In this document: piece after piece, positions 1 through 64,000 of the stretch
Position numbering within the stretch: the first letter of the stretch is position 1
How the letters are laid out: each line of letters begins with the position of its first letter
Assembly (NCBI GenBank): GCA_963665665.1
Contig: OY762428.1
Coordinates: 2,873,100-2,937,099, forward strand
Source of the DNA: Candidatus Kapaibacterium sp.
GTDB lineage: Bacteria > Bacteroidota > Ignavibacteria > Kapaibacteriales > UBA2268
Direction of reading: 5' to 3'
Length of the DNA stretch: 64,000 nt
Made by a program: the position numbers and the translations under genes
Notes under the pieces: generated by a model
Told to the model about the DNA's origin: nothing
Database searches by the model: none
The model's input: only the letters and a program-made list of their open reading frames with translations

Positions 1-648
1 AGTCACGTATTCACAATCGTCGACGGCATTAACGATCCGGAAATTGCCGTAAATGTGAAATTATATAATGAGGAAGATTATGGCTGGGAGCCTTATGATG
101 AATTTACCGGCGAGATGGACCTGGTATTGACTTCGGGCGGAAGCAGGAATTATGAATTTTCTTATAGCGAGGTTCAGGATATCGGGAATCTGGGAGATCA
201 GGAAGACATCAGGTTGGCTTTCAGATATCGCAATCTTATCGGGGTTATATCCGATACGCCCCTGGATGATGTGATTGCAACATTCAATGAGATAAACAAT
301 ATAACAACCGTAAACATGCGTTTCGAGGGTAAATTCAATGAAGAAGAGAAGAAAAACCATTCATCCGATAATACAATCCGAAGCCGTTCGGAAGAACAAA
401 TGGACGACGACGAATTGGACGATGCATTAGAGGAATACGACGATTTCGTTATGAGCTATATTGAACTGATAAAAAAGGTGAATAACAACGATATGACAGC
501 CTTGGCTGAATACCCGGCGATGATGCAGAAGGCTCAGTCCGCCCAGGAGAAAATGAATAAATTGCAGGGACAGATGACCCCTGCCCAGCTCGGCAAATTT
601 ATGAAACTACAGGCGAAATACCTCGAGGCAATGCAGGATATGGAGTGA
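1..648 (+). CDS. hypothetical protein, 5' end outside window
   Basis: Frame 1 has no stop from nt 1 to the listed GTG at 55, so the CDS enters from the left edge; stop TGA at 646-648. Acidic linker (DDDELDD) followed by a helical C-terminal domain. No confident family call. Confidence 0.5.
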   Translation, partial: SHVFTIVDGINDPEIAVNVKLYNEEDYGWEPYDEFTGEMDLVLTSGGSRNYEFSYSEVQDIGNLGDQEDIRLAFRYRNLIGVISDTPLDDVIATFNEINNITTVNMRFEGKFNEEEKKNHSSDNTIRSRSEEQMDDDELDDALEEYDDFVMSYIELIKKVNNNDMTALAEYPAMMQKAQSAQEKMNKLQGQMTPAQLGKFMKLQAKYLEAMQDME

Positions 649-732
649 AAAGGAATTCTTTGTTAGAAATATCAGAAAATTTTCGTATTTTATACCAAAT
701 CATTGAAAAATTAATTCGGAAAATCATCTGAT

Positions 733-1803
733 ATGATTGTTAAGGAGAAGACCTTTCAGAAGGTTTTGGTATTGAATCCGATGCTGATCGCAAAAACGAT
801 CGGATGTGACGAGAAAAAATTAAGAGTGCTAAGCGTTGAATATGCTTATGCTCATCATATTGAAAATATTAGTTCGAGGTTTGATATCGTCATTCGTATC
901 GATAATAAAGATGATTTCCGGGATATTTATCTTGAGCTGAAAACCCTTGACAGCAGTAGTTCGATTGGACAAATCGAAAAATATTACGAGATAGTGACTT
1001 TTGATAAATACCATCAACTGTCTGATAATAAAAGGGAACTGCATTTCATGGTTCTGGAAAGCGAGTATGGTTATCCTTCTTTAGCGGGATACCTGGAAAA
1101 ATTCAACAGGACTATCAGTGAAAATATCAATCTTTATGTTGTTCGAAAGGATGACTTTATCAAATACCTCGGAAACGATTCGAAGGGATTTGAAATGAAA
1201 AACAGAATACAAGATTACAAGCTAAGCGATATAAATGTTGAAACTGTAAACAGGTTTATTGAAGGGGAATATAACGAGGAATACCTGCTGAACTTTATTA
1301 ATTATCTCAGCCCGAGGTACGGCGCTGAAAACAGCGGGAAGCGTTATAACAATGCCGCTGATTTCTTTTACCGGGTTTTTGAAACAGTTTGTTCCGGATT
1401 CGAATATTACGATGATATTAAGATTGGAGAAAATAAAATCCTGAAAAACGGAAATTCCCGGACGATAAATTTCAGGTATAAGAACAGGACTGTTCTGTCC
1501 TTGTTTGCCAATAATTATCCCTTACAGTTCAAACTATTCTTACGTGATGGTTTTGATAAGGGCCTGCAATTAATGATTGAGTACCTTGAAAGCAACTCTG
1601 ATATAATTCTTAAAGACGTTAGGAACAACCATGAAGGCTGGAGCAGGGACAACAGAATGATTTTCAAAGCATTTCCGGCAAAAGGAAAAAAGCAGCTTTT
1701 CCTGCCGCTTGATAAATGGTATGAGGAAAAACAAAGCAATATAGATTCTTTAGTTGTTACTTTAAATTACATTTTTAAAACAATATTGGATGGAGGAGAA
1801 TAA
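733..1803 (+). CDS. hypothetical protein with RecB/Cas4-like PD-(D/E)xK nuclease-fold motifs
   Basis: 356-aa ORF. Motif string FDIVIRID ... IYLELK ... GQIEKYY fits D / ExK / QxxxY. Its stop overlaps the next start (TAATG at 1801-1805). Fold call is by eye only. Confidence 0.4.
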   Translation: MIVKEKTFQKVLVLNPMLIAKTIGCDEKKLRVLSVEYAYAHHIENISSRFDIVIRIDNKDDFRDIYLELKTLDSSSSIGQIEKYYEIVTFDKYHQLSDNKRELHFMVLESEYGYPSLAGYLEKFNRTISENINLYVVRKDDFIKYLGNDSKGFEMKNRIQDYKLSDINVETVNRFIEGEYNEEYLLNFINYLSPRYGAENSGKRYNNAADFFYRVFETVCSGFEYYDDIKIGENKILKNGNSRTINFRYKNRTVLSLFANNYPLQFKLFLRDGFDKGLQLMIEYLESNSDIILKDVRNNHEGWSRDNRMIFKAFPAKGKKQLFLPLDKWYEEKQSNIDSLVVTLNYIFKTILDGGE

Positions 1804-2855
1804 TGAAGGATGTTAGTTCACAAGCAAACAAAGTAGCTGAAATACTCGACAAGTTTTATGAAAAATCTGTAAACGGATATTCTAAAATGAAATCGGCAAA
1901 GGATTTAGCTTCTTCCTATTCCGATAAGAAACTAACTCAAAATGCTGCTATTGATTCATTAATCAAATGGCAGGTATCAAAAACTGCAACATCAGGTTTT
2001 GTAACAAGTTTGGGCGGGTTTGCAACTATGCCGATAACCCTGCCAAGTAATATTGCTATTCTGCTTTTTCAGCAAATGCGTATGACGGCGGCTATCGCGC
2101 ATATCAGGGGATATGATATTAATGATCCGGGAACAAAAAGCCTTGTGTATTTAACTCTTACCGGAAATAAAATGAGCGGTATTGTAAATGACTTAGGCTT
2201 GGATATAGAGATAATAAAAAAATCAGCAATAAAAGCTACTAAAGATGTTGCTAAGAAAGTATTAACAGACGAAGTAATTGAGAAAATCACCAAATTGATA
2301 GCACGTAAAGTATCCGAAAGGATTGCCGTAAAAAGCTCGAAATACATTGTTAAACTGGTACCTGTAGCAGGTGGTATAGTCGGGGGTACTTTCGATAGTG
2401 TTCAAACTTTAGCAGTAGCAAAAAAAGCCAAAGAAGTATTCAGCCAGCCGGAAATTGATAACAGCGATAATACAGCTACTCGGGAATCATCCAAAGTTGA
2501 TGATGCTATTGATCTTGAAACAAATAAACTGAATATATATATTAATTTGATCAAAGCAGACGGAAGAATTGACAGAAAAGAGATGGAACTGTTTGATGAT
2601 GCTATTCAAAACTCTTTACTGGATGATTCCTCGAAAGATTTACTTTATAAAAATATTATGAATGATTCCTTTATTCCTGTCAATTATGAATTTATTAAGA
2701 AGCATCCCGCTTCAATACCAGGTATATTATATGATCTTCTTGATTTGGCAAAAGTTGACGGAACTATTCACGACAAAGAAATAGAATACATCCGCGAAGT
2801 AGCCCATAAATTAGATGTTGGCGATGCTTTCATTAATGATTTGTTGGATATTTAA
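1803..2855 (+). CDS. EcsC-family domain fused to two TerB-like domains
   Basis: The N-terminal half (KWQVSKTATSGFVTSLGGFATMPITLPSNI..) resembles the EcsC family as I recall it. The C-terminal half has two TerB-type repeats (KADGRIDRKEMELFDDAI; KVDGTIHDKEIEYIREVA). Confidence 0.6.
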   Translation: MKDVSSQANKVAEILDKFYEKSVNGYSKMKSAKDLASSYSDKKLTQNAAIDSLIKWQVSKTATSGFVTSLGGFATMPITLPSNIAILLFQQMRMTAAIAHIRGYDINDPGTKSLVYLTLTGNKMSGIVNDLGLDIEIIKKSAIKATKDVAKKVLTDEVIEKITKLIARKVSERIAVKSSKYIVKLVPVAGGIVGGTFDSVQTLAVAKKAKEVFSQPEIDNSDNTATRESSKVDDAIDLETNKLNIYINLIKADGRIDRKEMELFDDAIQNSLLDDSSKDLLYKNIMNDSFIPVNYEFIKKHPASIPGILYDLLDLAKVDGTIHDKEIEYIREVAHKLDVGDAFINDLLDI

Positions 2856-2871
2856 ATTGTAAATTAACCTG

Positions 2872-2900
2872 CCCCTGCCGGAACAAATCTCCGGCAGGGG
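2872..2900 (+). terminator. stem-loop after the EcsC/TerB gene
   Basis: CCCCTGCCGGA-acaaatc-TCCGGCAGGGG, a perfect 11-bp stem 17 nt after the stop. The T tract is weak. Confidence 0.55.
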
Positions 2901-3182
2901 TAAATTATGGAATAGGTTATTAATTATTAGATTTCGACGCAATCTAAAATGTTTTTGAAAATTTGCTGCCAAAAAAAATCAAATTCTAAATTGTAATTGC
3001 CTGAGCTTTGAAAATCGAGTTTAAGGATATTACAAATAAAAAAAAATTGGGCTGCAAGAGAATTTTTAATTAGATTGAATTTTAGCTGCCGGGGCTGAGA
3101 GCTTTTACACGAAACTACCAGTGAATATGAGCGAATTTAACAAACCGGATAATAAAATTCCAACATTAATTTTGGATTGTAA

Positions 3183-3713
3183 ATGAGTAAAGATATTGAA
3201 AAACTATCAAATGATTTTGTAAGTGAAGTTAGAAATATTATCGGGAATGCACGTATTTCTGCTGTTCGGAGTGTTGAATTTCACCGGGTTGAAATGTACT
3301 GGAAACTTGGTGAACGTATTTTTAATGAAGAACAGAAAGGTAAAGAAAGAGCTGATTATGGCTCTTATTTAATAAAAAATCTTTCTAAAGAACTTGTTCC
3401 TGAATTCGGAAGTGGTTTTTCAATCCGACAATTACACTGGTGTCGTCAATTGTACAGAGAATATCCAAAAGTGTACGCACTGCGTACACAATTAAATTGG
3501 ACTCAGTACCGTATTCTTATATCCATTAATGACAAGGATAAAAGAGAATATTACGAGTTAGAAGCTGTTAAGAACGCATGGACAGCAAGAGAATTAGAAA
3601 GGCAGGTAAACTCCGGATTATACGAGCGATTGCTATTAAGTAATGATAAAAAATCCGTACTTGATGTTGCACGAAATATTAGAATTCCAGAATCTGCTCT
3701 TGAGATTGTATAG
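3183..3713 (+). pseudogene. truncated DUF1016/YhcG-family gene (N-terminal half only)
   Basis: 176 aa with the typical N-terminal region (VEFHRVEMYWKLGERI..GFSIRQLHWCRQLY). The ORF stops where the C-terminal PD-(D/E)xK nuclease half of full-length (about 340-370 aa) members would begin. Confidence 0.6.
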
Positions 3714-3872
3714 CCTCAGATGAATATAAACAAAACGGCATAAATATCTTATTTTAGTAAAAATTATTTTTCCCTATTCAAGTCATTCAATGGCAAATGT
3801 TGGCTTCAGGTGTATTGGGTTAGCTATTCATACAAGTTGTTTCTGATGAAGGCGTATAATTTTATTTCTCCC

Positions 3873-4070
3873 TCACTCGTCCCTTACGCGTCTAACAGCA
3901 TCAAATGCCCGTTTTCGGGCTGCGCCAATACATTTCTGGAGCTGGTGCGGTGTAATCTTCATTACTTCCTCGGGCAGGAGTCCTTTTTTCGGGGAACTGA
4001 TGATGAAAGTCCTCCTGCCTGTGTGGGAACTGATGTTTTTGTTAAGGATGATAAAACTATCAACGAGCGC
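3873..4070 (-). pseudogene. tyrosine recombinase C-terminal remnant
   Basis: My own translation of the minus strand gives ALVDSFIILNKNISSHTGRRTFIISSPKKGLLPEEVMKITPHQLQKCIGAARKRAFDAVRRVRDE*. It contains the integrase-type HxxRRTF box. There is no start codon and a stop lies immediately upstream. It is not in the ORF track. Confidence 0.5.
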
Positions 4071-4120
4071 TTACTGAAAAATTTGCTTCTCATATATGGC
4101 CTGTCAGTATCATTAACACA

Positions 4121-5041
4121 TTAAGCGACTTTTTCAAAAACAATTCTGTAATGCTCGAATATCTCCTTCTCAAAGAGCATTTTATTCCCGTCGATTTTCG
4201 TGAGTTGGTACCATTCCCTGAATGCGCTGTTAGTAAATAATCTCGGCAACAAGGAGATATATAGAAGAAGCTTTCTTGCCGACAATTTCCCAAATGCAGC
4301 GGTCCACCTGTTAATTGTTTCGATATAGTCCAACCTGCCACTCTCTACCGAGATCAGCTTGAAATGTTTCCCGGCCGGATCTATGAGACCTTCTTTTCCG
4401 TATGGCAACCACGACCCCGGGAATTTACGGCAAATGATGTCCATGAGTTCCTCGTCACTGAACTCCGTTTTAGTCAGGTCAGTTTTCCCAAATGGGATGT
4501 TCTCGAATTCGACCATATTGGGGCCGAACACCATCGACTGACAGTAGAATCGACCGCCCACGGGCAGTAGACTTGCAACCTGATCAAAATATTTTCTGTA
4601 GATATCTTCCTGTTGTCCGGCCTTGTACTGCTCCACTGAGCATAAGTGTTCCGGGCTTCCCATGGCGGTTACAGCGTCGAAGGTGCCAAAAGTGTCCGGA
4701 CGGATATCTTTTGAATCCATGTGTTTCACATTCAAACCATTTTTAATACAAGCGTCTGCCTGGCCCTTTGCCAATACAACACCGTATGGCTTGGCGCCAA
4801 TGCTGTTCAAGTAGTTCAAAAAGGCACCCCAACCGCAGCCCATGTCTAAAACCTTGCTCCCTTTGTTGATTTTGCAGCTTTCAACAATATAGCGGTGCTT
4901 TCTATCCTGAGCTTCTTCAATTGTCATCGAAAAATCGCCATCGAACTTCGCTCCGCTGTAAGCTCCCTTTTCACCAAGGCTTAAGCGAAAAATCTTGTCC
5001 ATTATTGTGTAGTGGGCATCTAAATCTTTTTGGTTTGCCAT
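4121..5041 (-). CDS. class I SAM-dependent methyltransferase, cyclopropane-fatty-acyl-phospholipid-synthase-like
   Basis: SAM motif I VLDMGCGWGAF and overall CMAS-like layout, 306 aa. Confidence 0.8.
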   Translation of the reverse strand: MANQKDLDAHYTIMDKIFRLSLGEKGAYSGAKFDGDFSMTIEEAQDRKHRYIVESCKINKGSKVLDMGCGWGAFLNYLNSIGAKPYGVVLAKGQADACIKNGLNVKHMDSKDIRPDTFGTFDAVTAMGSPEHLCSVEQYKAGQQEDIYRKYFDQVASLLPVGGRFYCQSMVFGPNMVEFENIPFGKTDLTKTEFSDEELMDIICRKFPGSWLPYGKEGLIDPAGKHFKLISVESGRLDYIETINRWTAAFGKLSARKLLLYISLLPRLFTNSAFREWYQLTKIDGNKMLFEKEIFEHYRIVFEKVA

Positions 5042-5353
5042 GATATTCTCTCCCTAAAAAAATATGAGCATTATCGTAATTCTATAATTTTTTAAATTTA
5101 TATTTTGCTGAGAACAATTCCCTGAATAGTATATCTATTTATAAAGATAGATGGTTTTTATAAAATATGCAACAATTTTTTTTGTAAATATTTACACTTC
5201 TCTACTATTTAGATATCACTAAAAACTGATCAATATGCAACATACAATAGTGCAACGTGACGGCGAAAGCCTCAATTACCATTGTTGTTTAATGGTTTAT
5301 CAGCCGTTGAGACTTTAAATATTTTGTTTTCTGAATCTGTGTAAGTCTGGTTT

Positions 5354-5935
5354 TTAATCAAACTTTCTTCGAAGTTCAATTGCTTCGGATAGCATTCCCA
5401 GATATAATCCCTTGGGAATTTCCACTGCTCCAAGGTTTTCTGTGTGGCGGTTCAGGTATTGGGAATCTAGGAGAACAAAACGTCTTGATTTTAGCCTTTC
5501 GATAAGAAAATAGAAAGCTGCTTTTGATGAATCCGTTGTTTTCATGAACATAGACTCTCCGAAAAATGCTCCTCCGATTGCCACACCGTATAATCCGCCA
5601 ACAAGCTTTCCGTTACTTCTGGTTTCAACCGAATGGGCGTAACCCTGTTTATGAAGATCGCGGTAAAGTTCAATAACGTTCTCTGAAATCCAGGTATCCT
5701 CACGGTCGGAGCAGGCTTCGATAACTTTAGTAAAATCATTGTTCACTGTAAAGGTGAAATTATTCTTCCGGATAGATTGACGTAAGGAACGAGGTATTTT
5801 TAGGGCAGTGAACGGGAATATAGCTCTCGGGTCGGGGCTATGCCAATATATGTCCCCATCCTTTGATTCTGCCATTGGAAAGAATCCGATTTTGTATGCG
5901 TATATCAGTTCGTCAATTGTTATTGTGTCGTTCAA
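5354..5935 (-). CDS. aat: leucyl/phenylalanyl-tRNA--protein transferase
   Basis: 193 aa. Contains YAYKIGFFPMAE..YWHSPDPRAIFP.. and GKLVGGLYGVAIGGAFFGESMF, characteristic of Aat. Confidence 0.9.
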   Translation of the reverse strand: MNDTITIDELIYAYKIGFFPMAESKDGDIYWHSPDPRAIFPFTALKIPRSLRQSIRKNNFTFTVNNDFTKVIEACSDREDTWISENVIELYRDLHKQGYAHSVETRSNGKLVGGLYGVAIGGAFFGESMFMKTTDSSKAAFYFLIERLKSRRFVLLDSQYLNRHTENLGAVEIPKGLYLGMLSEAIELRRKFD

Positions 5936-6040
5936 TTTGCCTGTCTATATTGTTTATTCACCTATGAAAGATAACAATCTTTTTAATTATTAAAATTTTT
6001 TTTTTCATATTTTTCAATACCAGCTTTTCAACTTCATCTG

Positions 6041-6667
6041 CTATTCCATATTTTTCAGGGCTTCAGGGTATTCTTTAAATAAATCCTGCATCTCTTCCTG
6101 CGATTTGAAATAAAACTCAGGGCTCCCGAGCTTCAAATCTGTTATATCGATACTGGCAGATTTAATTTTACGATTTTGGCGGGCCAGCATCATTACATTA
6201 TGTGCAATGGCGTCTTCTTTATTAATGTAAAATGATTCATTAGCAGCAACAAGGCTTATATCAAAATCCCCGGCCAGTTTGATTATCGATTCTTTTAGCT
6301 GTTTGTTAAAAGACAGCTTATGATCCTGAATAGAAAGATAAAAATCTTCTCCGAACAGTAGTTTATAGTAGCGGGCTTCCTCGCCGGCCTGGCTGAAATT
6401 ATCATTTAGCAGGTGATAATTGATAACGCTGTCATATCCTCCGGAAAAAGCAATGATGCCATCGTGATATTTTAACAGATCATCCTTTGTAACTGTTGAC
6501 TTGTAATTGTTTCCCCCTCCTTTGCCCACAGAAGCAATTTTGATAAGATTTTTATAACCTGTCTTGTCTTTTGCCAGGAGTACAAGTTTTAACGCTTCGC
6601 ACTCTTTGTTTTCATTCTCCTGAGTATAAACATAAGTCTCGATGCCGATTATTGGTTTAAGTGGCAA
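6041..6667 (-). pseudogene. DNA polymerase III alpha (DnaE) PHP-domain fragment
   Basis: LKPIIGIETYV .. LVLLAKDKTGYKNLIKIAS .. FYLSIQDH .. VAANESFYINKEDAIAHNVMM .. SQEEMQDLFKEYPEALKN is colinear by eye with roughly residues 60-290 of E. coli DnaE. The first ~60 aa and everything after the PHP domain are missing. Confidence 0.7.
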
Positions 6668-7019
6668 TAAATTAGGTATAATACCGGAATGGATTCGTGA
6701 AATGACTTTCTTATATGGACTTGATCTGTCTGATAATCATATTGAGATAATCCCCGATTGCCTGAGTTATTGTGAAAATTTGGAATCGTTGTTTTTATCC
6801 AATAATAAAATTGTTACGATACCGGACTGGATTGGTGACTTCGAAAATTTGGAATCGTTATGGTTGTCGAACAACAAAATTGAGAAACTGCCTCCTTCAT
6901 TGTTTAAACTTAAGGAACTGAAAGAATTATATATTGACGGAAACAATATCAGTAAAGAAGATTTAAAAGCAGCGGAAAAGAATTTTCCCAAGCTATACAA
7001 TCCATTGAATTCAAATTGA
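6642..7019 (+). CDS. leucine-rich repeat protein (short, possibly a fragment)
   Basis: Tandem LRR units LDLSDNHIEIIPD / LESLFLSNNKIVTIPD / LESLWLSNNKIEKLPP / LKELYIDGNNI. A stop codon lies directly upstream of the ATG. Confidence 0.6.
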   Translation: MPIIGLSGNKLGIIPEWIREMTFLYGLDLSDNHIEIIPDCLSYCENLESLFLSNNKIVTIPDWIGDFENLESLWLSNNKIEKLPPSLFKLKELKELYIDGNNISKEDLKAAEKNFPKLYNPLNSN

Positions 7020-7042
7020 CAGGAGCCCTAAAATGCCAGCAC
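7020..7042 (+). repeat. 23-bp direct repeat, left copy
   Basis: CAGGAGCCCTAAAATGCCAGCAC, identical to 8781-8803. Confidence 0.9.
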
Positions 7043-7275
7043 CAGACCTTATAAAAATTGATCTTTATCTTTTGTCCTGGGGTAAAAAATTACTATTTCG
7101 GACGATATAAATTCAATTCTGCTGATCCGTATTTCTTGTTGAATAAGAATGATGGCTGTTTTTTTTATTTAGGTATCAGGTATGGACTTTTGAACTATAT
7201 TAAACAAAGGAAATAAAATTAAAATTCTTATATTACAGCAAATTAATAATTGGAGTATTATCAATTCTAAATCTT

Positions 7276-8625
7276 ATGCCTGAAAATCAAAACATAGAAT
7301 GGAAAAAATCCTGGAAAGATGAATATCTGAAATGGATTTGCGGCTTTGCAAATGCTGAAGGCGGGAAATTATACATTGGGAAAAATGATAACGGTGAAAT
7401 TTCCGGCCTGGAAAATTCCAAAAAGCTTTTGCAAGATATACCGAATAAGATCAGGGATATTTTAGGTATCGTGGTTGAAGTGAATCTTATTAAAGAAAAC
7501 GAAAAGGAATATTTGGAGATCATTGTTGATAAATACCCGTTCCCGGTTAGCTATAAAGGACAATATCATTTCAGGAGCGGTTCAACTAAGCAGGAGCTTA
7601 AGGGTGCGGCTCTGGATAAATTCCTTTTGAAAAAAACAGGTAAACGCTGGGACAGCGTTCCGATGCACGATATTGAAATTTCGGATTTCAGTAATGATAC
7701 GATTGAACGATATAAAAATATGGCTTTTGATAGTAGAAGGTCCCAAAAAGAGATATTAACCAACAGTAAAGAATTACTGCTGGAAAACCTAAATCTGCTT
7801 GATGGCCTGTATTACAAAAGGGCGGCTGTGCTTTTATTCCATAAAAATCCAGAAAAATATTTTACAGGAACCAGCATCAAGATCGGTTTTTTCCGGACTG
7901 TTGATGATCTGATTTACCAGGATATTGTTTCCGGAAATTTATTTGACCAGGCAGAGAATGCTTTGGATCTGCTATTGACAAAATATCTAAAAGCATATAT
8001 AAGCTACAATGGTATTAACAGAGTTGAAAAATTCCCTTATCCTGTGGAGGCGCTAAGGGAAGCTTTGCTGAATGCGATTGTCCATAAAGATTATGCCACG
8101 GGAACACCAATTCAAATAAGGGTTTATGACAATAGAATCGTATTTTGGAATGATGGCACTTTACCTGAAGGATGGGATGTCGATCAGCTGTTAAATGAGC
8201 ACCCTTCAAAACCTTTCAATCCTGATATTGCAAATGCCTTCTTCCGTGCCGGGCTTGTGGAATCCTGGGGCAGGGGCATAAAGAAGATCAGAAAGGAATG
8301 CCTTGAATACGGTCTTCCTGAACCGCGTTTCAGATATGATGTCTCAGGGCTTTGGGTGGAATTGATACTAAACAGTGCCGGTTCGGATAAGGGTTCGGAT
8401 AAGGGTTCGGATAAGGGTTCGGATAAGGGTTCGGATAAGACATCTGATAAAGTTCTTCAATTGATGATGGAAAATGACATTATTACTATATCTGAACTTG
8501 CTAATAGTTTAAAATTATCTACTAGAACGATTGAAAAACACATATCAAGATTGAAGGATCAAGGACTTCTAAAAAGGATTGGTTCAAAGAAATTCGGCAA
8601 GTGGAAAGTTGATATCGATAAGTGA
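7276..8625 (+). CDS. AlbA_2/Schlafen-type DNA-binding domain protein with HATPase-like domain and C-terminal wHTH (often annotated RecG-like or transcriptional regulator)
   Basis: NIEWKKSWKDEYLKWICGFANAEGGKLYIG (AlbA_2), REALLNAIVHKDY..SWGRGIKKI (HATPase_c_4-like), and a C-terminal ISELANSLKLSTRTIEKHISRLKDQGLLKRIG wHTH. Confidence 0.8.
   Translation: MPENQNIEWKKSWKDEYLKWICGFANAEGGKLYIGKNDNGEISGLENSKKLLQDIPNKIRDILGIVVEVNLIKENEKEYLEIIVDKYPFPVSYKGQYHFRSGSTKQELKGAALDKFLLKKTGKRWDSVPMHDIEISDFSNDTIERYKNMAFDSRRSQKEILTNSKELLLENLNLLDGLYYKRAAVLLFHKNPEKYFTGTSIKIGFFRTVDDLIYQDIVSGNLFDQAENALDLLLTKYLKAYISYNGINRVEKFPYPVEALREALLNAIVHKDYATGTPIQIRVYDNRIVFWNDGTLPEGWDVDQLLNEHPSKPFNPDIANAFFRAGLVESWGRGIKKIRKECLEYGLPEPRFRYDVSGLWVELILNSAGSDKGSDKGSDKGSDKGSDKTSDKVLQLMMENDIITISELANSLKLSTRTIEKHISRLKDQGLLKRIGSKKFGKWKVDIDK
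8380..8439 (+). repeat. 5 perfect copies of GGTTCGGATAAG (encodes GSDK x5)
   Basis: A read-through tandem 12-mer inside the linker before the wHTH. A sixth, degenerate unit lies at 8440-8451. Confidence 0.95.
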
Positions 8626-8640
8626 AAACGTCTGTATAAA

Positions 8641-8723
8641 TTTCGGATAAATTTCGGATATTTCGGATAAATGGCGGTAATGTTCGGTAAATGTCCGATA
8701 AACATAATAAATGTCCGATAAAA
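8641..8723 (+). repeat. non-coding array of about 8 phased TTCGGATAA-like motifs
   Basis: tttcggataaa tttcggata tttcggataaa tggcggtaa tgttcggtaaa tgtccgataaa cataataaa tgtccgataaaa. Spacing is 9-11 bp and the array begins 16 nt after the stop of 7276..8625. Confidence 0.85.
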
Positions 8724-8780
8724 TTTTAAAAAAAGTAATAGATGAATTAATTGTATAATTTTAATGTACGACAAAACAAG

Positions 8781-8803
8781 CAGGAGCCCTAAAATGCCAG
8801 CAC
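8781..8803 (+). repeat. 23-bp direct repeat, right copy
   Basis: Identical to 7020-7042. Confidence 0.9.
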
Positions 8804-8905
8804 TGGAAAGAGCAATAGGAATAGCCGAGCAGGCGGATAATGCGATAGAATTGTGAAACAGCAGTAAGCCTTTTACATATTAATGATTAAAACAATAATC
8901 ATCTC

Positions 8906-11900
8906 CTAAAAAAGCCTTTCCTGTCCGGGCCGTTTATTCAGCTCATCCTTGAAAATCAGATTAGCTTTTCCCGGCCTGAGGTTTTTATCACAAAGCGATT
9001 TATAAATACCGAGAAGGTGTCCGGCATAATACTCGTAATCATAAGGAATGATTATCTGTCGTGATATATCTTCAATACCACCCGGATTATTTGCAAGGCC
9101 GCGAATAATATTGGCCAGTTCCTGCTCTGAATTATGATCATAAAGGAAACCATTTCTGTCATGTTCGATAAAATCAGGAATACCGCCAATTTCGGCACCG
9201 ATTACCGGCAAACCGAGTGACAGCGCCTCGAGTATAACCAGCCCGGCGCCTTCCTCCCAGATACTTGGAACAATCACGGCATCAAGCTCGTTCCCAAGCG
9301 AGGCCATTTCCCGCCTGTGGTAAGGGCCGGTCCATTTAATATTCTCCGAATTATAAAGCTTAAGCAGTTCGTTTTTATATATTTGGGATGCAAAACCGTG
9401 GATGATAAATTCTGTATTTTCAGGATCAACTCGTTTTGCGGCTCCTATAATCTTATGTATTCCTTTGTGTGGTATCACAGTTCCAAAGAAGCCGAACCTT
9501 GCCGGATGGTGTTGTGCTTTCAATTCATTCTTACTGCTTATTAATGCCGACATATTGTCGGGAATTTGGTGTACAACAGCCATTTTGTTCTTGTTTGCGC
9601 CGAATTCGCTAAGCAGTTCTTTCACTCTTGTAGAAATGGCCAAAGTAATATTCAATTTTTCATTTATAAGTTCGCGGGCTTTATCAAATCTCTGTCTGTA
9701 AAGTTCTTCTCTTTCCGGAAATACTTTTGCAAGAGGCGAGTTTGCAAAGAAATCAGTATTTTTCCATTTTCGCATATCATTATTGAACATATAAAGCAGA
9801 GGGTCAATGAAATGATAATTATGCGGAGTATAAACCGTAGGGATGCCCTTTGCTTCGGCAACATCAGCTATTGCAAACGACAATCCGAGAAAATTATGAA
9901 AATGGACTATATCTGGTTCGAACCTTTCGAGTGTGGATTCAAATAAGCTTACAATTTTTTCATCCTTTATCTCGCGTGCCGGATTCAGCTCGTCAGTCAT
10001 ATCCACGGGACGATTATAAACTCCGAAAAGATGTACACCGCTGTCGTTACTCTCCTCGAAAAAATATTGTTCTTTAACTTTCGGATGTTTAAGTCCGGCA
10101 AAAAATACGGCAACGTCATATCCCCTCGCAGCAAAATATCTTGCCAGAGAACGTGGGTGAAGAGTACCGCCCCCGGATTCATTCCATCCGAACATAGTGA
10201 ATAATATAGCCGGATGTTTCTCATTTCTCTTTTTTACTTTTCCCTTCCCTGCCGGGATTATAACAGCCGGATTCGACGGAATTTCATTTTCTTCCGGTTC
10301 TGCTATTGGTATCCCGCTCGGGCCGGTATAAACATCGCTGAATTCCTGTTCGGTTTCAATAGCAATCAGCTCATTGTTTTCAATTACAAATGCCCTGGCT
10401 TTTCTGGATTCCTTAACAACATCGTGAAGCAATAATGAAACAGCAAAATTTATGGGGGCATGGAATTGCCCGGAGGTATTTTGCTGCAAATATTTAATAT
10501 TCTCTGTTGTTTCAGGCAGCGTCATAGAACGTTTCCAAAGTTCCTGAGCCTGTTTTATGTCACCGCTGCAAAAAGAAATTATACCAGCATTATTATAGAA
10601 CATTTTTACCAGACGCGACCTGAAATCAGGTGTAAGCCCCTGTAGGTTTAACGCTTTCTTGAACATATCCAGAGCCATTGGAAAATCCCGGTAAGGCGAT
10701 AGCATACACAGATTCCCAAGATCCCAAAGCGCTGCCGCCAGCGCTGTTTTATCTTCTTTGAACCTGTCCCTTCCGGGATAAATATCTGTCAGTGGTATTT
10801 CTTTTCTGAAACGGGACATAATGTAGCGTAATTCTTTTGCTGTTTTTAAAGCATTATCTTTTCCGCTCAGGCTGTCATCTCGTTTTAGAAACAGGCTTAG
10901 GTTCTCCTTCAGGTGTGCAGCCCCGAATCGATGTGCAATTCTAATAAACAGATCATAATCTCCTGCTACTTCAAGCTCCTCGTCAAAAAGCCCGACTGTC
11001 AGATGCGCCTCCCGCCTCCACATTGGATTTGAACCGAAAAGGCTTGTTGACAAAGCCGTACCGATATTGAAGTCCGGCCAGGCATATTTCAATTTGGCGC
11101 TATTGTTCCCGAAAGTTTCATTCTCTATGTCAGTTATCAGTGAGTCTGCATAAACAAGTCCTAAATCGCTGTTCCTGTCCAATATGTTTGAAAGAACTTC
11201 GAATGCATCATTTCTCAGCCTGTCGTCAGTATTGGTATTTATAAGGTATTTCCCCCTGGCGTATTTTACAGCACGATTCCAGGCAGTGTAAAGCGATTCC
11301 CTTGATTCGGTTCGGATATATTTAATATTCGGGCATCGCGATCGAAATTCCATAACAATTTCTTTTTCATTTTCTTCGGATCCGCTGTCAATAACGATTA
11401 GTTCCGATGAATCAAAGATCGATTGTTCACACAGATTTTCAAGGCAGCCTTTAATAAATTTCTCGGAGTTGTAGGTAGAAATAATTGCGCTAACCTTAAT
11501 CTCATTATCAGGCGGGTTGTCGATAATTTTATCCCTGCTGAATGAAATTTCCTCAACGTCAATATTTTCAAACAATGAATATTCTTTCAGGTCGATCAAT
11601 TTTGGCGAGGAGTGCTTTTTATTCCATTCTTCCCGGTCAGCTGTTAAAATCAGAGGCCTTTCATTTTTGTTATCCAATGTTCTTTTGAACGCTGATTCTA
11701 TCAGGGATTTGGGAATATCTTTCACACAATAGGGTGTCTGATAGAAACATTCCCAGTTGCACGAAAAACACTCCACGGGCGCTGCCGCTATTGTTGTTAG
11801 TCCGGAATAGGGCATAAACCTTCCGAAATGTCCTCCGCCGAGTAATATTGCATTCGGAGTTCCAACAGCGCAGGCTACATGGGCAAGGCCGGTCTCGGCT

Positions 11901-14900
11901 CCGATTGCAGCGCGGCATTTTTTAATAATGGCCGCAGCCTGCAAAATCGTTGTTTTACCTGATAGATTTATAGCCCTTACACCTGCATCATCAATACATT
12001 GCTGATTTATCTTATAATCGCTTTCCGAGCCAAGCGTTATAATCGAAAGCCCGCGTTCTTTACAAATTTGCGATATTGCTTTTCCATATTCCTTGTACAG
12101 CCTTACATCAAACTGCGCTCCGGCAAAAAGAGCTATTGTTTTTTCGGGTGCAAGGCCGTTTTCGGCAAACAGGCTGTCTGTATAATTTATTTCTTCTTTG
12201 TTTAGCCATATTCTTGGCTTTAGTTCCGTTTTTTCTATTCCAAGTCCGGAGAGGAAATCCTGATGCCGTTGTATCTCATTCTTATATTCGCCGGGAGACG
12301 GAATTATTTTAGAATAGCGTCCGTTGTTTTTCAGCAAAACATCATAAGGCATGTTCGAAGTATCGCCTTCAATAGCAACAGTTTCCTTAGCATTGCTGCC
12401 CAGGACCATAGCGTCCCCGTGTTCAGTCCTGGAATACACCGGATGCAAGGCTATATCAGCTTCTAATTCTTTTAGTTTATTTATAAATTCAACCCGGTAG
12501 TTATCGTCGGCCTGGAGCAGCAGCCCGTCAAAGCTGATAACTTCATCAATATAGGGGCATGCTTTATAAAAATCCGTAAGCTTATTATCACACACTGCGA
12601 TTATATCATGATCGCCGAATTTTGCTCTGAATTCCGGGAGCATGGAAGCAGAAAGCACTGCGTCCCCTATCGAATCCGGCCTTATATAAAGTAATCTATT
12701 CTTTTTTTTTGATCCTTTGTCTCCGTACTCAGGATTGAATTTTGCAATACAAAAGCCAAATTTTTCCTTCGAATCAACAATAATCTCAAATCTCGGGTCG
12801 CTTTTCATTTCAAGGAAGCTCTTATGATGCTTGATATGATATATATCGTCAAGAGCTATATAGCATGGTCCTTCAAGCAACTGAATCAGATATTGGAATT
12901 CCACGTACCCGATGTGTCCGGCGCTGTCAAGCAGGACAAAATCAGGTTTGTTTTGGAATTGTGCCAGGCTTTTGCCGAGAATATCGTCCGGAACGTCGCT
13001 GAAATTTGTTTCACGATAATAATTCATCGCCCTTTCGTGTTCTTTGTGGTCAACGAAAATATCTTCGAATTCAATATTTTCAACTGTCCGGTCTTTGATT
13101 TCCTGCATTGTTGGCAGCATTCTTCGCGGTACTGATAAACCGTGAAGCAATTTTACATTCTCAATCAGCCCGTTGTTCTGAAGATTGAAATAAGCATGGC
13201 GAATATGCAGTGGGTTTACTTCAATTGAAAGAAACGCTGCATTTTCGATACCAATCCTTTTAATCGATCCGGCAATAATCGTTGTGGTTCCTGTTCCGAG
13301 ATAAGTGCCGGTTTCAATTATCTTCTTCGGCCTGATTTCCTTGAACAGCGAATGGATTGCCGAACCGAATTCCGATTCCTTTCCTACTGCCGTCAGGTCC
13401 TTTTCAACTTCATCCTGGCCTGCAATTTTTACTTTAGGTTTTTCCTGTTTCTGCAAAGTATCGTTTGCTTCATATTTATTCCCAAGAATTTCATCGGGCA
13501 GCATGTTTTTAAGGAAAATTGCCGTACCATTGTCCTGGCTTGAATTAATTATCAGTTTTAGTTCCGGAAATTCTTCAAGGAACTGATGGGCAGTGTCAAG
13601 AAGGTAGCCGTGCGAAGGATGTATAATATCATCGAAAATTATGGCGCCCTTTTCATTCAAAAGCTCATACGCGTCGCGAAGGTCTTCCAAAGCGCCCTCA
13701 GCGCTGTGGTCTCCGTCAACATTTATCAGGTCAAATTTCAGCCCTTCATCTTTAAATTTTTTCAGAACCAGGTGGCTGTTTCCCTGTATCATCTTCAGGT
13801 TTGTTTTCGAGTTTGTTTTCGAGAAAAATCCTTCAATCTGCTTTTTCGTGAATTCCATGGTATTTGGCATACCGGCGTACTGCCCCGACCACATATCAAG
13901 GGCGTAAGCGGTTTCAATATTTACGCCGTTCAGCGCCTGAACGAAAGATCCGCCGGTTCTTACTCCGATTTCAAGATAAGATTCCGGTTTCAAAATTCTT
14001 GTAAGGTATGCCAGGCCGACATGTACATTCCAGAATTTTACGCCGTCCCTGATATTTTCCCTGATAGTATCTCTTCTTCTAAGCAGCGGTTCATCAAGCT
14101 CGATATAGTCCCAGGCGTCCAGAGCTGCCTGCTGATACTTAGCCGAACCAATTACTTCAATAGCAAGCTTTTCATCAGTTTTTTTTGTTTCTATATTACT
14201 ATTCTGTGGCTCATCAACAGAATTGAAATTTTTAATAAAATCAAGCATTACTTCCGGATGGGAGCCGTCGAATATTCTTGTGTAGGAGTTTTTATCGCCC
14301 GTCCAGGGGCCGTATTCTTTTTCCAGTTCAGCCCTGTTTTCAGGAGTCCACTTCATGTAGAAATCATTCATCCACTTATCAAGGTCAGTTGCCCAAAGTT
14401 TATCCCAGCCATATTGTTTATAAAGAGAAATTTTCTGCTGAACCTGGTTTTTGGTTACATAACTATAATGGCAGGGGATAATTCCCAACTCCCTTGTTTC
14501 GCTGCCGTCAATAATTTTCCCGTCTTCGGTGGTTCTTCCGTTCGGGAGAAGCATTTTTGGCGGCCGGTGATCGATGAATTTTGCGCCGGGTTCAAATTTG
14601 AATATTCTCCTGTATTGTGCACCAGGATCTCTGAACCGGGGCGATTCGAATATATAATCAAATCCTTTCCAGAAATTATCAGGTATGAAATTAACCTGGC
14701 TGATATCCGGATTTTCATGCAGCAGTTCCAGAATCTTTTCAAGGTCAGATTTCCTGTAAACTTCATCTGAATCAACTAAGAAAATATAATTTCCGCTCGC
14801 TGATTCCAGAGCTTTGTTCTGCATTTGCATTTTCTCGGGCCAGCTTCCCCTTATTAGTTGAATTTTGGAATCCGGGTCATCAAAATTTTCGAGCAATTCA

Positions 14901-17431
14901 ACAGTTCCGTCAACCGAAGCCCCCTGGGGATCGGCAAAATCCATACAGTTTTCAACAGCGCCTTCAACAATGATTATTTCATGTGCAATGTTATAAACAG
15001 ATTTCAGGGCATATTCAACAAAAGGCATTCCGTTTAATACTATCATAACAACAGAAAGCCTGACATCCCTCAAAGTTTCCTCTTCAGTGATTTCACGGCT
15101 TTTAATAAATTCCATAACCCTGTCCAGGGCGGTATTTATTTCAACATCATCAGGATTATCAAGCAATGAATAAGTGAGTAATCTTTCTGCGTCCTTCGGA
15201 TAGCCTTCATTCATCAGCCTTTCACCTTCCCGTATCAGCATCTGCTTCTCTTCGCTGTCGGTATCGGCTGATTTTACCAGGTCAACAACAATAGACATAG
15301 GGCGGTAAGGATTTTTAACCCTGTCGTCATGGTCGGGTGTTCTTAGAATATATCCTTTTGAATAATCAATATTTTTTGTGATAAATGTTCCGTCAGGAAG
15401 GTATGAATGCAGAAATTCTATACTTCCTTCGCGGCCAAACATTGTTTTCTTCAGGATTGGTTCAAGGGTCTCATAAAGCGGGAACCACTTATAGCCCGGA
15501 TTTTCCTTTGTACCTCCGCCGGCAGGATCGAATATAATATTCCCATTCTCATCCTTTTCGCAACGATCAATGATAAGCTGGCATCTATAGTCCGGAACAG
15601 AAATTCTTAGCACTCCGCCGGGTTTAAGAACACGCCAGATTTCATTGATAACGGGATGCAAAGCCTGGTAGTCAAGCCGTCCGAAAATATCCTCAGCAAG
15701 ATACAGATCAACTGATCTGTCTTCAAGAGGCATTGAGTTTGTAATATCATGAAGTATATGTCTTGGGTCAGATTTATGTTCGGAAAGCCCGATCAGTCCC
15801 TGATAATTATCATCATCGGGAATATCTCCTGCATAAAGTTTGATTTCCGGTTCAAAAATAATATCGTCGAATGTAAGTTTTTTATCAACTTCTGTTTCAT
15901 GATCTTCTGTTGCGTTTATTTCGGGCAAGTTATCAATTTCTGTTTCAGCAGGTTGCGACAAATATTCAGAATAATTATTATACACATTGATAAGAATATT
16001 TTCCGGGAGTTCTGATTCCAACTCTGCGCTGATTCTCCTGAGTAAATCAATATCGTCTGACAGGAAAAAGAGTTGAATGTTTTTGCCTTCAAGCTGCATA
16101 TCCGGATTTTCAATAATCAATATGGCCATACCTGCCGGAATTCCTTTGTGATACTGAATCCTCTGGGCATCATGAAGAGCCAGCAGCCCGCCTTCTTTCA
16201 TCAGGATTGAACCAATTTTAAGGCATTCAGCCCTTGCCCTGCCGTCAACGATAACCATATCGAATCGTTTATTCAAACTTACCGGGTGAAAAATATAATC
16301 TCTGAACGATTCTGCATCGCCGTCTGTTCCGTATGGAAATTCCATATTATTAGGTACATGATTCAGTTGTACGTTTTGCAGCCCGAATTTTTTAAGCTTT
16401 TCAGCAACTTCTTCATACCATTTTTCGTCATGTTCAATGCAATGCCATACGCTGCCGGGCGGTATCAACCTGCTATAATAAATTGTACTTGTGCCCGAAC
16501 CCCATTCTAGAACATCAACCGGTAATTTGAAACGATCCAGGACATGCTCGAAAGCCTTTATCTCGTGTTCTTTCATAAATGGGAGCGGTATTTCAGAATT
16601 GTCAACAATTTGTATATTATTTATATCGGGTATATCAGGAGTTTCAATTTTATCAGTTTTAATTTCCACTTTGCAATATTCATCAATATACTTTTCCAGG
16701 CTTTCCTGAGAATCGAAAAGTGCCTGAACAGCTATTGAACTTCCAAGAACAAGGTTTTGCCGGCCAGTTTCATCCGGCAAATCAGACATGAAGTATTGTA
16801 CTCTGTCAGGTTTTGAAGCGGGATCAACATTGAACTTGGAAAAGTCCTTTCCAAACCAGCAGAATATTGGTGGAAGCTGGTCTCCAAATGGCGGTTTAAC
16901 AGGGGCAAAATTGTATTTTTCGCCATTACCGCTATTAATATCTGTAATAATTTGTGAATGAATTTCATCCCGGCTCTCATTACCGGTAAAAATTCCTTTA
17001 TTTTTTAGAATATCTAATGATTGCTCTGAATTAAGCGTATTAGCTGATACCAGTAATGGTTCAGGATTTTTTATCCTGTATTCAATAAGCGATTTAATGC
17101 TATCTGCATCGAGATAACAAATATCTGCATTTATTTGAATATATATAGTCTTAGCGTCCCGGCAGTATGAATAAAATTCCGACAGGGTTTTCTCACCCTC
17201 TGGTTTCACGCTTAGCCTTACTAATTTAATAAATTCCTTTTTTTCCCTTGCCAAAGCAATCATTGAAGAAATATAGTTTTTATTCTCTGTATTAACCCAA
17301 ATATGCCACTGGTCAATAATACCGCATTTCTCTATCCCCTTATATATAATACTGAGCAATCCTCTGTCATCAGAAGGTGTTATTGCAATTATTCTGTATT
17401 TTTCTATCATTTCCCGACCTGCTATATTCAT
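8906..17431 (-). CDS. giant multidomain glycosyltransferase/methyltransferase fusion protein (2841 aa)
   Basis: An uninterrupted 8.5-kb ORF in AT-rich DNA. By-eye motifs: GT2 (LSVVMIVLNGMPF..FLVDSDE; VSAIISTYNSEKFI..DSGSEENE), GT9 heptosyltransferase-like (LLYIRPDSIGDAV..GAETGLAHVACAVGTP), GT4 (EEGAGLVILEALSLGLPVIG), and class I MTases (VLEWGSGTSTIYY; WRVLKPGGVLRISVPD; YLEIGVRTGGS..VDGDHS; IIETGTYLGTGT). Confidence 0.85.
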   Translation of the reverse strand: MNIAGREMIEKYRIIAITPSDDRGLLSIIYKGIEKCGIIDQWHIWVNTENKNYISSMIALAREKKEFIKLVRLSVKPEGEKTLSEFYSYCRDAKTIYIQINADICYLDADSIKSLIEYRIKNPEPLLVSANTLNSEQSLDILKNKGIFTGNESRDEIHSQIITDINSGNGEKYNFAPVKPPFGDQLPPIFCWFGKDFSKFNVDPASKPDRVQYFMSDLPDETGRQNLVLGSSIAVQALFDSQESLEKYIDEYCKVEIKTDKIETPDIPDINNIQIVDNSEIPLPFMKEHEIKAFEHVLDRFKLPVDVLEWGSGTSTIYYSRLIPPGSVWHCIEHDEKWYEEVAEKLKKFGLQNVQLNHVPNNMEFPYGTDGDAESFRDYIFHPVSLNKRFDMVIVDGRARAECLKIGSILMKEGGLLALHDAQRIQYHKGIPAGMAILIIENPDMQLEGKNIQLFFLSDDIDLLRRISAELESELPENILINVYNNYSEYLSQPAETEIDNLPEINATEDHETEVDKKLTFDDIIFEPEIKLYAGDIPDDDNYQGLIGLSEHKSDPRHILHDITNSMPLEDRSVDLYLAEDIFGRLDYQALHPVINEIWRVLKPGGVLRISVPDYRCQLIIDRCEKDENGNIIFDPAGGGTKENPGYKWFPLYETLEPILKKTMFGREGSIEFLHSYLPDGTFITKNIDYSKGYILRTPDHDDRVKNPYRPMSIVVDLVKSADTDSEEKQMLIREGERLMNEGYPKDAERLLTYSLLDNPDDVEINTALDRVMEFIKSREITEEETLRDVRLSVVMIVLNGMPFVEYALKSVYNIAHEIIIVEGAVENCMDFADPQGASVDGTVELLENFDDPDSKIQLIRGSWPEKMQMQNKALESASGNYIFLVDSDEVYRKSDLEKILELLHENPDISQVNFIPDNFWKGFDYIFESPRFRDPGAQYRRIFKFEPGAKFIDHRPPKMLLPNGRTTEDGKIIDGSETRELGIIPCHYSYVTKNQVQQKISLYKQYGWDKLWATDLDKWMNDFYMKWTPENRAELEKEYGPWTGDKNSYTRIFDGSHPEVMLDFIKNFNSVDEPQNSNIETKKTDEKLAIEVIGSAKYQQAALDAWDYIELDEPLLRRRDTIRENIRDGVKFWNVHVGLAYLTRILKPESYLEIGVRTGGSFVQALNGVNIETAYALDMWSGQYAGMPNTMEFTKKQIEGFFSKTNSKTNLKMIQGNSHLVLKKFKDEGLKFDLINVDGDHSAEGALEDLRDAYELLNEKGAIIFDDIIHPSHGYLLDTAHQFLEEFPELKLIINSSQDNGTAIFLKNMLPDEILGNKYEANDTLQKQEKPKVKIAGQDEVEKDLTAVGKESEFGSAIHSLFKEIRPKKIIETGTYLGTGTTTIIAGSIKRIGIENAAFLSIEVNPLHIRHAYFNLQNNGLIENVKLLHGLSVPRRMLPTMQEIKDRTVENIEFEDIFVDHKEHERAMNYYRETNFSDVPDDILGKSLAQFQNKPDFVLLDSAGHIGYVEFQYLIQLLEGPCYIALDDIYHIKHHKSFLEMKSDPRFEIIVDSKEKFGFCIAKFNPEYGDKGSKKKNRLLYIRPDSIGDAVLSASMLPEFRAKFGDHDIIAVCDNKLTDFYKACPYIDEVISFDGLLLQADDNYRVEFINKLKELEADIALHPVYSRTEHGDAMVLGSNAKETVAIEGDTSNMPYDVLLKNNGRYSKIIPSPGEYKNEIQRHQDFLSGLGIEKTELKPRIWLNKEEINYTDSLFAENGLAPEKTIALFAGAQFDVRLYKEYGKAISQICKERGLSIITLGSESDYKINQQCIDDAGVRAINLSGKTTILQAAAIIKKCRAAIGAETGLAHVACAVGTPNAILLGGGHFGRFMPYSGLTTIAAAPVECFSCNWECFYQTPYCVKDIPKSLIESAFKRTLDNKNERPLILTADREEWNKKHSSPKLIDLKEYSLFENIDVEEISFSRDKIIDNPPDNEIKVSAIISTYNSEKFIKGCLENLCEQSIFDSSELIVIDSGSEENEKEIVMEFRSRCPNIKYIRTESRESLYTAWNRAVKYARGKYLINTNTDDRLRNDAFEVLSNILDRNSDLGLVYADSLITDIENETFGNNSAKLKYAWPDFNIGTALSTSLFGSNPMWRREAHLTVGLFDEELEVAGDYDLFIRIAHRFGAAHLKENLSLFLKRDDSLSGKDNALKTAKELRYIMSRFRKEIPLTDIYPGRDRFKEDKTALAAALWDLGNLCMLSPYRDFPMALDMFKKALNLQGLTPDFRSRLVKMFYNNAGIISFCSGDIKQAQELWKRSMTLPETTENIKYLQQNTSGQFHAPINFAVSLLLHDVVKESRKARAFVIENNELIAIETEQEFSDVYTGPSGIPIAEPEENEIPSNPAVIIPAGKGKVKKRNEKHPAILFTMFGWNESGGGTLHPRSLARYFAARGYDVAVFFAGLKHPKVKEQYFFEESNDSGVHLFGVYNRPVDMTDELNPAREIKDEKIVSLFESTLERFEPDIVHFHNFLGLSFAIADVAEAKGIPTVYTPHNYHFIDPLLYMFNNDMRKWKNTDFFANSPLAKVFPEREELYRQRFDKARELINEKLNITLAISTRVKELLSEFGANKNKMAVVHQIPDNMSALISSKNELKAQHHPARFGFFGTVIPHKGIHKIIGAAKRVDPENTEFIIHGFASQIYKNELLKLYNSENIKWTGPYHRREMASLGNELDAVIVPSIWEEGAGLVILEALSLGLPVIGAEIGGIPDFIEHDRNGFLYDHNSEQELANIIRGLANNPGGIEDISRQIIIPYDYEYYAGHLLGIYKSLCDKNLRPGKANLIFKDELNKRPGQERLF

Positions 17432-17562
17432 TATGGTTTAAAATAGCAAAAGGGTAAATAACAGCAAAATCATTGCCAAACTAAATAAAGGATAGTTTTC
17501 AACATTTAGAGGTTAGTGGAATATTATTTTGAAACGGATAATTCAAGTACCAAAACAATATT

Positions 17563-17595
17563 AAAAAAGCCCCTTCAATTTTGAATCAAAGGGGC
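17563..17595 (-). terminator. intrinsic-terminator-like hairpin with no annotated gene upstream
   Basis: The minus strand reads GCCCCTT-loop-AAGGGGC followed by TTTTTT. It lies about 135 nt upstream of the giant ORF start. Confidence 0.45.
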
Positions 17596-17733
17596 CGGCT
17601 TATAATTAATATCAAAAATCCTGATCCGCGAGGGAAAATTAATAAGTTATAGAAACAAGCCGCAAATTAGTATGTTGTTTATATTAATGAAATTTGCCAT
17701 ATCAATTTATCTAAACTATGAAATATTATCATG

Positions 17734-17826
17734 CCTGACCTCACCAAACCCTTCCGAAGGAGGGGCTTACTGCAAAGCCCTCCCCTTCGGGAAGGCGTGG
17801 CCCCTTACGAGGGTTAGGAGGGGTCG
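17734..17826. repeat. GC-rich imperfect palindromic element (REP-like or structured RNA)
   Basis: cctgacctcaccaaaCCCTTCCGAAGGAGGGGCTTactgcAAGCCCTCCCCTTCGGGAAGGcgtggccccttacgagggttaggaggggtcg. Nested complementary arms inside an otherwise AT-rich 543-bp spacer. Confidence 0.5.
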
Positions 17827-17998
17827 TAAACTGAATTGAAACAATCAAAACTGTAACATTAAAAATTACGTGGATTCCGGATGTCTGATTTTAATAATGA
17901 GAATTTAAACAGTATATCTATAAAAAAAGTCAGGTATTTGTATACCTTATTTATTATCTTAGCTTAATAAAGTATTGCTAATATCGGAGGGAGTAAAC

Positions 17999-19300
17999 AT
18001 GTTTCGACTGATAATTATTACAGCGATATTAATTTTTGCACCTTTGCAGGGAAGCAATTTACTGATTTCGCGAACTTCAGGTGCTGACATATATATTATT
18101 GAAATAGATGGCGGGATAGGCCCCGCAACGGCTTCCTATATCGGGAATAATCTGGAGAAAGCCGCTGATGATAAAGTGGAAGCTCTGATTATCAGGCTGA
18201 ATACTCCGGGTGGCCTGCTGGAATCCACAAGAGATATTGTAAGTTCAATACTTGAATCTCCCGTTCCGGTTATTGTGTTTGTTGGTCCCGGTGGTGCCCG
18301 TGCCGGGTCGGCAGGAGTATTTATCACTCTGGCAGCAAATATTGCCGTAATGGCTCCGGGAACTAATATCGGAGCTGCTCATCCGGTGGGTATTGGCGGA
18401 GAATCCGATTCAAGCGCTATGTTCGATAAAGTTACTAATGATGCTTCGGCTTTTATCAGGTCCATTGCCCAGAAACGCGGCAGGAATGAAGAATGGGCCG
18501 AACTCGCGGTAAGGGAATCAATATCTGCAACTGAAAATGAAGCCCTGGAATCTGAAGTTATTGATTATGTGACGGATGATATTGAATCAGTAATTTCAGT
18601 TATTGATGGCGATACGGTGGATTGTGCAGGTAAGCAAATAGTTCTGAAAACGAAAAATGCAAATCTTGTTTTTATCGAAAAGAACTGGCGCGAGAAAATG
18701 CTGGATGTTCTCAGCAATCCGAATTTCGCATATATTTTTATGATGCTTGCTATTTATGGGATATTGTTCGAACTGTATAATCCCGGTGCAATTTTTCCGG
18801 GCGTTATAGGAGGAATTTCAGCAGTTCTGGCAGCTTACAGCCTGCAAATGCTTCCCGTTAATTATGCCGGGCTTGGGCTGATAATGCTCTCGGTGATACT
18901 TTTTATTATCGAGATTAAAGTGCAAAGCTATGGTATGCTGACTGTGGGTGGTGTTTTGTCCCTGCTTCTTGGTTCTATTATGCTAATCGATTCGCCATTT
19001 GAATTCATGGAAATATCATTAACTGTAATTATTACAGCGGTGGTGCTTACAACTGCTTTCTTTTCAGTTGTTATTGCGCTCGGGCTGAAAGCACAGCAGG
19101 CAAAGAAAACAGGGGGGAGCGATGGTATAGCAGGAGAAAAAGGTGTGGCAATACAGAATATCAGCCCGGGTATCAAGGGCAAAGTAAAAGTTCACGGAGA
19201 GATTTGGCAGGCGGAATCCAAAGAATCAATTATAAGTGGCGACAGGATAGTTGTAAAAGATGCAATTGGATTTGTGCTTAAAGTGATTAAGGACAAGTAA
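17999..19300 (+). CDS. NfeD-family membrane-bound ClpP-class serine protease
   Basis: IEIDGGIGPATASYI..LNTPGGLLESTRDIV..GARAGSAGVFITLAANIAVMAPGTNIGAAHPV, then TM helices and a C-terminal OB-like domain. ATG at 17999 is preceded by GGAGGGA; the track start at 17975 is TTG. Confidence 0.85.
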   Translation: MFRLIIITAILIFAPLQGSNLLISRTSGADIYIIEIDGGIGPATASYIGNNLEKAADDKVEALIIRLNTPGGLLESTRDIVSSILESPVPVIVFVGPGGARAGSAGVFITLAANIAVMAPGTNIGAAHPVGIGGESDSSAMFDKVTNDASAFIRSIAQKRGRNEEWAELAVRESISATENEALESEVIDYVTDDIESVISVIDGDTVDCAGKQIVLKTKNANLVFIEKNWREKMLDVLSNPNFAYIFMMLAIYGILFELYNPGAIFPGVIGGISAVLAAYSLQMLPVNYAGLGLIMLSVILFIIEIKVQSYGMLTVGGVLSLLLGSIMLIDSPFEFMEISLTVIITAVVLTTAFFSVVIALGLKAQQAKKTGGSDGIAGEKGVAIQNISPGIKGKVKVHGEIWQAESKESIISGDRIVVKDAIGFVLKVIKDK

Positions 19301-19416
19301 CAGCAGGAATTTCAGTTTGCTTTCATTTTGTGTTTAAAATATAATGCTATTTGCTTTTACGGAAATTGGTGGATATTTGATTTATATGTTTTCTGTCAAT
19401 ATATTATTGTCTTTTT

Positions 19417-20826
19417 TCAATTCTGAGCCTTGCTGTATGCCTTTCCTGCAAGCAATGCAAATATCAGAGCTAAAGTACAAAAAATGGCACCGGCAATGAA
19501 TATATCCTGAAAACCTGGTATCATGGATGATTTTGATATGCCTGATACTCCTGAGTTTGCTGAATCATTTGAATTCAAACCAAATGAATATATCATTTCG
19601 AAAAATGTGATCCCCGCTGCCATCGAGAATCTGTAAACTGTCTGTTCTGTACCGAATAATGATCCCTGGGCATCAGCCCTGCCAAGATTTTTAACAAAAT
19701 TGTGGTTGGGGGAATTGAAGGATCCGAAAGCAACTCCAAGCAGAAACAAACATCCGATAACTACATAAATATTTTCTAAATGCAGAAACAATGCAAATAA
19801 AAGGGCCGCCGATGCTGCAAGCAACATAGCAGATGAACAAAATACCGTAGAGCCTTTTATTGATGACCATTTTCCTGCAATCGGCCCGACAAACATCAAA
19901 GGAAGGGCATAACTGAGAAGAACCATACCGGATTCTTCGGAATTAAGCCCGATAATATTTTCCAGGTAGAATGGCATGAAAAAATTACTTGAAGCAAGAA
20001 AAATATACCCGGCCATTCCGGAGAGAACTGCAAAAACCAGTGCTTTGTTTTTGAACAATGAAAAATCGATCAGGGGGTTGTGGACTCTTTTCTCAAATAA
20101 TATAAATGCTGTAAGACCGATTACAAAAATTGCAATTAGTATTAATATCTGTTCCGAAAACCAGCCAATATCTCCACCCTTATTAAGAATATATAGAAAA
20201 CTGATAACGGTTATAATGTATAAAATTAATCCAACATAGTCAGGTTTAACTTTTTTAGTGATTGTGCTGACTTTTTCGTGCAGCTTTGTAGATACAATAT
20301 ATATAGCCAGCAGTCCTATTGGAATATTTATCAGGAAAATCCATTGCCAGCTGAGATATCCGGTTAATAGGCCGCCGACAGGATTGCCCAGAGTGGTTCC
20401 AACAGCTGCCGAAGTGGTTATTACCCCGAATACCTTGCCTGTTTGTTCCGGAGGAAAGAATTTGGGAACAAACACGAAAACACCGATATTCAGTGCAGCG
20501 CCCCCTACCCCCTGAAAGAACCTGCTGAAGATCAACATGTATATGTTCGTGCTTAAAGCACACAGTATCGAAAAAAGTACAAATATTGAATACCCGGCAA
20601 GTATAATTTTTTTTACGCCGTAAATATCACACAGCCTGCCGAAGAAGAGTAATGTGCAACTTACTGCTAACAAATAGACCATAACACACCACGATACAAG
20701 GCCCGTATCAACGGAAAAATAATCTGCTATGGTGGGCAATGAAACATTAACGATTGTCCCGTCCAGCTGAACCATTAAAACGGCTAATATCAGGCTGAAG
20801 GAAGCTGCTTTATTTTCTTTGAACAA
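19417..20826 (-). CDS. MFS transporter, DHA2 (EmrB/QacA-like, about 14 TMS)
   Basis: 469 aa, polytopic, with MFS motif A-like GRLCDIYGVKKI. Confidence 0.85.
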   Translation of the reverse strand: MFKENKAASFSLILAVLMVQLDGTIVNVSLPTIADYFSVDTGLVSWCVMVYLLAVSCTLLFFGRLCDIYGVKKIILAGYSIFVLFSILCALSTNIYMLIFSRFFQGVGGAALNIGVFVFVPKFFPPEQTGKVFGVITTSAAVGTTLGNPVGGLLTGYLSWQWIFLINIPIGLLAIYIVSTKLHEKVSTITKKVKPDYVGLILYIITVISFLYILNKGGDIGWFSEQILILIAIFVIGLTAFILFEKRVHNPLIDFSLFKNKALVFAVLSGMAGYIFLASSNFFMPFYLENIIGLNSEESGMVLLSYALPLMFVGPIAGKWSSIKGSTVFCSSAMLLAASAALLFALFLHLENIYVVIGCLFLLGVAFGSFNSPNHNFVKNLGRADAQGSLFGTEQTVYRFSMAAGITFFEMIYSFGLNSNDSANSGVSGISKSSMIPGFQDIFIAGAIFCTLALIFALLAGKAYSKAQN

Positions 20827-20829
20827 TAT

Positions 20830-21924
20830 TTACACCCAGTTGGTTACATATTTAATCAAATCATCCTTTGTCATTCCGCTTAGCCCGAGATTTTCCACAT
20901 TCCTTCCATTATCGGTGTAACTCACCTGATTTGCTATGGAAGCTATCTGTATAATAGAATCAATGGCCGGAGTATCCACTCCGATTATATCTCCAAGGTT
21001 GGCAACGGTAACTAATCCGTAAGGAACATCTTCGGTAACATAGCGATGGAATAAATTGTTTGGAGCCATCTGTACTTTATGTGCACTAATCTGGATTTCA
21101 GTTTCATAGATAGTTGCGGATTTAACTTTATACATAATATCTGCAAATTCCAGGAAAGTAAAAGATTCATAGCAAATTGCCCTTGATACATCCACTCTTT
21201 CTTTGTCGACAGCTTCCATGATCCTGCCAACAGATGGTGTTGTATCATAGTTAGAAGTTCTGTAAGGCCCCATCTGTTCAATTCGGCTCATGTTCATTAA
21301 TGTTGTAATAGGGTGAATAACCATGCCCGGATCGTTAATACTGGTTTCAAGCACATTGAATGACGGGCTGAGCTGTGGAAATACATCCATTAATCTCCAG
21401 ATGATCTCTGCTGTTCTTTTGGCCGGAAAAGCCGCAAACGGAAGCTGGCTTTTGACAGCTTTAATATTTATATGCCCGATACCTTTTGTTTTTGCGGCAT
21501 ATAGCAGGCAATTTGTTTCCCCAAAAAGAAAATCGTCTTTTCTTCCGGTATCAGTAAGTTTTTTTGCGAAAAGCAGCGAGGCAAATTTCCCGGGGTTGAA
21601 TATTACTATTTGGCCTTTTGTACCATGCTCAATTATCAGGTCCATATATCTGTCCTGACCGAAGGCCGGAACAACTATCATTATTATTTCTGCATCTTTA
21701 ATAGCTGCCTGAACATCGGTTGTTATCATGTCAAGTTTTGCAAATCCGGGTTCCACACCGGAAGAAGTAACACCTTCAACAACTATACCGCCAAAAACCT
21801 TTAATAATTTAATATTTGTTGAGTGCTCGGGAACTGCGGCAAAGCGAACCGAGTGCCCGGCAAGAGCAAGGTCTGCTGCCATGGCCTGCCCGCCATGCCC
21901 GGCTCCTAATATTGCTATTATCAT
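20830..21924 (-). CDS. NAD(P)-dependent octopine/nopaline (opine) dehydrogenase family protein
   Basis: N-terminal Rossmann motif IAILGAGHGGQAMAADLALAGHSV. Size and layout are typical of the family. Confidence 0.75.
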   Translation of the reverse strand: MIIAILGAGHGGQAMAADLALAGHSVRFAAVPEHSTNIKLLKVFGGIVVEGVTSSGVEPGFAKLDMITTDVQAAIKDAEIIMIVVPAFGQDRYMDLIIEHGTKGQIVIFNPGKFASLLFAKKLTDTGRKDDFLFGETNCLLYAAKTKGIGHINIKAVKSQLPFAAFPAKRTAEIIWRLMDVFPQLSPSFNVLETSINDPGMVIHPITTLMNMSRIEQMGPYRTSNYDTTPSVGRIMEAVDKERVDVSRAICYESFTFLEFADIMYKVKSATIYETEIQISAHKVQMAPNNLFHRYVTEDVPYGLVTVANLGDIIGVDTPAIDSIIQIASIANQVSYTDNGRNVENLGLSGMTKDDLIKYVTNWV

Positions 21925-21935
21925 TTATCAATCCT

Positions 21936-23294
21936 TTAATTATACAAACACCATCCACCGTCGACAACAATCCTGCCATTTATTATAACAGTTTCTACTT
22001 TTGCCAGGTTTAATTTATCAACCAGAACAAGGTCTGCAATTTTTCCTTCTTCAATTAACCCGCGCCCGATAAAGCTATTTCCGAATATTTCAGGTATCCG
22101 GCCTGTCGCCATGTGAATACCTTCAGCAAGGCCTAATAAACCCCTTTTGAAAAAATACTGAATCAATTCGAGTATGCCGTCCCATACTCCTCCTCCGAAA
22201 TCGGTTGTAATTATATCCGGTAGTCCTTCAGTTAAAAGGGCTGTCATGTTTTCAATAGATTCTTTATTGTAGCCGCTGAAACTATTAATACTTGCAAGGT
22301 CGATGATAACGCCTTCATCTTTCAGTTTCTTCGCCCATGAAACACATTCTTCAAGTGTGAATGTAGTATGGTTGCAATGTGCAGCAATAATTGTTGTTGT
22401 TGATCTTTTCTTTAATGCAAGTTCATATATTTTCGCAGCTGATGTTGATGCATGGTGGAAAATTATCGGCAATTCATGATCTTCTGCAAATTCAAATGCT
22501 TCATCAAAACTTTTCAGTGAGTAGTTAACCGGTTTATTAGTATAAAAATCATAAATCTCAGCAATTTCCTCCAAACTTATCTTTGAATCAAGGCCAAATT
22601 TGATGATGAGTTCAGTCATTTTTTCTGTTTTTCGCTTCTTATCAAAATATCCGGATTCCAGGAATTCTTTTTTCAATTCCCTGACCTGTTCTACGGTAAG
22701 GCTTACACTAGTCCTCTTTTCAATCGATTCCGGTATATATTTATATTCGCTTACCCCACCGCCCAGGGTAGCTCCGCTTCCAATTTCTCCGATCAGGACA
22801 GCACCGCCGGCAAGCGCTTTTTCTGCATTCATTCTAAAATGTTTATCTTTCATGCCGGAAGCATCGATGATTTTGGCAGCTTTATAAGTTGAAGGGAACT
22901 GCGCTGTAGTATTATAAATATTTACCGGGTGGCTGTTGTTTACTATGTCATACTCTTCCTTTGTGCCCATTCCGCATACATTTATCAGTGATGTGGTTCC
23001 CTGCAGCATGTGTCTGTCTGTATTTCTCAGGGCTTTTTTTAATGATGCCGGTTTGGCGCCGCTGGTATATAAAGGGCCTGTCGAGCATCCGTGGGTGTGA
23101 CTGTTAATTATCCCCGGGATCAGGTAACAGCCTGAGCCATCGAGTACATTCCCGGCTTCCGATAAAACTGAATCAGGTATTCCGGATTGGGATACATGCC
23201 GGATATAGCCGTTATCAATTCCTGTCCATGCGTTCTTGAGAATAGAATGTCCGTCGCCGGTAATAATATCGCAGTTTTTAATTATTAAATCCAT
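21936..23294 (-). CDS. amidohydrolase-family metallohydrolase
   Basis: MDLIIKNCDIITGDG.. and the HxH motif PGIINSHTHG. The ATG at 23294 is preferred over the TTG at 23342 given by the track. Confidence 0.8.
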   Translation of the reverse strand: MDLIIKNCDIITGDGHSILKNAWTGIDNGYIRHVSQSGIPDSVLSEAGNVLDGSGCYLIPGIINSHTHGCSTGPLYTSGAKPASLKKALRNTDRHMLQGTTSLINVCGMGTKEEYDIVNNSHPVNIYNTTAQFPSTYKAAKIIDASGMKDKHFRMNAEKALAGGAVLIGEIGSGATLGGGVSEYKYIPESIEKRTSVSLTVEQVRELKKEFLESGYFDKKRKTEKMTELIIKFGLDSKISLEEIAEIYDFYTNKPVNYSLKSFDEAFEFAEDHELPIIFHHASTSAAKIYELALKKRSTTTIIAAHCNHTTFTLEECVSWAKKLKDEGVIIDLASINSFSGYNKESIENMTALLTEGLPDIITTDFGGGVWDGILELIQYFFKRGLLGLAEGIHMATGRIPEIFGNSFIGRGLIEEGKIADLVLVDKLNLAKVETVIINGRIVVDGGWCLYN

Positions 23295-23420
23295 TATTTC
23301 CCAGGTATTAATTACATATTTGATCACAGTTGCAAACCCCAAGGTAAATTTTGGGATGAATTGTGCAGCAAGCTGCGTGGTGTTTACCCGTCGACTTGTG
23401 GCCCCGAATTGCCGGGGCTG

Positions 23421-23453
23421 TCAAATTTCATTTAGCTTTGGCAATGAAATTTG
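23421..23453. promoter_or_regulatory. perfect 11-bp inverted repeat (candidate operator)
   Basis: CAAATTTCATT-N10-AATGAAATTTG, about 130 nt upstream of the amidohydrolase start. A GCCCCG..CGGGGC hairpin sits next to it at about 23401-23419. Confidence 0.35.
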
Positions 23454-23694
23454 TGTCTCAGGAATAAAATACGTAAAGTTGATCAATTTTTTAAAATAAA
23501 TCATCAATTATTACGGCCAATATGTAAATTTTTTTAATTATAAGGCATTCTTCAAGCTTTGGATCATTTTAAAAGAACTGTAATTAGAAATAATTTATAA
23601 TAAATGGCCTGTTATAATAATGCTGATTTATTTCTTGTGGGTATTATTCGGGTGTTTGGGTTAGGCAAAATGATTGAAAAATATTAATAAAAAG

Positions 23695-23723
23695 AAAAAA
23701 AACTGCTCCCGGAAGAGAGCAGT
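23695..23723 (-). terminator. rho-independent terminator after groES
   Basis: The minus strand reads ACTGCTC-tcttccgg-GAGCAGT followed by T8, 30 nt after the groES stop. Confidence 0.75.
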
Positions 23724-23752
23724 CAACAACATTTTATAATCTTTTTCAGTGA

Positions 23753-24025
23753 TCAGTCTTCGATTACAGCAAGTATATCAGCCCTTTGAATAATCTTGTA
23801 ATCGATATTTTCAACAGAAATATCTTCCCCGCCATATTTTGCATATAGTACTTTATCACCAATATTGATGATTTCCTGAAGTTCTTCGTCAGTACCAACG
23901 GCAATAACTTTACCCATTACCGGTTTTTCTTTTGCAGTATCCGGAATAATAATCCCGCCTGAAGTTCTGCTCTGCTCAACCATGGGTTCAATCAGCAGCC
24001 TGTCGTCAAGTGGTTTAATATTCAT
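23753..24025 (-). CDS. groES: co-chaperonin GroES
   Basis: MNIKPLDDRLLIEP..SGGIIIPDTAKEKPVMGKVIAVG, 90 aa. Confidence 0.9.
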   Translation of the reverse strand: MNIKPLDDRLLIEPMVEQSRTSGGIIIPDTAKEKPVMGKVIAVGTDEELQEIINIGDKVLYAKYGGEDISVENIDYKIIQRADILAVIED

Positions 24026-24040
24026 AATAGTTCTCCTTTT

Positions 24041-24289
24041 TTAATTTGTAATATTCAACAATCTGTTAATTTTTGGTTTATCGAATCCAACTATCGGCCT
24101 GTTATTTATCAATATTACCGGAACGCCTGTCTGCCCTGATTTTCTTTGCATATCCCTGGCAGCTGCGAGGTCCCTGGAAACGTCAACATCCTTGAACCTG
24201 ATCTTTTTTTCCCTGAAATACCCTTTGGCCTGAGTACAAAAACTACAGGTTGGTGTGGAAAAAACAATAACTTTGGGTTGTGATGTCAT
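24041..24289 (-). CDS. glutaredoxin-like protein (NrdH/YruB type)
   Basis: 82 aa, with CSFC redox motif and GVPVILINNRPIVGFD. Confidence 0.8.
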   Translation of the reverse strand: MTSQPKVIVFSTPTCSFCTQAKGYFREKKIRFKDVDVSRDLAAARDMQRKSGQTGVPVILINNRPIVGFDKPKINRLLNITN

Positions 24290-24512
24290 TTTTCAATCTC
24301 CTTAATATTTTATGCATTTCATCAATTGCTGTAAATAATCAAAAAAAAATGCTATGCTTGTGAAAAAAGTGCTTTGTTATTTAAAAAAAAATCACAATTT
24401 TTATAATTCTGTTTATGTGCAATAAAATTTGTAATAAACATTCTGTATAACGAAAGTTGGCAAATTATATTGCCGTATGGTAATATTAAAAATATTAAAA
24501 AATGGCTTTTAT

Positions 24513-24824
24513 ATGAAAGATAAAATTATATTTAACGACGAAGAACTTCAATCGCTTGCCAGAAGGTTCAAAATATTATCGGAACCATCCAGGCTTAAAA
24601 TTTTAAGGTGCCTTTTCAAAGGGGAAAAATGTGTTACCGATATTGTTGATACCACAGGGCTTCTTCAGGCAAATGTTTCCAAGCAACTGCGGGTATTGCT
24701 GATTAACAAAGCTGTTGAATGCCGTCAGGAAGGTTTGCAGAGATTTTACAGTGTTTCGGACGAAAAAATTCAGAAGATTTGCAAATTATTATGCGATTCC
24801 AGGAAAAAGGATGATGATAAATGA
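24513..24824 (+). CDS. ArsR/SmtB-family transcriptional regulator
   Basis: LSEPSRLKILRCL..CVTDIVDTTGLLQANVSKQLRVL wHTH. The ATG at 24513 is preferred over the track start at 24477. Confidence 0.85.
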   Translation: MKDKIIFNDEELQSLARRFKILSEPSRLKILRCLFKGEKCVTDIVDTTGLLQANVSKQLRVLLINKAVECRQEGLQRFYSVSDEKIQKICKLLCDSRKKDDDK

Positions 24825-25558
24825 ATAACGCGGACAGTATTGGAGGGCTGATAACATTTTATTTAAAGCTTCTGGGTTTTGCTCTCGTAACAATTTATTA
24901 TTCCTTTTGCGTGATTTTCACAATGCTTTTGCCGGGGGGCAGGCAAAAATTTCATAAATTTACAAAGGCCTGGGCAATTTCAGCCCTTAAGATATTTGGT
25001 ATAAAAGTAAAAAAATTGGGTATTTACAACAATACTGACAACAACACATATATTTATGTTGCCAATCATTCCACATGGTGGGACATACCCGTACTGATAG
25101 CTTCGATTGATCAGAACGTAAGGATAATTTACAAGAAGGAACTCGAGAAAATTCCGATTTTCGGGTGGGGCCTGGCAGCATGCCCTTATATATCTATTGA
25201 CAGGAGCGATGCAAGAAAATCCATGCAAAGCCTGAAGGAAGCAATAAAATCAATTGACGAAGGTGATTCGGTTATTATTTATCCCGAGGGAACCCGATCA
25301 AAAACCGGTAAGCTCGGAGAATTCAAGCGCGGGGCATTTATGCTTGCATCCAAAGCAAGTAAAAAAATTATCCCTCTAACACTTGCCGGGATGCAGAAAA
25401 TTCAGCCTGAGGGTTCAAAAGTTATCAGGCCGGTGGAAATAGAATTACGTTTCCATCCGGCTATGGATAATATTTCCGGTAACAGAAAAGAAGAAGACGA
25501 ATTCAGGGATAAAGTACGCACGATAGTTGCATCCGGCCTTCCGGCGGAACTTAGATAA
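24821..25558 (+). CDS. plsC: 1-acyl-sn-glycerol-3-phosphate acyltransferase
   Basis: HX4D motif NHSTWWD and YPEGTRS. Four-nt overlap with the ArsR gene. Confidence 0.85.
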   Translation: MNNADSIGGLITFYLKLLGFALVTIYYSFCVIFTMLLPGGRQKFHKFTKAWAISALKIFGIKVKKLGIYNNTDNNTYIYVANHSTWWDIPVLIASIDQNVRIIYKKELEKIPIFGWGLAACPYISIDRSDARKSMQSLKEAIKSIDEGDSVIIYPEGTRSKTGKLGEFKRGAFMLASKASKKIIPLTLAGMQKIQPEGSKVIRPVEIELRFHPAMDNISGNRKEEDEFRDKVRTIVASGLPAELR

Positions 25559-25645
25559 TTTTTTTGAATCTTAAATTTTTCTTTTGGAAAATAGAAGTAT
25601 AGTCCGTAACTTTGTACTCTCGTTTGACGAGTGATTGAAAATGGA

Positions 25646-25718
<73 letters not shown>

Positions 25719-25723
25719 CAAAG

Positions 25724-25762
25724 AAACCGCAAAAACTTAGTGTTGATGCGGTTTTTTATTTT
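25724..25762 (+). terminator. terminator after tRNA-Phe
   Basis: AAACCGCA-loop-TGCGGTTT followed by a T-rich run. Confidence 0.6.
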
Positions 25763-25889
25763 TTAAAAGCTCTTCAGTCCGATTCCAGTCCGATTCAACT
25801 CAAAAAAGGTTAAAATTAACCATACATTTTTCTGTCAAAATGATCTGCTATATTTTGGCAATATTTACTCTTTATTGCCAGTAATTTGA

Positions 25890-28800
25890 TTACCTCCCTC
25901 TCTTATTTCTCATATTTAAGCTTCTTTTAAGGGCGATATCAATATCACTGCCTTTGAGAGTTGTTTTAAGTTCCTGACCGGCAAGTATAGCCTTCAAACT
26001 TCTGATCTCAGAAAGTAGCTGAGAATTTGCTCCGGCTGATGCCATTTGGACAGTAGCTATCAACTGATCATCCCGAAATATCCATTCCCTGTTTCTACCA
26101 CCAAGTGTTGTTGCATCACCGATCAGTGCAAAAGTTGGCTCATCGATACGGCCTCCGGAAGAGAAGCTGAGAATGGAGCTGATTACAGGATCAGTAACTG
26201 CTTTTACAGCTGCATTGACTACCGCTGTGATTACAGGGATTGAAACAACATTAGCCGGGAAAGGCAGGGCTGACAGATATTCCATCGTTCCGGGAGAAAG
26301 AATCAGGTCAAGAACAAAGGCTGATGCTTTTGCCTGTAGCATACCTGCAAGTTGTCCGAAGAATTTACGCCAGTTCTCGGCTGCCGCTTCCGGATCAGCT
26401 GCAAATAGGTTTGTAAGGCTGTCTGTAACAGTAGTTTGCAGACCGCCTACTAATAAACCTATCGAATCAGCCTTTTGTGATAGAAGCGATTCTGTATTCT
26501 GTAACTGTGAGCTAAGTGATTCATAGGCTTCCCGGTCTGCTTTGCTGTCGAATATTGGTTTACCGGCTTCATCAAAGGCCTTGGCTTTTTCAGCTAACAA
26601 TGCCAATTGATCCTGTAAGGACTGTCTTTGTAAATTGAGGTTCTCTTCGTCTTTCCTTCGTTGCAGTTCCAGTTCTAATCCATTTCTTTGAGATTCAATA
26701 ATGGTTTGTTGTTTTGCATACTTTTCTTCTTTCTCAGCTCTTTTCTTTCTTCCGGATGCTTCAATCTCAGCTTTTCGCTTTTCAAACTCCTCGGCAGATA
26801 TAGCTTCCATGTCCCGCCATTTTTCCAGTTCTGCAATCTTTGCCTTTTCATCAGATTCAATTTTCTTCAGGGCATCATCTTTATCGGAACTGATTTTCTT
26901 CTCTCCGGCTGATGAATAAATCTCATTAAACCTGTTTAGCAGTTCTTCTTCCTTTTTGTACTTGTCCTCAATTTCCTTGATCCTGCCTTCTTCAAATTTC
27001 TTAAGCTCATCAAGCTTGGACTGATATATCCTGTCCTCAAGGTCTTTGATTGCCTGCATAGTCTCAAACTCTTCATTTTGAAGGTTCAGGTTCTGGTTTC
27101 TTAGCTCTCGCACCTTCAAACCATACTGAATCCTTATCCTTTCCTTTTCCTGTTCAGCATTTTCACCGGATACCTGTGCAAGCTCTTCATTCATCTGCCT
27201 GTTTAGTTCGATTATTTCATTATTACTGGATTTAATAGCATCTCTTAATCCGGATAGCTTGCTTTGATATTCCTCAACAACTCCCTCGTAAATATCTTCA
27301 TCCTTGATACCTATTGAAATTTCCCAATCAATTTTCTTCTGCTCAAGTTCTTTGAGTTTATCCTGCATATCAAGGTCATCAGCTTTGAGTTTCAGCTTTA
27401 GCTCCTGAATCTTTGCCTGCTCCTTAAGAATCTTCTCATTGAAATCCTGAATTACTGATCTAATTTCTGTTTTATCAGCTTCCTTTACTTTTGCATGGAA
27501 GATTATTTCACCATCCGATGTAACATCGCCTATCAGTTTCTTTGCTTTGAGGGCTTCAATCCATGCTAATCTTTGGTTCTTTATTGTCTCAAGTTGTTTT
27601 TGGTTTATAAGAAGTTCATCGTAGTCATCAGCTTTTCTTTCTTCTGCCAGTAATTTTTCTTTCTGAACATACTCATAATTCTGCATTTCCAGATCGAGGG
27701 ATTTTGTCTTAATATCAGCCTGTTCCTTTGCCAGTTCTAAAGCTGATTTGCCCTGCCTGACAATCAAACCTGCCCTGATCTGATTAAGTTCATCAATTTT
27801 GTCCAGATTTTTCTTTTCTTTAGCCTGATCTTTTAGGTTTCTGATAGCTTCATTATATTGTTCCTTCAGCTCTTTTCTTTCCTCATCTGACAAAGCTTTA
27901 TTCTGCAACTGTTTGTATATTTCATTAGCGGCAGAGAGTTGGGATTTCAGGTTCTTCTCAACATTCGACGTCGCATTATCCCATGCTTCGGCAAGCTTGT
28001 CAACAGCTGCAGCCTGAGCTTCGGCTTCTTTCTTGCTCTTTTCCTGAACATCGACAATATCCTCTGCTTTGTTTCTTAACTGATATAACTGTTTTGAGAA
28101 CTGCTGTTCTACTTTGTCAGGCAGTTTAATTTTATCAAATTCGATATCTATCTTTGCCCCATCCTCAAGGGATTTTGACATCTCCAAAGTCTGTGATTTT
28201 AGTTCCTGAGTTAGCTTGGAATATTTCAGCTTAATATCGCTAACATCTTCGCCTTTCTTCAATCCTTCAACGATCTGATTGGCAAGGTTCTCAGCTTCCT
28301 GAGATACTTTCTGATACAGCTCTACCTTTTCCTGTAAAGCTTCTGCAAAAGCATCCTGCTCGGATTTCAGCTTATTGGAGTATGATTCTTCATTGGCTTT
28401 GGTATATTCCTTAACTTTGTCAATATTCAGATCAATAGCCTGAACTACCTTGCCGTTTTCATCAATTATTTCTTTATATCCATTGACTGCATTCGGAACT
28501 TCTTTTGCCAGTTCCTTTGCAATATTATACTTTTGTATCTCAGTTTTTGCAGACTGGAACTTAGCCACAAGCTCGTCAAGTTTCTTATTCTTGTCCAGGT
28601 CATCTTTAAGTTCCATAGCGTTCTGTAGGGCAAAATCCATCTTTGATTCAGCTATAGTGGCATTGGCTTTGACCATAGCCCCGCTGATCGCTTTATTCAG
28701 CCGGTTTGAAAGTTCATTTTCAAATTCCTCGTCTCCGGAAATCCAATTAACAGGATTAAGATAATACTGAGCATAGTCCATCAGAACCGAGAATAGTTCC

Positions 28801-31058
28801 GGGATAGCCTCTACAAAACCAATAACATAATCCTTCGCTGTCCTGACTGCATATATCATTATCTGTACGCCTTTGGCAGCAGTCTCGAAGTAATTGCCAA
28901 TCAGCTTCAATACATCTCCAAGATTCTGAAATGTTCCGGCAGATTCATTTGAAACACCGGTCAGGCTCAGGAAAGTCTCAATGATAGTCGTTACATATGA
29001 AATGGCAATTTCAACCGGAGCAATAAGCATCTCAAATATCAGTTCACCGTATTTTATCAGATAGCCGACTACTTCTTCGCCCATATCAAGAAATCCCTGT
29101 ATTGCAGGCTGAGCCCTGTCCCAAAGTTCCTCTGCTGCATCGCCCCATCTTTCAAGTATCTGCTGTCCTTTTTCTGTCTTGGTCAGGAAGAGTGTTATAC
29201 CTGCCACTGCTGCAGCTGTTCCAAGCACCCAGGGATTTGTCATCATCGGTCCCAGCTTTGCAAGAATACCACCGCTCGACTGCATCTGTGCCGATAATCC
29301 TTTTAGTATCCCTCCGGTTTTATTGGCATTTTTGAATAGCGAAGTGAACTGTCCGGAAATTCCGGATAGTTGAGCTTTGATTTTATCTGCAGGAATGATA
29401 TTTCCTATCTGTCCGAATGTCATTACCATCGGGGCTATCTGATTTGATAAGGCTAACACTTGAGTAAAACCATCGCCGACAGCTCCGAAAAATTTAAAGA
29501 ATCCTGCTTCTATCTTATTTAAAACTCCCTGTACTTTGACACCAATCCCTTCATTTGCAATATCAAAAGCCCTCTGGGTAGAACCGATAGCATCAGTGGT
29601 ATAAGTGCTGAGAACATCTGCAAATTTCTCAGCATTTTCTCCTGACAAGGCAAGAGCGGCACCAGCAGCTTCAACAGAAGAGAAGACCTGGTTAGCTCTT
29701 AATCCTGTCTCAGACATTGCCAAACCGAGTTTTTCAAGAGATACCTGTAAACCGTCTTTCTGCAATGAATCAAGTGAAACGCCAGCCTTTTCCATAATTG
29801 GCGCTAATGTAGCTCCCGGTTTGGCAAGTTCGACAAGGGCAGCACGAATCTGTGTTGTCGCCTGGGCAGTTGGAACGCCCTGCTGTGTCATAGTGGCAAT
29901 GGCAGCCGTTACCTGCTCGAAAGATACCCCGAAAGATGCGGCTGTTGGAATCACATTGGATAATGAAGCATTGAGTTCGGGAATTGTGGTAACACCATTG
30001 TTCACAGTGTTGAAGAGGATATCAGAATATCTTTCTGCCTGATCCATAGATTCGCCATAGGCATTCAGGTTGGCAGCCAGTGATTTTATTGCAGCGTTAG
30101 TATCGGTAAGGCCTGCAACGGCAAGCTTCGAAGCCTGCTCAACAAAACCCATACCTCCGGCAACATCAGCAATACCGTTGGTAACTTTAATAGCTCCTGC
30201 TGAGATAGCATTATAAATACCTTCGGTAACACCGGCAACGGTATCAGGAACTCCGGAAGCAAGTTCTATAGCTTTATCCCGGAACTCTTCAAAGTTCTTT
30301 ACACCGAGTGTTCCGATATTGCGGAGTTGTTTATCAAATTCCTTGTAGGGTCCGATGAATCTTTCAAAGGCATCTGTGATCTGCTGGACTCCCTGAACAG
30401 CAAGCCCGAATGTAGCCATCTTCTCGCCAAAGCTTTTCCCTGTGTTCTGGGCAGTCATTCCCATGGATTTGAGTTTTTTCTCTGCCTGGGCTATTTCCTG
30501 TTCCAGTTTATTATAGGCATCAGAGCCTTGCTTGCCTGAGTTTTTGAGAGCCTGTAAAGCTAATTTCTGCTTGCCGATAAGCTGTTCTGTTTCCTGCTTT
30601 GCCTGAAAGAATGAATCTGCAAGCTTCTCAATTTCCTGATTGAATTTATCGGCATCAAGATTTTCGAGAGCTATGTCAATTTCAGCAATATTCTTATCAA
30701 TTCCGGATTGTTCAAGCTCCTGAAAAGCTTTTTCAATATCCGACAGATCAATTTTGTCAATCTCTTTCATGGCGGATTCAATGTCTTCAAGAGCTTTTTG
30801 TGCTTCATCGGTATTCAGGTCAACATCAAGGGCAGAGAGGACTTTTTCGAGGTCTTCAGCTCCGTTTTCTGCTTCCTGAAGGAATTGAACAAGTTGTTTG
30901 ATTCCCTGCTTTGCTTCGGAACTGTTAAAATCTATATCTGGATTGATATTGCTGAGGATATTTTCTACATCCTTTGCCAGCTTTTCTACTTTGGATTTGT
31001 CTGATTTCAGGTCAACCAGAAAATCCAGCACAACTTGAAAATTCTTCTGCATTGCCAA
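25890..31058 (-). CDS. phage tail tape measure protein (1722 aa)
   Basis: TP901-type TMP core (LRNIGTLGVKNFEEFRDKAIELASGVPDTVAGVTEGIYNAISAG), long coiled-coil middle and hydrophobic segments. An ATG at 31052 is a likely alternative to the TTG at 31058. Confidence 0.9.
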   Translation of the reverse strand: MAMQKNFQVVLDFLVDLKSDKSKVEKLAKDVENILSNINPDIDFNSSEAKQGIKQLVQFLQEAENGAEDLEKVLSALDVDLNTDEAQKALEDIESAMKEIDKIDLSDIEKAFQELEQSGIDKNIAEIDIALENLDADKFNQEIEKLADSFFQAKQETEQLIGKQKLALQALKNSGKQGSDAYNKLEQEIAQAEKKLKSMGMTAQNTGKSFGEKMATFGLAVQGVQQITDAFERFIGPYKEFDKQLRNIGTLGVKNFEEFRDKAIELASGVPDTVAGVTEGIYNAISAGAIKVTNGIADVAGGMGFVEQASKLAVAGLTDTNAAIKSLAANLNAYGESMDQAERYSDILFNTVNNGVTTIPELNASLSNVIPTAASFGVSFEQVTAAIATMTQQGVPTAQATTQIRAALVELAKPGATLAPIMEKAGVSLDSLQKDGLQVSLEKLGLAMSETGLRANQVFSSVEAAGAALALSGENAEKFADVLSTYTTDAIGSTQRAFDIANEGIGVKVQGVLNKIEAGFFKFFGAVGDGFTQVLALSNQIAPMVMTFGQIGNIIPADKIKAQLSGISGQFTSLFKNANKTGGILKGLSAQMQSSGGILAKLGPMMTNPWVLGTAAAVAGITLFLTKTEKGQQILERWGDAAEELWDRAQPAIQGFLDMGEEVVGYLIKYGELIFEMLIAPVEIAISYVTTIIETFLSLTGVSNESAGTFQNLGDVLKLIGNYFETAAKGVQIMIYAVRTAKDYVIGFVEAIPELFSVLMDYAQYYLNPVNWISGDEEFENELSNRLNKAISGAMVKANATIAESKMDFALQNAMELKDDLDKNKKLDELVAKFQSAKTEIQKYNIAKELAKEVPNAVNGYKEIIDENGKVVQAIDLNIDKVKEYTKANEESYSNKLKSEQDAFAEALQEKVELYQKVSQEAENLANQIVEGLKKGEDVSDIKLKYSKLTQELKSQTLEMSKSLEDGAKIDIEFDKIKLPDKVEQQFSKQLYQLRNKAEDIVDVQEKSKKEAEAQAAAVDKLAEAWDNATSNVEKNLKSQLSAANEIYKQLQNKALSDEERKELKEQYNEAIRNLKDQAKEKKNLDKIDELNQIRAGLIVRQGKSALELAKEQADIKTKSLDLEMQNYEYVQKEKLLAEERKADDYDELLINQKQLETIKNQRLAWIEALKAKKLIGDVTSDGEIIFHAKVKEADKTEIRSVIQDFNEKILKEQAKIQELKLKLKADDLDMQDKLKELEQKKIDWEISIGIKDEDIYEGVVEEYQSKLSGLRDAIKSSNNEIIELNRQMNEELAQVSGENAEQEKERIRIQYGLKVRELRNQNLNLQNEEFETMQAIKDLEDRIYQSKLDELKKFEEGRIKEIEDKYKKEEELLNRFNEIYSSAGEKKISSDKDDALKKIESDEKAKIAELEKWRDMEAISAEEFEKRKAEIEASGRKKRAEKEEKYAKQQTIIESQRNGLELELQRRKDEENLNLQRQSLQDQLALLAEKAKAFDEAGKPIFDSKADREAYESLSSQLQNTESLLSQKADSIGLLVGGLQTTVTDSLTNLFAADPEAAAENWRKFFGQLAGMLQAKASAFVLDLILSPGTMEYLSALPFPANVVSIPVITAVVNAAVKAVTDPVISSILSFSSGGRIDEPTFALIGDATTLGGRNREWIFRDDQLIATVQMASAGANSQLLSEIRSLKAILAGQELKTTLKGSDIDIALKRSLNMRNKRGR

Positions 31059-31091
31059 CTCTTTCGTAAATATGGCAATGTATTTGATAGA

Positions 31092-31120
31092 TGTGTATGA
31101 TTACAGGTATTTAATGCTTG
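31092..31120 (-). promoter_or_regulatory. phage promoter-like bipartite element, copy A (weakest)
   Basis: Transcribed strand: CAAGCA-N17-TACACA. It shares AATACCTGTAAT with copies B and C and lies about 35 nt upstream of the tape-measure start. Confidence 0.35.
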
Positions 31121-31139
31121 AATTAAATACAATTTATTC

Positions 31140-32432
31140 ATGATTATAATAAGAAAGATGAATAAACCTATACAGCTGTGGGAATATGATGAAATAACTG
31201 ATCCAAATTTACTTGAGATTCTTAAAAAAGAAATAAAAAAGAAAGAGTCTCATTATAAGGATTATTTTACTTTATCTTGGGGAAGCACTTTTAAACCCAA
31301 TGGATACTGTGGATCTTTTGCATTCAATGGAGAAACTTATAGCATCTTACCAAAAATTGAAGGAAAAGGAGATGATGACTGGGATGATGTAAGGAACCTC
31401 TCCTATCTTACTTATATGTTTCTAAAAGCCGAGAATATTGATTTAAAAAATGAAGACATTAGCAATGCTATGAATAGGGAAAGGCTTTCACTCTATGATG
31501 TCTTAATAAAAATATTTACGAACAAATTGCTACCAGAACTGCAAAAAGGTATTCATCGTGAATACGTAAGCAAACGTGATAATGTTAATAAGATCAAAGG
31601 CCGTTGGCTAGTTAGAAAGCATATTACAAAGAATTACTTCAATGAGAAAATATATTGTGAATTTGATGAGTTTTCCGAAAATAACCGGTTGAACAAGTTG
31701 TTTCTTTATGCCGCAAAAGTACTTAAACCACAAAGCCAAGAAACCAGGAAAGACTTGAGAAGAATTGAGTTGGTTCTTGACGAAGTTGAATATGAAGTAA
31801 TAGATGTAAAAAAATTCAATTATTCATTTCATCGAATGAATAAACGCTTTGAGAAATCAGCAAACCTTGCGTTATTATTACTTCGTTATTTACTCCCAAA
31901 CTTTTCTGGTGGGAGTAAGAATAGTTTTATATTCCTATTTAAAATGCACGATGTATTCGAAAGATTCATTGCTAATATTCTTAAGGATTTGGAGCCTGAG
32001 TTGGACGACAGAGAAGTATTAATTCAGCCCCCAAAATATGATAAAGATAACGATTTAAATATTAAACCTGATATGGTAATAAAGAAAGATGATCGGGTAG
32101 AATTAATTATTGATACGAAATATAAGCTTTTTACAGGTAATCCTACACCAGGAGATAAATATCAGATGTATGCTTATGGTATGAGTTATGATTTTCAAAA
32201 TAATAGAAATCGCTCTATTCTTCTTTTGTACCCTGAGAAAGAAGGGAATGAACAAAAAGAAAGAGATTTTCATTTACAAGGAAATGTTGATGAAAGCCAT
32301 GTTGATCTTTATGTCGAGAAGATAAATGTTAAGACTGATAGTAAGATTGTAGGTTTTGATCAATATATTAGTGATATAAAAGATAGATTGAAAGAAATTA
32401 TTGAATCACAAATAAATAGGTATAAAAAATGA
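31140..32432 (+). CDS. mcrC: McrC-like PD-(D/E)xK nuclease subunit of a type IV (McrBC) restriction system
   Basis: 430 aa. The C-terminal nuclease motif IKPDMVIKKDDRVELIIDTKYK fits D..D-x-K. Four-nt overlap (ATGA) with the following McrB-like gene. Confidence 0.75.
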   Translation: MIIIRKMNKPIQLWEYDEITDPNLLEILKKEIKKKESHYKDYFTLSWGSTFKPNGYCGSFAFNGETYSILPKIEGKGDDDWDDVRNLSYLTYMFLKAENIDLKNEDISNAMNRERLSLYDVLIKIFTNKLLPELQKGIHREYVSKRDNVNKIKGRWLVRKHITKNYFNEKIYCEFDEFSENNRLNKLFLYAAKVLKPQSQETRKDLRRIELVLDEVEYEVIDVKKFNYSFHRMNKRFEKSANLALLLLRYLLPNFSGGSKNSFIFLFKMHDVFERFIANILKDLEPELDDREVLIQPPKYDKDNDLNIKPDMVIKKDDRVELIIDTKYKLFTGNPTPGDKYQMYAYGMSYDFQNNRNRSILLLYPEKEGNEQKERDFHLQGNVDESHVDLYVEKINVKTDSKIVGFDQYISDIKDRLKEIIESQINRYKK

Positions 32433-34147
32433 AATTTGAAGAAAAAGTTTTACTGCTTATAAATAGTGGTAATTATAATTATTTGGCTAATAGTGATGAA
32501 TTCTATTTCGAAAAAGCAGTGGAGCAGTTTCGAACATTTATGAAATTTGAAATAGATGATAATGAAATCAATGAATTAATTAATGAATTTAATGAAATAA
32601 AAGGATTCAAAGAATATTTAGATCAACTCGACAATGATTCAATTAAGTATAAACTTTTTAACCTTTTAGGTAAAGTAATTGCTCATATTGATTATCATGC
32701 TGCAAATAAATATGAATTAAACAGTTACAATGACAAGAGGGTTATTGCAAAATCAATGGTGAGACAAACCGACTGGATTAACCATTTACTAAAATATAAA
32801 TTATCAAACAACTTAAATGTTTTTTCAGAATCCACTAAAAATGCAGTTCTTTATTTAATGAACCCAGCTGAGAGAATAACCATTCTATCTGATAATCAAA
32901 GAAAAGCTATTTCAAAATCAATTCTTAAAACAACATATAACTCTGAATCATTTGACCAGGAGATTATCGAGAAAATCGGATTCCCCAAATCAAAAATTAT
33001 CAATAATGATAACATTGGCTATATAACTTCAATAATGCTCTATTCTGATTTGAAAAATTATTGGCAACCTGATGAACACAGTAATAATTTACAACTTAAT
33101 AACGACATAAAAAAAGAAAATCTCTATCCAAAAAATATCATTCTATACGGCCCTCCTGGCACTGGTAAAACTTATCTTCATAAATATTTGATAAATCAAC
33201 TTGAAAATTCTAAATCTGATTCTGATGTTTTCAAAGTAATTGATTCTCTTAAGAGTGTCCCAAAGGGTGAAAACTCTTTTATTGATGAGCTTGAAGATCG
33301 TTACGATTTTGTAAGTTTTCATCAGTCATATTCATATGAGGACTTTGTTGAAGGTTTTAGACCTGTCGCCCCAAAAAAGGTAAATATTAAAGAAAATGAC
33401 AGTGATGAAGGTAATACTTCAAGTTTAAATATAGAATTAAGAAATGGTATTTTCAAAAAAATGGTTGATAAGGCTAAAAATAAAAAAGAGAATTATTATC
33501 TGGTAATTGATGAGATTAACCGCGGTAATATTTCTAAAATCTTTGGCGAATTAATTACCTTAATTGAAGAAGATAAAAGGTTGGGAGCTAAAAATGAATT
33601 AAAAGTGTCATTACCATATTCTTCTGACAAGAACGAAATATTTAAAGATTTTGGAGTACCTAAAAATCTATTTATAATCGGAACTATGAATACAGCCGAT
33701 AAATCTATTGCTCAAATAGATGTTGCTTTAAGACGTAGATTTACTTTTGTCAGGATTGATCCCAGGCCGGATTTAATTGAGCCAAATCCTATTTCTAAAG
33801 AGGGATGGAAAAATTTAGATATTCGAGAAGAATATAAGTCAAATAATGATGATAGGAGCTATAAATGGACTACTGATCCAAAAGACCTACAAGAATGGTT
33901 TATCAACCTCAATATATTTATTGAAAGTAAATTAGGAAAAGACTATCTAATCGGCCATAGTTATTTCATGAAAGTTGACTCTGATCAAGAGTTACAGTTT
34001 GTTCTTAAATACAAAATCATACCTCTCATGGAAGAATATTTCTTTAATGAGGATAAAAATACTATTGAAGATATTGCGAAGTATTGTAGCATAAGATTGA
34101 TAGAGAAAGAATTAACAAATCAAAATGATGATAAGAGTCCTGACTGA
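32429..34147 (+). CDS. mcrB: McrB-like AAA+ GTPase subunit with uncharacterised about 225-aa N-terminal domain
   Basis: Walker A ILYGPPGTGKTY, Walker B LVIDEINRGNISKIFGELITLIE, McrB signature IIGTMNTADKS and ALRRRFTF. Confidence 0.85.
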   Translation: MKFEEKVLLLINSGNYNYLANSDEFYFEKAVEQFRTFMKFEIDDNEINELINEFNEIKGFKEYLDQLDNDSIKYKLFNLLGKVIAHIDYHAANKYELNSYNDKRVIAKSMVRQTDWINHLLKYKLSNNLNVFSESTKNAVLYLMNPAERITILSDNQRKAISKSILKTTYNSESFDQEIIEKIGFPKSKIINNDNIGYITSIMLYSDLKNYWQPDEHSNNLQLNNDIKKENLYPKNIILYGPPGTGKTYLHKYLINQLENSKSDSDVFKVIDSLKSVPKGENSFIDELEDRYDFVSFHQSYSYEDFVEGFRPVAPKKVNIKENDSDEGNTSSLNIELRNGIFKKMVDKAKNKKENYYLVIDEINRGNISKIFGELITLIEEDKRLGAKNELKVSLPYSSDKNEIFKDFGVPKNLFIIGTMNTADKSIAQIDVALRRRFTFVRIDPRPDLIEPNPISKEGWKNLDIREEYKSNNDDRSYKWTTDPKDLQEWFINLNIFIESKLGKDYLIGHSYFMKVDSDQELQFVLKYKIIPLMEEYFFNEDKNTIEDIAKYCSIRLIEKELTNQNDDKSPD

Positions 34148-34231
34148 AGAGATGTTTTATCAAAAATTGAGCAACATCATAATCCAAATGAATCAAGAAA
34201 AAAACTTACTATACTAAATAATCAATTTAAA

Positions 34232-34507
34232 TTGGAATATGGATCCCCAAAAAGGGAATTTCGAAGTAAAAAGTTTGACAATGAAAACGAATTAATAATA
34301 TATTTAGCATACTTTCTCGAAAATGCTTATTGGGAAGAGATTAAAAGTGATAAACAAAATAAGACAAAATTTGAAATAAAACTCTCAAAAAATGAAGTTT
34401 TTGGAACAGGTTATTATGGATCTAAAGTTGATATTAATAAAACGAAAAAAGGTTTCAAAGCTGTATTAAATAGTCTAAAAATAATTGGATTAGACATGAA
34501 AAGGTAA
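34232..34507 (+). CDS. hypothetical protein, in the same frame as mcrB
   Basis: 91-aa ORF with a TTG start. The frame is open back to the mcrB TGA at 34145-34147. No family recognised. Confidence 0.4.
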   Translation: MEYGSPKREFRSKKFDNENELIIYLAYFLENAYWEEIKSDKQNKTKFEIKLSKNEVFGTGYYGSKVDINKTKKGFKAVLNSLKIIGLDMKR

Positions 34508-34523
34508 ATTAAAATAAACAGTT

Positions 34524-34549
34524 AGCAGAGCTTCGGCTCTGCTTTTTTA
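34524..34549 (+). terminator. rho-independent terminator closing the McrCB island
   Basis: AGCAGAGC-ttcg-GCTCTGCT followed by T6. Confidence 0.75.
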
Positions 34550-34879
34550 TTTACTAATCATCTGCTCAATACTATTCATCCCCTCCAAAAACAAACTCTG
34601 CCTAACTTCATTGTGTTTAGTAACATCCCCCTTAGCCAGAGCAGTAAGATACCAAATACCGATTCTCGCCCGGCTGAGACGGTGATAAAGTTCTCCGGGA
34701 TTGAAGCAGTTCTCTATTTTTTCCTGCTCCTCGATCAGCCTTCTTTGTCTAAGCTCCCTTGTACTGTCTTCTGAAAAATCGGCAACAACATTTCTATCCC
34801 GTTCTTCTTTCTTTCGCCTTGCAAGATCGCTGATACGAGAGGTTTCTTCCCGATACCGGTAAAAAAATCCGATACGCAC
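34547..34879 (-). CDS. -1 frame extension of the tail assembly chaperone (GT-like)
   Basis: Overlaps the 3' 145 nt of 34735..35208 in the -1 frame, with a slippery run at 34861-34867. The predicted fusion is about 220 aa. Confidence 0.65.
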   Translation of the reverse strand: MRIGFFYRYREETSRISDLARRKKEERDRNVVADFSEDSTRELRQRRLIEEQEKIENCFNPGELYHRLSRARIGIWYLTALAKGDVTKHNEVRQSLFLEGMNSIEQMISK

Positions 34880-35208
34880 TCCTTCAGGTTATTCAGGTGC
34901 TTAATAGGAAGTGATTTTATGAATTGTTCGGTTTCTATTTCTGCTTTGTCCTTGTTGAAAGGCTGTTTGGCATTATCTTTCATTTCTCTAAGCAGGTAAC
35001 GGGCAACAATAGTCAGCCATTCCGCCCCTCCGGATTTTACAATCTGCCTGAAAGATTCCGCTCCGGCCTGCAACTGATTATACTTGAATTCCCCGGCTTC
35101 CCGGGCAAGTTCCGCCTGCTCAATAGTCAATTGGTAGAAGTCATATTTATATTTCTTTCCTTCATACTCAAATGTTTTTGCCTCGATCGGCTTGTGTTCT
35201 TCATTCAT
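34735..35208 (-). CDS. tail assembly chaperone (G-like, zero-frame product)
   Basis: 157 aa. It overlaps a -1 frame ORF and, in phage gene order, sits upstream of the tape-measure gene. Confidence 0.7.
   Translation of the reverse strand: MNEEHKPIEAKTFEYEGKKYKYDFYQLTIEQAELAREAGEFKYNQLQAGAESFRQIVKSGGAEWLTIVARYLLREMKDNAKQPFNKDKAEIETEQFIKSLPIKHLNNLKECVSDFFTGIGKKPLVSAILQGERKKNGIEMLLPIFQKTVQGSLDKEG
34861..34867 (-). promoter_or_regulatory. -1 programmed frameshift slippery heptamer T_TTT_TTT
   Basis: The zero frame reads GAT TTT TTT ACC and the -1 frame reads GGA TTT TTT TAC. Both frames were verified by hand against the two ORF translations. Confidence 0.65.
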
Positions 35209-35711
35209 TAAAACAGTACTCCTAACAGTGCTTTAGTAAAATAGTTAGTTCTGATTATCAGCCTCGGGCGGTATTCAATGCTCTCGATCTCAAGATTCAG
35301 AACCGGGTTCCTCAGTTCTATCCACATTCCCTTGTTCTTACTTGTATTGATGTATCCAGATGACGGTGGATTAATGCTCGAATCGCCAAGCATGAGAATG
35401 AAATGATAATATTTAACTCCCGGCGACCAGATGTTGTTCAATTCCTGTATTATGTCAGGCTCTCCATCCGGAACATTAATAAGAAGATTATGGGCAATAT
35501 ATACAGTTACTGTGATTATGTATCCCAGAGTCCTGTTGTTCCTGTAATGATCCTGTCTCGTGACCGGAACAATGCTATATGAACTTTCGGCCTCAATATT
35601 ATGTATATATATTATATCCTCGATTCCGTCGCCATGCTTACAAATCCGGACACCGTTTATCGGTATCAGATTGATTTTTCCGGCAATATCTCTGAAATTT
35701 ATCGTCGCCAT
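35208..35711 (-). CDS. phage tail structural protein (tube-like position), hypothetical
   Basis: 167 aa, immediately upstream of the chaperone pair. Call rests on position only. Confidence 0.4.
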   Translation of the reverse strand: MATINFRDIAGKINLIPINGVRICKHGDGIEDIIYIHNIEAESSYSIVPVTRQDHYRNNRTLGYIITVTVYIAHNLLINVPDGEPDIIQELNNIWSPGVKYYHFILMLGDSSINPPSSGYINTSKNKGMWIELRNPVLNLEIESIEYRPRLIIRTNYFTKALLGVLF

Positions 35712-35713
35712 AA

Positions 35714-36124
35714 TTATACCGGCTCCGCATAGCTGAATAAAAATGATATTTCCCTTAGTTCCTTGATCTCTTCGATATAGCTGAGAGGAAACCGCCCGGA
35801 TTCAGTCATAACCTGCACATAATCGCCCCAAGTGTCACTTTTATTTAATGCTATATACTTGAAGCCGGCTGACCAGAAATCCTGCAAGAATGCCAGTATA
35901 TCGGTATCTATTTCATCTGCAGATATGATCACTTCAACCTCTTTATGCTGATACAGTAGATGATTGAACTTTCTGCCATTAAGAAGGATTCCCTGTTCTT
36001 CGGAAGTATTGACAATTGGATCAGCACATTTCACTGTCTCGAATACATTCTGATTTGCTCCCTCTTCATCAAAAGTAAGACTGCTTAATTTGGTATCGCT
36101 ATATTTTAAAGCTATCTCTATCAT
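35714..36124 (-). CDS. phage structural protein, hypothetical
   Basis: 136 aa. Tightly packed within the tail operon, with a 4-nt overlap with the upstream gene. Confidence 0.4.
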   Translation of the reverse strand: MIEIALKYSDTKLSSLTFDEEGANQNVFETVKCADPIVNTSEEQGILLNGRKFNHLLYQHKEVEVIISADEIDTDILAFLQDFWSAGFKYIALNKSDTWGDYVQVMTESGRFPLSYIEEIKELREISFLFSYAEPV

Positions 36125-38556
36125 GCCTGTACCAGTCCGCTTTCAAATGGGAATTCAGTGATATCAAGGATAAAGCTCTTCTCGGAATCTATTTTGCCAA
36201 GACAGAGTATCATGTCTTCGTTTGCTGTTGGCGTTTCAAGTATTTCCTCAGTAATATTAGTTTCGATTAGGTTAGTCCTTGCAAATATCTGTCCACTGAT
36301 ATTAGTAAAACTGTATCCATCGTAATATACCCGGCCGCTTATCTGGACAATTATTTTATCTCCGGTAGTTCCATTCTCTTTAGCAATGCCGATTGTCTTA
36401 TTCTGATATCCGCTATAGCTCAGGGATTTTGCCAGTTTGCCATTATCCAACAGCATTACAGCATCTCCGGCAAGGATTTCCTCGTTATCCTCCACATCAT
36501 AACTTTCGATAACAACCGAATCATCTGACAGAAAACCGAACTGATTGCTTGTGAACATGAAGAGTGGCAATTGCCCTTCATCGCCGTCCCACCAGCCAAA
36601 AGCAAAACGCTCGAGAGAATGCAGTTTGAGCTTGGTTTCAGGTTTCTGCAGGTTGATTTCAATTCCAACGACCACATAATCCCGCACCACCTGTTCCTCA
36701 ATCCATGTCCCGTCATACCTTTTTACTGTTTCAGCAAGTTTGATTTTCGAGCCAAGAGATATATTCTTCCATGAAGGATTCGAGCCGTCAGCATTCTTTG
36801 AAAAGCCGTTCCAGAAAGGCACTGTCAGACTGTACTCAGTTTCATAATACTGCTTGTCCCTTGACAGAATGTAATTCACATACTTTGTCAGGGAATCGAA
36901 ATCCATATCGCTGTCATTTATCTTAGCGAAAACCTTTGATGCAGGCCTCCAGACCGGAGTTGTACCGAGCCTGCCTATCTGGTTTGCTTTGATCGGGGCA
37001 GTCTTCAGATAGATTCCTGAATGAAGCCTTTCAGTTGCAGCGCTGTTGCCATTTCCGGGAGCATTCGCAAGGCTATATAGCCCGTATGTATCCCAGGAAA
37101 CATTATTCTGTGTTATATTCATGGGAGCAGTTTTAAAGGCATGACCACCATAGCTGTTAACCGCATCAAGAGTGTGGGTAATTACTGAAGTAGTGAGCAG
37201 AAGCCTTTCTGACTCAATGCCTTTTTTCTCTTTTGCATACTTCCTTTCCTGATCGGCATCCTGAAATTTCTTTGATGGAAGCGGTTCGTTGGTATTGGCT
37301 TTATTGATAATCTCATCAAATTCATCAACGGCCAAGTTGTTTCCCAGCCCATAAAATTCATTCGACTCCTTAGTAATCACCGAGCTTGTATCAAAACCTG
37401 CTTCCTCAGCTCCAATAAGATAAGTATATTCATCCTCTACAAGCCCTTTTCGGGACTTAAATTCTATGTTGATGCTTGTTCCTGATGTGTATGATATAAA
37501 CAGATAACAGGCAAATGACCGGGCAATCTCAAAGAGCAGGTCTGAAACATTGTCGATATTCTTGAAGGAATAGGATTTCTCGCTCGAAACCTGATTCTTC
37601 TGCCATTCCTCTTGCTGAGTGTTACCCAATGAAGGATCTATCATCTTCCGGTGAATAAAAGGTGCGCTCCAATCTACCCCGGAATCTGAATTTGAGAGCT
37701 TCAATTCAATTCGTACCGTCTGTTCTGTCTTTACTTCCGTTACATCAATATTAAATTCTTCCTCTAATTCAAAAGATACAGGTGAAGACTGGATACCAAG
37801 TGATTTTTCAACAAGGTTCAATGCCATATTCGTATTTGTTAACTGGGCAATTATCTCGGAAGCTTTATCCAGGTAAAGGTCAATTACCTTATAAAGATTA
37901 CCAAGATGGCAGAAGTAAGCATAAGGAGTAACGACGCTGGAAGTTGAATAGGCAAGCCTGTAATTGAAAATATTCTTTATCGATGACCAGTTCTCAGCTT
38001 CAAATCTTTCATAAATATTTGAAACCGGAGTTCCGGACATATCTTCAATATTTCCGGTCAGCTTAACCTGATCGAGAATGGAAATATCGAAGCTGTATGC
38101 AGAAAGCTTGTACTCCCTTTTTGGATTGACAATATACTCGTATTCCTGACCTTCCCAATATTTATCATCCCCACTTATTTTATTACCTATTTTTCCAATA
38201 AAAAGCATATTGGTAAGGCTTGCAGTCTCACCGAAGAACAAAGCACAGTAGCGGTTTACCTTGATATTCGCTGAATCAAGAACAAAATACATAGCTTTGA
38301 AATCATCTTCACTCTGGCAGGTCAGATGAGAAACGGAAAAAGGCAGTTCGTCAATAGCATAACTGCCTTCCTCAGTATTCAGATCTTTTTTTACAGATTC
38401 AAGCATGAAAATATCAGTCTCTGAACCAATATCCTGAAATAATTCAGTATAGGTATCTGAAACCGCAAACAGTACCGATTGAACGCCGAAAAGGTATTCT
38501 CTATATTGATATTTCTGGAAGAATCTCATAGAAAGCCAACTAATTTCTTTAATCAT
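36121..38556 (-). CDS. large phage tail protein (811 aa; sheath-like position), hypothetical
   Basis: First gene after promoter-like copy B. No motif recognised. Confidence 0.4.
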   Translation of the reverse strand: MIKEISWLSMRFFQKYQYREYLFGVQSVLFAVSDTYTELFQDIGSETDIFMLESVKKDLNTEEGSYAIDELPFSVSHLTCQSEDDFKAMYFVLDSANIKVNRYCALFFGETASLTNMLFIGKIGNKISGDDKYWEGQEYEYIVNPKREYKLSAYSFDISILDQVKLTGNIEDMSGTPVSNIYERFEAENWSSIKNIFNYRLAYSTSSVVTPYAYFCHLGNLYKVIDLYLDKASEIIAQLTNTNMALNLVEKSLGIQSSPVSFELEEEFNIDVTEVKTEQTVRIELKLSNSDSGVDWSAPFIHRKMIDPSLGNTQQEEWQKNQVSSEKSYSFKNIDNVSDLLFEIARSFACYLFISYTSGTSINIEFKSRKGLVEDEYTYLIGAEEAGFDTSSVITKESNEFYGLGNNLAVDEFDEIINKANTNEPLPSKKFQDADQERKYAKEKKGIESERLLLTTSVITHTLDAVNSYGGHAFKTAPMNITQNNVSWDTYGLYSLANAPGNGNSAATERLHSGIYLKTAPIKANQIGRLGTTPVWRPASKVFAKINDSDMDFDSLTKYVNYILSRDKQYYETEYSLTVPFWNGFSKNADGSNPSWKNISLGSKIKLAETVKRYDGTWIEEQVVRDYVVVGIEINLQKPETKLKLHSLERFAFGWWDGDEGQLPLFMFTSNQFGFLSDDSVVIESYDVEDNEEILAGDAVMLLDNGKLAKSLSYSGYQNKTIGIAKENGTTGDKIIVQISGRVYYDGYSFTNISGQIFARTNLIETNITEEILETPTANEDMILCLGKIDSEKSFILDITEFPFESGLVQA

Positions 38557-38579
38557 TAACTGGCAATCTAAATGTTCAG

Positions 38580-38617
38580 TATGTATTTTTACAGGTATTG
38601 AGTGTCAATAGGAAATG
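38580..38617 (-). promoter_or_regulatory. phage promoter-like bipartite element, copy B
   Basis: Transcribed strand: CATTTCCTA TTGACA CTCAATACCTGTAAAAA TACATA. Confidence 0.55.
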
Positions 38618-38741
38618 AAAGAATCAATGAAATGGGGATACAAAATGATGGCATTTCTATCCTTTTACCAGATAATAGTATCATAAAGTTAGTAATCTCG
38701 ATGATATATAGTGCAAAATACTACTATTATGGTTTAACCAT

Positions 38742-39641
38742 TTATTGACGTTCTGGAGGTAAAATTATATCTCCTTCATCATAAGATGCTATTGACAAAA
38801 CATCTTGAATATAAGATTGAAATGGAGGTGGATATAGCTGTGTGGAAGTTAAATGTTCATATAAAGATAGCATTAATAAAATTAATGCATGGGCATCACA
38901 ATCTTCTTTATTGAACTTGAAAGAGACTAAACCAGACTTAGGGTCTTTTTTTTCGTAAGATTTAATGGCTATCGGACCTAAATTTATGCCGTTTTTGATA
39001 AATTCCAATTTTGATCTAACAATAATTTTTCCATCTAAACAGCAAATAATATTAGGAATTAATTCTTTGTTTACATTTGTAAATTCGCTTTTTAAAGAAC
39101 CTTTATCCATATCATTCGAATCGCCAATAATCACAAAATGAAATAAATCATTCTGTCTTTCACCTTTTCTATTTATTGATAAATTATCTCCAAGACTAAC
39201 TCCATTTCCAACATATGATAAGGGAACTGATTCTCTTGCCATACCGTTCATAACTTGATTAATTGCATTAACAAAGTTTTCTAAATACTTTTTGGATTTA
39301 TAATAAGTTGATTTGATCTCACCAATAGCATATACAGATTCATATGGAAAATATTCAGTCCCATTTTCACTATCATAAAGAATCTGAGTTGTCGTAGAAT
39401 CGGCAATAATTATATCAAATTGAGGGCTAACGGATAAATTCTTATCCACTATGTGGCCATGCCCAATGTAGAATTTTTGGGGCAATCTTTTTTTCAAAAA
39501 CTTTCTAATAGGTATTTCAAGTTCATCTCCACTAGCATCGATGTCACCAGTATTATGAATGATTTTTGATGAATTTCTTGCTGATTTTATTCTCTCCACT
39601 TCTTGTTTGTAGATATTTTCTATTGGAAATTTTTTCATCAT
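38742..39641 (-). CDS. DUF6602-like PD-(D/E)xK-fold protein (cargo gene)
   Basis: GDELEIPIRKFLKKRLPQKFYIGHGHIVDKNLSVSPQFDIIIADS..FPYESVYAIGEIKSTY matches my recollection of the DUF6602 pattern (S-Q-DIIIyD ... IEVK). AT-rich, flanked by 185- and 135-bp spacers. Confidence 0.55.
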   Translation of the reverse strand: MMKKFPIENIYKQEVERIKSARNSSKIIHNTGDIDASGDELEIPIRKFLKKRLPQKFYIGHGHIVDKNLSVSPQFDIIIADSTTTQILYDSENGTEYFPYESVYAIGEIKSTYYKSKKYLENFVNAINQVMNGMARESVPLSYVGNGVSLGDNLSINRKGERQNDLFHFVIIGDSNDMDKGSLKSEFTNVNKELIPNIICCLDGKIIVRSKLEFIKNGINLGPIAIKSYEKKDPKSGLVSFKFNKEDCDAHALILLMLSLYEHLTSTQLYPPPFQSYIQDVLSIASYDEGDIILPPERQ

Positions 39642-39776
39642 TAAACTTTCAATTCATTATAATTATAAATTTATCAATATAAAATATAGAAATGTTTGGA
39701 ATTTTTCAATTTATATAACAAGAATCTTTATCTCATATTCCTTATTTACTAGTAAATGTATAAAAATTTAATATTT

Positions 39777-40499
39777 CTATACATAAGTAATATTCGACAC
39801 AACCGCCACATCTCCGTCAAGCAACTGCAAAGCCTCTGCAGAGACAATATCAGGCGGAAGAATACCTTCTACATCAAGCCCTGTACCGCCAAGTTTCCAT
39901 GTGATTGCAGTAAATAAACCTACAGCGGTCAGATCAGCTTCAACAAGCCCTGAATTCTTATAGGAAACAAATGTCATTGTCAGGCTTGCCGGGTTGTTGT
40001 TCAGCTGCTGCTCAATGTCATTGTTGATCTTGCCTATCATGTGGATATAGCCGTCCGGCTTTCTGAGTGTTGCATCAGTCCTTGCTTTGTGAGAATAACC
40101 TGTACCAATAGTTATCATAAATAAAGCTCCCAGTTTTCCCTGTAATTCTTTCAAAAATGCAGTCCATGAATTGGATTCCATCGGAGCCTCATTAGCCACG
40201 AGAGTTATCTCGCCTTTGCTTGTAGCATCACTTGAAGAATCAGCCGGTGTAATATCAGTTTCATCAATACCGGACAGAATGAGATTCGTTTTCGGGAAAC
40301 GAATAATAGCCCCATCAGAGCGGTTGATATCAATATTATCCGAACCGGCGGAATCAGAACCCGGTTTCATCAGCTTATATGTTGAAGACTGCAGGTTGTT
40401 GAATTTCCACAGCTCAGTTATTGTATTGCTCTCAATCAGATGTACCCAGCCAAAGGGCGAGCCAGTCAGGATTATCTTTTTATCAGTTGTAGTCGGCAT
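39777..40499 (-). CDS. phage structural protein (possible major tail protein), hypothetical
   Basis: 240 aa in the tail/fibre operon. Confidence 0.35.
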   Translation of the reverse strand: MPTTTDKKIILTGSPFGWVHLIESNTITELWKFNNLQSSTYKLMKPGSDSAGSDNIDINRSDGAIIRFPKTNLILSGIDETDITPADSSSDATSKGEITLVANEAPMESNSWTAFLKELQGKLGALFMITIGTGYSHKARTDATLRKPDGYIHMIGKINNDIEQQLNNNPASLTMTFVSYKNSGLVEADLTAVGLFTAITWKLGGTGLDVEGILPPDIVSAEALQLLDGDVAVVSNITYV

Positions 40500-40512
40500 T
40501 TCAAACTCCTAT

Positions 40513-40683
40513 CTATTTATTAATATTATCTTCTTCAATCGGAACAGCTTCGAGATTTTCCTCTTTGGTTATTGGTGAAGCCTTGATTTCGTTCAGCAAG
40601 TCAATTACCAGCTTAAATGGTTTGTCTTCCAATAGCTGTACAATCCTGTTAAGCGTTTTCTCATTAATGATGTATTCCTGCAT
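40513..40683 (-). CDS. small phage protein (56 aa), hypothetical
   Basis: My own translation: MQEYIINEKTLNRIVQLLEDKPFKLVIDLLNEIKASPITKEENLEAVPIEEDNINK*. It fills the gap between two tail genes and falls below the track's length cutoff. Confidence 0.45.
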   Translation of the reverse strand: MQEYIINEKTLNRIVQLLEDKPFKLVIDLLNEIKASPITKEENLEAVPIEEDNINK

Positions 40684-40693
40684 TCTTACCTCT

Positions 40694-42229
40694 TTAAATT
40701 ATTTCATTACAAACAATTCCTTCAGTGCCACCTAAATACCGGGCATGAAGATAGCCACCAAGTATCTGCCTGAATGAACCGTTCGGCAGAGTAGCTTTCC
40801 ATTTAACATCTCTTTGTCCGCATAGTTCGAGCTGGACAAACATCATCACGCTTCCCTGAAGAGAATTATTATACCATTCCGGCAATTGTTGTTGGGGGAG
40901 AGGTATGAAATTTCCACTTTCGTCAATCAATCTCCAACTGTCTCCGGGAGTATCTAGTTCAAGGGTCTGCGGATTTTCTGTTCTGTAATTCGTTACCTGG
41001 TCAGAATCATATTCAATAACCCGTAAAAACATATCAAAATGATAGAAACCGTCAAATGGGAGACCTTCATTATCATCTGCCGGAACATTGCCAGTGATGA
41101 TGGTTACAGGGGTAATACTACTCTCAGGAATATCGAATCTTTTAAACCATGACGTTTTTGCACATTTTATCACCGTCATTTTAATATGGAATAGTTCGAA
41201 ATTCTGAATTGGTATAACCGGGTTGCCATGATCATCCGGCTGGTCGGAGAGCGAGCATCCTATAAAAATATCTTCATCGGATGTGAAGATAAATTCTTCG
41301 TTGAAGCTTATAGTATCACCAGATGACCAGACGTATTCTGTTGACCGGATAAAGGTCCAGGCAGAGCTTTCATCAGACCTTGTTAGGTATTGGCAATAAA
41401 TTGGCTGTGATGTAAAATCTGTATTACAGTCATTATCTGAAGGATTTGCTCCCCATTCACCTTCGATTTTTATTTTGAAATAATAACAGGGATCACCAGT
41501 GATTTTCAATCCTTTTGGAACATCTCCAAGCATCAGTTTATCACCTGATGAACTTGATATTAATTCATAAATCAGATGGTTCTTGCAGCATATAATTTGT
41601 TTCAGTTCCTGTGTTAAATCATTCCGGGTTAGGTAAGAATCATCCTCTTTGCGTTCAAAACTAATCAGTACCCATTTTTCAATATTGTTGTTATATGAAA
41701 ATTCAGCTTTTGTTACTTTGTCAATATTTGTATTTGTTCCTGTATCGATCTTTTTATGATTTGCCGGTATTGTCTGTGTGGAATTGTCCTTAATGTTGAA
41801 CCAGGATCCGTCTTTTGCCGTATAAACAAAACGCCTTCCCTTTAAATCATCCCAGTCTGTTACAGTTCCGGAACTGCCGATGAAATGCAGAGTGCCGAGA
41901 GTATTTGAAGAATTATCGTTGTATCCTTCCGATAAATTTATATTTGAATCTGACTGGTGTAGAAAATTGCTGGTTGCGCTTGTGACAGTATCATCATCCC
42001 TTGGATTTGCCGGATCCAGTGAATTTGTAGATTCATCGGTCCAGGATTTATTATCCCAGGTATTCCAGTTGGTGCCATCCCATACCCAAATCTTATCGTT
42101 ATAATAAACAGAATAACCCTTTTCATCAGTTCCCAATCCTGTTGGCAGAGAGCTTACATTTTCCAGTCTTCCTTTCATAATCTCAGTGAAGTTGAAGTCT
42201 GTATCATCAAGTATTGGCCTGCCTGACAT
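40694..42229 (-). CDS. phage tail fibre / receptor-binding-like protein, hypothetical
   Basis: The ATG at 42229 is preceded by TAAGGAGGAAGAT. The track start at 42328 would overlap the upstream fibre gene. Confidence 0.5.
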   Translation of the reverse strand: MSGRPILDDTDFNFTEIMKGRLENVSSLPTGLGTDEKGYSVYYNDKIWVWDGTNWNTWDNKSWTDESTNSLDPANPRDDDTVTSATSNFLHQSDSNINLSEGYNDNSSNTLGTLHFIGSSGTVTDWDDLKGRRFVYTAKDGSWFNIKDNSTQTIPANHKKIDTGTNTNIDKVTKAEFSYNNNIEKWVLISFERKEDDSYLTRNDLTQELKQIICCKNHLIYELISSSSGDKLMLGDVPKGLKITGDPCYYFKIKIEGEWGANPSDNDCNTDFTSQPIYCQYLTRSDESSAWTFIRSTEYVWSSGDTISFNEEFIFTSDEDIFIGCSLSDQPDDHGNPVIPIQNFELFHIKMTVIKCAKTSWFKRFDIPESSITPVTIITGNVPADDNEGLPFDGFYHFDMFLRVIEYDSDQVTNYRTENPQTLELDTPGDSWRLIDESGNFIPLPQQQLPEWYNNSLQGSVMMFVQLELCGQRDVKWKATLPNGSFRQILGGYLHARYLGGTEGIVCNEII

Positions 42230-42239
42230 ATCTTCCTCC

Positions 42240-43829
42240 TTATCCGATAATAACCACTTTATAAACCTTACCGGATGCCGGAGCAGTTTTAAAAGAAAAC
42301 TTAGCATTGTTGGTATCGTACCTCTCAATTAGTGGATAAGCAGAATAGCCGCTTGTGCTGTCATAAACATCTATCAGGATATCCTTTGAAGCAAGGTTGT
42401 GAGCTATCGTGAATGTTGTAGTTGCAGCATTGCCGGTGATTGTTCCAAGAACCTTCTTGTTCTTATAAGCCCCTTTGATCTGAAGCTGATTCCCGACAAT
42501 TTCAAGTGTTGAATCATCTACATTTATCTTCAATCCACTGGCAGTTTTAGTAATACCGCCGGTAGCGTCAAGTTTTGCCTGTAATGTATCGCCGCTGATC
42601 TCAATTGATTGGTTATCAACATTGATATCCAATTGATTGCCTGTTTTTGATAAGCCCAAGCCAGCAACTATCTGTGATGCCCCGGTAAACTGTGTCCACG
42701 ATACGGCAGTTGTTCCAAGTGTCCCACCGTTATCAACAGTACATATCCATGCGGTATCAGCATTGACAGAGCCTTCCTCAACGAATACAGAAGCGGAAAC
42801 CAATTCAGCCCAGGTATCATTATCATTTGCTCTTGACCATGAAGTGGAAGCCACAATATAAATACCATTTTGTGCGGCTGTTGTCTGATTTTTAACCAGA
42901 ATTCTGTCGCCGGCAACGAGACTTTTACCATCAATTGTCTGTGTTCCGGATAAAGTTAAATTGCCTGTTGAGGCTACACGAACGCTGTTCTTCCAGTCCA
43001 GACCTGAAACGGCATTATCAACATAATTCTTTGTTGCGGCATCCTGCGGACTGGTTGGATCGGAAAGATTAGTAATTTTCTGACTATTCAGGTTAAGAGA
43101 TGTAGTGGGTAAAGCCATCTGGTCAAGCCTGTTCTGTCTTACTCCTGTATCGAAGTCAGTAATCTGCGTATGAACATGTGTATGAGATGGAAGATCTCCT
43201 GAACTGAGATTGGTTGCAGAAGTTACCCGGCCTTTAGCATCAACGGTTACTTTGGTATATGTTCCGGCAGCCACTCCGGTATTTGTAAGCTGAATACCAT
43301 TGGATACTATCTCAATTCCACCACCGGAAACAATCCTGACATCTGCTTTGATTGAATTGCTGGCATCCGTATAGGTAAGATCAACGGAGTCAGTATCAGT
43401 AAGAGTTGATCCAACAGCATCCTGAGCGGCTTCATTGAAATTGGAGATTGTAGAAGCCGACTGTGTTCCGGTATGATTGGAACGGCTAAGGTAATATGAG
43501 CCATGCTGACTATCAAGGGTATCGGCATTATCAGCCTCTTCTACGATTCCGTCATTATCTGTATCATATACAGATTTCTGCATATCCGGATATATCCAGC
43601 TTGTAGCAGTCCTGTAGCCAAATTTACCATCGCCATTAACATTGTCAGTTTTTCCAGTATTATGCAATATCTGTCCGGCTAATGGCGATGCAGGCTCAGA
43701 AGCCAGATTCTGCACAACGGCATTCCTTATCTCGTTTTTATCCAAATCCAGATAACCTGTGCTGTTCAGGATTTTCAGGATTCCCGATAAATCTATATCA
43801 TTCAAAAATGGAATTGACGGCACACACAC
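42240..43829 (-). CDS. phage tail fibre protein
   Basis: LDSQHGSYYLSRSNHTGTQSASTISNF is the box common in phage fibre proteins, and the sequence is Thr/Gly/Ser-rich and repetitive. GTG start. Confidence 0.75.
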   Translation of the reverse strand: MCVPSIPFLNDIDLSGILKILNSTGYLDLDKNEIRNAVVQNLASEPASPLAGQILHNTGKTDNVNGDGKFGYRTATSWIYPDMQKSVYDTDNDGIVEEADNADTLDSQHGSYYLSRSNHTGTQSASTISNFNEAAQDAVGSTLTDTDSVDLTYTDASNSIKADVRIVSGGGIEIVSNGIQLTNTGVAAGTYTKVTVDAKGRVTSATNLSSGDLPSHTHVHTQITDFDTGVRQNRLDQMALPTTSLNLNSQKITNLSDPTSPQDAATKNYVDNAVSGLDWKNSVRVASTGNLTLSGTQTIDGKSLVAGDRILVKNQTTAAQNGIYIVASTSWSRANDNDTWAELVSASVFVEEGSVNADTAWICTVDNGGTLGTTAVSWTQFTGASQIVAGLGLSKTGNQLDINVDNQSIEISGDTLQAKLDATGGITKTASGLKINVDDSTLEIVGNQLQIKGAYKNKKVLGTITGNAATTTFTIAHNLASKDILIDVYDSTSGYSAYPLIERYDTNNAKFSFKTAPASGKVYKVVIIG

Positions 43830-43832
43830 CTC

Positions 43833-43904
43833 AGTTTACAGTTGACAATTGATAGTGGACAGTTTTTCTTTAACTATCAACTATCCACTGTAAACTATCA
43901 ACTA
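43833..43904. repeat. heptad-word inverted repeat (AGTTGAN / TCAACTN), site 1
   Basis: The left arm agtttacagttgacaattgatagtgg matches the reverse complement of the right arm, agtttacagtggatagttgatagtta, at about 22 of 26 positions. Lies between promoter-like copy C and the fibre start. Confidence 0.7.
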
Positions 43905-43906
43905 CT

Positions 43907-43944
43907 CTTGTATTATTACAGGTATTGAGTGTGGGTAGGGAGTG
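43907..43944 (-). promoter_or_regulatory. phage promoter-like bipartite element, copy C
   Basis: Transcribed strand: CACTCCCTA CCCACA CTCAATACCTGTAATAA TACAAG. Confidence 0.6.
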
Positions 43945-44085
43945 AGGTTTATATTTCTACAAATCCAGTTAATTCTCATGGAAAGCTATGGCTCTTATAA
44001 AAAGAAAAAGCTGAACCTTTTATTGAGATTCCAGTTTTTCTGTGAATACCTTGGCAGATGAGGATTTGAAGAAAAATTAGCATTG

Positions 44086-45447
44086 CTACTTTAAAAATTT
44101 AAATTCTACCCTTCTGTTTTTTGCTTTGCCTTCATCAGTTTTATTATCTGCAATAGGTTTAGATTCTCCATATCCAATAGCAATAAGATTATTTTTGTTA
44201 ATACCTTTTTTGATTAAATAGTTTACAACTGATTGGGCCCTTGATTGTGACAAACGTTTGTTGTAGGAGTCGCTGCCATCACTATCAGTATGACCGGAAA
44301 TTTCTACCTTAACATTTGGATATTCCTTAAGCAATTCAACTAATCTATCGAGTTCGGAATATGATTCGGGCCTCAAATCCGATTTATTATATTCAAAAAA
44401 GATATTGTTTACAGTAATACTCCCATCCCAGGGTTTCTTCATTATAATGTCTTTAGTTATGGTAGTTTCTTTCTTTTGACCTTTCAACATTGCATTATCA
44501 GATATGCTTGAGTATCCCTTCTTTTGAAAATAAAATGCATAATTCGAGCCTATAGGAACTTTGAATTCATAGCTCCCATCAGACGGCGAACTATTTGTAG
44601 TTCCTATTTCAACATTTTTATAATTCTCGCTCATCAGCTCCCACCCTACTTTAACTTCCAAAGGCGATCCGTTCGTCGTTTTTACAGTTCCTTTTACGGT
44701 TGCAAAGACAGGCGTTCCTTCGCCAAAAAGCTTTAGTATTGCAGGCTGCGTCTGGTTTTCATAACTTACGATTATTCTGCCGTCCGTCCTTCCGTCCTTC
44801 ACGGGAGCAAAACCGATATTCAATTCTTTGGTTTCATTCGGAGCCAAAGAAAAAGGAGTAAATTTATCGGTTAAAGAAAACTGCGAACCGGACTCGTTAT
44901 CGATCGAAATTGAAGTAATTTTTATCGGACTTGTACCTATATTTTTTATCGCTTTCGATATAGCCCTGTCCGATTGAGAAAATATCGGGACTTTGCCAAA
45001 ATCGACAATTCCGGAATAAACTTCGATTTTCGCCTCGACGCTCTCGCCCGAGATTTTATAGATCAGCGTATCGGCCTGCGTTACTATAACGACGTCGGCC
45101 GTTTTCATTCCTGAGCTTTGCGGATTAAAGCGAAACTCGATATCCCTGCCAGAATTCGACGGAATAGAAAAGGGGAACACATACGTCAAAAGCCGGAAAT
45201 CATTAGCATGATCTCCGGCAATAGTAATATTATCAATCCTAACAGCAAACTTTCCCGTATTTTGTAAATAACCGGCAAAAACGGAATCCTTTTTTGTATT
45301 ATTCAATACTTGCCCGAAATCAATATCCATTGCCGACGCTTTGGGAACGATAATTGAAAGTCGATTGTCTGATTTGTCCTGGATTTGAGCTAAAGTCTCA
45401 ATATGTAGAGACAACAGCAAAACAATATATAAAATTAAATATTTCAT
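44086..45447 (-). CDS. secreted OmpA-family protein with Ig-like and CarboxypepD_reg-like domains
   Basis: Signal peptide MKYLILYIVLLLSLHIETLAQ. The C-terminal OmpA domain reads EISGHTDSDGSDSYNKRLSQSRAQSVVNYL..GYGESKP..NRRVEFKF. Confidence 0.8.
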   Translation of the reverse strand: MKYLILYIVLLLSLHIETLAQIQDKSDNRLSIIVPKASAMDIDFGQVLNNTKKDSVFAGYLQNTGKFAVRIDNITIAGDHANDFRLLTYVFPFSIPSNSGRDIEFRFNPQSSGMKTADVVIVTQADTLIYKISGESVEAKIEVYSGIVDFGKVPIFSQSDRAISKAIKNIGTSPIKITSISIDNESGSQFSLTDKFTPFSLAPNETKELNIGFAPVKDGRTDGRIIVSYENQTQPAILKLFGEGTPVFATVKGTVKTTNGSPLEVKVGWELMSENYKNVEIGTTNSSPSDGSYEFKVPIGSNYAFYFQKKGYSSISDNAMLKGQKKETTITKDIIMKKPWDGSITVNNIFFEYNKSDLRPESYSELDRLVELLKEYPNVKVEISGHTDSDGSDSYNKRLSQSRAQSVVNYLIKKGINKNNLIAIGYGESKPIADNKTDEGKAKNRRVEFKFLK

Positions 45448-45471
45448 TCTTATATCCTTAATAATTTCAAA

Positions 45472-47553
45472 TTAATCCCGGACGCAGCGAACCGAATTCC
45501 CGCACGCCTTACCACTTTCTCGTCTCCCTATTTTAGATGAGGAAATTCCCCTTTCCCAAGCAAGAGTATCGTCTGATTCTGTGGCTGTCCACCAATAACC
45601 GATACCTCCTTGCCAACCAAAGATATTAAATCTATAACCTCCCGGAACAGCAGAAAAACCGGTTTTATCAAAATTTTTATTTCTCATCAATATTTCTTCA
45701 TCTTCATAACGAAAAGTCCATAAATCCGGTTCCCCCGCCAACTGCGCGCCTTGGTCTGATCCTCGCTCATATTCTTTATCAGCTTCAGACCGGCTCATCC
45801 CAAGACACATTTCAAGTTCTTTCCATTCTTCGTCGGTGGGCACGTGCCAGCCCTCGGGCGCTAAACCGCGAGGGTCGTTCACAGCATACCAATTGTAAAG
45901 CTTACCGTAGATTTCTCCATTAGCAGGATCATTGTTGTAATAGCACCATGCTCCGGTTTTCAGGTTTTCCCATTCTTCGGTGTCCTTCACTTCAGGAATT
46001 GGATCCCCATTGCGGTACCGGTCAACATTCAGATTGCAGCCCATCCATATCTTGCCGCATATCTCCACATCGTTTTCACAACCTGTGTATTCTTCATACA
46101 TCGCCTTTGCTGTTGCTCTTACCCATACTTTATTACTCGGATAATTTGGCACCCGCCACCTGTATGCCAGACCACTTGCGGTGTCAGTAATCTGATTCCA
46201 GTTCTTCCCGTCATCAATAGTGTATTCTAATTTCACATAATCGGCAGGCGATACGCCCTCCCATGTTATTGTTGTATCGCTGCCTGCAACTAATTCTTCG
46301 CCGCCATTAGGAAAGACTATTTTGATATTTTGAGTTATCAGTGATTTCTTTTTTATATCGCCACCGGAAACATAGAAATATTTGCCATAGCATGAGTTGC
46401 TTTCAATTTCAAATCTGGAAAAAGCATATGATGAATCGTCTGGGCTGAATTCTATTCTCAATTCTCTTGTTTCGCCTGGTAACAGTGAAAATGGAGGATT
46501 TGTCCCCCCGTAATCAATTATTGTCATCTTTGGGTTACTGCTAATTATTGATTTAACATTTACAGGCTCAACCTGTGCAGTGATTGAGATTTTTTCAGTA
46601 TATGTCTTTCCCGATTCCTTTATTCCAAATTTAATTGAAGCAGATGGAGAAAACTTCAGCTTAGGCAGTTTGTCGTAAGAGACGGAATAACTGAAATCTG
46701 TCATAAGTCCAATATCCGATATTGATAATTCTGCTTTCCTTTTTGTCGGACATCCTCCGCTTATCCATTCGATTTCGCATGGGTCGCCGCCCTGGGCAAA
46801 CATAAGAATGCTTTTATAAATATCTTCTGCCTGTTTTTCAGTTGTAACGTTATCGAAATACATTCCGCCGGTCTTTTTCGATATCTCCTTAAGCAAGTCA
46901 GGTGTTGGGTTATCGACTGTAACACAATAGACTGTAGCGCTGATATCATTTGCTTTTTCAATTATTTCTTCTTGATTACCACTTGCAAAGCCGTCAGTAA
47001 ACAAAACAACAACCTTTTTATATTTTCCTTGTTCTGCAACCCGCAAAGCCCCGGCGCTCCTATCTATAAAAGCCGCGTCAAAATCTGTCCCGTCGTTGCA
47101 ATTCAGGCTTTGTATGCTGTTTATCAATTCTGCTCTATTATGCGAAAAATCAGAAATGAAAAAATTATCCGATTCGAACCCTGTAATAGCACATTCTGAT
47201 GTTCCAAGTGGTAAAAGTTTTAGCCAGGTAGTTGCAGCTGCTTTCAGAATATCCATCGAACGACCACACATCGAGCCGGATAAATCAACTGTTAAAACTG
47301 CAGATATGGGTTGAGAAGGCTGTGGCGCAGGACAATTAATATTTGTAATTTGTCTTTCAATTCTATCCTCTTTAAGAATCAGCGTATAATTCGACAAATT
47401 GCTCATTACCGTTCCATCATCATCAACTACAAAACATTTGGCTTTCATTTCCGGAAATGTTGAGGCATCGATATCGAATACAGTAATATCTTGTGCCATA
47501 ATTGAGGATGATAGAATAAAAAGCAAGAAAAATTTGACTAATATTTTTCTCAT
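45472..47553 (-). CDS. secreted vWA-domain protein with C-terminal FISUMP domain
   Basis: Signal peptide, then vWA MIDAS VDLSGSM ..VVVLFTDG, and a C-terminal FISUMP-type CGKIWMGCNLNV..GKLYNWYAV..APEGWHVPTDEEW. The ATG at 47553 is preferred; the track start is TTG at 47565. Confidence 0.75.
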   Translation of the reverse strand: MRKILVKFFLLFILSSSIMAQDITVFDIDASTFPEMKAKCFVVDDDGTVMSNLSNYTLILKEDRIERQITNINCPAPQPSQPISAVLTVDLSGSMCGRSMDILKAAATTWLKLLPLGTSECAITGFESDNFFISDFSHNRAELINSIQSLNCNDGTDFDAAFIDRSAGALRVAEQGKYKKVVVLFTDGFASGNQEEIIEKANDISATVYCVTVDNPTPDLLKEISKKTGGMYFDNVTTEKQAEDIYKSILMFAQGGDPCEIEWISGGCPTKRKAELSISDIGLMTDFSYSVSYDKLPKLKFSPSASIKFGIKESGKTYTEKISITAQVEPVNVKSIISSNPKMTIIDYGGTNPPFSLLPGETRELRIEFSPDDSSYAFSRFEIESNSCYGKYFYVSGGDIKKKSLITQNIKIVFPNGGEELVAGSDTTITWEGVSPADYVKLEYTIDDGKNWNQITDTASGLAYRWRVPNYPSNKVWVRATAKAMYEEYTGCENDVEICGKIWMGCNLNVDRYRNGDPIPEVKDTEEWENLKTGAWCYYNNDPANGEIYGKLYNWYAVNDPRGLAPEGWHVPTDEEWKELEMCLGMSRSEADKEYERGSDQGAQLAGEPDLWTFRYEDEEILMRNKNFDKTGFSAVPGGYRFNIFGWQGGIGYWWTATESDDTLAWERGISSSKIGRRESGKACGNSVRCVRD

Positions 47554-47633
47554 GATAATTTCCAATCTTATTTCCCAAAATAATTCAAATTAACATATTT
47601 TTGGGAAAAAAAAAAACGAGATTGTTTTTCAAC

Positions 47634-47921
47634 TTAATTACAAACCGCCACTCCGGCAAAAGCAAACTTGAACTCGATTTGAAGCTCATTCTCAGAGATA
47701 TGCTCTATATGCCCGTAAACGACATTGCCGGAGCTGTCGAGGGAAGAAACGGAAGGCCTTTTATTGAGATTGTGGGTAACTGTCCAGATTTGGCTTGCTG
47801 TTAGCTGTTCGTGGATATAGTGGACATCGGCAATACCCGGTTCAAGATCATCAGGTTTGATCTTACCGAGCTTGTTGAATTTGATCTCGCCATTCTCTAT
47901 ATCTGCTTTTTGGACAAACAT
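47634..47921 (-). CDS. small phage protein (95 aa), hypothetical
   Basis: WTVTHNLNKRPSVSSLDSSGNVVYG..ELQIEFKFAFAGVAV resembles a small beta-sandwich module seen in phage proteins. A degenerate partial copy lies at 51605-51662. Confidence 0.5.
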   Translation of the reverse strand: MFVQKADIENGEIKFNKLGKIKPDDLEPGIADVHYIHEQLTASQIWTVTHNLNKRPSVSSLDSSGNVVYGHIEHISENELQIEFKFAFAGVAVCN

Positions 47922-48367
47922 TACTTAGTCAGGCTCCCGACAGTGAACCCAACAGCGACACCGCCGATAATATAAACCGGAGTTTCCCACCACGAGCGTT
48001 CTCTCATGATTTCTTTGGTGATATAAATAGTCTGAATCATTGTGCTGTCCGGTTTCTTCCTAATCATCAGATCAAAGCTATTTTCCGGGAACTCGTATTT
48101 TGCATAAACCGTATCCCTTTTGATAACCGTGTCAACCACAGCTACAAATGGCTTTGTCTCAATCATAGTATCCCGTTTGTAGATGATTTTCGGCTTAATC
48201 TTCTCAATAACTATCGGTTCGGATTCCTTAATAATCAGAACTGTATCCTTCCGGATAATGGTATTGGTAATCGGCTCGCAATGCTTAGTTGACCTTCCGA
48301 GAAAGAATGACAATGCAATCATTACGAGAATCAGGATTGTTCCGGCTATGTATTTGTATTTTTCCAT
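47921..48367 (-). CDS. membrane protein of the lysis cassette (spanin-like position)
   Basis: N- and C-terminal TM segments. Start and stop overlap the neighbouring genes. Confidence 0.4.
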   Translation of the reverse strand: MEKYKYIAGTILILVMIALSFFLGRSTKHCEPITNTIIRKDTVLIIKESEPIVIEKIKPKIIYKRDTMIETKPFVAVVDTVIKRDTVYAKYEFPENSFDLMIRKKPDSTMIQTIYITKEIMRERSWWETPVYIIGGVAVGFTVGSLTK

Positions 48368-48972
48368 TAGCTATTTACCGAAGTAAATCCAACAAAACCT
48401 CTTACAGCCATCCTTCCTATGAAATGCTTGTAATTTCTCTTCCTGATATATACTCCTTCGCCATCATCCTGAGAGCCTTTCCTGCCGGAACTTGTATTGA
48501 AACCTACAGTCCTAATCCATCCGGCTTTCATAACTTCGATTATCCTCTCAACATGACCACGCCAAACTCTCGGCTTTTTCCAGAAAATCAGGTCATTGAC
48601 TTTCGGAAAAGGAAATGTTTTCCTGCCATTCTTCATAGCATGGTTGAACATGGATACGGTTGAGCCTGTTCTTTTAATCGGTATTTCAGATAATGCAAAA
48701 CTCAAATCCTGACAGGCAGAATAAAAACACCAGTACTGGCCTGCCGCACAATAAGGATTACCTTTTCTCAGACCTACAGATTTGAGGTACTGCTCAACCA
48801 TATATCCGTCATTCCTGCCAGTCCTTTCCTTTACTCCAACCTGGGCAATGGCAGAATCTGCCGACGCCTGAATCAATTCACTCCTGCACGTCATTACATA
48901 TCTTGCAAGCGGAAAAAGCTCGGCAGAGGCCGCTATATGAAGTAATATCAGCAATATTATCTTGTATTTCAT
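48367..48972 (-). CDS. putative endolysin, CHAP/NlpC-P60-like cell-wall hydrolase with signal peptide
   Basis: Cys box GNPYCAAGQYWCF and His box WRGHVERIIEV. The N-terminal MKYKIILLILLHIAASA is signal-like. Confidence 0.6.
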   Translation of the reverse strand: MKYKIILLILLHIAASAELFPLARYVMTCRSELIQASADSAIAQVGVKERTGRNDGYMVEQYLKSVGLRKGNPYCAAGQYWCFYSACQDLSFALSEIPIKRTGSTVSMFNHAMKNGRKTFPFPKVNDLIFWKKPRVWRGHVERIIEVMKAGWIRTVGFNTSSGRKGSQDDGEGVYIRKRNYKHFIGRMAVRGFVGFTSVNS

Positions 48973-48980
48973 AGTAGCAC

Positions 48981-49325
48981 CTAATTAGCAAACTGAGCGA
49001 TATATACACCAAGAACAATCAGACCGACAAGAATATGCACTCCAAGGAAAATGTATCCGAGAACGTTTAGGACAGCTCCCTTTTCGGAGGAATTGATCTT
49101 GCCGTCATCTCCTTCCAGCAGGAATTTTGTAAAAGGTATCCGGGTGTAAACATAAAGTGCTATTCCAGACAATGCCAAAGCAGATGCTTCGAGAAATGCT
49201 ATCAGTAGGAATGTCTGAATCTCAGCGCTTCCCGGTTTCAAGAAGAAGTATGCTATGGCTCCGAGTATTATCCAAACAGTGTTTCTGGAAATAAAGTCGA
49301 TTACTGCTTTCAGTTTGTCATTCAT
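48981..49325 (-). CDS. holin-like membrane protein (3 TMS)
   Basis: 114 aa with three hydrophobic helices, directly upstream of the hydrolase. Confidence 0.5.
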   Translation of the reverse strand: MNDKLKAVIDFISRNTVWIILGAIAYFFLKPGSAEIQTFLLIAFLEASALALSGIALYVYTRIPFTKFLLEGDDGKINSSEKGAVLNVLGYIFLGVHILVGLIVLGVYIAQFAN

Positions 49326-49336
49326 ATTTTACCTTT

Positions 49337-49627
49337 CTAATATGTACTTACTAAATGTTCGTTGAATCTTTTCTGAAGTTCTGTAAGGATGAGCTTAATG
49401 GCTTCAAGTTCCTTTTTTACCTGGTCATCATAGATGTCAACCCTTTGTTCAAGAAGCTTTACCCGGCGTTCCAGGTCATTGAATTTTTCGACATCTGCCA
49501 GCTTCTTTGAGAATATTTCCTCATTGGCTTTCCTGTTGTCCCTTTTCAGCATAAAATAGAAGGTCAGAAGCCCGATAATCAGGATTCCGAACTGTATGAT
49601 GTTATATATCAGATTGCTTGTAGTCAC
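49337..49627 (-). CDS. small membrane-anchored coiled-coil protein (lysis-cassette associated)
   Basis: One N-terminal TM helix followed by a coiled coil. 96 aa. Confidence 0.4.
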   Translation of the reverse strand: MTTSNLIYNIIQFGILIIGLLTFYFMLKRDNRKANEEIFSKKLADVEKFNDLERRVKLLEQRVDIYDDQVKKELEAIKLILTELQKRFNEHLVSTY

Positions 49628-49630
49628 GCC

Positions 49631-50032
49631 CTAATCCCCAATGAAATAAACTGTCGGAAGCATAAATCTCATCTCATAATGCCATTTGTCATCTTCGACA
49701 AAGAGAAACTTCTCAGTCAGAGGATAAAGCTTCATATTCTCAATGTATAGGTCATTCGTCAGGGAATACCGGACCCTGTCCAGAGTTTCATAAGCCCCGA
49801 GATGAGAACGAAGGTTTCTGACAATGACAATCACATCAATTTCAATCATCCTTGCCTGCTGTTCCAGCCTCGGATTTGTATAGTTTGAGCCTTCATAACT
49901 GACCAACACTGCTCCGTTGGGATGCAGTAGTTCGTAATCCTTCACATTCTCCGGAAAAGGCTCAACAGCCAGATCGGTAATATCCGCCTGGAGCTTGGCT
50001 ACAATAGCATTTTCTATGTCTTTAATAGTCAC
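49631..50032 (-). CDS. Mu gp37-like (DUF1834-like) head-tail protein
   Basis: IENAIVAKLQADITDLAVEPFPEN..HPNGAVLVSYEGSNY matches the pattern as I recall it. Confidence 0.55.
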   Translation of the reverse strand: MTIKDIENAIVAKLQADITDLAVEPFPENVKDYELLHPNGAVLVSYEGSNYTNPRLEQQARMIEIDVIVIVRNLRSHLGAYETLDRVRYSLTNDLYIENMKLYPLTEKFLFVEDDKWHYEMRFMLPTVYFIGD

Positions 50033-50050
50033 TATTCACTTTTCATTTCT

Positions 50051-50086
50051 TCAAACTTTCAACTGTCAACTATCAACTGTCAACTA
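50051..50086. repeat. heptad array (NTCAACT)x5, site 2
   Basis: tcaaact ttcaact gtcaact atcaact gtcaact, in the 47-bp spacer between the gp36-like and gp37-like genes. Confidence 0.8.
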
Positions 50087-50502
50087 ATAAAGTTATCCAT
50101 CGCTTTCTTTGGTACAACAGGCTCCCTTTCAGAAAAAAGAAAGAATCCCGGCCTTGTTTCAGGAGTCCCTTCATTAAGAGTGATTGTCCCTTTCTGCAGC
50201 TTCTCCAAAGTCGATATGCTGTCCTTGTAAAGATTCTGAATACTGTCGAAGACCTTACCTCTCCGCTTATACAGCTCGTATTTAACTATATCAATACAGG
50301 CTTTTCTCAGGATAGAATGTTCATTCTCAAGAGGTAGATTATACCTTGCCCTCAGAAAGCCATCAATGAAATCTCCTGCATCAGATATATACTTATCAAC
50401 CAAAGCTTCATCCACAACATTAGGATCAGCATCATTACTGAGCTGGGCAGTCACCTTCTCGGTTAAATCATCTTTTATATCCTGAATTGTACAGTACATC
50501 AT
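50080..50502 (-). CDS. Mu gp36-like (DUF1320-like) head-tail connector protein
   Basis: MMYCTIQDIKDDL..AQLSNDADPNVVDEALVDKYISDAGDFIDGFLRARYNLPL. Confidence 0.65.
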   Translation of the reverse strand: MMYCTIQDIKDDLTEKVTAQLSNDADPNVVDEALVDKYISDAGDFIDGFLRARYNLPLENEHSILRKACIDIVKYELYKRRGKVFDSIQNLYKDSISTLEKLQKGTITLNEGTPETRPGFFLFSEREPVVPKKAMDNFIS

Positions 50503-50550
50503 CCTTCACTAAAAGTATTTTCAAATCTCTTTGCTAAGATATTGGGATTT

Positions 50551-50588
50551 GATGTAGTGTCCTATGCATTGAGTGTGGGTAGAGAGTG
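50551..50588 (-). promoter_or_regulatory. phage promoter-like bipartite element, copy D
   Basis: Transcribed strand: CACTCTCTA CCCACA CTCAATGCATAGGACAC TACATC. Confidence 0.6.
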
Positions 50589-50707
50589 AAATTATCAAAA
50601 AATACGTATTTATACGGATAAAAATACCAAGTTCTTGGTATTGATTTTTTGATTAACATTTGTCACTTTGTAGTTATCAGTTTTTTTAATTCTTGAAGGA
50701 ATATAAC

Positions 50708-51511
50708 ATGAGACGATTTTTAGCCTTTATAGTATTTGTTTATTTGTTTTCCCCAATAGACAATATTGCTCAAATAATTGACATCAATTATTCTAATTTA
50801 AAAGGGGTAAATGCCATAACTGATACAGTAAAGAAAGAATCAAAAGATATTGAACTTTTGAGTCGTGGTTTTATGGACATTTTTTCTAATGGCAAAATGC
50901 AAAGTACAGCTCAAATATTAAAAATTAATATTGGAGAAAAAGATGGCTTCTATTTTCCTTTCTTTCTATTATTGGGGGCTTCAGGTGATGGTCTTGGTGA
51001 ACAAGAATTGAATGAAAATACAATAGCAAATTTGTTAAACCCATTAGGTGGTATTATTAATGGATCATTTAATGGCAAGAATAATTTATTGTCCTCAGAA
51101 TCTGGGATAACTTCATTAAATTTAGCATATCAAATTTCAGGAAAGTTAATAAATGCTCAAGATTCACTATCAGGAAACTCCAAATTTTTGGGAGTTGGTT
51201 ATGGTAATATAGGTCTCTTTTTTCAAACAGGAGCTTGGGATCCTGATGATGCTGGAAATATGGGAGTCTTTTGGGTTCAAGTAAAAGCCGCAGGTTCATT
51301 AGCTTTTGATAATGCAGTGATTAAAGAAGTCTTTGGAAACTCAGTAATTGATAGTTATTTTATTGGTTATTCCATAGATTTAGGTATTGAAATTGATAAA
51401 AAAATTAATTTGAAAGCTGGAATTTATCAATATTTAAACAGCCAAGATATAATTCTTATGAAAGATCCTGTTTTTAAATTTTCTTTGGATTACAATCTTG
51501 AAAATGATTGA
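50708..51511 (+). CDS. secreted hypothetical protein (opposite-strand cargo gene)
   Basis: ATG at 50708 follows GAAGGA. Signal peptide MRRFLAFIVFVYLFSPIDNIAQ. AT-rich, Gly/Asn-rich and beta-rich in appearance. Confidence 0.55.
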   Translation: MRRFLAFIVFVYLFSPIDNIAQIIDINYSNLKGVNAITDTVKKESKDIELLSRGFMDIFSNGKMQSTAQILKINIGEKDGFYFPFFLLLGASGDGLGEQELNENTIANLLNPLGGIINGSFNGKNNLLSSESGITSLNLAYQISGKLINAQDSLSGNSKFLGVGYGNIGLFFQTGAWDPDDAGNMGVFWVQVKAAGSLAFDNAVIKEVFGNSVIDSYFIGYSIDLGIEIDKKINLKAGIYQYLNSQDIILMKDPVFKFSLDYNLEND

Positions 51512-51604
51512 TTAATTCAGGATTTATTATTCATAAGTTCATCAAATATTTAAGCGTTTTCCGAAAGTAATTATTTAATAATATTTTTTATTAAGCTTTC
51601 TTTG

Positions 51605-51662
51605 CAAACTGCTACTCCAGCAAATGCAAATTGAACTCAATATGAAGTACATTATTAGGATT
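51605..51662 (-). pseudogene. degenerate remnant homologous to the 3' end of 47634..47921
   Basis: About 80 percent identity over about 58 nt to 47641-47699, with a 1-nt deletion and an in-frame stop. Confidence 0.6.
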
Positions 51663-51676
51663 TCCAATAATATTTT

Positions 51677-51702
51677 ACGCCCCCTAAAACATTAGAGGGC
51701 GT
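51677..51702. terminator. hairpin between the capsid gene and the opposite-strand cargo gene
   Basis: ACGCCCCCT-aaaacatt-AGAGGGCGT (one mismatch), 6 nt after the capsid stop. The T tracts on both sides are weak. Confidence 0.4.
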
Positions 51703-51708
51703 TTCCAT

Positions 51709-52755
51709 TTATATCACCATAGCCGAAATAACCGCATTAGGTTCATGGATAGTCGGCAATGATTTCTGTTCAACTTTCCAGTCCAAAGCTGTTTTGTCAT
51801 CGTTAGTATTAGTTTCCACCAATAGTTCATTCTGATAGATTTTCAGATTGCCGTTCTCGATCCTGTAAATTGGCCCGAAATGAACTTTGAAGCCCAAGGA
51901 TTTACTTGCCACCATGATAGCCTTCTTAGGGTCAATCATATCGGTAGTGACATCATCGGTATCTGTGTATTGCTGGTTATACTCGAAAATATCAATACCC
52001 ATTATCCTGCCGATATAAATACCAGAACGGGTATTCGATTGGGTCATGTCAAGCACGCCGATACGGTTGTTGTTGGTATCCAGTTCCTTCTTGATTGAAT
52101 CATGAGATACAAAGGCATCTGCAGCTTCACTGCCAAGAATCATGATATCAGCGTTGACACCACTTCGTTTCATGATGTCCCTTTTCCATGCCCTGAGTTT
52201 CTTCAAAGGTTTGGCAGTGGCATCGCTCCATTTATCTGCTGCAGCAAGCGTAACAAGATGAACGCCGTCTTCAAACTCGAAATCAACTGAGAATTCAATA
52301 TTATCCTGGCTGACAATAACTTCACCGGTTGAAAGAGCTTCACAAGCCATCTGCTCACGTCTTCGGATAATCCTGTTTTTCAGTTCTTCCAGTTCCTGGA
52401 GGATCATCTGATTTGCAAGCCTTGTCCTTTCTTCAGGGCTCGTCACGTAGATATTGCCGATTGACTTGTAGTTTGCAAGCTCAAGGGCAGTGAAGAGTTT
52501 CTTCTCGAAAGTCCTTGGCAGGGAGATGGTTTTGATTTCCTTGCTCAATTTCTTGATCGGCAAAGCACCTTCATGCTGATTTACGAACTGAGCCAGCTTA
52601 TTTGAGCCTGTGATGATCTCAATGTCGATTTTATCCGCTGCATGGAACTGCCTGTTTTTGAAGAAAGTATTCAAAACGAACGGTTCAATTACCTTCGACC
52701 TGTTAATCGCATTCGTCAGGCTCCGGGATTCAAACATATCAATTAATGCGCTCAT
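51709..52755 (-). CDS. major capsid protein, lambda gpE-like
   Basis: The N-terminus IEPFVLNTFFKNRQFHAADKIDIEIITGSNKLAQFVNQHEGA parallels lambda E (FDPLFLRLFFRESYPFTTEKVYLSQIPG..). Follows a D-like gene, with SD AAGGAGGA. Confidence 0.75.
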   Translation of the reverse strand: MSALIDMFESRSLTNAINRSKVIEPFVLNTFFKNRQFHAADKIDIEIITGSNKLAQFVNQHEGALPIKKLSKEIKTISLPRTFEKKLFTALELANYKSIGNIYVTSPEERTRLANQMILQELEELKNRIIRRREQMACEALSTGEVIVSQDNIEFSVDFEFEDGVHLVTLAAADKWSDATAKPLKKLRAWKRDIMKRSGVNADIMILGSEAADAFVSHDSIKKELDTNNNRIGVLDMTQSNTRSGIYIGRIMGIDIFEYNQQYTDTDDVTTDMIDPKKAIMVASKSLGFKVHFGPIYRIENGNLKIYQNELLVETNTNDDKTALDWKVEQKSLPTIHEPNAVISAMVI

Positions 52756-53120
52756 GCCTGTTCCTCCTTAATCACTATTGAACCATTGTTGTATACTCCT
52801 GTGGATATTTCCTGTGCCGCTGTCAGGGCTGATTTCAGGAACTCCCCGTGAACGTACATGAAGCCTTTGCCGTCGCTGTCTGTAGCATCCACATTGCAGC
52901 CGAGTATTCCGACTAAGTTTTCTGTTCCATCAACAACTGTATTGTCCCAGATGTAATATTTGCCTGTGGCTGTTTCCTTGCCGAGGCAGGTTCCCCTTGT
53001 CAGGTTCTGACCGGAAGCGATGACAATATTGGTGATCTCCATATTTGGATGGAGACTTGCAGGTATGTCAACCGAAGGATCCATGTCAGCAAGTTTTGTA
53101 AAACCAAGATCGATTCCCAT
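52752..53120 (-). CDS. head decoration protein, lambda gpD-like
   Basis: 122 aa. GQNLTRGTCLGKETATGKY..LVGILGCNVDATDSDGKGFMYVHGEF. Position is immediately before the capsid gene. Confidence 0.65.
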   Translation of the reverse strand: MGIDLGFTKLADMDPSVDIPASLHPNMEITNIVIASGQNLTRGTCLGKETATGKYYIWDNTVVDGTENLVGILGCNVDATDSDGKGFMYVHGEFLKSALTAAQEISTGVYNNGSIVIKEEQA

Positions 53121-54265
53121 TATTTATCTCCTTCGTTTTTGTAGTATTCGTCGATAAATTTATTCTGCTCTTCGAAGCTGTTGACGTTACCGGCTAAGGC
53201 TTTGTCAGCTATCTCTGAAAACTCCACCTGTGTCGGGAATGATTCGATCAGCTTTTTGATTATATCTTCGCCCCTGAGGGTTTTGGTAACTCCGTTCTCT
53301 GAGAATTCAAAGCCCTTGTCATGCCCTCTGGCAGTCTCAAAAGCCAGGCGGACAAGGTTCTTCTGTGCCGGGACTAATCGCCCTGTCTGTGAGCTGAAAT
53401 ACTCATTGAATTTCATCTCCCTGTTGTCGTTTTCAAGAGATTCAAGTTTTATCTGCATCTCCTGATACTCCCTTGACTGGGTTAGGTCAATTTTGTTTTT
53501 TCCATCATTTGCTTCAACAAGCTTAGGTGGATTTTCCTCTTTCCTGATGTGCCTGTCTTTGATTTTTTCAAGCTCCTCAGCTGTCTGGTTGGCAATCTCT
53601 TCGTTGAAAGTCTGACCAAGCCATGTAAGGAGGTCTTCGAATAGTTTAGCATAGTTCTCCGGCATACTGCCTCCCTGGAAATTTATTTTTTGTGAATTGT
53701 CTTCTGAAAAATCTTCGGATTTTGAGGGAGAGAAATATATATTTCTTTTCTTTTCCTTTCTTTCCTGATTGTTTTTGTTGCCCTTCTGTTCATCATCCGT
53801 TGAACAGGTGTTCGATTCTGTTCGAGCATTCGTTAAATTCTCTTCAAACATCAGTTCAACAAATGCTTCATCACTGTTGAAATTTGTGTCTTTCAAACCC
53901 TTAACTGCCGGAGGAACTGCTCCCAAATATCCAACGTGGCGGAGCATCATATCCGGGTACAGGGCTATGGAAACTTTCTTGTACTTTCCGTCCTTAATAA
54001 GTTGTTCGAACTCTGGATCAAGCTGATTGAATTTAGCAAGCAACCTTTCGCCATCACGTTTCAATTGCTCAACCCAGGCATAAGCAGGAGAGTTATTCAC
54101 AGGATGTCCAATTACTACAGGAGCTTCATGTTTTTCATCAGGAAGCTGATTATTGTATTTTGCTGCAATAGTGTCGAGGTCTTCAATAGTCCAGTCTTTC
54201 TCTTGCCCGCCTGCATCTGTGTGCAGACCGGCTTTAAAGACCTCCTTCCATATATCCTTTGGCAT
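53120..54265 (-). CDS. prohead protease / scaffolding protein
   Basis: The N-terminal domain (APVVIGHP..AYAWVEQLKRDGERLLAKF..LGAVPPAVKGL) resembles phage prohead protease/scaffold families, and the C-terminal half is a charged coiled coil. Position is before the D/E-like genes. Confidence 0.55.
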   Translation of the reverse strand: MPKDIWKEVFKAGLHTDAGGQEKDWTIEDLDTIAAKYNNQLPDEKHEAPVVIGHPVNNSPAYAWVEQLKRDGERLLAKFNQLDPEFEQLIKDGKYKKVSIALYPDMMLRHVGYLGAVPPAVKGLKDTNFNSDEAFVELMFEENLTNARTESNTCSTDDEQKGNKNNQERKEKKRNIYFSPSKSEDFSEDNSQKINFQGGSMPENYAKLFEDLLTWLGQTFNEEIANQTAEELEKIKDRHIRKEENPPKLVEANDGKNKIDLTQSREYQEMQIKLESLENDNREMKFNEYFSSQTGRLVPAQKNLVRLAFETARGHDKGFEFSENGVTKTLRGEDIIKKLIESFPTQVEFSEIADKALAGNVNSFEEQNKFIDEYYKNEGDK

Positions 54266-54308
54266 TTTCCACCTTTATAGTTTTACCTCTGCAAAGCTAT
54301 TTATGGCG

Positions 54309-54346
54309 GTTGTATTGGGCAATGCACTTAATGTGGGTATGGAGTG
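54309..54346 (-). promoter_or_regulatory. phage promoter-like bipartite element, copy E
   Basis: Transcribed strand: CACTCCATA CCCACA TTAAGTGCATTGCCCAA TACAAC. Confidence 0.6.
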
Positions 54347-54358
54347 AAGGGAAAATAT

Positions 54359-54389
54359 AAAAAACCGGAATCTATTTTTGAGATTCCGG
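54359..54389 (-). terminator. rho-independent terminator downstream of the WG-repeat gene
   Basis: The minus strand reads CCGGAATCT-caaaaat-AGATTCCGG followed by T6. Confidence 0.7.
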
Positions 54390-54546
54390 CCTGTCCTTTT
54401 ATTACTTATTATTAAAATGGATTTGGAGATGGCGGTTTATATATTAATTTTTAAACTATTCTTTATTTAATACCACATTTTTATAAATGTTTTTGACGTT
54501 TTTTATGCTCACCTTTGTTCTAATCATTACAAATTTAGAAGAATTT

Positions 54547-57500
54547 TTACATACAGTTAGGATCTGGCATTTCATCCACATATCCATGAATATCATTTTT
54601 AGAATGAATTTGTATGTAAACGATTGGAATAATAATCCTTCCAGTTTTATCAATAAAGCCGTATTTCCCATCTTTTGCTACTTTTGCCAGTCCTTTATAA
54701 AAATAATCTGCATAGTCATATTCAACAGGTACTAATACTTTGCCGCTTTTATCTATAAAGCCGTATTTCCCATCTTTTGCTACTTTTGCTAGGCCTTCGC
54801 TGAAAGAAGAGACATGATCATATTCAACAGGTACTATTACTTTACCGCTTTTATCTATAAAACCCCACTTATCACCTTTTCTTACTCTTGCAAAACCTTC
54901 ATGGAAAAAAATGCATCCATCATATTCAACAGGTACTATTACTTTTCCGCTTTTATCAATAAAACCGTATTTCCCATCTTTTTCTACTATTGCTAGGCCT
55001 TCGCTGAAAGAAGAGACATAATTATATTCAGGTACTATTACTTTGCCGCTTTTATCTATAAAACCGTATTTCCCATCTTTTTCTACTATTGCTAGGCCTT
55101 CGCTGAAATAAGAGACATAATTATATTCGAAAGGTACTATTACTTTGCCGCTTTTATCTAAAAAGCCGTATTTGCCATCTTTTTCTACTCGTGCAAGACC
55201 TTCGTTAAAAGAATCGACATAATCATATACAAGGGGTATTACTAGTTTACCCCTTTTGTCTATAAACCCATATTTCCCATCTTTAGAAACTTTCGAAAGC
55301 CCATCGCTGAAACCATAGAAAAACTCATTATCATAATCAAGCGACATAATTTCCTTACCGCCTTTATTTATAATAAATCTTTTCCCATCTTTCATAACTT
55401 TAGCGTAGTCATCTTCATAGAAATGAAATTTTTTATCATATATTAATGGAATTACTACTTTACCGTTTTTATCAACCGATCCCCATTTTCCTTTTTTTTG
55501 AATTTGAATTAAATCACCATCTCTGAAACAAGAGACTTTATTATATTTCAATGGAATGACAAATTTTCCTTTCTTATTAATAAAGCCTAAACTACTTCCG
55601 ACTTCCACTTCTGCAAGACCGTCGCGGAAAAAATCAATCCAATCATATTCGAAAGGTATTACGACTTTACCACTTTTATCAATAAAGCCATATTTCCCAT
55701 CTTTTTTTACTCCTGCAAGACCTTCTCTGAACCAATTTGCATCTTCATATTCGAAAGGTATTACGACTTTACCACTTTTATCAATAAAGCCATATTTCCC
55801 ATCTTTTTTTACTCCTGCAAGACCTTCTCTGAACCAATTTGCATCTTCATATTCGAAAGGTATTACGACTTTACCACTTTTATCAATAAAGCCAAATTTT
55901 CCATCTATTCTTACACTTGCAAGACCTTCTCTGAACCAATATGCTTCTTCATATTCAAATGGAATAATTTCCTGACCATTATTTTTAATATCAATATAAC
56001 CCCATTTCTCTGATTTTTTTGCTAGAACAATTCCTTCTGAAAGTGAATTGTATTCTATTCTTTCGTATTCAGGTGGAACTATTGTTTTCCCAGTTCTATC
56101 AATAAGTCCTCTACCTCCATTTGTTTTTCCTACTTCAAAATATTCATTATATGATCCAGTAATTGAACGATATTTAAAATCAACAACTACTTCACCTAAG
56201 CTGTCAATTATTCCATCATACCCTTTTGTATCTGTTACATGTGCCAAACCATTATGATAATTAAAGGCATTAATATATATAAATGGAATTACGACTTCTC
56301 CTTTTTTATTAATATATCCATACTTTCCATCCTTTTTGACATATGCTAATCCTTCAGAGAAATTTCCCACTGAAGATTTATCATATATAGGTTTATATTT
56401 AGATTCATAAATATCATATTTAATAGGAATGACGACTTTTCCAGTAGAATCTATATATCCGGTTTTACCGTATTTTTCAACCCTAACCAGCCCTTCGTTG
56501 TAGTTACCAATAAAATCATAGTCTAATGGAAAAACTACAGCTCCCGAGGTATCTATATATTTCCATACTCCTTCTTCTTTAACTCTTGCAATGCCTTCTT
56601 GAAAATCACTCACTTCTTCATACTTAGTGGCAATTACACCTTTCCCTGTTGTGTCTATAAACCCCCACCCATTCAAATAACCGCCTTTTGCATGTTTTAC
56701 TTTAGCAAAACCATTTTTAAAATTATTAATAATTTCATATTCGACAGGTAATACTTCTTCACCTTTGTTATTTATTATCCCATATCGATAACAACGACCT
56801 TGACAACATATACCTTGAACCCTTGCTAATTTTTGATTTAAAAATTCAATGTTAGAGTAATCAAAACTAAATAACTCATCACCGCTTTTATCAATGAAAG
56901 TCTTTTTTCCACCTATTATTACCTGGGCGATCCCATCACTGAAATCTCCAGCTTCGTCATAATCAAAAGGTATTACAACATTGCCACTCTTGTCAATAAA
57001 TCCACACTTTCCATTTTTTCTCACCTTGGCAAGTTCTTCTGAAAAGTTAAAAGGATAGTCATAAGGGATATAAACCCCGAGAGATTCCAAATTAATAACA
57101 ATATTCCCACTTTTATCTATAAAGCCGTATTTCTCATCCTTATTTACTGCTGCAAGACCTTCATGAAAATTCTCAGCCCTGTCATACTCAAACGGAATGA
57201 CTATTTTACCGGTTTTATCTATAAAGCCATATTTATTTCCTTTACGTACTCGTACAAGATTATCTGAAAATTCCCAAACTGCAGCATATTCAGAATAGAA
57301 AATGATTTTTCCGTTTTTGTCAATAAAGCCCCACTTATCATCTTTTTTTACTTTTGCCATTCCATTTTTGAAATCATGAGCTCTTTCAAATTCATAAGGA
57401 ATTACTTCATTGCCGCTCTTGTCAATAAAGCCATACTTCCCATCTTTTTCTATAGCAGCTAAATCTTCTGAAAAATCATTGCTTTTATAAAATTTGAAAG

Positions 57501-57951
57501 ATATTAACAACTTTCCTTTTTTATCTATGTATCCTGACTCTTTATTATTATAAACTCTTGCGAGTCCACAACTAAAATCTCTTGCCTCAGTGTATTTTAT
57601 TGGAATTACTACTTTGCCGCTTCTATCTATAAAGCCGTAATCACGATCTTTTTTCACTAATGCAAGTTCATCGCTGAAAGATCCGGCCTTATCATATTCT
57701 AAGGGAACAACAATTTCTCCATCATTATTAATAAAGCCCCATTTCCCATTACTACTTACTCTCGCAAGCCCTGAATGAAAATCACCCACAAATTCGAATT
57801 CTTCTCTAAAAGTAAGAAAGACATCTCCATCTTTATCAAGAAAATGGAATTGCCCTTTTCCATCATTTGCAATAAAAGCAATATCTTTATTATTATCACA
57901 TGCAGAGATTAGTATTATCATAAAACTTAAAATAATTGAAATTCTGGTCAT
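54547..57951 (-). CDS. WG-repeat (KWG) lipoprotein, 1134 aa
   Basis: Lipobox ILISAC. About 30 units of about 34-35 aa of the form GLA.V.KDGKYGFIDKSGKVVIPFEYD. Confidence 0.85.
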   Translation of the reverse strand: MTRISIILSFMIILISACDNNKDIAFIANDGKGQFHFLDKDGDVFLTFREEFEFVGDFHSGLARVSSNGKWGFINNDGEIVVPLEYDKAGSFSDELALVKKDRDYGFIDRSGKVVIPIKYTEARDFSCGLARVYNNKESGYIDKKGKLLISFKFYKSNDFSEDLAAIEKDGKYGFIDKSGNEVIPYEFERAHDFKNGMAKVKKDDKWGFIDKNGKIIFYSEYAAVWEFSDNLVRVRKGNKYGFIDKTGKIVIPFEYDRAENFHEGLAAVNKDEKYGFIDKSGNIVINLESLGVYIPYDYPFNFSEELAKVRKNGKCGFIDKSGNVVIPFDYDEAGDFSDGIAQVIIGGKKTFIDKSGDELFSFDYSNIEFLNQKLARVQGICCQGRCYRYGIINNKGEEVLPVEYEIINNFKNGFAKVKHAKGGYLNGWGFIDTTGKGVIATKYEEVSDFQEGIARVKEEGVWKYIDTSGAVVFPLDYDFIGNYNEGLVRVEKYGKTGYIDSTGKVVIPIKYDIYESKYKPIYDKSSVGNFSEGLAYVKKDGKYGYINKKGEVVIPFIYINAFNYHNGLAHVTDTKGYDGIIDSLGEVVVDFKYRSITGSYNEYFEVGKTNGGRGLIDRTGKTIVPPEYERIEYNSLSEGIVLAKKSEKWGYIDIKNNGQEIIPFEYEEAYWFREGLASVRIDGKFGFIDKSGKVVIPFEYEDANWFREGLAGVKKDGKYGFIDKSGKVVIPFEYEDANWFREGLAGVKKDGKYGFIDKSGKVVIPFEYDWIDFFRDGLAEVEVGSSLGFINKKGKFVIPLKYNKVSCFRDGDLIQIQKKGKWGSVDKNGKVVIPLIYDKKFHFYEDDYAKVMKDGKRFIINKGGKEIMSLDYDNEFFYGFSDGLSKVSKDGKYGFIDKRGKLVIPLVYDYVDSFNEGLARVEKDGKYGFLDKSGKVIVPFEYNYVSYFSEGLAIVEKDGKYGFIDKSGKVIVPEYNYVSSFSEGLAIVEKDGKYGFIDKSGKVIVPVEYDGCIFFHEGFARVRKGDKWGFIDKSGKVIVPVEYDHVSSFSEGLAKVAKDGKYGFIDKSGKVLVPVEYDYADYFYKGLAKVAKDGKYGFIDKTGRIIIPIVYIQIHSKNDIHGYVDEMPDPNCM
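55643..55892 (-). repeat. perfect 102-bp tandem repeat (2.4 copies) inside the WG-repeat gene
   Basis: 55643-55744 equals 55745-55846, and the third copy is identical to about 55892. Encodes GKYGFIDKSGKVVIPFEYEDANWFREGLAGVKKD twice. Confidence 0.9.
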
Positions 57952-58021
57952 GATTACCTCAAGGATATTTTCAAAAGTTTTTATTTTCCCTTAATTTACT
58001 AAATATTTGTTAACTCTCAAA

Positions 58022-58059
58022 CACCCAATCCCCACACTGAGTGCATTTCATAATACCCG
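58022..58059 (+). promoter_or_regulatory. phage promoter-like bipartite element, copy F (plus-strand arm)
   Basis: CACCCAATC CCCACA CTGAGTGCATTTCATAA TACCCG, about 90 nt upstream of 58147. Confidence 0.55.
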
Positions 58060-58146
58060 GTCTTTGATTTGTTTTGCAAAGGATTCAGCTAATTCTGGAA
58101 AATTGATACAGGTTTATAGCTGATTCAGAATAAAAGCAATACAACA

Positions 58147-58860
58147 ATGGACGGTTTTATGAACAGGTTAACACCAAAACAAATCTATAATGAGCTTAGC
58201 GAAGTCTATGACCGGAGCTATGGCAGCAGGATACATGAGCTTGAGGATGATTATATTTACAGCTTCCTTGCTGAACACGGTTTTACAAAAGGCTGTCTTC
58301 TTGATTTAGGTTCCGGTACAGGTTCGATATTAAATCATGTCGGAATCAGGAAAGAAGATTATACCGGAATTGATGTTTCCGACAAGATGATCGAGATCAG
58401 CAAAAAGAAGTTTCCGGGATACAATTTTGCAATCGCTACTATGACCAACCTTCCTTTCGAAGATGAATCATTTGATAATGTCATTTCACTATTCGGCAGT
58501 TTTACATATGCCTATAAGCCCGGCAAAGCAGTTAAGGAACTGGATAGGGTTTTAAAGCCGAACGGTAAGTTCCTGATCATGGCTTGCGGAAAGAAGTACA
58601 AGTACAGGGAATCCTATATCCTGAATAAATTCGATATTGAAAGCCCGGCAAGGTTCTTTTCCAGAGATGAGCTAAAGGATTTATTCTTTGGATTCAGCAA
58701 TGTAAAGATATTCAGCATGACATGGTTAAGTGAAAAGCTTGCTGAAATACTTCCATACCGTTTAGACAGATTATACCACAACTTTGAAACAAAGTATCTA
58801 AGCCGGTTCATTCCCGAACAGTTTTACTTCCACATAATAATAGGACAGAAAGATGCCTAA
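58147..58860 (+). CDS. class I SAM-dependent methyltransferase (Methyltransf_11-like)
   Basis: LLDLGSGTGSIL motif I and VLKPNGKFLI. Confidence 0.75.
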   Translation: MDGFMNRLTPKQIYNELSEVYDRSYGSRIHELEDDYIYSFLAEHGFTKGCLLDLGSGTGSILNHVGIRKEDYTGIDVSDKMIEISKKKFPGYNFAIATMTNLPFEDESFDNVISLFGSFTYAYKPGKAVKELDRVLKPNGKFLIMACGKKYKYRESYILNKFDIESPARFFSRDELKDLFFGFSNVKIFSMTWLSEKLAEILPYRLDRLYHNFETKYLSRFIPEQFYFHIIIGQKDA

Positions 58861-59998
58861 GCATTATAGAATTGAAAATGTATTTGATGCAGCTCTGGAC
58901 AGGATGATTAAGCTGTATGAAGATGGTCACAGGGTAGTAGTATCATTCTCTGGTGGCAAGGATTCCGGTATTTGCGTTGAGCTTGCCATTATTGCCGCTA
59001 CTCTAACAAATAAACTACCTGTTGAAGTGGTTATGAGGGATGAGGAAATAATGTATCCCGGAACATTTGAATATGCAGTAAGGATAGCTAATAGACCGGA
59101 AGTTAAGTTCTACTGGTATTATGCAAATCAGCCTATTGTGAATATCTTCAACAGACAGAATCCTTATTTCTGGGTTTTCGATCCGAAGCTGCCACCTGAA
59201 AAATGGGTACGACAACCTCCTGATTTTGCAGTTAAGATACCCGAGCAAAGCATACAGGGATTAATCGGACAGAATAAATTCCCTCCTGCTGAAGGTAAAA
59301 AACTTATAGCTGTAATTGGACTCAGAACAGATGAATCCATGCTAAGGAAAATGGGTTTGATGTCCAGTAAAGGATATGTCACCAAAGGTAAAAGCTCTTA
59401 TGGAACATATAACGCAAGACCGATTTATGACTGGTCGGACGGGGATGTGTGGAAGGCTATCAGGGATAATAACTGGGATTACAACAAAGCTTATGATGTT
59501 ATGCACAGGCTGGGTATCAGCAGGAATAAGCTTAGAATAGCGCCTCCTACATTAGCAGCTGCAGCTATAGACGGTATGTCTATGGCAGCCAAAGCATGGC
59601 CTCAATGGTTTGATAAAGTATGTCAGAGATTACCCGGGGTAAGGACAGCAAGTATGTTCGGCAGAAGATCAGTTGAACCGATCAGGAAACTCGGGGAATC
59701 ATGGAAAGACTGTTTCCACAGGACTTGTATAGATGAAGCTCCGGATTGGATAGCAGAAAGATCAAGGAAGTTAGCTACCTATGTTTTGATGAACCATAAA
59801 AGGCATTCCACCGAAGCATTTCCGGAAGTTACAAAATGTCCTAAGTGTCAGATGACATCATCATGGAAGAATCTGGCAAAGATCATGTATATGGGGGAAC
59901 CTTTCTCCATGAAAGTGAAAGTTGATGTACTGCCTTATGTGGAACCGGAATATTTCAGGGAAGGGGCCGGAACCTGGGGCGGAAAACCCACCTGGTAG
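58853..59998 (+). CDS. PAPS-reductase-family (PP-loop ATPase) protein, IbrA-like
   Basis: PP-loop VVSFSGGKDSG with a large C-terminal extension. 8-nt overlap with the upstream methyltransferase. Confidence 0.75.
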   Translation: MPKHYRIENVFDAALDRMIKLYEDGHRVVVSFSGGKDSGICVELAIIAATLTNKLPVEVVMRDEEIMYPGTFEYAVRIANRPEVKFYWYYANQPIVNIFNRQNPYFWVFDPKLPPEKWVRQPPDFAVKIPEQSIQGLIGQNKFPPAEGKKLIAVIGLRTDESMLRKMGLMSSKGYVTKGKSSYGTYNARPIYDWSDGDVWKAIRDNNWDYNKAYDVMHRLGISRNKLRIAPPTLAAAAIDGMSMAAKAWPQWFDKVCQRLPGVRTASMFGRRSVEPIRKLGESWKDCFHRTCIDEAPDWIAERSRKLATYVLMNHKRHSTEAFPEVTKCPKCQMTSSWKNLAKIMYMGEPFSMKVKVDVLPYVEPEYFREGAGTWGGKPTW

Positions 59999-60084
59999 TT
60001 GATAGTGGACAGTTGAAAGTGGACAGTGAGAAGAGAATAAAAGAAAAAATTAACTATCAACTATCAATTATCAACTTTCAACTG
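59997..60084. repeat. heptad-word inverted arrays, site 3
   Basis: agTTGATAG TGGACAG TTGAAAG TGGACAG TGAGAAG, then an A-rich 19-nt spacer, then TTAACTA TCAACTA TCAATTA TCAACTT TCAACTG. Confidence 0.8.
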
Positions 60085-60155
60085 AAATTCGGCGTAAATA
60101 CTTGATAAATATAGGTTTACATACAATAATAAAATAGAGTAACCGTCTTAAATAT

Positions 60156-60443
60156 ATGGAACTTACATCATTTATAGAATTCATTGACAGCCAGAAATGG
60201 ATATTTGCAAAGACTTATGCAAATAAAGCTCCTCATTCTTACTGCTTGAAGAAAAACTGTGAGGATATTGAGCGCTTCAATCAGGCTGTACAGTTTATCC
60301 GGGACAACGGAGTCAAAGAATTCTTCTATCGCAAAGCATTCATATACTTTTATCATGACGGTTACAAGTACTGGACTATGGGAGCGCCCATAGCTCAGAC
60401 AATACTAATTAACCGGACAAATGATTTTAGTAAATATGAGTGA
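60156..60443 (+). CDS. small phage protein, hypothetical
   Basis: 95 aa, with WIFAKTYANKAPHSYCL..YWTMG. I recall this family as commonly lying next to phage DNA methylases; that is not verified. Confidence 0.5.
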   Translation: MELTSFIEFIDSQKWIFAKTYANKAPHSYCLKKNCEDIERFNQAVQFIRDNGVKEFFYRKAFIYFYHDGYKYWTMGAPIAQTILINRTNDFSKYE

Positions 60444-60448
60444 TTTGA

Positions 60449-61129
60449 ATGAAGACATTTGATGACGGAAAATGGCTCTACGGTGATTCCTGGGAACGTT
60501 TCCCGATAGAGACTGGTCAAGTATGGCGTGCAGGAAATAACGTCGTCTCGGCAAGGGATTTAACTCATTTGGGCAGTCTGAACTTTCTCGGCAGGGCAAA
60601 GTTCGATATGTCCTATATCGATCCTCCCTGGAATACCGGCAATATCAATTCCTTTTACACAAAAGCAGGTTTATCCGAAAGAAAGCAGTTTAACTCATTT
60701 ATTGAGAAACTGATCATTCTTATCAGGAAGCATTCCCCTTATGTGAACTATCTTGAGATGGGAAAACAGAACCTTGAATATGTAAAGGATCTGATCTACA
60801 AGCATAATGGAATAGTCACTAATGTATGGAAGATAAAATACTATCGTAAGCATGATTGCTACCTGATACGGTATTCCTTTACCTATCCGGATATGCTTGA
60901 TTATAACTTTACCGGAATGGATGACGAATTGACTCCCAAGATGGCAATCTTCATGGAAAAGAATGTTGAGAATGTTCTCGATCTCTGTACAGGACGAGGA
61001 CTAACGGGAAGAACAGCCTTTGCACTGGGTAAAGAGTTTTTCGGAATCGAACTGAATAAGAGAAGATTAGCCAATCTGCTTGATTTCTACAGTAAACAAG
61101 GTTTAACCATTAATAAATTGAGAGGATAA
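60449..61129 (+). CDS. DNA methyltransferase (DPPW motif; beta-class N6A/N4C or MT-A70-like)
   Basis: The catalytic motif SYIDPPWNTGN precedes the SAM motif VLDLCTGRGLTG. Confidence 0.7.
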   Translation: MKTFDDGKWLYGDSWERFPIETGQVWRAGNNVVSARDLTHLGSLNFLGRAKFDMSYIDPPWNTGNINSFYTKAGLSERKQFNSFIEKLIILIRKHSPYVNYLEMGKQNLEYVKDLIYKHNGIVTNVWKIKYYRKHDCYLIRYSFTYPDMLDYNFTGMDDELTPKMAIFMEKNVENVLDLCTGRGLTGRTAFALGKEFFGIELNKRRLANLLDFYSKQGLTINKLRG

Positions 61130-61130
61130 T

Positions 61131-62000
61131 ATGAGCACTTACAACACAACACCCGAAGCTACACAGAAAGCGGTTTCCGAAAAGATTATCAAAAAAGGTA
61201 AAAAGGAAATTGACAAAAAGAATGTATCACTAGGGGAACTGAAGATTGAATATGTCGGTGTAGATAGCATCAAACCTAATAACTACAATCCTAACAGACA
61301 GAGCGAGCATGATTTTGAACTGCTTCTAAAATCTATGGAAGAGGATGGATTCACACAGCCTATCATTGTTCAGCAAGACACAAAGATGATAGTGGACGGC
61401 GAGCATAGATGGAGGGCAGCATCTACTTTAGGCTATAAGGAAATCCCTGTGGTTTTCGTTGAAATGACACCGGAACAGATGAGGATTGCCACTCTCAGGC
61501 ATAACAGGGCAAGGGGAAGTGAAGACCTGGAACTGTCCGTTCAGGTTTTACGTGACCTTCAGGAACTTGGCGCAATGGACTGGGCACAGGATTCCCTTAT
61601 GCTCTCCGATGATGAGATAAACAGGCTTCTTGAAGATATTCCCGTACCGGAAGCATTAGCCAATGAAGATTATAATCAGTCTTGGGAACCTACAGAACTT
61701 TCTGATGAAGATAGCAATGTAAACTCTACAGAAGCAAGGCCTGTTGACGGTTATACTTACGGTGGTGAAATGGTAACTGCTGCATCTTCCAAAGCTGTAG
61801 ATACCATCAAGGAAAGACAGGCTCTGATTGAACAAGCTAAAAATGAAGAAGAAAAGGAAATGGCAAAACAGCAGACAAAACTTTACAGGGTTTCCCTGAT
61901 ATTTGCCAATGAGGAAGCAGAGATCATTGAAGGAGTTCTGGGTAAGGAACCTGCCGTTAAACTGCTTGAACTGTGTAAGAAAGAACTGGGTACTGAATAA
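61131..62000 (+). CDS. ParB-like nuclease-domain protein (IbrB-like)
   Basis: ParB N-terminal domain VDSIKPNNYNPNR..GFTQPIIV..IVDGEHRWRAA. Confidence 0.75.
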   Translation: MSTYNTTPEATQKAVSEKIIKKGKKEIDKKNVSLGELKIEYVGVDSIKPNNYNPNRQSEHDFELLLKSMEEDGFTQPIIVQQDTKMIVDGEHRWRAASTLGYKEIPVVFVEMTPEQMRIATLRHNRARGSEDLELSVQVLRDLQELGAMDWAQDSLMLSDDEINRLLEDIPVPEALANEDYNQSWEPTELSDEDSNVNSTEARPVDGYTYGGEMVTAASSKAVDTIKERQALIEQAKNEEEKEMAKQQTKLYRVSLIFANEEAEIIEGVLGKEPAVKLLELCKKELGTE

Positions 62001-62686
62001 TGACCGAAGCTTGGGAAAGGCTACCGGGCGAAACCAACAAAGCTTTTAATGCTTTCTGCATATATCGTGATCTTCGTCAGAACAGAAGTTTTACCAAAGT
62101 CCAGATTCAGCTTGGCAAAAAGAGCAAGTCATACATTGCTTACTGGTCCAAGAAGTATAACTGGATCGAACGGGTCAAGGCTTTTGATGATGACGAAGAC
62201 CGCAAGAACAGGATTAAACAGCAGGAGAGCATTCAGAAGATGAACGAGAGGCAAGCCCAGCAGGCAGAGACATTCCAGAGGATATTGTTTCTGCCTGTTA
62301 CTGCTATTTCCGCAAGGCTCAAAAAAGACAGGGATAATAAAACACCAGCAATCGAGGATTTAAATCAGCTTGATACAATTCAGCTTATTGAGATGATTGG
62401 TCAGATGAGCAGGAATTACGGCAATCTTGTAAATATCGAAAGGATTGCACGTGGAGCGCCAACCGAGATCGGTAAAAGCGAGAATACTATAATAGTTCCA
62501 AACAACATTGCAAAATACGGGGAGATGGTAGCTAATGACGAAAAAGCTACAGAGAAGCTTACTGAATACCTCTTTTGCCTGGGAGACCCTGAAAACGGCA
62601 AGCCCGGCAACGATGGCGATGCACCTGTCGGACGGGAAGTATCTGATAGCTCCTCACATAAACATACTGAACAAGAAACTTCTTGA
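62000..62686 (+). CDS. putative terminase small subunit
   Basis: Position directly upstream of terL, with an N-terminal HTH-like region (NKAFNAFCIYRDLRQNRSFTKV..YWSKKYNWIERVKAFD). Confidence 0.5.
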   Translation: MTEAWERLPGETNKAFNAFCIYRDLRQNRSFTKVQIQLGKKSKSYIAYWSKKYNWIERVKAFDDDEDRKNRIKQQESIQKMNERQAQQAETFQRILFLPVTAISARLKKDRDNKTPAIEDLNQLDTIQLIEMIGQMSRNYGNLVNIERIARGAPTEIGKSENTIIVPNNIAKYGEMVANDEKATEKLTEYLFCLGDPENGKPGNDGDAPVGREVSDSSSHKHTEQETS

Positions 62687-63965
62687 TGTAGCCGGAGGAA
62701 GGACTAAGAGGCTTATTGTTAATATGCCTCCAAGACATGGCAAATCCGAGCTTATTTCAAGATATTTTCCGGCATGGTATCTCGGTACTTATCCGGACAG
62801 AAGGATTATTCTTGTTTCGTATGAAGCAGGCTTTGCAGCATCATGGGGAAGAAAAACAAAGGAACTATTGGAAGAGTATGGAGAGGATCTATTCGGTATT
62901 AAGCTTAACAGGCTGTCAAATTCAGCATACCGATGGGATGTGGCAGACCATGAAGGCGGACTGAATGCTACTGGTGTCGGTGGAGCGATTACTGGAAAGG
63001 GAGCAAATGTTCTAATCATTGATGATCCAGTCAAAAACGATGAACAGGCAAACAGTAAAACATATAGGGATAAAACATATGACTGGTTCAGGGCTACGGC
63101 ATATACAAGGCTGGAACCGGGTGGAGCTATAATTGTTATCATGACAAGATGGAACTTCGACGACCTTGCCGGAAGGTTATTGAATGATCCGGATTCTGAT
63201 GATAAATGGGAAGTGATAGATTTTCCGGCAATTGCTAAGGAAGATGATATCCTCGGCAGAAAAGAGGGTGAAGCCTTGTGGCCGTACAGGTATTCACTAA
63301 AGAAACTGCAATCAATAAAGAAGCAGATAGGTTCTTACTGGTTCAATGCTTTGTATCAGCAACAGCCTATAGCTTCGGAATACCAGATATTCAAAAGCCA
63401 GTGGTGGCAGGAATATTTGGATTTGCCGGATTATTCTATTCTAATCCAGTCCTGGGATACAGCTTTTAAAGAAAAGGAACAGAATGACTTCTCGGTTTGT
63501 ACTACTTGGGCTTTAACTAAGAACGGATATTATCTGGTTGATTACTGGAGAGGAAAAGTACTGTTTCCGGACCTGCAAAGGCAGGTTGTAATGCAATATA
63601 ACAAGTACAAACCTAATGTAGTTCTTATTGAGGATGCTGCAAGTGGACAGAGCCTTATTCAGGTTCTGCAGAGGGAAACAAAGATCCCGATCAAGGCAGT
63701 GAAGGCTATGAAAGATAAAGTTACAAGGGCACATCTGGTAACGCCACTATTTGAAGCAGGAAAGATATTCGTTCCAAAGGATGCTGTCTTTCTTGCAGAT
63801 ATTATCAATGAATGCTCTGAATTCCCGTATGGCAATCATGATGATATAGTGGATTCAATCACTCAGGCTCTTGATTTCCTGAGAAAGAGGGTAGGTAGTT
63901 CAAAACCAGTAAATCTTATGAAAAATGTTCAGCAAAAAAGAGAGAATTTCTTCACCACTTACTAA
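62535..63965 (+). CDS. terL: terminase large subunit
   Basis: Walker A-like NMPPRHGKSE, Walker B VLIIDDP, and nuclease-domain boxes QSWDTAF and NHDDIVDS. The start is uncertain (62535, 62613 or 62619). Confidence 0.85.
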   Translation: MTKKLQRSLLNTSFAWETLKTASPATMAMHLSDGKYLIAPHINILNKKLLDVAGGRTKRLIVNMPPRHGKSELISRYFPAWYLGTYPDRRIILVSYEAGFAASWGRKTKELLEEYGEDLFGIKLNRLSNSAYRWDVADHEGGLNATGVGGAITGKGANVLIIDDPVKNDEQANSKTYRDKTYDWFRATAYTRLEPGGAIIVIMTRWNFDDLAGRLLNDPDSDDKWEVIDFPAIAKEDDILGRKEGEALWPYRYSLKKLQSIKKQIGSYWFNALYQQQPIASEYQIFKSQWWQEYLDLPDYSILIQSWDTAFKEKEQNDFSVCTTWALTKNGYYLVDYWRGKVLFPDLQRQVVMQYNKYKPNVVLIEDAASGQSLIQVLQRETKIPIKAVKAMKDKVTRAHLVTPLFEAGKIFVPKDAVFLADIINECSEFPYGNHDDIVDSITQALDFLRKRVGSSKPVNLMKNVQQKRENFFTTY

Positions 63966-63971
63966 ATAGCT

Positions 63972-64000
63972 ATGGGAATAATCAGTAAACTAAAAAATGT
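63972..64000 (+). CDS. start of next phage gene (portal expected by position), 3' end outside window
   Basis: ATG at 63972 (MGIISKLKN..), 7 nt after the terL stop. Only 9 codons are visible. Confidence 0.3.

Follow-up and report, generated by a model that had tools for sequence, protein, structure and literature searches.

A predicted giant glycosyltransferase–methyltransferase protein of a Kapaibacteria-like bacterium and its widespread modular family linked to flagellar filament genes

A few pathogens and model bacteria are known to O-glycosylate their flagellin in the cytoplasm, where small single-module transferases attach one type of sugar. GmaR of Listeria monocytogenes is a flagellin O-GlcNAc transferase composed of a GT2 domain and TPR repeats that contains a single transferase module and has an added role as anti-repressor. 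The multidomain O-antigen synthases WbdA/WbdD and WbbB use undecaprenyl-linked acceptors, and their genes accompany those of an ABC exporter. FlmG of Caulobacter crescentus is a flagellin O-glycosyltransferase of 596 aa with one transferase that adds pseudaminic acid; it binds flagellins through its TPR domain, and their glycosylation in the cytoplasm is carried out by its GT-B domain (PMC7591256). In enterobacterial flag-2 loci GT9 genes are located in the variable region for flagellin glycosylation (PMC6993521). The autotransporter heptosyltransferases TibC and AAH (BAHT) are cytoplasmic GT-B enzymes that glycosylate protein serines and carry a four-cysteine metal finger near the C-terminus of their catalytic domain (PMC4358343).

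Here, we describe a much larger putative enzyme encoded in a stretch of 64,000 nucleotides (the window) of contig OY762428.1, whose host is a Kapaibacteria-like, T9SS-bearing organism. The open reading frame extends from 8906 to 17431 on the minus strand, with 2841 codons from ATG to stop and no internal stop codon. An initial annotation, made from the letters alone, had noticed that it is uninterrupted and lacks signal peptide and transmembrane segments, and both observations were confirmed by ORF scan and hydropathy: in a Kyte-Doolittle scan of the giant protein neither feature was found and the highest 19-residue mean (1.81) lies within the core of the GT4 module. The protein, with a mass of about 325 kDa, is thus predicted to be soluble and cytoplasmic. 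Its true start is probably Met8 at position 17410 and not 17431, because the public gene call (P0002) starts there and the alignment with homologues of the N-terminal domain begins at residue 8 too; the product would then comprise 2834 aa. A terminator-like hairpin with a T-run (17568–17596, minus strand) precedes the giant ORF on the same strand, and since it shields the gene from whatever lies beyond it, transcription is probably monocistronic. There is no RNA run among the sequencing runs that contain it.

A chimeric or frameshift-corrected assembly had been a concern from the beginning, and the window was compared with contigs that had been assembled from three sequencing runs on the same sample and in another study. 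Independent contigs of the two studies span the giant ORF with no indels: those assembled from runs X1 and X3 cover positions 8700–17700 with no difference at all, and the contig from the other study (X4) covers the same interval with 75 substitutions. In the latter comparison 33 changed codons were readable, 21 of them synonymous and 12 non-synonymous, with no stops. The giant gene is under purifying selection, as its substitutions in X4 are skewed to synonymous ones and indels are missing.

Starting from the probable N-terminus, the first region (aa 8–256, 16664–17410; this and all following features lie on the minus strand) adopts a GT-A/nucleotidyltransferase-like fold in its AlphaFold model (pLDDT 86.5). 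Residues 1–290 gave no Pfam or NCBIfam match and the domain has no sequence match in the PDB; Foldseek places its model next to KdsB, GtrB, ArnC and GlfT2 at TM 0.44–0.51. A word-index search with the N-terminal 285 aa returned no stand-alone homologues, but a later exhaustive HMMER search yielded 483 homologues, mostly stand-alone proteins of 260–300 aa, so that the domain represents a family not covered by Pfam. The conserved motifs of this family are altered here (TPAGR to TPSDDR, DDD to NAD) and the domain of this copy looks catalytically degenerate. It is followed by two methyltransferase-like modules. MTa (aa 308–421, 16169–16510) is class I SAM methyltransferase-like, with an intact motif I (VLEWGSGTS) and a match to Methyltransf_24 (E 3.5e-4) that lies below the Pfam cut-off. 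MTb (aa 531–720, 15272–15841) matches Methyltransf_11 above the cut-off (aa 556–629, E 1.3e-6), with only the C-terminal half of the profile covered; LYAGD replaces GxGxG, and this canonical motif is missing family-wide, as seen in seven homologues of 47–55% identity.

The first of the well-supported transferases is GT2a (aa 791–1066, 14234–15061), a GT-A glycosyltransferase (Glycos_transf_2, E 3.2e-13) with DSD at aa 887–889 as DxD motif and blocks that are 50–59% identical in more than 25 homologues. MT24 (aa 1127–1308, 13508–14053) is a SAM-dependent methyltransferase with the motifs YLEIGVRTGGS and VDGDHS, in which the Methyltransf_24 profile spans aa 1153–1269 (E 2e-15 to 5e-23). The next module, MTl (aa 1333–1566, 12734–13435), resembles catechol O-methyltransferases; its Pfam match is faint (E 0.017) and catechol O-methyltransferases of the PDB are reached at E 0.02–0.5. 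Then follow the GT9 module (aa 1576–1945, 11597–12706), a GT-B enzyme of the heptosyltransferase family (Glyco_transf_9, PF01075, aa 1728–1889, E 7.5e-18), and GT2b (aa 1980–2187, 10871–11494), a second GT-A glycosyltransferase, which matches Glycos_transf_2 (E 9.8e-23) and Glyco_tranf_2_2 (E 1.5e-10), with a Pfam match over aa 1981–2170 and its DxD motif inside TNTDD (aa 2066–2070). A TPR-like helical region (aa 2226–2303, 10523–10756) is faint (TPR_12 and TPR_2 at E of about 0.006, below the cut-offs), and is 35–36% identical to the same region of the homologues P0003 and L016. The C-terminal GT4 module (aa 2420–2793, 9053–10174) is again of GT-B type (Glycos_transf_1, E 3.6e-25; Glyco_transf_4, E 9e-17; Pfam match over aa 2420–2783) with an EX7E motif at aa 2727–2735.

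According to profiles and motifs, the predicted protein is composed of four firm glycosyltransferases and one GT-A-like N-terminal domain together with two firm methyltransferases and two methyltransferase-like modules. Catalytic motifs are kept in GT2a (DSD), GT2b (TDD), GT4 (EX7E) and GT9 (the aspartate of GD), and GxGxG-type motifs in MTa and MT24. The domain map that had been drawn by eye was thus largely right: its two GT2 domains, the GT9, the GT4 and the Methyltransf_24 domain were recovered by profile, whereas MTa, MTb, MTl and the TPR-like stretch are weak and the N-terminal region is without profile match. Its count of about five glycosyltransferase and four methyltransferase domains holds only if a motif-degenerate fifth transferase and two merely methyltransferase-like modules are included, and the designation as a whole glycan-assembly pathway had to be abandoned, for the giant protein has no function in nucleotide-sugar synthesis, export or carrier supply. 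The altered motifs of the N-terminal domain and the location of the gene among decayed mobile and defence genes could be taken as signs of a decaying pseudogene with dead modules, if the long ORF is not an assembly artefact or a chimera altogether. We consider this extremely unlikely in view of the independent contigs without indels, which come from three runs on the same sample and also from another study, the bias towards synonymous substitutions without stops, the intact motifs in the four firm glycosyltransferases, MTa and MT24, and homologues whose collinearity extends over as much as 1500 aa.

The GT9 module shares profile and fold with the CAZy GT9 members WaaC, WaaF and the Veillonella structure 3TOV. 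By profile it matches WaaF (1PSW) and 3TOV, and its model (pLDDT 83.8) has 3TOV, 1PSW and WaaC as top Foldseek matches (TMt 0.71–0.80). The N-terminal GD aspartate is kept as well; this invariant residue at about aa 1590 is presumably the equivalent of the catalytic Asp13 of WaaC. Nevertheless, the module is only 12–19% identical to these enzymes, sits inside a giant fusion and contains an extra conserved cluster of four cysteines. Cut-offs of the heptosyltransferase equivalogs in NCBIfam are not reached (heptosyltransferase II, 53.9 versus 134.6 bits; heptosyltransferase I, 36.5 versus 185.3 bits), and no genes of LPS core biosynthesis lie beside the giant gene, its neighbours being unrelated.

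The Cys4 cluster (CxxCxxxCx6C, aa 1888, 1891, 1895 and 1902; 11726–11770) marks the end of the GT9 module and is a candidate metal finger, located in a region of low confidence in the AlphaFold model. In the family alignment C319, C326 and C333 are invariant and C322 is nearly so. All family-invariant GT9 residues (the N-terminal R/D/IGD, GGGHFGRF.PYS and the Cys4 cluster) are present in the window copy, by definition, as its sequence is part of the alignment. A GT-B fold with Cys4 close to the C-terminus of the catalytic domain is reminiscent of TibC and AAH, a resemblance only, and the spacing differs (CxxCx3Cx6C versus C339, C342, C358 and C370 in TibC). Membership of the GT9 module in the TibC/BAHT group, suggested by the cysteines, was rejected: PDB profile searches gave no TibC/BAHT match at E<=1, and these enzymes are outside the top 50 Foldseek matches. 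Of the N-terminal β-barrel and β-hairpin thumb typical of BAHT the barrel is absent, the GT9 model beginning directly with Rossmann-type β-α units.

The giant gene is not a unique case. A collection of 185,579 species genomes contains relatives of its GT9 module at no fewer than 302 places. In 52 giant homologues of 1.6–4.5 kaa the core GT2a-MT24-MTl-GT9-GT2b is collinear at about 45% identity. ORFs with this GT9 module are between 392 and 4712 aa long and their module sets are shuffled, and the modules of the giant protein also occur elsewhere as separate genes or within other fusions, in agreement with the initial view that such activities are normally encoded separately. Since length and module set vary in this way, the fusions can be regarded as Rosetta-stone evidence for modules working together. 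The order of MTl followed directly by GT9 is kept in dozens of homologues (53–64% identity for MTl, 37–54% for GT9), and, as judged from these alignments, MTl directly before a Cys4-bearing GT9 module is the signature of the family. Full-text literature searches retrieved neither a description of this modular family nor a biochemical study of any of its members; it is widespread and experimentally uncharacterised.

The gene neighbourhoods of the family are instructive with respect to its function. Flagellin, FliD, FliS, FlhA/B or FliP/R genes lie within 10 kb in 29 of the 80 species loci fetched; among the 32 loci for which 5 kb or more is available on each side, 12 have such genes. In four of six homologues that were looked up, the gene either has flagellin or FlgK/L on one side and FliD on the other, or adjoins flagellar export genes. 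Recurrent neighbours comprise GT2-TPR and TPR proteins, further GT9 genes, UDP-glucose dehydrogenase, epimerases/dehydratases, DegT aminotransferases and radical-SAM enzymes. The strongest link of the family is therefore to flagellar filament genes and points to cytoplasmic protein O-glycosylation. From the operon types first proposed (LPS, capsule or protein glycosylation) protein glycosylation is retained, the family evidence referring specifically to flagellar filament loci.

It could be argued that the giant protein rather synthesizes a lipid-linked or envelope glycan (a methylated O-antigen, capsule or extension of the core), assembled on the cytoplasmic side in the manner of WbdA/WbdD or WbbB, with an exporter encoded elsewhere. 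These synthases also combine several transferase domains (in WbdD with a methyltransferase) on one polypeptide, which likewise builds a defined glycan on the cytoplasmic side; GT9, GT2 and GT4 are typical families of LPS and polysaccharide synthesis, and methyltransferase domains are known to terminate O-antigen chains, as in WbdD of E. coli O9a. The best NCBIfam matches, too, are EPS, teichuronic-acid and heptosyltransferase models, but all of them stay far under their cut-offs (for heptosyltransferase II see above). Moreover, wzm/wzt, wzx/wzy, an initiating phosphoglycosyltransferase and LPS-core genes are absent both beside the giant gene and from the ten annotated families of recurrent neighbours, which include no flippase, polymerase, ABC exporter or lipid-carrier family. 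Together with the predominant flagellar linkage of the family this makes an envelope glycan unlikely. The lack of flippase, polymerase and sugar-nucleotide genes around the giant gene had already been noticed initially and was corroborated. A solitary gene for a soluble protein with alternating glycosyltransferase and methyltransferase modules and no exporter nearby would also suit a soluble cytoplasmic methylated polysaccharide, comparable to the methylmannose and methylglucose polysaccharides of mycobacteria, for which export is unnecessary. Homology with the enzymes of mycobacteria was not noticed, the presence of four different glycosyltransferase families is suggestive of a hetero-oligosaccharide and not of a homopolymer, and the flagellar context of the family favours a protein acceptor; a product of this kind is very unlikely.

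In the window itself the giant gene stands alone. Its neighbours encode an AlbA_2-type regulator, NfeD (closest to that of Kapaibacterium-type MAGs, 57–68%), an MFS transporter, defence candidates and a prophage, within a region of decayed mobile and defence genes. A faint Pfam match to a GT4-conflict family and the defence-type neighbours raised the idea of a defence system, which was dismissed, as PADLOC gives only a generic methyltransferase-domain match for the giant protein. No flagellar genes were recognised among the ORFs of the window that were read or Pfam-scanned, and there is no nucleotide-sugar or TPR-partner gene near the giant gene. A comparison of contigs from the organism's own sequencing runs with an Ignavibacteria flagellin-FliS-FliD stretch at 80% likeness retrieved only two spurious, uninformative pieces of 35–40 nt on low-depth contigs. 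In sulfate-reducing Kapabacteria flagellar genes are present and are scattered instead of clustered (PMC6338057; PMC7509429). As the giant gene is linked here neither to flagellar nor to sugar-pathway genes, a flagellin encoded elsewhere is the leading candidate for the acceptor in this organism, not an established one.

In the GT9 tree the window copy pairs only with P0003/L007 (support 100/99), and deeper forks are unresolved; an attempt to assign it by phylogeny to a flagellar or a non-flagellar clade was given up for this reason. Its sister P0003 is likewise solitary, lies in a T9SS-type context and is found near a Por_Secre_tail protein. Another homologue, P0008, has no flagellar genes around it; a giant Calx-beta/reprolysin protein and T2SS/pilus ATPases are encoded next to it. 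In addition, a well-supported Bacteroidota/Kapaibacterium clade (L015, L018, L024, L025, L027 and L028) has no flagellar context in any member and includes one MAG of the Chitinophagaceae, which to our knowledge are only non-flagellated. This never-flagellar clade implies that the family has uses other than flagellin. All these observations speak for an assembly line of the same type with another protein acceptor (T9SS cargo or adhesin, pilin or S-layer-type protein), re-targeted in Bacteroidota and Kapaibacteria lineages with a solitary gene. We regard this as improbable, because a non-flagellar protein partner that recurs among the neighbours was not found and the solitary loci point positively to no acceptor. 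Furthermore, T9SS and Sec substrates traverse the inner membrane unfolded, and we are not aware of any cytoplasmic glycosylation of such cargo in Bacteroidota.

A bolder version would be that the solitary giants of Bacteroidota and Kapaibacteria, the present one among them, have left the flagellum and perform a self-contained cytoplasmic glycosylation of a non-flagellar acceptor, with the Cys4-bearing GT9 module as a new family of protein O-glycosyltransferases that primes the acceptor, analogous to the iron-finger enzyme TibC and independently evolved. This remains doubtful at present; we know of no cytoplasmic protein glycosylation of such kind in Bacteroidota.

The reading that we prefer, with middling confidence, is a cytoplasmic assembly line that makes a methylated oligosaccharide on a protein, with flagellin as the most likely acceptor. 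It is in line with the assembly line on a fixed acceptor supposed in the initial annotation and fits best to the neighbourhoods of the family; the order of action, the acceptor and the product we infer. The modules would work in sequence in the cytoplasm on a protein acceptor prior to its export. One glycosyltransferase module would prime a serine or threonine, each of the remaining ones would add one sugar from its nucleotide sugar and the methyltransferase modules would O-methylate particular sugars, resulting in a short methylated hetero-oligosaccharide. Docking of the acceptor, which in most flagellated relatives is most likely flagellin, may be assisted by the faint TPR-like stretch.

In architecture, FlmG provides a close comparison. 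Both proteins are soluble and cytoplasmic and of modular design, with a protein-docking repeat region, in the giant protein a putative one, joined to a GT-B domain; moreover FlmG acts on flagellin before export and is encoded with flagellar genes, as are many of the giant relatives. In contrast, the giant protein contains four to five transferase and up to four methyltransferase modules in 2834 aa, its TPR region is faint and its gene lies outside a flagellar locus. Like GmaR, it would join a GT2 catalytic domain to helical repeats, an arrangement that in GmaR serves cytoplasmic protein O-glycosylation, but GmaR is devoid of GT9, GT4 and methyltransferase modules. Besides the faint TPR region, the preferred reading is challenged by the degenerate appearance of the N-terminal domain, by the absence of flagellar, nucleotide-sugar and TPR-partner genes nearby, by the solitary position of the only close relative (P0003/L007) and by the existence of the non-flagellar clade.

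Whereas the flagellin glycosylation described so far is a matter of small transferases, the modular family presented here is found in hundreds of uncultured species from eight or more phyla and joins entire sets of transferases and sugar methyltransferases in proteins that reach 4700 residues. Should the modules act in order, their architecture should partly predict the glycan, as it is the case in polyketide and non-ribosomal peptide synthases, and this would open a route to bacterial surface glycans from sequence and provide parts for glyco-engineering. The solitary copies raise the question of the acceptor in lineages without flagella. They represent natural minimal systems, in which a single gene should suffice to transfer the activity.

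The giant glycosyltransferase/methyltransferase (GT/MT) protein is encoded on the minus strand (8906-17431) by a single ORF of 2841 codons without internal stop, exactly as read in the initial annotation. An identical public protein on a contig of 5,458,198 bp is called from Met8 (2834 aa), and residue 8 is also where alignments with N-terminal-domain homologues set in; translation therefore probably starts at 17410. Because of a terminator-like hairpin on the same strand (17596-17568) and an upstream spacer of 543 bp the gene looks monocistronic. The ORF did not arise during assembly. Two runs of one sample, assembled separately, gave contigs that cover 8700-17700 with no differences, and a contig from a different study covers the same region with 75 substitutions and no indel, so that the suspicion of a chimeric or frameshift-corrected assembly found no support. 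Among 33 readable changed codons 21 are synonymous and none is a stop, which is the pattern of purifying selection; that we deal with an artefact or a dead gene is thus highly improbable. The strain in the sample of the second study (runs X4/X5) diverges by about 0.8% over the gene (these substitutions in 9 kb). In every run the contigs are interrupted close to 8.4 kb and 17.8 kb.

Searches of Pfam and NCBIfam with the whole protein and ten overlapping pieces confirmed multiple independent GT and MT domains, as had been proposed by eye. Firmly assigned are two GT2 modules (GT2a, approximately aa 791-1066, with DSD as DxD motif, and GT2b, aa 1980-2187, with TDD), a Methyltransf_24 module (MT24, aa 1127-1308), a GT9 module (aa 1576-1945) and a GT4 module (aa 2420-2793) in which EX7E is present. 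Weaker matches comprise a Methyltransf_24-like module with intact motif I (aa 308-421), a Methyltransf_11-like module (aa 531-720) matched only by the C-terminal half of the profile, with LYAGD replacing the expected GxGxG in seven of seven aligned homologues, and a module faintly like catechol-type O-methyltransferases (MTl, aa 1333-1566); no other part of the protein is conserved as well as MTl. A TPR-like stretch (aa 2226-2303) is faint. The scan of the whole protein detected neither a TM-like segment nor a signal peptide, in agreement with the first reading.

No sequence match in Pfam, NCBIfam or PDB was obtained for the first 256 residues (16664-17410, minus strand). Exhaustive HMMER search revealed at least 483 homologues, most of which stand alone and measure 260-300 aa, and the AlphaFold model (pLDDT 86.5) shows a GT-A/nucleotidyltransferase-like fold. 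This is an undescribed family of predicted transferases in its own right. The conserved motifs of the family, to which proteins P0054-P0201 belong, are TPAGR, W.NT, DDD and a histidine. The most conserved ones are altered in the window copy (TPAGR to TPSDDR, DDD to NAD), and here the domain may be inactive.

A profile built from 12 GT9 sequences of the family matches only WaaF (1PSW), the Veillonella GT9 structure 3TOV and WaaC, and these are also the top fold matches of the AlphaFold model of this module (pLDDT 83.8, pTM 0.86). Directly past the catalytic core the family conserves a CxxCx3Cx6C cluster; the alignments to these LPS enzymes stop before or at it and no cysteines are matched there. 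The cluster bears some resemblance, but no more, to the iron finger in TibC, which heptosylates protein in the cytoplasm (PMC4358343). TibC did not match the GT9 profile in sequence and does not rank among the 50 best fold matches; nor does the model contain a beta-barrel, so TibC-type membership was rejected.

Searching for proteins of matched length gave 52 giant relatives (1.6-4.5 kaa). In several of them BLAST mapping showed that GT2a-MT24-MTl-GT9-GT2b form a collinear core (about 45% identity), with the modules outside this core shuffled; the nearest relative is P0003 (2627 aa), which has in common with the giant protein its N-terminal domain and a 1500-aa stretch (50% identity). Scanning the GT9-module alignment against one genome per species yielded at least 302 related stretches in Planctomycetota, Thermodesulfobacteriota, Nitrospirota, Ignavibacteriota, Bacteroidota, Verrucomicrobiota, Acidobacteriota, Calditrichota and others. 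A complete ORF with the GT9 module was present in 58 of 80 fetched loci, ranging from 392 aa (stand-alone) to 4712 aa (median 1734), 13 of them at least as long as the window ORF. This means that the same modules are separate in some relatives and fused in others, and the presumed uniqueness of the giant fusion cannot be upheld. Our literature search found no paper describing this family.

Gene neighbourhoods are the sole functional evidence for the family. Four of six homologues looked up sit in flagellar filament loci, one preceding two TPR-glycosyltransferase genes followed by flagellin-FliS-FliD, the others flanked by FlgK/FlgL-type genes on one side and by FliD on the other, with FlhB, FliR, FliQ and FliP coming next; a TylF-type methyltransferase and genes for nucleotide sugars are further components of these loci. 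Home-made HMMs covering seven flagellar proteins detected a flagellar gene within 10 kb in 29 of 80 species loci; of 32 loci in which the sequence extends at least 5 kb to either side of the ORF, 12 have such a gene. This would be a large enrichment over a chance level roughly estimated at about 1-3% of 20-kb windows with filament genes. The ten annotated recurrent neighbour families comprise GT2-TPR, TPR, further GT9, UDP-glucose dehydrogenase, epimerases, DegT aminotransferases, radical-SAM and one Pfam-less family, with no flippase, polymerase or ABC exporter among them. Flagellar neighbourhoods, the absence of exporters from these ten families and the lack of membrane segments fit O-glycosylation of protein in the cytoplasm as by FlmG, in which flagellin is bound by a TPR domain and glycosylated by a GT-B domain (PMC7591256); enterobacterial flag-2 loci likewise contain GT9 genes in their region for flagellin glycosylation (PMC6993521). 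The giant protein would accordingly be read, at about even odds, as a cytoplasmic assembly line acting on flagellin. The assembly-line idea of the initial annotation fits, its claim of a whole pathway in one ORF does not hold, and its LPS/capsule framing is the less likely one in view of the same neighbourhoods; a lipid-linked envelope glycan is rather unlikely, and a soluble methylated polysaccharide is improbable.

Among the window ORFs read by eye or scanned with Pfam, the window copy has no flagellar or sugar-pathway neighbours of the kind seen around relatives. One flank contains an AlbA_2/HATPase_c_4/wHTH regulator, an LRR fragment, a DnaE fragment and aat (the latter two by eye), a CMAS-type (cyclopropane-fatty-acid-synthase-type) methyltransferase gene (4121-5041, minus strand; G+C 0.449 versus 0.35-0.36 in the flanks) and two PADLOC defence candidates on the plus strand, namely a 350-aa protein (1803-2855; PDC-S29, E 6e-64) and a truncated DUF1016-type protein (3183-3713; PDC-S02, E 1e-71). 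On the opposite flank NfeD, an MFS transporter, an opine-dehydrogenase-like gene and an amidohydrolase (all by eye) are followed by tRNA-Phe and a prophage. Defence candidates on the left and prophage from about 25.9 kb onwards place the gene in a variable, island-like stretch. A 1134-aa protein (54547-57951, minus strand), nearly all WG-containing beta repeats (24 Pfam WG_beta_rep stretches), adjoins prophage capsid and terminase genes. NfeD is closest to Kapaibacterium-type MAGs (57-68% identity); several MAGs labelled 'uncultured Hyphomicrobiales bacterium' (L089, L090, L091, L096) carry its closest homologues (58-68%), and their labels look wrong or their bins mixed.

In the GT9-module tree the window copy pairs only with P0003 from locus L007 (support 100/99), also solitary; deeper forks are not resolved. 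A separate well-supported clade (loci L015, L018, L024, L025, L027, L028) consists of solitary proteins of 2.4-2.6 kaa (MT11 x2, GT9, GT2, GT4 x2, C-terminal TPR) from Chitinophagaceae, Kapaibacterium and Ignavibacteria MAGs, adjoining housekeeping genes (e.g., MoxR ATPase, Opp permease, EF-G) and never flagellar ones. Chitinophagaceae are not known to be flagellated, hence some members of the family must serve a purpose other than flagellin modification; for the giant protein an acceptor protein other than flagellin is rather unlikely. In two "Bacteroidetes" MAGs with GT9 loci scored non-flagellar an Ignavibacteria-type flagellin lies on another contig (L171 with L086, L172 with L073), and in sulfate-reducing Kapabacteria flagellar genes are present but scattered (PMC6338057; PMC7509429), so absent linkage does not exclude flagellin. 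At locus L001 (1-9747) the 4115-aa homologue P0008 directly follows a gene for a Calx-beta/reprolysin-type protein of more than 3756 aa, near T2SS/pilus ATPase genes, a possible non-flagellar acceptor context. As a single instance the giant protein is of moderate interest; higher interest attaches to the family as a whole and to its solitary members, which may have been re-targeted.

Follow-up and report, generated by a model that had tools for sequence, protein, structure and literature searches.

Six predicted activator-dependent late promoters, with tandem palindromes and a Bacteroidota-type -7 box, in a cargo-bearing prophage of Candidatus Kapaibacterium

Our analysis suggests, with a probability that we put at about 0.68, that six copies (A to F) of an intergenic element in the window, by which we mean the whole stretch of 64,000 nucleotides that was analysed, are activator-dependent late promoters of a prophage, in which a core box of the host type would be combined with palindromic sites for a Mor/C-family protein, and which would restart late transcription after cargo genes. 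All six sequences are present on the strands and at the positions given in a preliminary description of this DNA, as a direct check confirmed. The pattern CCCACA-N17-TAC has four exact matches in the window (copies C, D, E and F) against 0.20 expected, and none of 100 shuffles gave four; a longer pattern, CACYCNNTNCCCACAYTNARTRC, matches the same four copies only (0.07 expected), and YTNAATACCTGTAANNATAC matches A, B and C (three matches against 0.04 expected), with A and B lacking CCCACA. A repeat finder, run unprompted, placed A to E in a single family (D5). All six copies are intergenic, in a prophage part of the window with a non-coding share of about 6%, all six face the next late gene, and none of the window's cargo genes has a copy in front of it. 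The earlier proposals that the element marks the late transcription units of the phage and is missing before cargo genes are both borne out.

The signal is not carried by two hexamer-like boxes alone, since the bipartite pattern of the preliminary description with one mismatch allowed (8 matches against 5.8 expected) adds only background. The element extends beyond the 38 bp first described, and a T(A/T)nnTT box lies downstream in every copy. The conserved unit, shared by the window and a comparison set of about 30 related phages of Ignavibacteria/Kapabacteria, is an 11-bp palindrome, RYAYTNARTRC, with GTAYTSARTRC as its best form. These units recur every 13 bp (spacings of 13 bp in 21 cases and of 25 bp in eight), forming arrays of three to seven units in the relatives; the core is palindromic, and both of its orientations are found within one array. 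A T(A/T)nnTT(TG) box lies exactly 24 nt past the promoter-proximal palindrome (ending in ARTRC) in six of six window copies; the search for core-N24-TAnnTT returns five matches against 0.72 expected, all of them copies A to E, while F has TTnnTT. The boxes of A to D are partial (TAnnTT) and weaker than those of E and F (Table 1). An extra palindrome at 35271-35281, inside a 167-aa gene, lacks a box at the 24-nt distance and probably arose by chance. We also considered and rejected a reading as an RNA element: the Rfam search of the window found tRNA-Phe alone, and the palindromes occur in both orientations and lie upstream of the predicted start.

The core-N24-box layout is common to 15 distinct orthologous promoters of the relatives, in all of which the box reads T(A/T)nnTTTG. 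The alignment of the relatives was chosen with a pattern fixing ARTRC and T[AT]nnTT, and conservation at those positions is therefore partly built in; beyond the pattern, TTT at -35 to -33 and TGC at -6 to -4 are conserved as well. The latter completes a TAnnTTTGC sequence. A profile made solely from the relatives recovers F in the window (E-value 2.9e-5), with E, C and B as the next-best window matches at individually non-significant E-values of 0.4-0.8 and with D and A ranking lower.

Table 1. Predicted promoter copies, cargo blocks and terminators in the window
Feature	Coordinates	Strand	Description
Copy A	31075..31130	-	Predicted restart promoter before tape-measure gene; core 31117-31107 GCATTAAATAC; box 31082-31075 TACATTGC; predicted start near 31070
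Copy B	38563..38618	-	Predicted restart promoter before 811-aa tail gene; core 38605-38595 ACACTCAATAC; box 38570-38563 TAGATTGC; predicted start near 38558
Copy C	43890..43945	-	Predicted restart promoter before 529-aa fibre-like gene; core 43932-43922 ACACTCAATAC; box 43897-43890 TAGTTTAC; predicted start near 43885
Copy D	50534..50589	-	Predicted restart promoter before Mu gp36-like gene; core 50576-50566 ACACTCAATGC; box 50541-50534 TATCTTAG; predicted start near 50529
Copy E	54292..54347	-	Predicted ancestral late promoter of the protease/scaffold-decoration-capsid operon; upstream unit 54347-54337 TCACTCCATAC; core 54334-54324 ACATTAAGTGC; -7 box 54299-54292 TAGCTTTG; predicted start near 54287
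Copy F	58021..58076	+	Predicted ancestral late promoter of the methyltransferase-terminase-(portal) arm; upstream unit 58021-58031; core 58034-58044 ACACTGAGTGC; box 58069-58076 TTGTTTTG; predicted start near 58081
Cargo 1	54547..57951	-	1134-aa WG-repeat gene; Pfam WG_beta_rep, 28 repeats
Intrinsic terminator	54362..54392	-	After WG-repeat gene, directly upstream of E; 12-pair stem, then T run
Cargo 2	50693..51511	+	272-aa gene, antisense to late operon; absent in relatives
Hairpin and T run	50641-50619		Precedes copy D; read from sequence
Cargo 3	44086..47565	-	vWA/Fib_succ_major gene (697 aa) and Ig/OmpA gene (453 aa)
Cargo 4	38742..39641	-	DUF6602 gene (299 aa); missing from relatives
Cargo 5	31140..34543	+	McrC-like (430 aa), McrB-like AAA (572 aa) and 91-aa ORF; block antisense to late operon
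Bidirectional terminator	34524-34543		Within cargo 5 block

The relatives have only two such promoters, placed back to back, and copies E and F are orthologous to their rightward and leftward promoters, respectively. There, the two are the ends of one array of about 100 bp in a single divergent intergenic region, and in relatives lacking insertions the motif is confined to this divergent head region. The earlier suggestion that the element ties the two divergent arms together is upheld by this arrangement. A DNA scan of viral contigs with the 15-mer CACTCAATACCTGTA gave 42 matches, one of them from a related phage and the others due to chance, and an exact look-up of the window's capsid protein returned no record.

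Five blocks of the window (the WG-repeat gene, the 272-aa ORF, the vWA and OmpA genes, DUF6602 and McrBC) are missing from collinear relatives, in which the gene junctions are 0-20 bp; being absent there and unrelated to virion functions, they are, on sequence comparison, morons or cargo insertions. The 272-aa protein has no match in Pfam or PHROG, and no recombinase gene was seen among the annotated cargo. One of the five insertions splits the ancestral pair: the WG-repeat gene lies inside the divergent promoter array and parts E from F, in a region that measures about 270 bp in relatives, where this gene is missing. After each of the remaining four comes a new promoter copy. In the slot of copy D, the capsid stop codon of the relatives overlaps the start of the gp36-like gene, with no promoter; in that of cargo 3 and copy C, about 12-20 bp lie between a 95-aa gene and the fibre gene that comes next; in that of copy B, the 240-aa and 811-aa genes are separated by 10-16 bp; and in that of cargo 5, the tape-measure gene follows the 157-aa gene by at most about 250 bp (L075, L078 and L084). 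Three relatives (L079, L077 and L080) likewise carry cargo in late-operon slots with a promoter copy after each. Two of them, L077 and L080, have other cargo and a promoter before the tape-measure gene, where L075 has neither, and L079 keeps promoter C in the same slot, but with an upstream cargo and a downstream leader that both differ from those of the window. L003 has three antisense ORFs in place of its tail genes, with no restart promoter; it is probably a prophage in decay and was counted neither for nor against.

We propose the following mechanism. The core would be a promoter for the primary sigma factor of the host, of the Bacteroidota/Chlorobi type, with a -7 box at about -12 to -5 and a poor -33 element. 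If the box does span -12 to -5, the proximal palindrome, which ends 24 nt before it, is centred near -42, and a second lies 13 bp upstream, near -55 relative to the predicted start; these tandem palindromes would be the activator sites. A small protein of the Mor/C family, encoded by the last gene of the early/replication operon of the phage, would bind them as dimers, perhaps as a dimer of dimers over 24 bp (-60 to -37), and recruit the host RNA polymerase. One array of three to seven units would serve the promoters of both the head/packaging arm and the capsid-to-tape-measure operon in the relatives, whereas in the window D, C, B and A would restart transcription of the structural genes downstream of the cargo that interrupts the operon. 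For copy B, where the ATG lies 6 nt past the box, the mRNA may be leaderless. A bolder and doubtful extension is that activator sites and -7 box form a portable restart module, which would allow cargo, for example defence genes, to be accommodated at any point of a long structural operon. The promoter copies would then mark out stable sites for cargo, and related phages would exchange what these sites contain through recombination between backbone flank and promoter; the site that separates the 95-aa gene from the fibre gene, compared between L079 and the window, would be an example of such a swap.

The preliminary description had left the choice between an alternative or phage-encoded sigma factor and an activator site. 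The second option is favoured by our analysis; the first is not. Relatives encode a Mor/C-type protein (L072, L064 and L108, the last being the prophage of L003). The 99-aa protein of L072 matches PHROG 836 ("late transcriptional activator") at 3e-9 and falls just below the Pfam Mor cut-off (23.5 bits against 24.9), and all 18 aligned homologues match Pfam Mor (best 7e-8). One homologue, the last gene of the early operon on a contig of the relative L003, is named Mor by NCBI. A profile search of solved structures with the Mor-like protein gave no significant match and did not find Mor. A fold search, made with a model of mean pLDDT 68, was likewise non-significant and ranked Mor (1rr7) third at an E-value of 1.3, so that Mor and C figure among non-significant matches only. 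A scan of viral contigs with this protein found its own contig only, because such a scan needs near-exact peptides. The window's own prophage runs past base 64000, and from relatives with 77-85% capsid identity we infer that it too has a Mor/C gene, which our model would place at the end of an early operon converging on the portal/Mu F/Mu G-like arm. Among the sample of ORFs that were annotated in the relatives, we noticed no gene for a sigma factor.

Tandem palindromic sites also look like operator arrays, and the protein bound to them could instead be a prophage or host repressor that silences the structural genes in the lysogen, the promoter itself being constitutive. A weaker third unit, which overlaps the -33 region and the spacer of the predicted promoter, would suit such a repressor. 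However, the best of the sites, at about -42 and -55, are found upstream of the -33 region and not over the box or start, and the poor -33 element is what is expected of activator-dependent promoters. In addition, the early and immunity regions of the relatives are free of motif copies, as suits a late-specific element, and the Mor/C-type gene is placed where Mu-like phages keep their late activator. Taken together, these observations make repression unlikely, and we prefer activation by the Mor/C-family protein.

The T(A/T)nnTT(TG) box agrees with TAnnTTTG, the -7 box recognised by the main sigma factor in the Bacteroidota/Chlorobi group, which is in keeping with the Ignavibacteria/Kapabacteria hosts of these phages. 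In Chlorobi, a sister group, the RpoD motif that has been mapped, TTG-N17-23-TAnnTTTG, resembles that of Bacteroidetes (bioRxiv 10.1101/172254), and the Flavobacterium box extends from -12 to -5 (PMC9723704). Copies A and B read TAnnTTGC, which corresponds to the TAnnTTGY variant reported for Flavobacterium psychrophilum (PMC9723704). The phage elements thus share with primary-sigma promoters of these groups the conserved 8-mer T(A/T)nnTTTG followed by a short leader, but differ in that most of them lack the -33 TTG or carry it out of place: a T-rich run (the TTT at -35 to -33) is kept in the relatives, and a clear TTG is found in some copies only, such as E (ATTG) and the TTTTTGG type in L005. 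Within the window, 7 of 46 TAnnTTTG matches are intergenic against an intergenic fraction of 8.6%, a mild enrichment, and some host promoters resemble ordinary TTGACA/TATAAT types, so that the sigma specificity of the host is drawn from neighbouring phyla. A sigma-54 reading of the conserved TTGC was rejected, as no GG element could be seen by eye at the required distance.

The preliminary description had preferred a bipartite promoter, with CCCACA as -35 and TACA as -10 separated by 17 nt, used by a phage-encoded or alternative sigma factor and starting 7-10 nt past TAC. The exact 17-nt spacing in all six window copies, the reading TTGACA-N17-TACATA in copy B and a T-R-C, half-site-like, that is moderately conserved near -26 (the supposed -10) in the relatives too speak for it, and this last position has some role that our model does not explain. 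Yet CCCACA has no fixed position in the orthologous promoters: it is absent at the promoter-proximal position in all relatives and stands between distal units in L005, L007, L010 and L016. Its six nucleotides span the boundary of two palindromic units, taking one base from the end of the first, then the CC that spaces them, then three bases from the start of the second, in a 13-bp repeat that is also seen in the opposite orientation. The window hexamers at the supposed -10 (TACACA, TACATA, TACAAG, TACATC, TACAAC and TACCCG) have no T at position 6, and those of the relatives (TGCAAA, TGCAGA, GGTTGT and AACTCA) lack the pairing of an A at position 2 with a T at position 6. A sigma-70 consensus scan calls none of the six copies, no sigma-factor gene was noticed among the annotated ORFs of the relatives, and the TAnnTTTG box, about 12 nt further downstream, is far better conserved, which moves the predicted start to about 25 nt past TAC, whereas the bipartite reading would put each start about 20 nt upstream of ours. 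We consider the bipartite promoter very improbable.

Least probable of all is that the element is a recombination or insertion site bordering cargo cassettes, with its promoter-like features secondary, for although every window-specific insertion adjoins a copy, one lies inside the ancestral array and L079 retains promoter C between different neighbours, four of the five insertions have a copy on one side only, facing the next late gene at a fixed box distance, cargo-free relatives keep the element before both late arms, and the annotated cargo has no visible recombinase gene.

If our preferred reading of activator-dependent late promoters is right, it provides the first concrete model of late transcription in temperate phages of Ignavibacteria/Kapabacteria, consisting of a Mor/C-type activator, arrays of palindromes spaced by 13 bp and a Bacteroidota-type -7 box; a literature search found no paper joining Ignavibacteria, prophage and Mu-like. 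It would also indicate how a phage tolerates several antisense or terminated cargo blocks, McrBC included, within its structural operon, namely by a new late-promoter copy after each. Were this general, cargo slots in phage genomes from metagenomes could be spotted by their promoter copies, which could also help to tell backbone genes from cargo in annotation, and the portable module, if real, would amount to a general rule for the placement of cargo islands in phages that depend on an activator and not on an antiterminator.

In our assessment, the system would belong with the known Mu-type late promoters as a variant that differs in host, -7 box and array form. Mu late promoters have a -10 and lack a -35, with the C-protein dyad centred at -43.5 (PMC2582627), and Mor and C bind as tetramers to two neighbouring sites, A and B, which together take up about 26 bp (bioRxiv 10.1101/2025.05.02.651988). 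[quoted passage not shown] The activator would likewise be a small protein with a C-terminal helix–turn–helix, produced as the preceding phase of transcription ends. The head genes are also Mu-like: the window encodes a gp36-like protein, and just past the terminase gene the relatives have genes for a Mu-type portal, for Mu F and for a virion-morphogenesis protein (Pfam Phage_tail_S) that we read as G-like. Unlike Mu, however, these phages have Ignavibacteria/Kapabacteria hosts and a TAnnTTTG core box, and carry 11-bp palindromes in 13-bp tandem arrays of three to seven units for two divergent promoters, where each Mu promoter has a single 16-bp dyad. The annotated parts of the relatives show just one Mor/C gene, which suggests a two-step and not a three-step cascade. 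Their annotated early region has a primase-helicase, with no transposase seen in the annotated part, and the window's prophage ends beside a tRNA-Phe gene.

Other temperate phages have late activators as well, among them P2 Ogr, P4 Delta and those of the ArpU type, and Ogr sites read TGT-N12-ACA near -55. RinA is described as another (PMC3152322). All share with our model a dedicated activator that switches on structural operons, but Ogr and RinA sites are unlike the phage elements here in both sequence and protein family. Finally, morons with their own promoter and terminator are comparable as foreign genes that sit as autonomous units inside late regions. In lambdoid phages, late-operon morons are read through by Q antitermination, whereas here a fresh, predicted activator-dependent promoter follows each interruption.

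The six copies (A-F) are most likely Mu-type late promoters that depend on an activator and have a Bacteroidota-type core box, a reading drawn from sequence comparison. All six sequences of the preliminary description are present at the positions in the table, each intergenic (6/6) and each facing the next gene (6/6), in a prophage part of the window that is ~6% non-coding. The exact pattern CCCACA-N17-TAC holds for C, D, E and F (4 matches, 0.2 expected) and leaves out A and B, and a longer pattern of box plus hexamer likewise matches C, D, E and F only (0.07 expected). A 20-nt pattern common to A, B and C has 3 matches against 0.04 expected, a repeat finder placed A-E, unprompted, in one family (D5), and an RNA-family scan matched sites A-F to no known RNA family.

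Pfam and PHROG scans identified, among the minus-strand late genes of the window, a head maturation protease/scaffold, a decoration protein and an E-type capsid protein; further structural genes encode Mu gp36-like, fibre-like and tape-measure proteins, and the plus strand carries methyltransferases, PAPS-reductase-like and ParB-like proteins, and the small and large terminase subunits. Relatives of the capsid (76-85% identity) occur in Ignavibacteria and Kapabacteria genome bins, two of the bins being labelled as other taxa, and in viral contigs. Directly beyond the terminase gene, where the window stops and up to which the prophage is known here, the relatives have genes for a Mu-type portal, for Mu F and for a virion-morphogenesis protein that belongs to Pfam Phage_tail_S and is taken here as Mu G-like. 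At the other side, ~170 bp separate the tRNA-Phe gene from the tape-measure gene end, which places the end of the prophage, and probably its attachment site, here. A TAACTTTG box stands 31 nt upstream of the tRNA-Phe gene.

Aligned on the transcribed strand, the copies show an element longer than the 38 bp first assigned to it. In 6/6 copies, the core, a promoter-proximal 11-bp palindrome (RYAYTNARTRC), is separated at its ...ARTRC end by exactly 24 nt from a downstream T(A/T)nnTT box; core-N24-TAnnTT has 5 matches in the window against 0.72 expected, all five being A-E, and the box of F is TTGTTTTG. In the relatives, only ~270 bp separate the scaffold gene from the divergent methyltransferase gene, and this region contains an array of 11-bp palindromes (e.g. 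GCACTCAATAC, GTACTCAGTGC, GTATTGAGTGC) spaced by 13 bp in 21 cases and by 25 bp in 8. On each side, a box comes 24 nt past the outermost good palindrome: TAAGTTTG, TAGTTTTG or TATGTTTG rightward and TTGTTTTG leftward. In the more distant relatives L013/L014, a block of CAACAGTG-type repeats makes the divergent region twice as large; GCAGACAATAAATAA..TTTTTTG stands as a direct duplicate on either side of the block, and the rightward promoter has the palindrome at a different spacing to the TA-box.

A sigma-factor parse, with CCCACA as -35 and TAC as -10, is less consistent with these comparative data. What had been taken for a separate upstream CAC(T/C)C box forms, with TAC, a degenerate upstream palindrome (TCACTCCCTAC); the hexamer runs from the last C of that upstream unit across a CC spacer into the core, of which it takes the first three bases, and the downstream "TAC" closes a third unit, half-site-like and placed 12 nt past the core. 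Among the relatives, CCCACA is found between distal units (L005, L007, L010, L016) and not beside the promoter, and the supposed -10 position reads TGCAAA, TGCAGA, GGTTGT or AACTCA.

The conserved 8-mer matches in sequence the -7 box of the Bacteroidota primary sigma factor. Start-site mapping in Chlorobaculum, which belongs to the sister group of Ignavibacteria, yielded an RpoD motif resembling that of Bacteroidetes, TTG-N17-23-TAnnTTTG, and the Chlorobaculum RpoD clusters with Bacteroidetes RpoDs (bioRxiv 10.1101/172254). In Flavobacterium psychrophilum, where the box lies at -12 to -5, TAnnTTGY occurs as a variant (PMC9723704); copies A and B have TAnnTTGC. Placing the box at -12 to -5, on which the predicted coordinates rest, would put the core palindrome at -47 to -37 (centre -42) and the centre of the next unit at about -55. 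In the promoters selected from the relatives, TTT at -35 to -33 and TGC at -6 to -4 are conserved, though not fixed by the selection pattern. The -33 element is mostly poor. The window's host DNA gives weak backing for the Bacteroidota-type box: TAnnTTTG is depleted in the window (46 matches, 73 expected; 7/46 intergenic), and some host promoters resemble ordinary TTGACA/TATAAT types. Past copy B, the 811-aa tail gene has its ATG just 6 nt from the predicted -7 box, and this gene would have either a leaderless mRNA or a true start codon further downstream.

When all window proteins were compared by tblastn with about 30 related loci, the relatives showed a compact operon with gene junctions of 0-20 bp: scaffold, decoration, capsid, gp36-like, 133 aa, 96 aa, 114 aa, 201 aa, 148 aa and 95 aa, then fibre, 544 aa, 240 aa, 811 aa, 136 aa, 167 aa, 157 aa and tape measure. 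Relatives with this operon have the promoter element in the divergent head region only. The window has five blocks beyond it, and the additional copies would restart late transcription past each such cargo insertion. Terminators or hairpins with T runs lie upstream of E and D, and the McrBC block ends in a bidirectional terminator. The related locus L079 (95% fibre identity) shares promoter C in an identical slot, with two different opposite-strand ORFs upstream and a differing leader downstream. In L077 and L080, the slot ahead of tape measure holds HTH/M78-peptidase and PIN-domain cargo, past which come three good palindromes and, 24 nt further on, TTATTTTG; L075 has neither cargo nor promoter there. 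An extra SLT lysozyme gene in L001, co-oriented and tightly packed, comes without a restart promoter. L003, probably a decayed prophage, lacks a restart promoter and has lost its tail genes. Palindromes serving as repressor operators fit the comparative data less well than activator-dependent promoters do, and so does an element serving as a recombination site. New here are mainly the arrays of palindromes at 13-bp spacing, the host group and the pairing, one to one, of cargo insertions with promoter copies.

Coordinates of features in the window and in related loci
Feature	Position	Strand	Remark
12-bp tandem repeat (GGTTCGGATAAG, 5 copies)	8368-8450		close to end of 449-aa ORF
2841-aa ORF	8906-17431		host part
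tRNA-Phe gene	25646-25719
Tape-measure gene end	25890
Copy A	31092-31120	-
McrBC, 91-aa ORF, terminator	31140-34543		then copy A
End of predicted -7 box of copy B to start of 811-aa tail gene	38563-38556	-
Copy B	38580-38617	-
DUF6602 gene	38742-39641		then copy B
AGTTGAY units	43833-43903
Copy C	43907-43944	-
vWA/Fib_succ and OmpA genes	44086-47565		then copy C
AGTTGAY units	50054-50085
Copy D	50551-50588	-
272-aa antisense gene	50693-51511		then copy D
Copy E	54309-54346	-
WG-repeat gene	54547-57951		within ancestral array, separating E from F
Copy F	58022-58059	+
AGTTGAY units	59997-60083
Junction	59998-60156		AGTTGAY array absent from relatives
L013 divergent region	8075-8619
L064 hotspot cargo	6076-9593		ABC-3C system (SMEK, MC6, DUF2326)
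L108 (prophage of L003) hotspot cargo	10492-18794		ABC transporter, asparagine synthase, sigma-54 activator
L071 hotspot cargo	6456-10847		unrelated large ORFs
L063 hotspot cargo	5450-8608		unrelated large ORFs

A second repeat family consists of tandem 7-bp AGTTGAY units (18-mer: 16 matches, 0.24 expected). Two of its sites are inverted double arrays folding as long hairpins, one in the leader past copy C (-29 kcal/mol, z -5.1) and the other with z -2.6. These arrays could be bound by the ParB-like protein or be elements of the REP/MITE kind.

A candidate activator is a 99-aa protein of the related locus L072, whose gene directly follows the Mu G-like gene and runs on the other strand. The protein matches Pfam Mor at 5.8e-5, slightly below cut-off; its match to PHROG 836, "late transcriptional activator", is at 3e-9. 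Of its 48 close homologues, 18 were aligned, and 18/18 match Pfam Mor (best 7e-8). Neither sequence nor fold comparison with the solved structures of Mor and C gave a significant match, and membership of the Mor family therefore rests on the profile matches. A homologue on the contig of L003, named "Mor protein" by NCBI, is encoded by the last gene of an operon with a primase-helicase; this operon and the Mu G/F end of the head arm face each other across a cargo island. L064 also has a Mor-like homologue. The palindrome element was not found in the early regions of relatives carrying the Mor-like gene. The gap between the Mor-like and Mu G-like genes is a variable cargo hotspot in the relatives. 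Mu late promoters have a -10 without a -35, and a 16-bp C-protein dyad centred at -43.5 (PMC2582627); the predicted geometry of our copies is alike, with a box, a mostly poor -33 and a dyad near -42. Mor and C bind as tetramers to adjacent A and B sites, covering ~26 bp (bioRxiv 10.1101/2025.05.02.651988), compared with the 24 bp spanned here by two adjacent 11-bp units.

Follow-up and report, generated by a model that had tools for sequence, protein, structure and literature searches.

Why should a pair of restriction genes lie antisense in the middle of the tail-assembly block of a prophage, what could it recognise there, and how might the phage tolerate it? The 64-kb stretch of DNA analysed here (the window) contains a temperate siphovirus that is integrated at tRNA-Phe of a bacterial chromosome of 5.46 Mb. 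The tape-measure gene is the last gene of the prophage, beside the tRNA gene at 25646–25719, left of which the genes are of host type; the right end of the prophage lies beyond the window. Between 31059 and 34546 we find mcrC, mcrB and an orphan ORF only (Table 1). A preceding sequence-only reading had described an overlapping plus-strand gene pair, a small ORF and a terminator, antisense to the tail operon, and this arrangement is confirmed. We conclude, with good confidence, that these genes form a self-contained restriction cassette of the McrBC family (type IV-like), which the phage carries in a cargo slot as a moron and which would restrict foreign DNA in the lysogen.

Table 1. Features of the McrC-McrB block and of the adjoining tail genes, in coordinates of the window.
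Feature	Position	Strand	Basis or remark
Tape-measure gene, 1722 aa	25890–31058	-	PF10145, E 1.6e-26
Divergent control region, 81 nt, tape-measure start to mcrC start	31059–31139		Sequence
mcrC, 430 aa	31140–32432	+	N-terminal DUF2357-type region, C-terminal PD-(D/E)xK nuclease
mcrB, 572 aa	32429–34147	+	McrB AAA+ GTPase
mcrB N-terminal domain, about 215–225 residues, predicted all-helical	32429–33082	+	Residues 1 to ~218
mcrB AAA+ GTPase motor and C-terminal tail	33125–34147	+	PDB, Pfam, motifs
Open frame, 119 codons, continuing the mcrB frame right after its TGA	34148–34507	+	Orphan
Listed orphan ORF, 91 aa, TTG start	34232–34507	+	Within the 119-codon open frame
Intrinsic terminator, 8-bp G+C-rich stem, UUCG loop, T6	34524–34549	+	Folding
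Tail assembly chaperone pair G/GT	34547–35208	-	Position, slippery site
G	34735–35208	-	
T (-1 frame)	34547–34879	-	

The McrC-McrB gene pair

Profile and structure-database matches to both products are strong. McrC matches PF10117 in Pfam (E 1.7e-52, over positions 3–318 of the 318 in the profile), the NCBIfam McrC model (3e-23) and the structure of Thermococcus gammatolerans McrC (PDB 6ut5_G, E 1.5e-21), where the alignment takes in the catalytic block. McrB matches its counterparts from T. gammatolerans (6ut3, E 1.2e-59) and E. coli (6hz4, 1.1e-37), and its motor has matches to Pfam AAA_5 and, in precomputed annotation, to McrB_lid (PF28529). The nuclease motif and the four McrB boxes on which the pair had originally been named are all present. 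In McrC, PDMVI stands at residue 310 and IIDTKYK at 323 (P310-D311 and D325-T326-K327, codons at 32067–32120). In McrB, GPPGTGKT stands at 241 (Walker A, G241–T248), DEINRGN at 361 (Walker B, D361–E362), MNTAD at 420 (NxxD, N421–D424) and RRRFTF at 435 (R435–R437). Judged from their sequences, mcrC and mcrB are intact, carry every catalytic motif of the family and are predicted to be coupled in translation via the ATGA at 32429–32432, where they overlap.

The signature-motif classes and the tree of McrB have been defined previously (PMC11090510), and the NxxD motif (MNTAD) places this protein, by sequence, in the canonical GTPase group of that tree. The CoCoNuT branch of McrBC was rejected as a candidate, as it requires an NxD variant and coiled-coil fusions under the same definitions (PMC11090510). 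McrBC units consist of adjacent, co-transcribed genes, as the ATGA overlap indicates here, and contain no protective methyltransferase, as is also the case here; gene order is not a defining feature. The sequence-only reading had remarked on the order C then B, unlike that of E. coli mcrBC. The order is confirmed but is not specific to this locus: it is common to the five nearest McrB relatives (5/5) and found in none of three more distant ones, and on this sampling it is a clade trait.

The nearest subclade was sampled through a 3.65-Mb assembly (L005, protein P0002), a second locus (L015, P0003), Aliarcobacter skirrowii and A. butzleri (P0004 and P0016). Its members share C-before-B with the prophage pair and are 38–56% identical to it in McrB and 37–55% in McrC (46% for McrC of L005). 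P0002, P0004 and P0016 have the same helical N-terminal domain as the prophage McrB, whereas P0003 lacks this domain and P0004 carries an insertion in the motor. Unlike the prophage cassette, these pairs are chromosomal, and the genes downstream of them are different, encoding a 152-aa protein or a DUF1016/YhcG nuclease. The closest pairs occupy a chromosomal defence island in L005, and others the inside of an Aliarcobacter hyp operon in L006 and L033, sites which, at the level of sequence, count in favour of mobility of the cassette.

Across 34148–34507, behind mcrB, the orphan frame has no stop, against 5–19 in the other five frames, and none of 20,000 shuffles keeps 120 codons open. The ORF finds no homologue except itself in a 5.8-billion-protein index and no match in Pfam, PADLOC or PHROG; its sole NCBIfam entry, at 15.1 bits (E 0.0096) where the cutoff is 457, is noise. 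Nor is it related to the gene that follows mcrB in L005. The terminator that follows (AGCAGAGC-TTCG-GCTCTGCT, then T6) folds with -15.7 kcal/mol (z = -4.5; 0/200 shuffles as good), and its T-tract overlaps the GT-frame stop codon (34547–34549).

A cargo slot between chaperone and tape-measure genes

The assignment of the chaperone pair G/GT is made on position and on a slippery site with a -1 ORF, in place of profile matches. The pair is located between a tube-like gene and the tape-measure gene, and an in-frame GAT TTT TTT (T7 at 34861–34867, minus strand) is overlapped by the -1 ORF. Both the in-frame T_TTT_TTT and the overlapping ORF are kept in all 12 of the relatives examined. G is 64–96% identical in related phages. 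Although the G ORF has no Pfam or PHROG match, and the T-frame ORF a single weak one to a PHROG of unknown function (E 0.00039), position and conserved frameshift signal agree in bearing out the chaperone assignment made from the sequence.

The block stands out in composition. Its G+C content is 28.8% (31059–34546), compared with 41.7% in the tape-measure gene and 40.6% in 34547–38556, and it is the lowest-GC 3.5-kb segment of the window; the hand counts reported earlier (12/60 at 32401–32460 and 32/60 at 29101–29160) are exact. Related phages, found mostly in Ignavibacteria, Kapabacteria and Chlorobiota genomes, hold other cargo or nothing at this junction, from which the cargo status of the block follows. 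The junction is empty in L001/L017/L028, L008, L024, L032, L012 and L011, with a gap of only ~20–40 nt from G/GT to the tape-measure gene in L001, L008, L024 and L032, and it is probably empty in L013 (chaperone just 29% identical, GT end not mapped). Elsewhere it holds AbiEi/AbiEii (L009), unknown genes (L010) or an RmrA-like HTH-M78 gene (L003, L002, L007, L018, L016 and L026), the last with a PIN-like partner wherever the contig reaches far enough. The closest relative, L016, has a chaperone 96% identical to that of the prophage and carries such a RosmerTA-like gene; its nucleotides are near-identical up to ~20 nt before the GT stop, after which the cargo differs. These comparisons of sequence identify the McrC-McrB block as compositionally foreign cargo, and the junction as a recurrent cargo hotspot in this phage lineage.

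The concept of a moron includes a promoter and a terminator of its own, a deviant G+C content and a protective effect on the lysogen (PMC3594210). Here the block is absent from relatives, its G+C content deviates (28.8% vs ~41%) and its terminator is clear, while a sigma-70 scan stays at the level of chance (22 sites found vs 23.1 expected, with a consensus that may not be that of the host), so that no mcrC promoter was assigned. The proposal of a horizontally acquired defence moron is supported by these observations. The accompanying view that the junction is usually tightly coupled is not: in HK97 a moron, gene 15, separates the tail chaperone genes from the tape-measure gene (PMC3594210), and the junction is an archetypal moron site.

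With such an insert in place, transcription of G/GT would not read through to the tape-measure gene, the likely start of which is an ATG at 31052, two codons inside the TTG start of the ORF. The divergent control region contains, on the minus strand, an ATAC-repeat array (AATACCTGTAATC-ATACACATCTATCAA-ATACATTGCC) whose core is the 11-mer AATACCTGTAA at 31101–31111. This is the promoter-like element previously called copy A of the tape-measure gene, and it is indeed present and enriched over shuffles: with up to one mismatch there are 8 matches vs 1.46 expected, and 0/100 shuffles reach 8. Exact copies recur at 38589 and 43916, upstream of structural genes of 811 and 529 aa. A related element precedes the tape-measure gene in this prophage and in the cargo-bearing L003, L007, L018 and L009, and is missing from the empty-junction loci examined. 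We suggest that the array, as the tape-measure gene's own copy of a phage regulatory element, probably restarts its expression, which shows how the phage may keep this gene expressed in spite of the insert.

Target recognition and competing explanations

By homology with McrBC of E. coli and T. gammatolerans, McrB would assemble into GTP-bound hexamers, while McrC would enter the ring, stimulate GTP hydrolysis and supply the PD-DxK nuclease, the DNA being cut upon stalling of translocating complexes. The cassette would be transcribed in the lysogen from a putative promoter of its own and would restrict incoming foreign DNA, probably DNA with a base modification missing in host and prophage, to the benefit of both.

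What the complex recognises may be a matter for the N-terminal domain of McrB, which the sequence-only reading could not place and which is still without a recognised family. AlphaFold2 confidently predicts an all-helical fold (pLDDT 93.0, pTM 0.88, from a 44-sequence alignment), and Foldseek finds no match to the model with E <= 0.001 in PDB or BFVD (best E-values 3.0 and 0.66, respectively, TM-scores <= 0.29). Pfam has no family for it, a profile of the 44 sequences matches no PDB sequence, and across Pfam, the PDB profile search and Foldseek none of the known reader classes (DUF3578/ADAM, YTH, EVE/PUA, SRA, B3-like) is matched. A profile search, however, retrieves 408 cluster representatives at E <= 1e-3, of which 364 also reach E <= 1e-10, and this marks the domain, by sequence, as a module conserved across a large subfamily of McrB. 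Whether it reads DNA modification, as had been supposed, is less clear, and the label "modification reader" is an assumption. Diverse extra domains precede it in about half of the subfamily members retrieved, and these look more like specificity modules than the helical domain does; therefore the latter may not be the reader. It is nevertheless the only candidate DNA-contacting module in this McrB, and since the close relative P0003 lacks any N-terminal domain, target recognition in the clade may work differently.

A rival explanation is a cassette that cuts unmodified or site-specific DNA, like LlaJI, LlaI and BsuMI, with self-protection by a methyltransferase elsewhere in the prophage. PADLOC models labelled "Type II restriction enzyme" match the McrB motor (9e-16), a more distant member of the N-domain subfamily (P0024, locus L034) directly follows two C5 DNA methyltransferase genes, phage AcaML1 has Dcm beside its McrBC, and non-canonical, site-specific McrBC homologues have been described (bioRxiv 10.64898/2026.08.31.748284). 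The prophage itself has a cluster at 58147–62000, which had been taken for DNA-modification genes. A methyltransferase-like cluster is present there, comprising a generic SAM methyltransferase, a PAPS-reductase-like protein, a ParB-like protein and an N6_N4 methylase fragment, but this fragment, the only DNA-methylase-like match of the prophage, is borderline (26.6 bits vs a cutoff of 26.7) and covers the C-terminal half of the profile only; on these matches the case for self-modification of the phage DNA appears weak. Membership among the LlaJI/LlaI/BsuMI-type restriction-modification systems, whose operons of three or four genes include one or more adjacent methyltransferases, was rejected, with no methyltransferase in or beside the cassette and the nearest, borderline candidate ~26 kb off. 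An adjoining methyltransferase is absent from the five nearest McrC-McrB pairs too, and a lone mobile cassette cutting unmodified DNA would be lethal. We consider this explanation unlikely.

The same blank N-terminal domain, with no reader of known class in Pfam or Foldseek, could point to a decaying or silent passenger, either intact through recent acquisition or inactive for want of a reader; the stop between mcrB and the in-frame ORF downstream could then be a recent nonsense mutation, and the lack of an assignable promoter in the sigma-70 scan would fit. Yet both large ORFs are full length, McrB ends where its homologues end, the catalytic residues of both proteins are complete, the ATGA overlap and the terminator are kept, and long ORFs decay fast in sequence of such low G+C content. 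We consider such a passenger, decaying or silent, very improbable. To a role in the service of the phage, as degradation of host or competitor DNA in lytic growth or as an addiction module stabilising the prophage, we give only the slightest credence. The position inside the late operon would suit it, and type IV systems can kill cells with a changed methylation pattern (PMC2993543, PMC3141261); however, antisense orientation and an own terminator set the cassette apart from late transcription, and what else occupies the slot (AbiE, RosmerTA-like) belongs to the defence and toxin-antitoxin systems that are usual in morons expressed by lysogens.

Returning to a restriction cassette that protects the lysogen, we offer a further, tentative reading that joins target and slot. 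The helical domain of ~215 residues might represent a novel fold for the recognition of DNA, or might sense another feature of the invader; it would define a large McrB subfamily and be the sole specificity determinant where no extra module is present. The structural operon of the phage might be a multi-slot cargo carrier, in which a portable ATAC-repeat element comes after each insertion, restarts the operon and possibly serves as a crossover point for cassette exchange. In T4-type phages, promoter/stem-loop cassettes shuffle genes, and as a crossover point the ATAC-repeat element would be functionally analogous to these. With its confident, unmatched fold, this widespread module offers a concrete point of attack on the question of what the McrBC subfamily recognises.

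Comparison with known systems

Phage-borne McrBC and morons at the chaperone/tape-measure junction both have precedents (AcaML1; HK97 gene 15), and the cassette leaves the understanding of McrBC systems and of morons unchanged. The locus is of interest as a clean natural case of McrCB, AbiE, RosmerTA-like and unknown genes swapping at one site in a tail-assembly block, in phages that infect a poorly studied bacterial group.

With the McrBC systems of T. gammatolerans (PDB 6UT3–6UT8) and E. coli K-12 (6HZ4, 6UT6, 7VSR), the prophage pair shares Walker A and B, NxxD, the RRRF block and the lid, an McrC with a DUF2357-type region and PD-DxK nuclease, and adjacent, co-oriented, overlapping genes. 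It differs from them in the order C then B, the orphan ORF in frame behind and its prophage location, and its helical domain is related neither to the DUF3578/ADAM domain of the E. coli protein nor to the YTH-like one of T. gammatolerans.

An McrB-like match is present in 21 of 50,697 phage records, including that of Acidithiobacillus phage AcaML1, likewise a temperate phage with annotated McrB and McrC. Its Dcm-McrB-McrC unit has B before C with Dcm adjoining, and lies after the tail and lysis genes beside transposases; its McrB is similar to the one described here in the motor only (32% identity over 53% of the query). HK97 gene 15 likewise represents extra DNA between tail assembly chaperone and tape-measure genes, but gp15 is one small superinfection-exclusion protein of the inner membrane, as opposed to an antisense 3.5-kb nuclease-motor system of two or three genes.

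Alternative defence systems at fixed backbone positions are familiar from the hotspots of P2-like phages and P4-like satellites and from prophage-mediated defence in mycobacteriophages. As in the P2-like and P4-like hotspots, a fixed spot in a conserved phage backbone here holds different defence systems in different isolates. Unlike in these, the tail-assembly block of a siphovirus of Ignavibacteria type contains the slot, and the cargo comes with a backbone regulatory element before the next structural gene.

A McrC-McrB cassette in the prophage tail module

On sequence grounds, the two overlapping plus-strand genes encode a complete McrBC-family system. The first protein covers the whole Pfam McrBC profile (PF10117, E 1.7e-52) and aligns, PD...D-x-K nuclease block included, with the McrC of Thermococcus gammatolerans, whose structure is solved (1.5e-21); the second, from residue ~235 on, matches the McrB proteins of T. 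gammatolerans (1.2e-59) and E. coli (1.1e-37). These profile matches bear out the identities proposed in the sequence-only reading. Every motif named there is present, in McrC at residues 310 and 323 and in McrB at 241, 361, 420 and 435; K247 is a Walker A residue of McrB, and D325 and K327 belong to the McrC nuclease. The McrB signature motif is MNTAD, of the NxxD form, which characterizes the canonical GTPase branches of McrB, with NxD marking the CoCoNuT branch (PMC11090510); membership of the CoCoNuT branch is therefore rejected. LlaJI-type membership is rejected as well, since there are no methyltransferase genes within the cassette and none adjoins it.

The two genes share an ATGA at 32429-32432, and the cassette runs antisense to the minus-strand structural operon. 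The 3488-nt interval between the chaperone pair and the tape-measure gene has 28.8% GC, against ~41% on each side, and is the GC minimum for stretches of equal length across the whole window; the two GC hand counts of the sequence-only reading proved exact. The hairpin that closes the cassette has a folding energy of -15.7 kcal/mol (z = -4.5 versus shuffles). No direct or inverted repeats suggestive of a transposon were found flanking the cassette, a sigma-70 promoter scan gave hits at chance level, and the tRNA was the sole match in an Rfam search.

Features of the window discussed in the text
Feature	Position	Strand	Details
Schlafen AlbA_2/HATPase_c_4/wHTH protein gene	7276-8625	+	host part; adjoins the next ORF
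ORF	8906-17431	-	host part; 2841 aa
tRNA-Phe	25646-25719		170 nt from tape-measure stop codon
Tape-measure gene	25890-31058	-	1722 aa; matches PF10145; flanks cassette on one side
mcrC, first cassette gene	31140-32432	+	430 aa
mcrB, second cassette gene	32429-34147	+	572 aa
Small ORF 3' of mcrB	34232-34507	+	91 aa; TTG start only
Hairpin terminator	34524-34549		8-bp G+C-rich stem, UUCG loop, T6 run
Overlapping ORF pair (chaperones G/GT)	34735-35208 and 34547-34879	-	flank cassette on other side
DUF6602/NucC-like nuclease gene	38742-39641	-	299 aa; precedes element copy at 38589
Gene pair	44086-47565	-	697 aa and 453 aa; precedes element copy at 43916
Orphan ORF	50693-51511	+	272 aa; antisense; 29.5% GC
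WG_beta_rep protein gene	54547-57951	-	1134 aa; 26 repeats (Pfam 1.4e-300); 32% GC, strong negative GC skew
Generic SAM methyltransferase gene	in 58147-62000
PAPS-reductase-like protein gene	in 58147-62000		PHROG, 8e-60
N6_N4 methylase match	in 58147-62000		borderline, half-length
ParB-like protein gene	in 58147-62000

Beyond mcrB, the reading frame stays open for 119 codons straight past the TGA stop, a length reached in 0 of 20,000 shuffles, and the other five frames over the same stretch hold 5-19 stops. This stretch is, or recently was, coding. The third ORF could be an independent small gene, a read-through extension of McrB, or a fusion tail cut off by a nonsense mutation; as McrB homologues end where the window McrB ends, a separate small gene is favoured. 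No homologues of the 91-aa ORF were found; it resembles neither the gene that follows mcrB in L005, a chromosomal defence island, nor any fetched protein or locus.

The genes to the left of tRNA-Phe are ordinary cellular ones and the database entry for the window protein places it on a contig of 5.46 Mb, which together mark an integrated prophage with the tape-measure gene last. Its distal tail genes must therefore be at the opposite end, outside the window. Two IMG/VR contigs of relatives end ~1.3 kb past the tape-measure gene. As to the suggestion that the phage modifies its own DNA through genes at 58147-62000, methyltransferase-like genes are present there, but self-modification is not established.

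The chaperone/tape-measure junction in related phages

Searches with the chaperone protein turned up related phages among viral contigs, metagenomes and MAGs, most of which carry an Ignavibacteria, Kapabacteria or Chlorobiota label. Gene order from capsid to tape measure is conserved in these relatives, with most genes at 55-85% protein identity. Identification of the chaperones rests on architecture, an in-frame GAT TTT TTT slippery site with an overlapping -1 ORF being present in 12 of 12 relatives checked; neither PHROGs nor Pfam gave an identification for them, for the tube-like gene or for the 811-aa protein.

Several relatives have an empty junction, with 20-90 nt between the genes and the tape-measure gene directly after GT (L001/L017/L028, L008, L024, L032, L012 and L011); that of L013, only 29% identical and with its GT end not mapped, is probably empty too. 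Elsewhere the junction holds a RosmerTA-like HTH-M78 gene (L003, L002, L007, L018, L016 and L026; PADLOC RmrA 3.7e-53), joined by a PIN-like partner on contigs that reach that far, a complete antisense AbiEi/AbiEii pair (L009; PADLOC 2e-73 and 4e-120), or two genes of no known function (L010). Among the relatives compared, the McrC-McrB cassette occupies the junction in the window only, in keeping with the cargo status first proposed for it.

L016 is the most telling case. Its chaperone is 96% identical to that of the window, and the two loci are near-identical in nucleotides to ~20 nt before the GT stop codon, beyond which L016 continues into its RosmerTA-like cargo. The McrC-McrB cassette is thus a recent gain or exchange, and its right-hand break-point is the very end of GT. 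Since terminal repeats are absent around the cassette, recombinational exchange fits better than transposition. Megablast of 25890-40500 against GenBank phages gave no match, and a McrB scan of viral contigs found no relative.

Other loci show further rearrangements. The L010 cargo (1124-3987; genes of 243 and 218 aa) has a full G/GT pair to one side, while its other side carries T and the 3' end of G a second time, as a partial copy; this duplication is either the footprint of a recombinational insertion or an assembly artefact. In L021/L004/L031 (about 8709-12985 in L021) the junction is empty and the tape-measure gene is broken after ~178 codons by an antisense island with an N6_N4 DNA methylase (7e-64) and several genes of no known function, the tape-measure C-terminus resuming at 12743, so that the prophage looks disabled. 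In L022 (827-2161) and L027 (8527-10746), GT is directly followed by a large antisense gene whose product is a secreted repeat protein (444 and 739 aa, respectively; GGKTW-type motifs), and the rest of each sequence contains no tape-measure gene, so these may be other cargo or a truncated prophage edge.

A repeated element downstream of insertions

In the window, GT and the tape-measure gene stand 3.5 kb apart, with the antisense genes and the strong hairpin between them. The 81-nt region preceding the latter holds an array, AATACCTGTAATC / ATACACATCTATCAA / ATACATTGCC, whose 11-nt core is repeated exactly at 38589 and 43916. By synteny comparison, all three core copies lie directly downstream, in operon direction, of DNA lacking in L001, L003 and L008, namely the McrC-McrB cassette, the DUF6602 gene and the gene pair. 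Among the relatives with cargo, L003, L007, L018 and L009 have a similar element (AATACCTGTAC...TTACTTGTAA) at a distance of 65-105 nt upstream of the tape-measure gene; it is absent from that position in the empty-junction loci compared. On the simplest reading, the element would act as a promoter or regulator-binding site, from which expression of the structural operon starts again behind each insert. In the empty-junction L001, L008 and L012 the GT stop codon lies, as judged by eye, within a short hairpin with a T-run after it, shortly before the tape-measure gene begins; the two genes may thus ancestrally have had a terminator or attenuator between them.

The DUF6602 protein matches PADLOC PD_DExK (1.4e-23) and also NucC-type endonuclease models. 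Its gene (29.8% GC) separates two structural genes, of 240 and 811 aa, that adjoin in L001, L003, L008 and L009, and is followed by the AATACCTGTAA copy of the element; the tail module thus holds a second moron of defence-like type. The gene pair, whose larger product has VWA and Fib_succ_major domains, has no counterpart in relatives, in which its two neighbours, genes of 95 and 529 aa, adjoin; it is backbone-like in composition (39.4% GC), with its element copy just downstream. The orphan ORF separates the major capsid gene from the head gene after it, two genes that abut in L001; Pfam and PADLOC gave no match to it, and it is not followed by an element copy.

The McrB N-terminal domain and the C-then-B subclade

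Pfam models gave no match to McrB residues 1-225, nor did a 44-sequence profile of this domain match any PDB chain at E < 0.1. Yet the domain is widespread: an exhaustive profile search recovered 408 cluster representatives at E <= 1e-3 (364 at E <= 1e-10), so that the empty result of a word-index search with the domain alone, which missed even the query protein, reflects a limit of the tool. In nearly all of the best McrB relatives the domain stands directly in front of the motor. AlphaFold2, given the 44-sequence alignment, confidently predicts an all-helical domain (pLDDT 93.0, pTM 0.88), whose conserved residues include D88, K94, N98, Y100, D102, R104, W116, K124, N195, Y205 and W212; a model of full-length McrB from 7 sequences was discarded (pLDDT 46.6). 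Foldseek with the helical model returned nothing at E <= 0.001 in the PDB or a viral structure library (best E-values 3.0 and 0.66; TM-scores <= 0.29), so that the predicted fold is unlike the solved McrB reader domains. HhH-GPD DNA glycosylase entries recur among the weak matches (4ejy, 3i0x, 2jhj and a Pandoravirus methyladenine glycosylase), and this likeness was rejected as noise (probability <= 0.09, TM-score <= 0.28). DUF8426 (PF28530) was also rejected, if not with certainty, as the Pfam family of the domain: the window protein has no precomputed match, and in the McrB relative P0015 the DUF8426 match is listed after the AAA match, suggesting an insertion in the motor.

Approximately half of 248 retrieved family members carry a further 95-430 residues before the helical domain. 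These extra parts form at least 46 unrelated groups, mostly without Pfam matches, which is the pattern expected of swappable specificity modules, and the close relative P0003 is motor only. Both observations weaken the assumption, made in the sequence-only reading, that the N-terminal domain reads the DNA modification; the helical domain may be a conserved adaptor or, alternatively, the DNA binder itself.

Genomic context was looked up for eight McrB relatives. McrC lies directly upstream of McrB, as in the window, in the four nearest (P0002, P0003, P0004 and P0016; 38-56% identical), whereas B comes before C, as is canonical, in three that are more distant (P0015, P0019 and P0024), so that C-then-B is a trait of a subclade and not an accident of the window locus. 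One genome has the C-then-B pair within a defence island of its chromosome, and in Aliarcobacter the pair is inserted between hypD and a hypE-like gene; within this subclade the McrC-McrB pair is itself mobile. In Aliarcobacter butzleri and A. skirrowii (L006 and L033), McrC-McrB and a DUF1016/YhcG nuclease gene sit within the hydrogenase maturation cluster, the hypE-like gene being of AIRS type.

Our results confirm the original observation and, with these corrections, support the overall interpretation of an acquired defence moron: judged from the genes and their relatives, the McrBC-family cassette of the window is genuine and intact, and was acquired at a cargo slot that is used recurrently. 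Of real interest are the N-terminal domain, widespread yet unmatched, and the element found alongside cargo in the structural operon. The cargo position has a precedent in HK97 gene 15, the gene for which the word moron was introduced, which likewise sits between the genes for the tail chaperone and the tape measure (PMC3594210). Of 50,697 GenBank phage records, 21 contain McrB-like genes, and the annotation of Acidithiobacillus phage AcaML1 includes Dcm-McrB-McrC. In Aequorivita sinensis (L034), a 968-aa McrB with the same helical domain lies with McrC directly 3' of two C5 DNA methyltransferase genes, an arrangement that resembles the methyltransferase-associated McrBC branch mentioned in PMC11090510.
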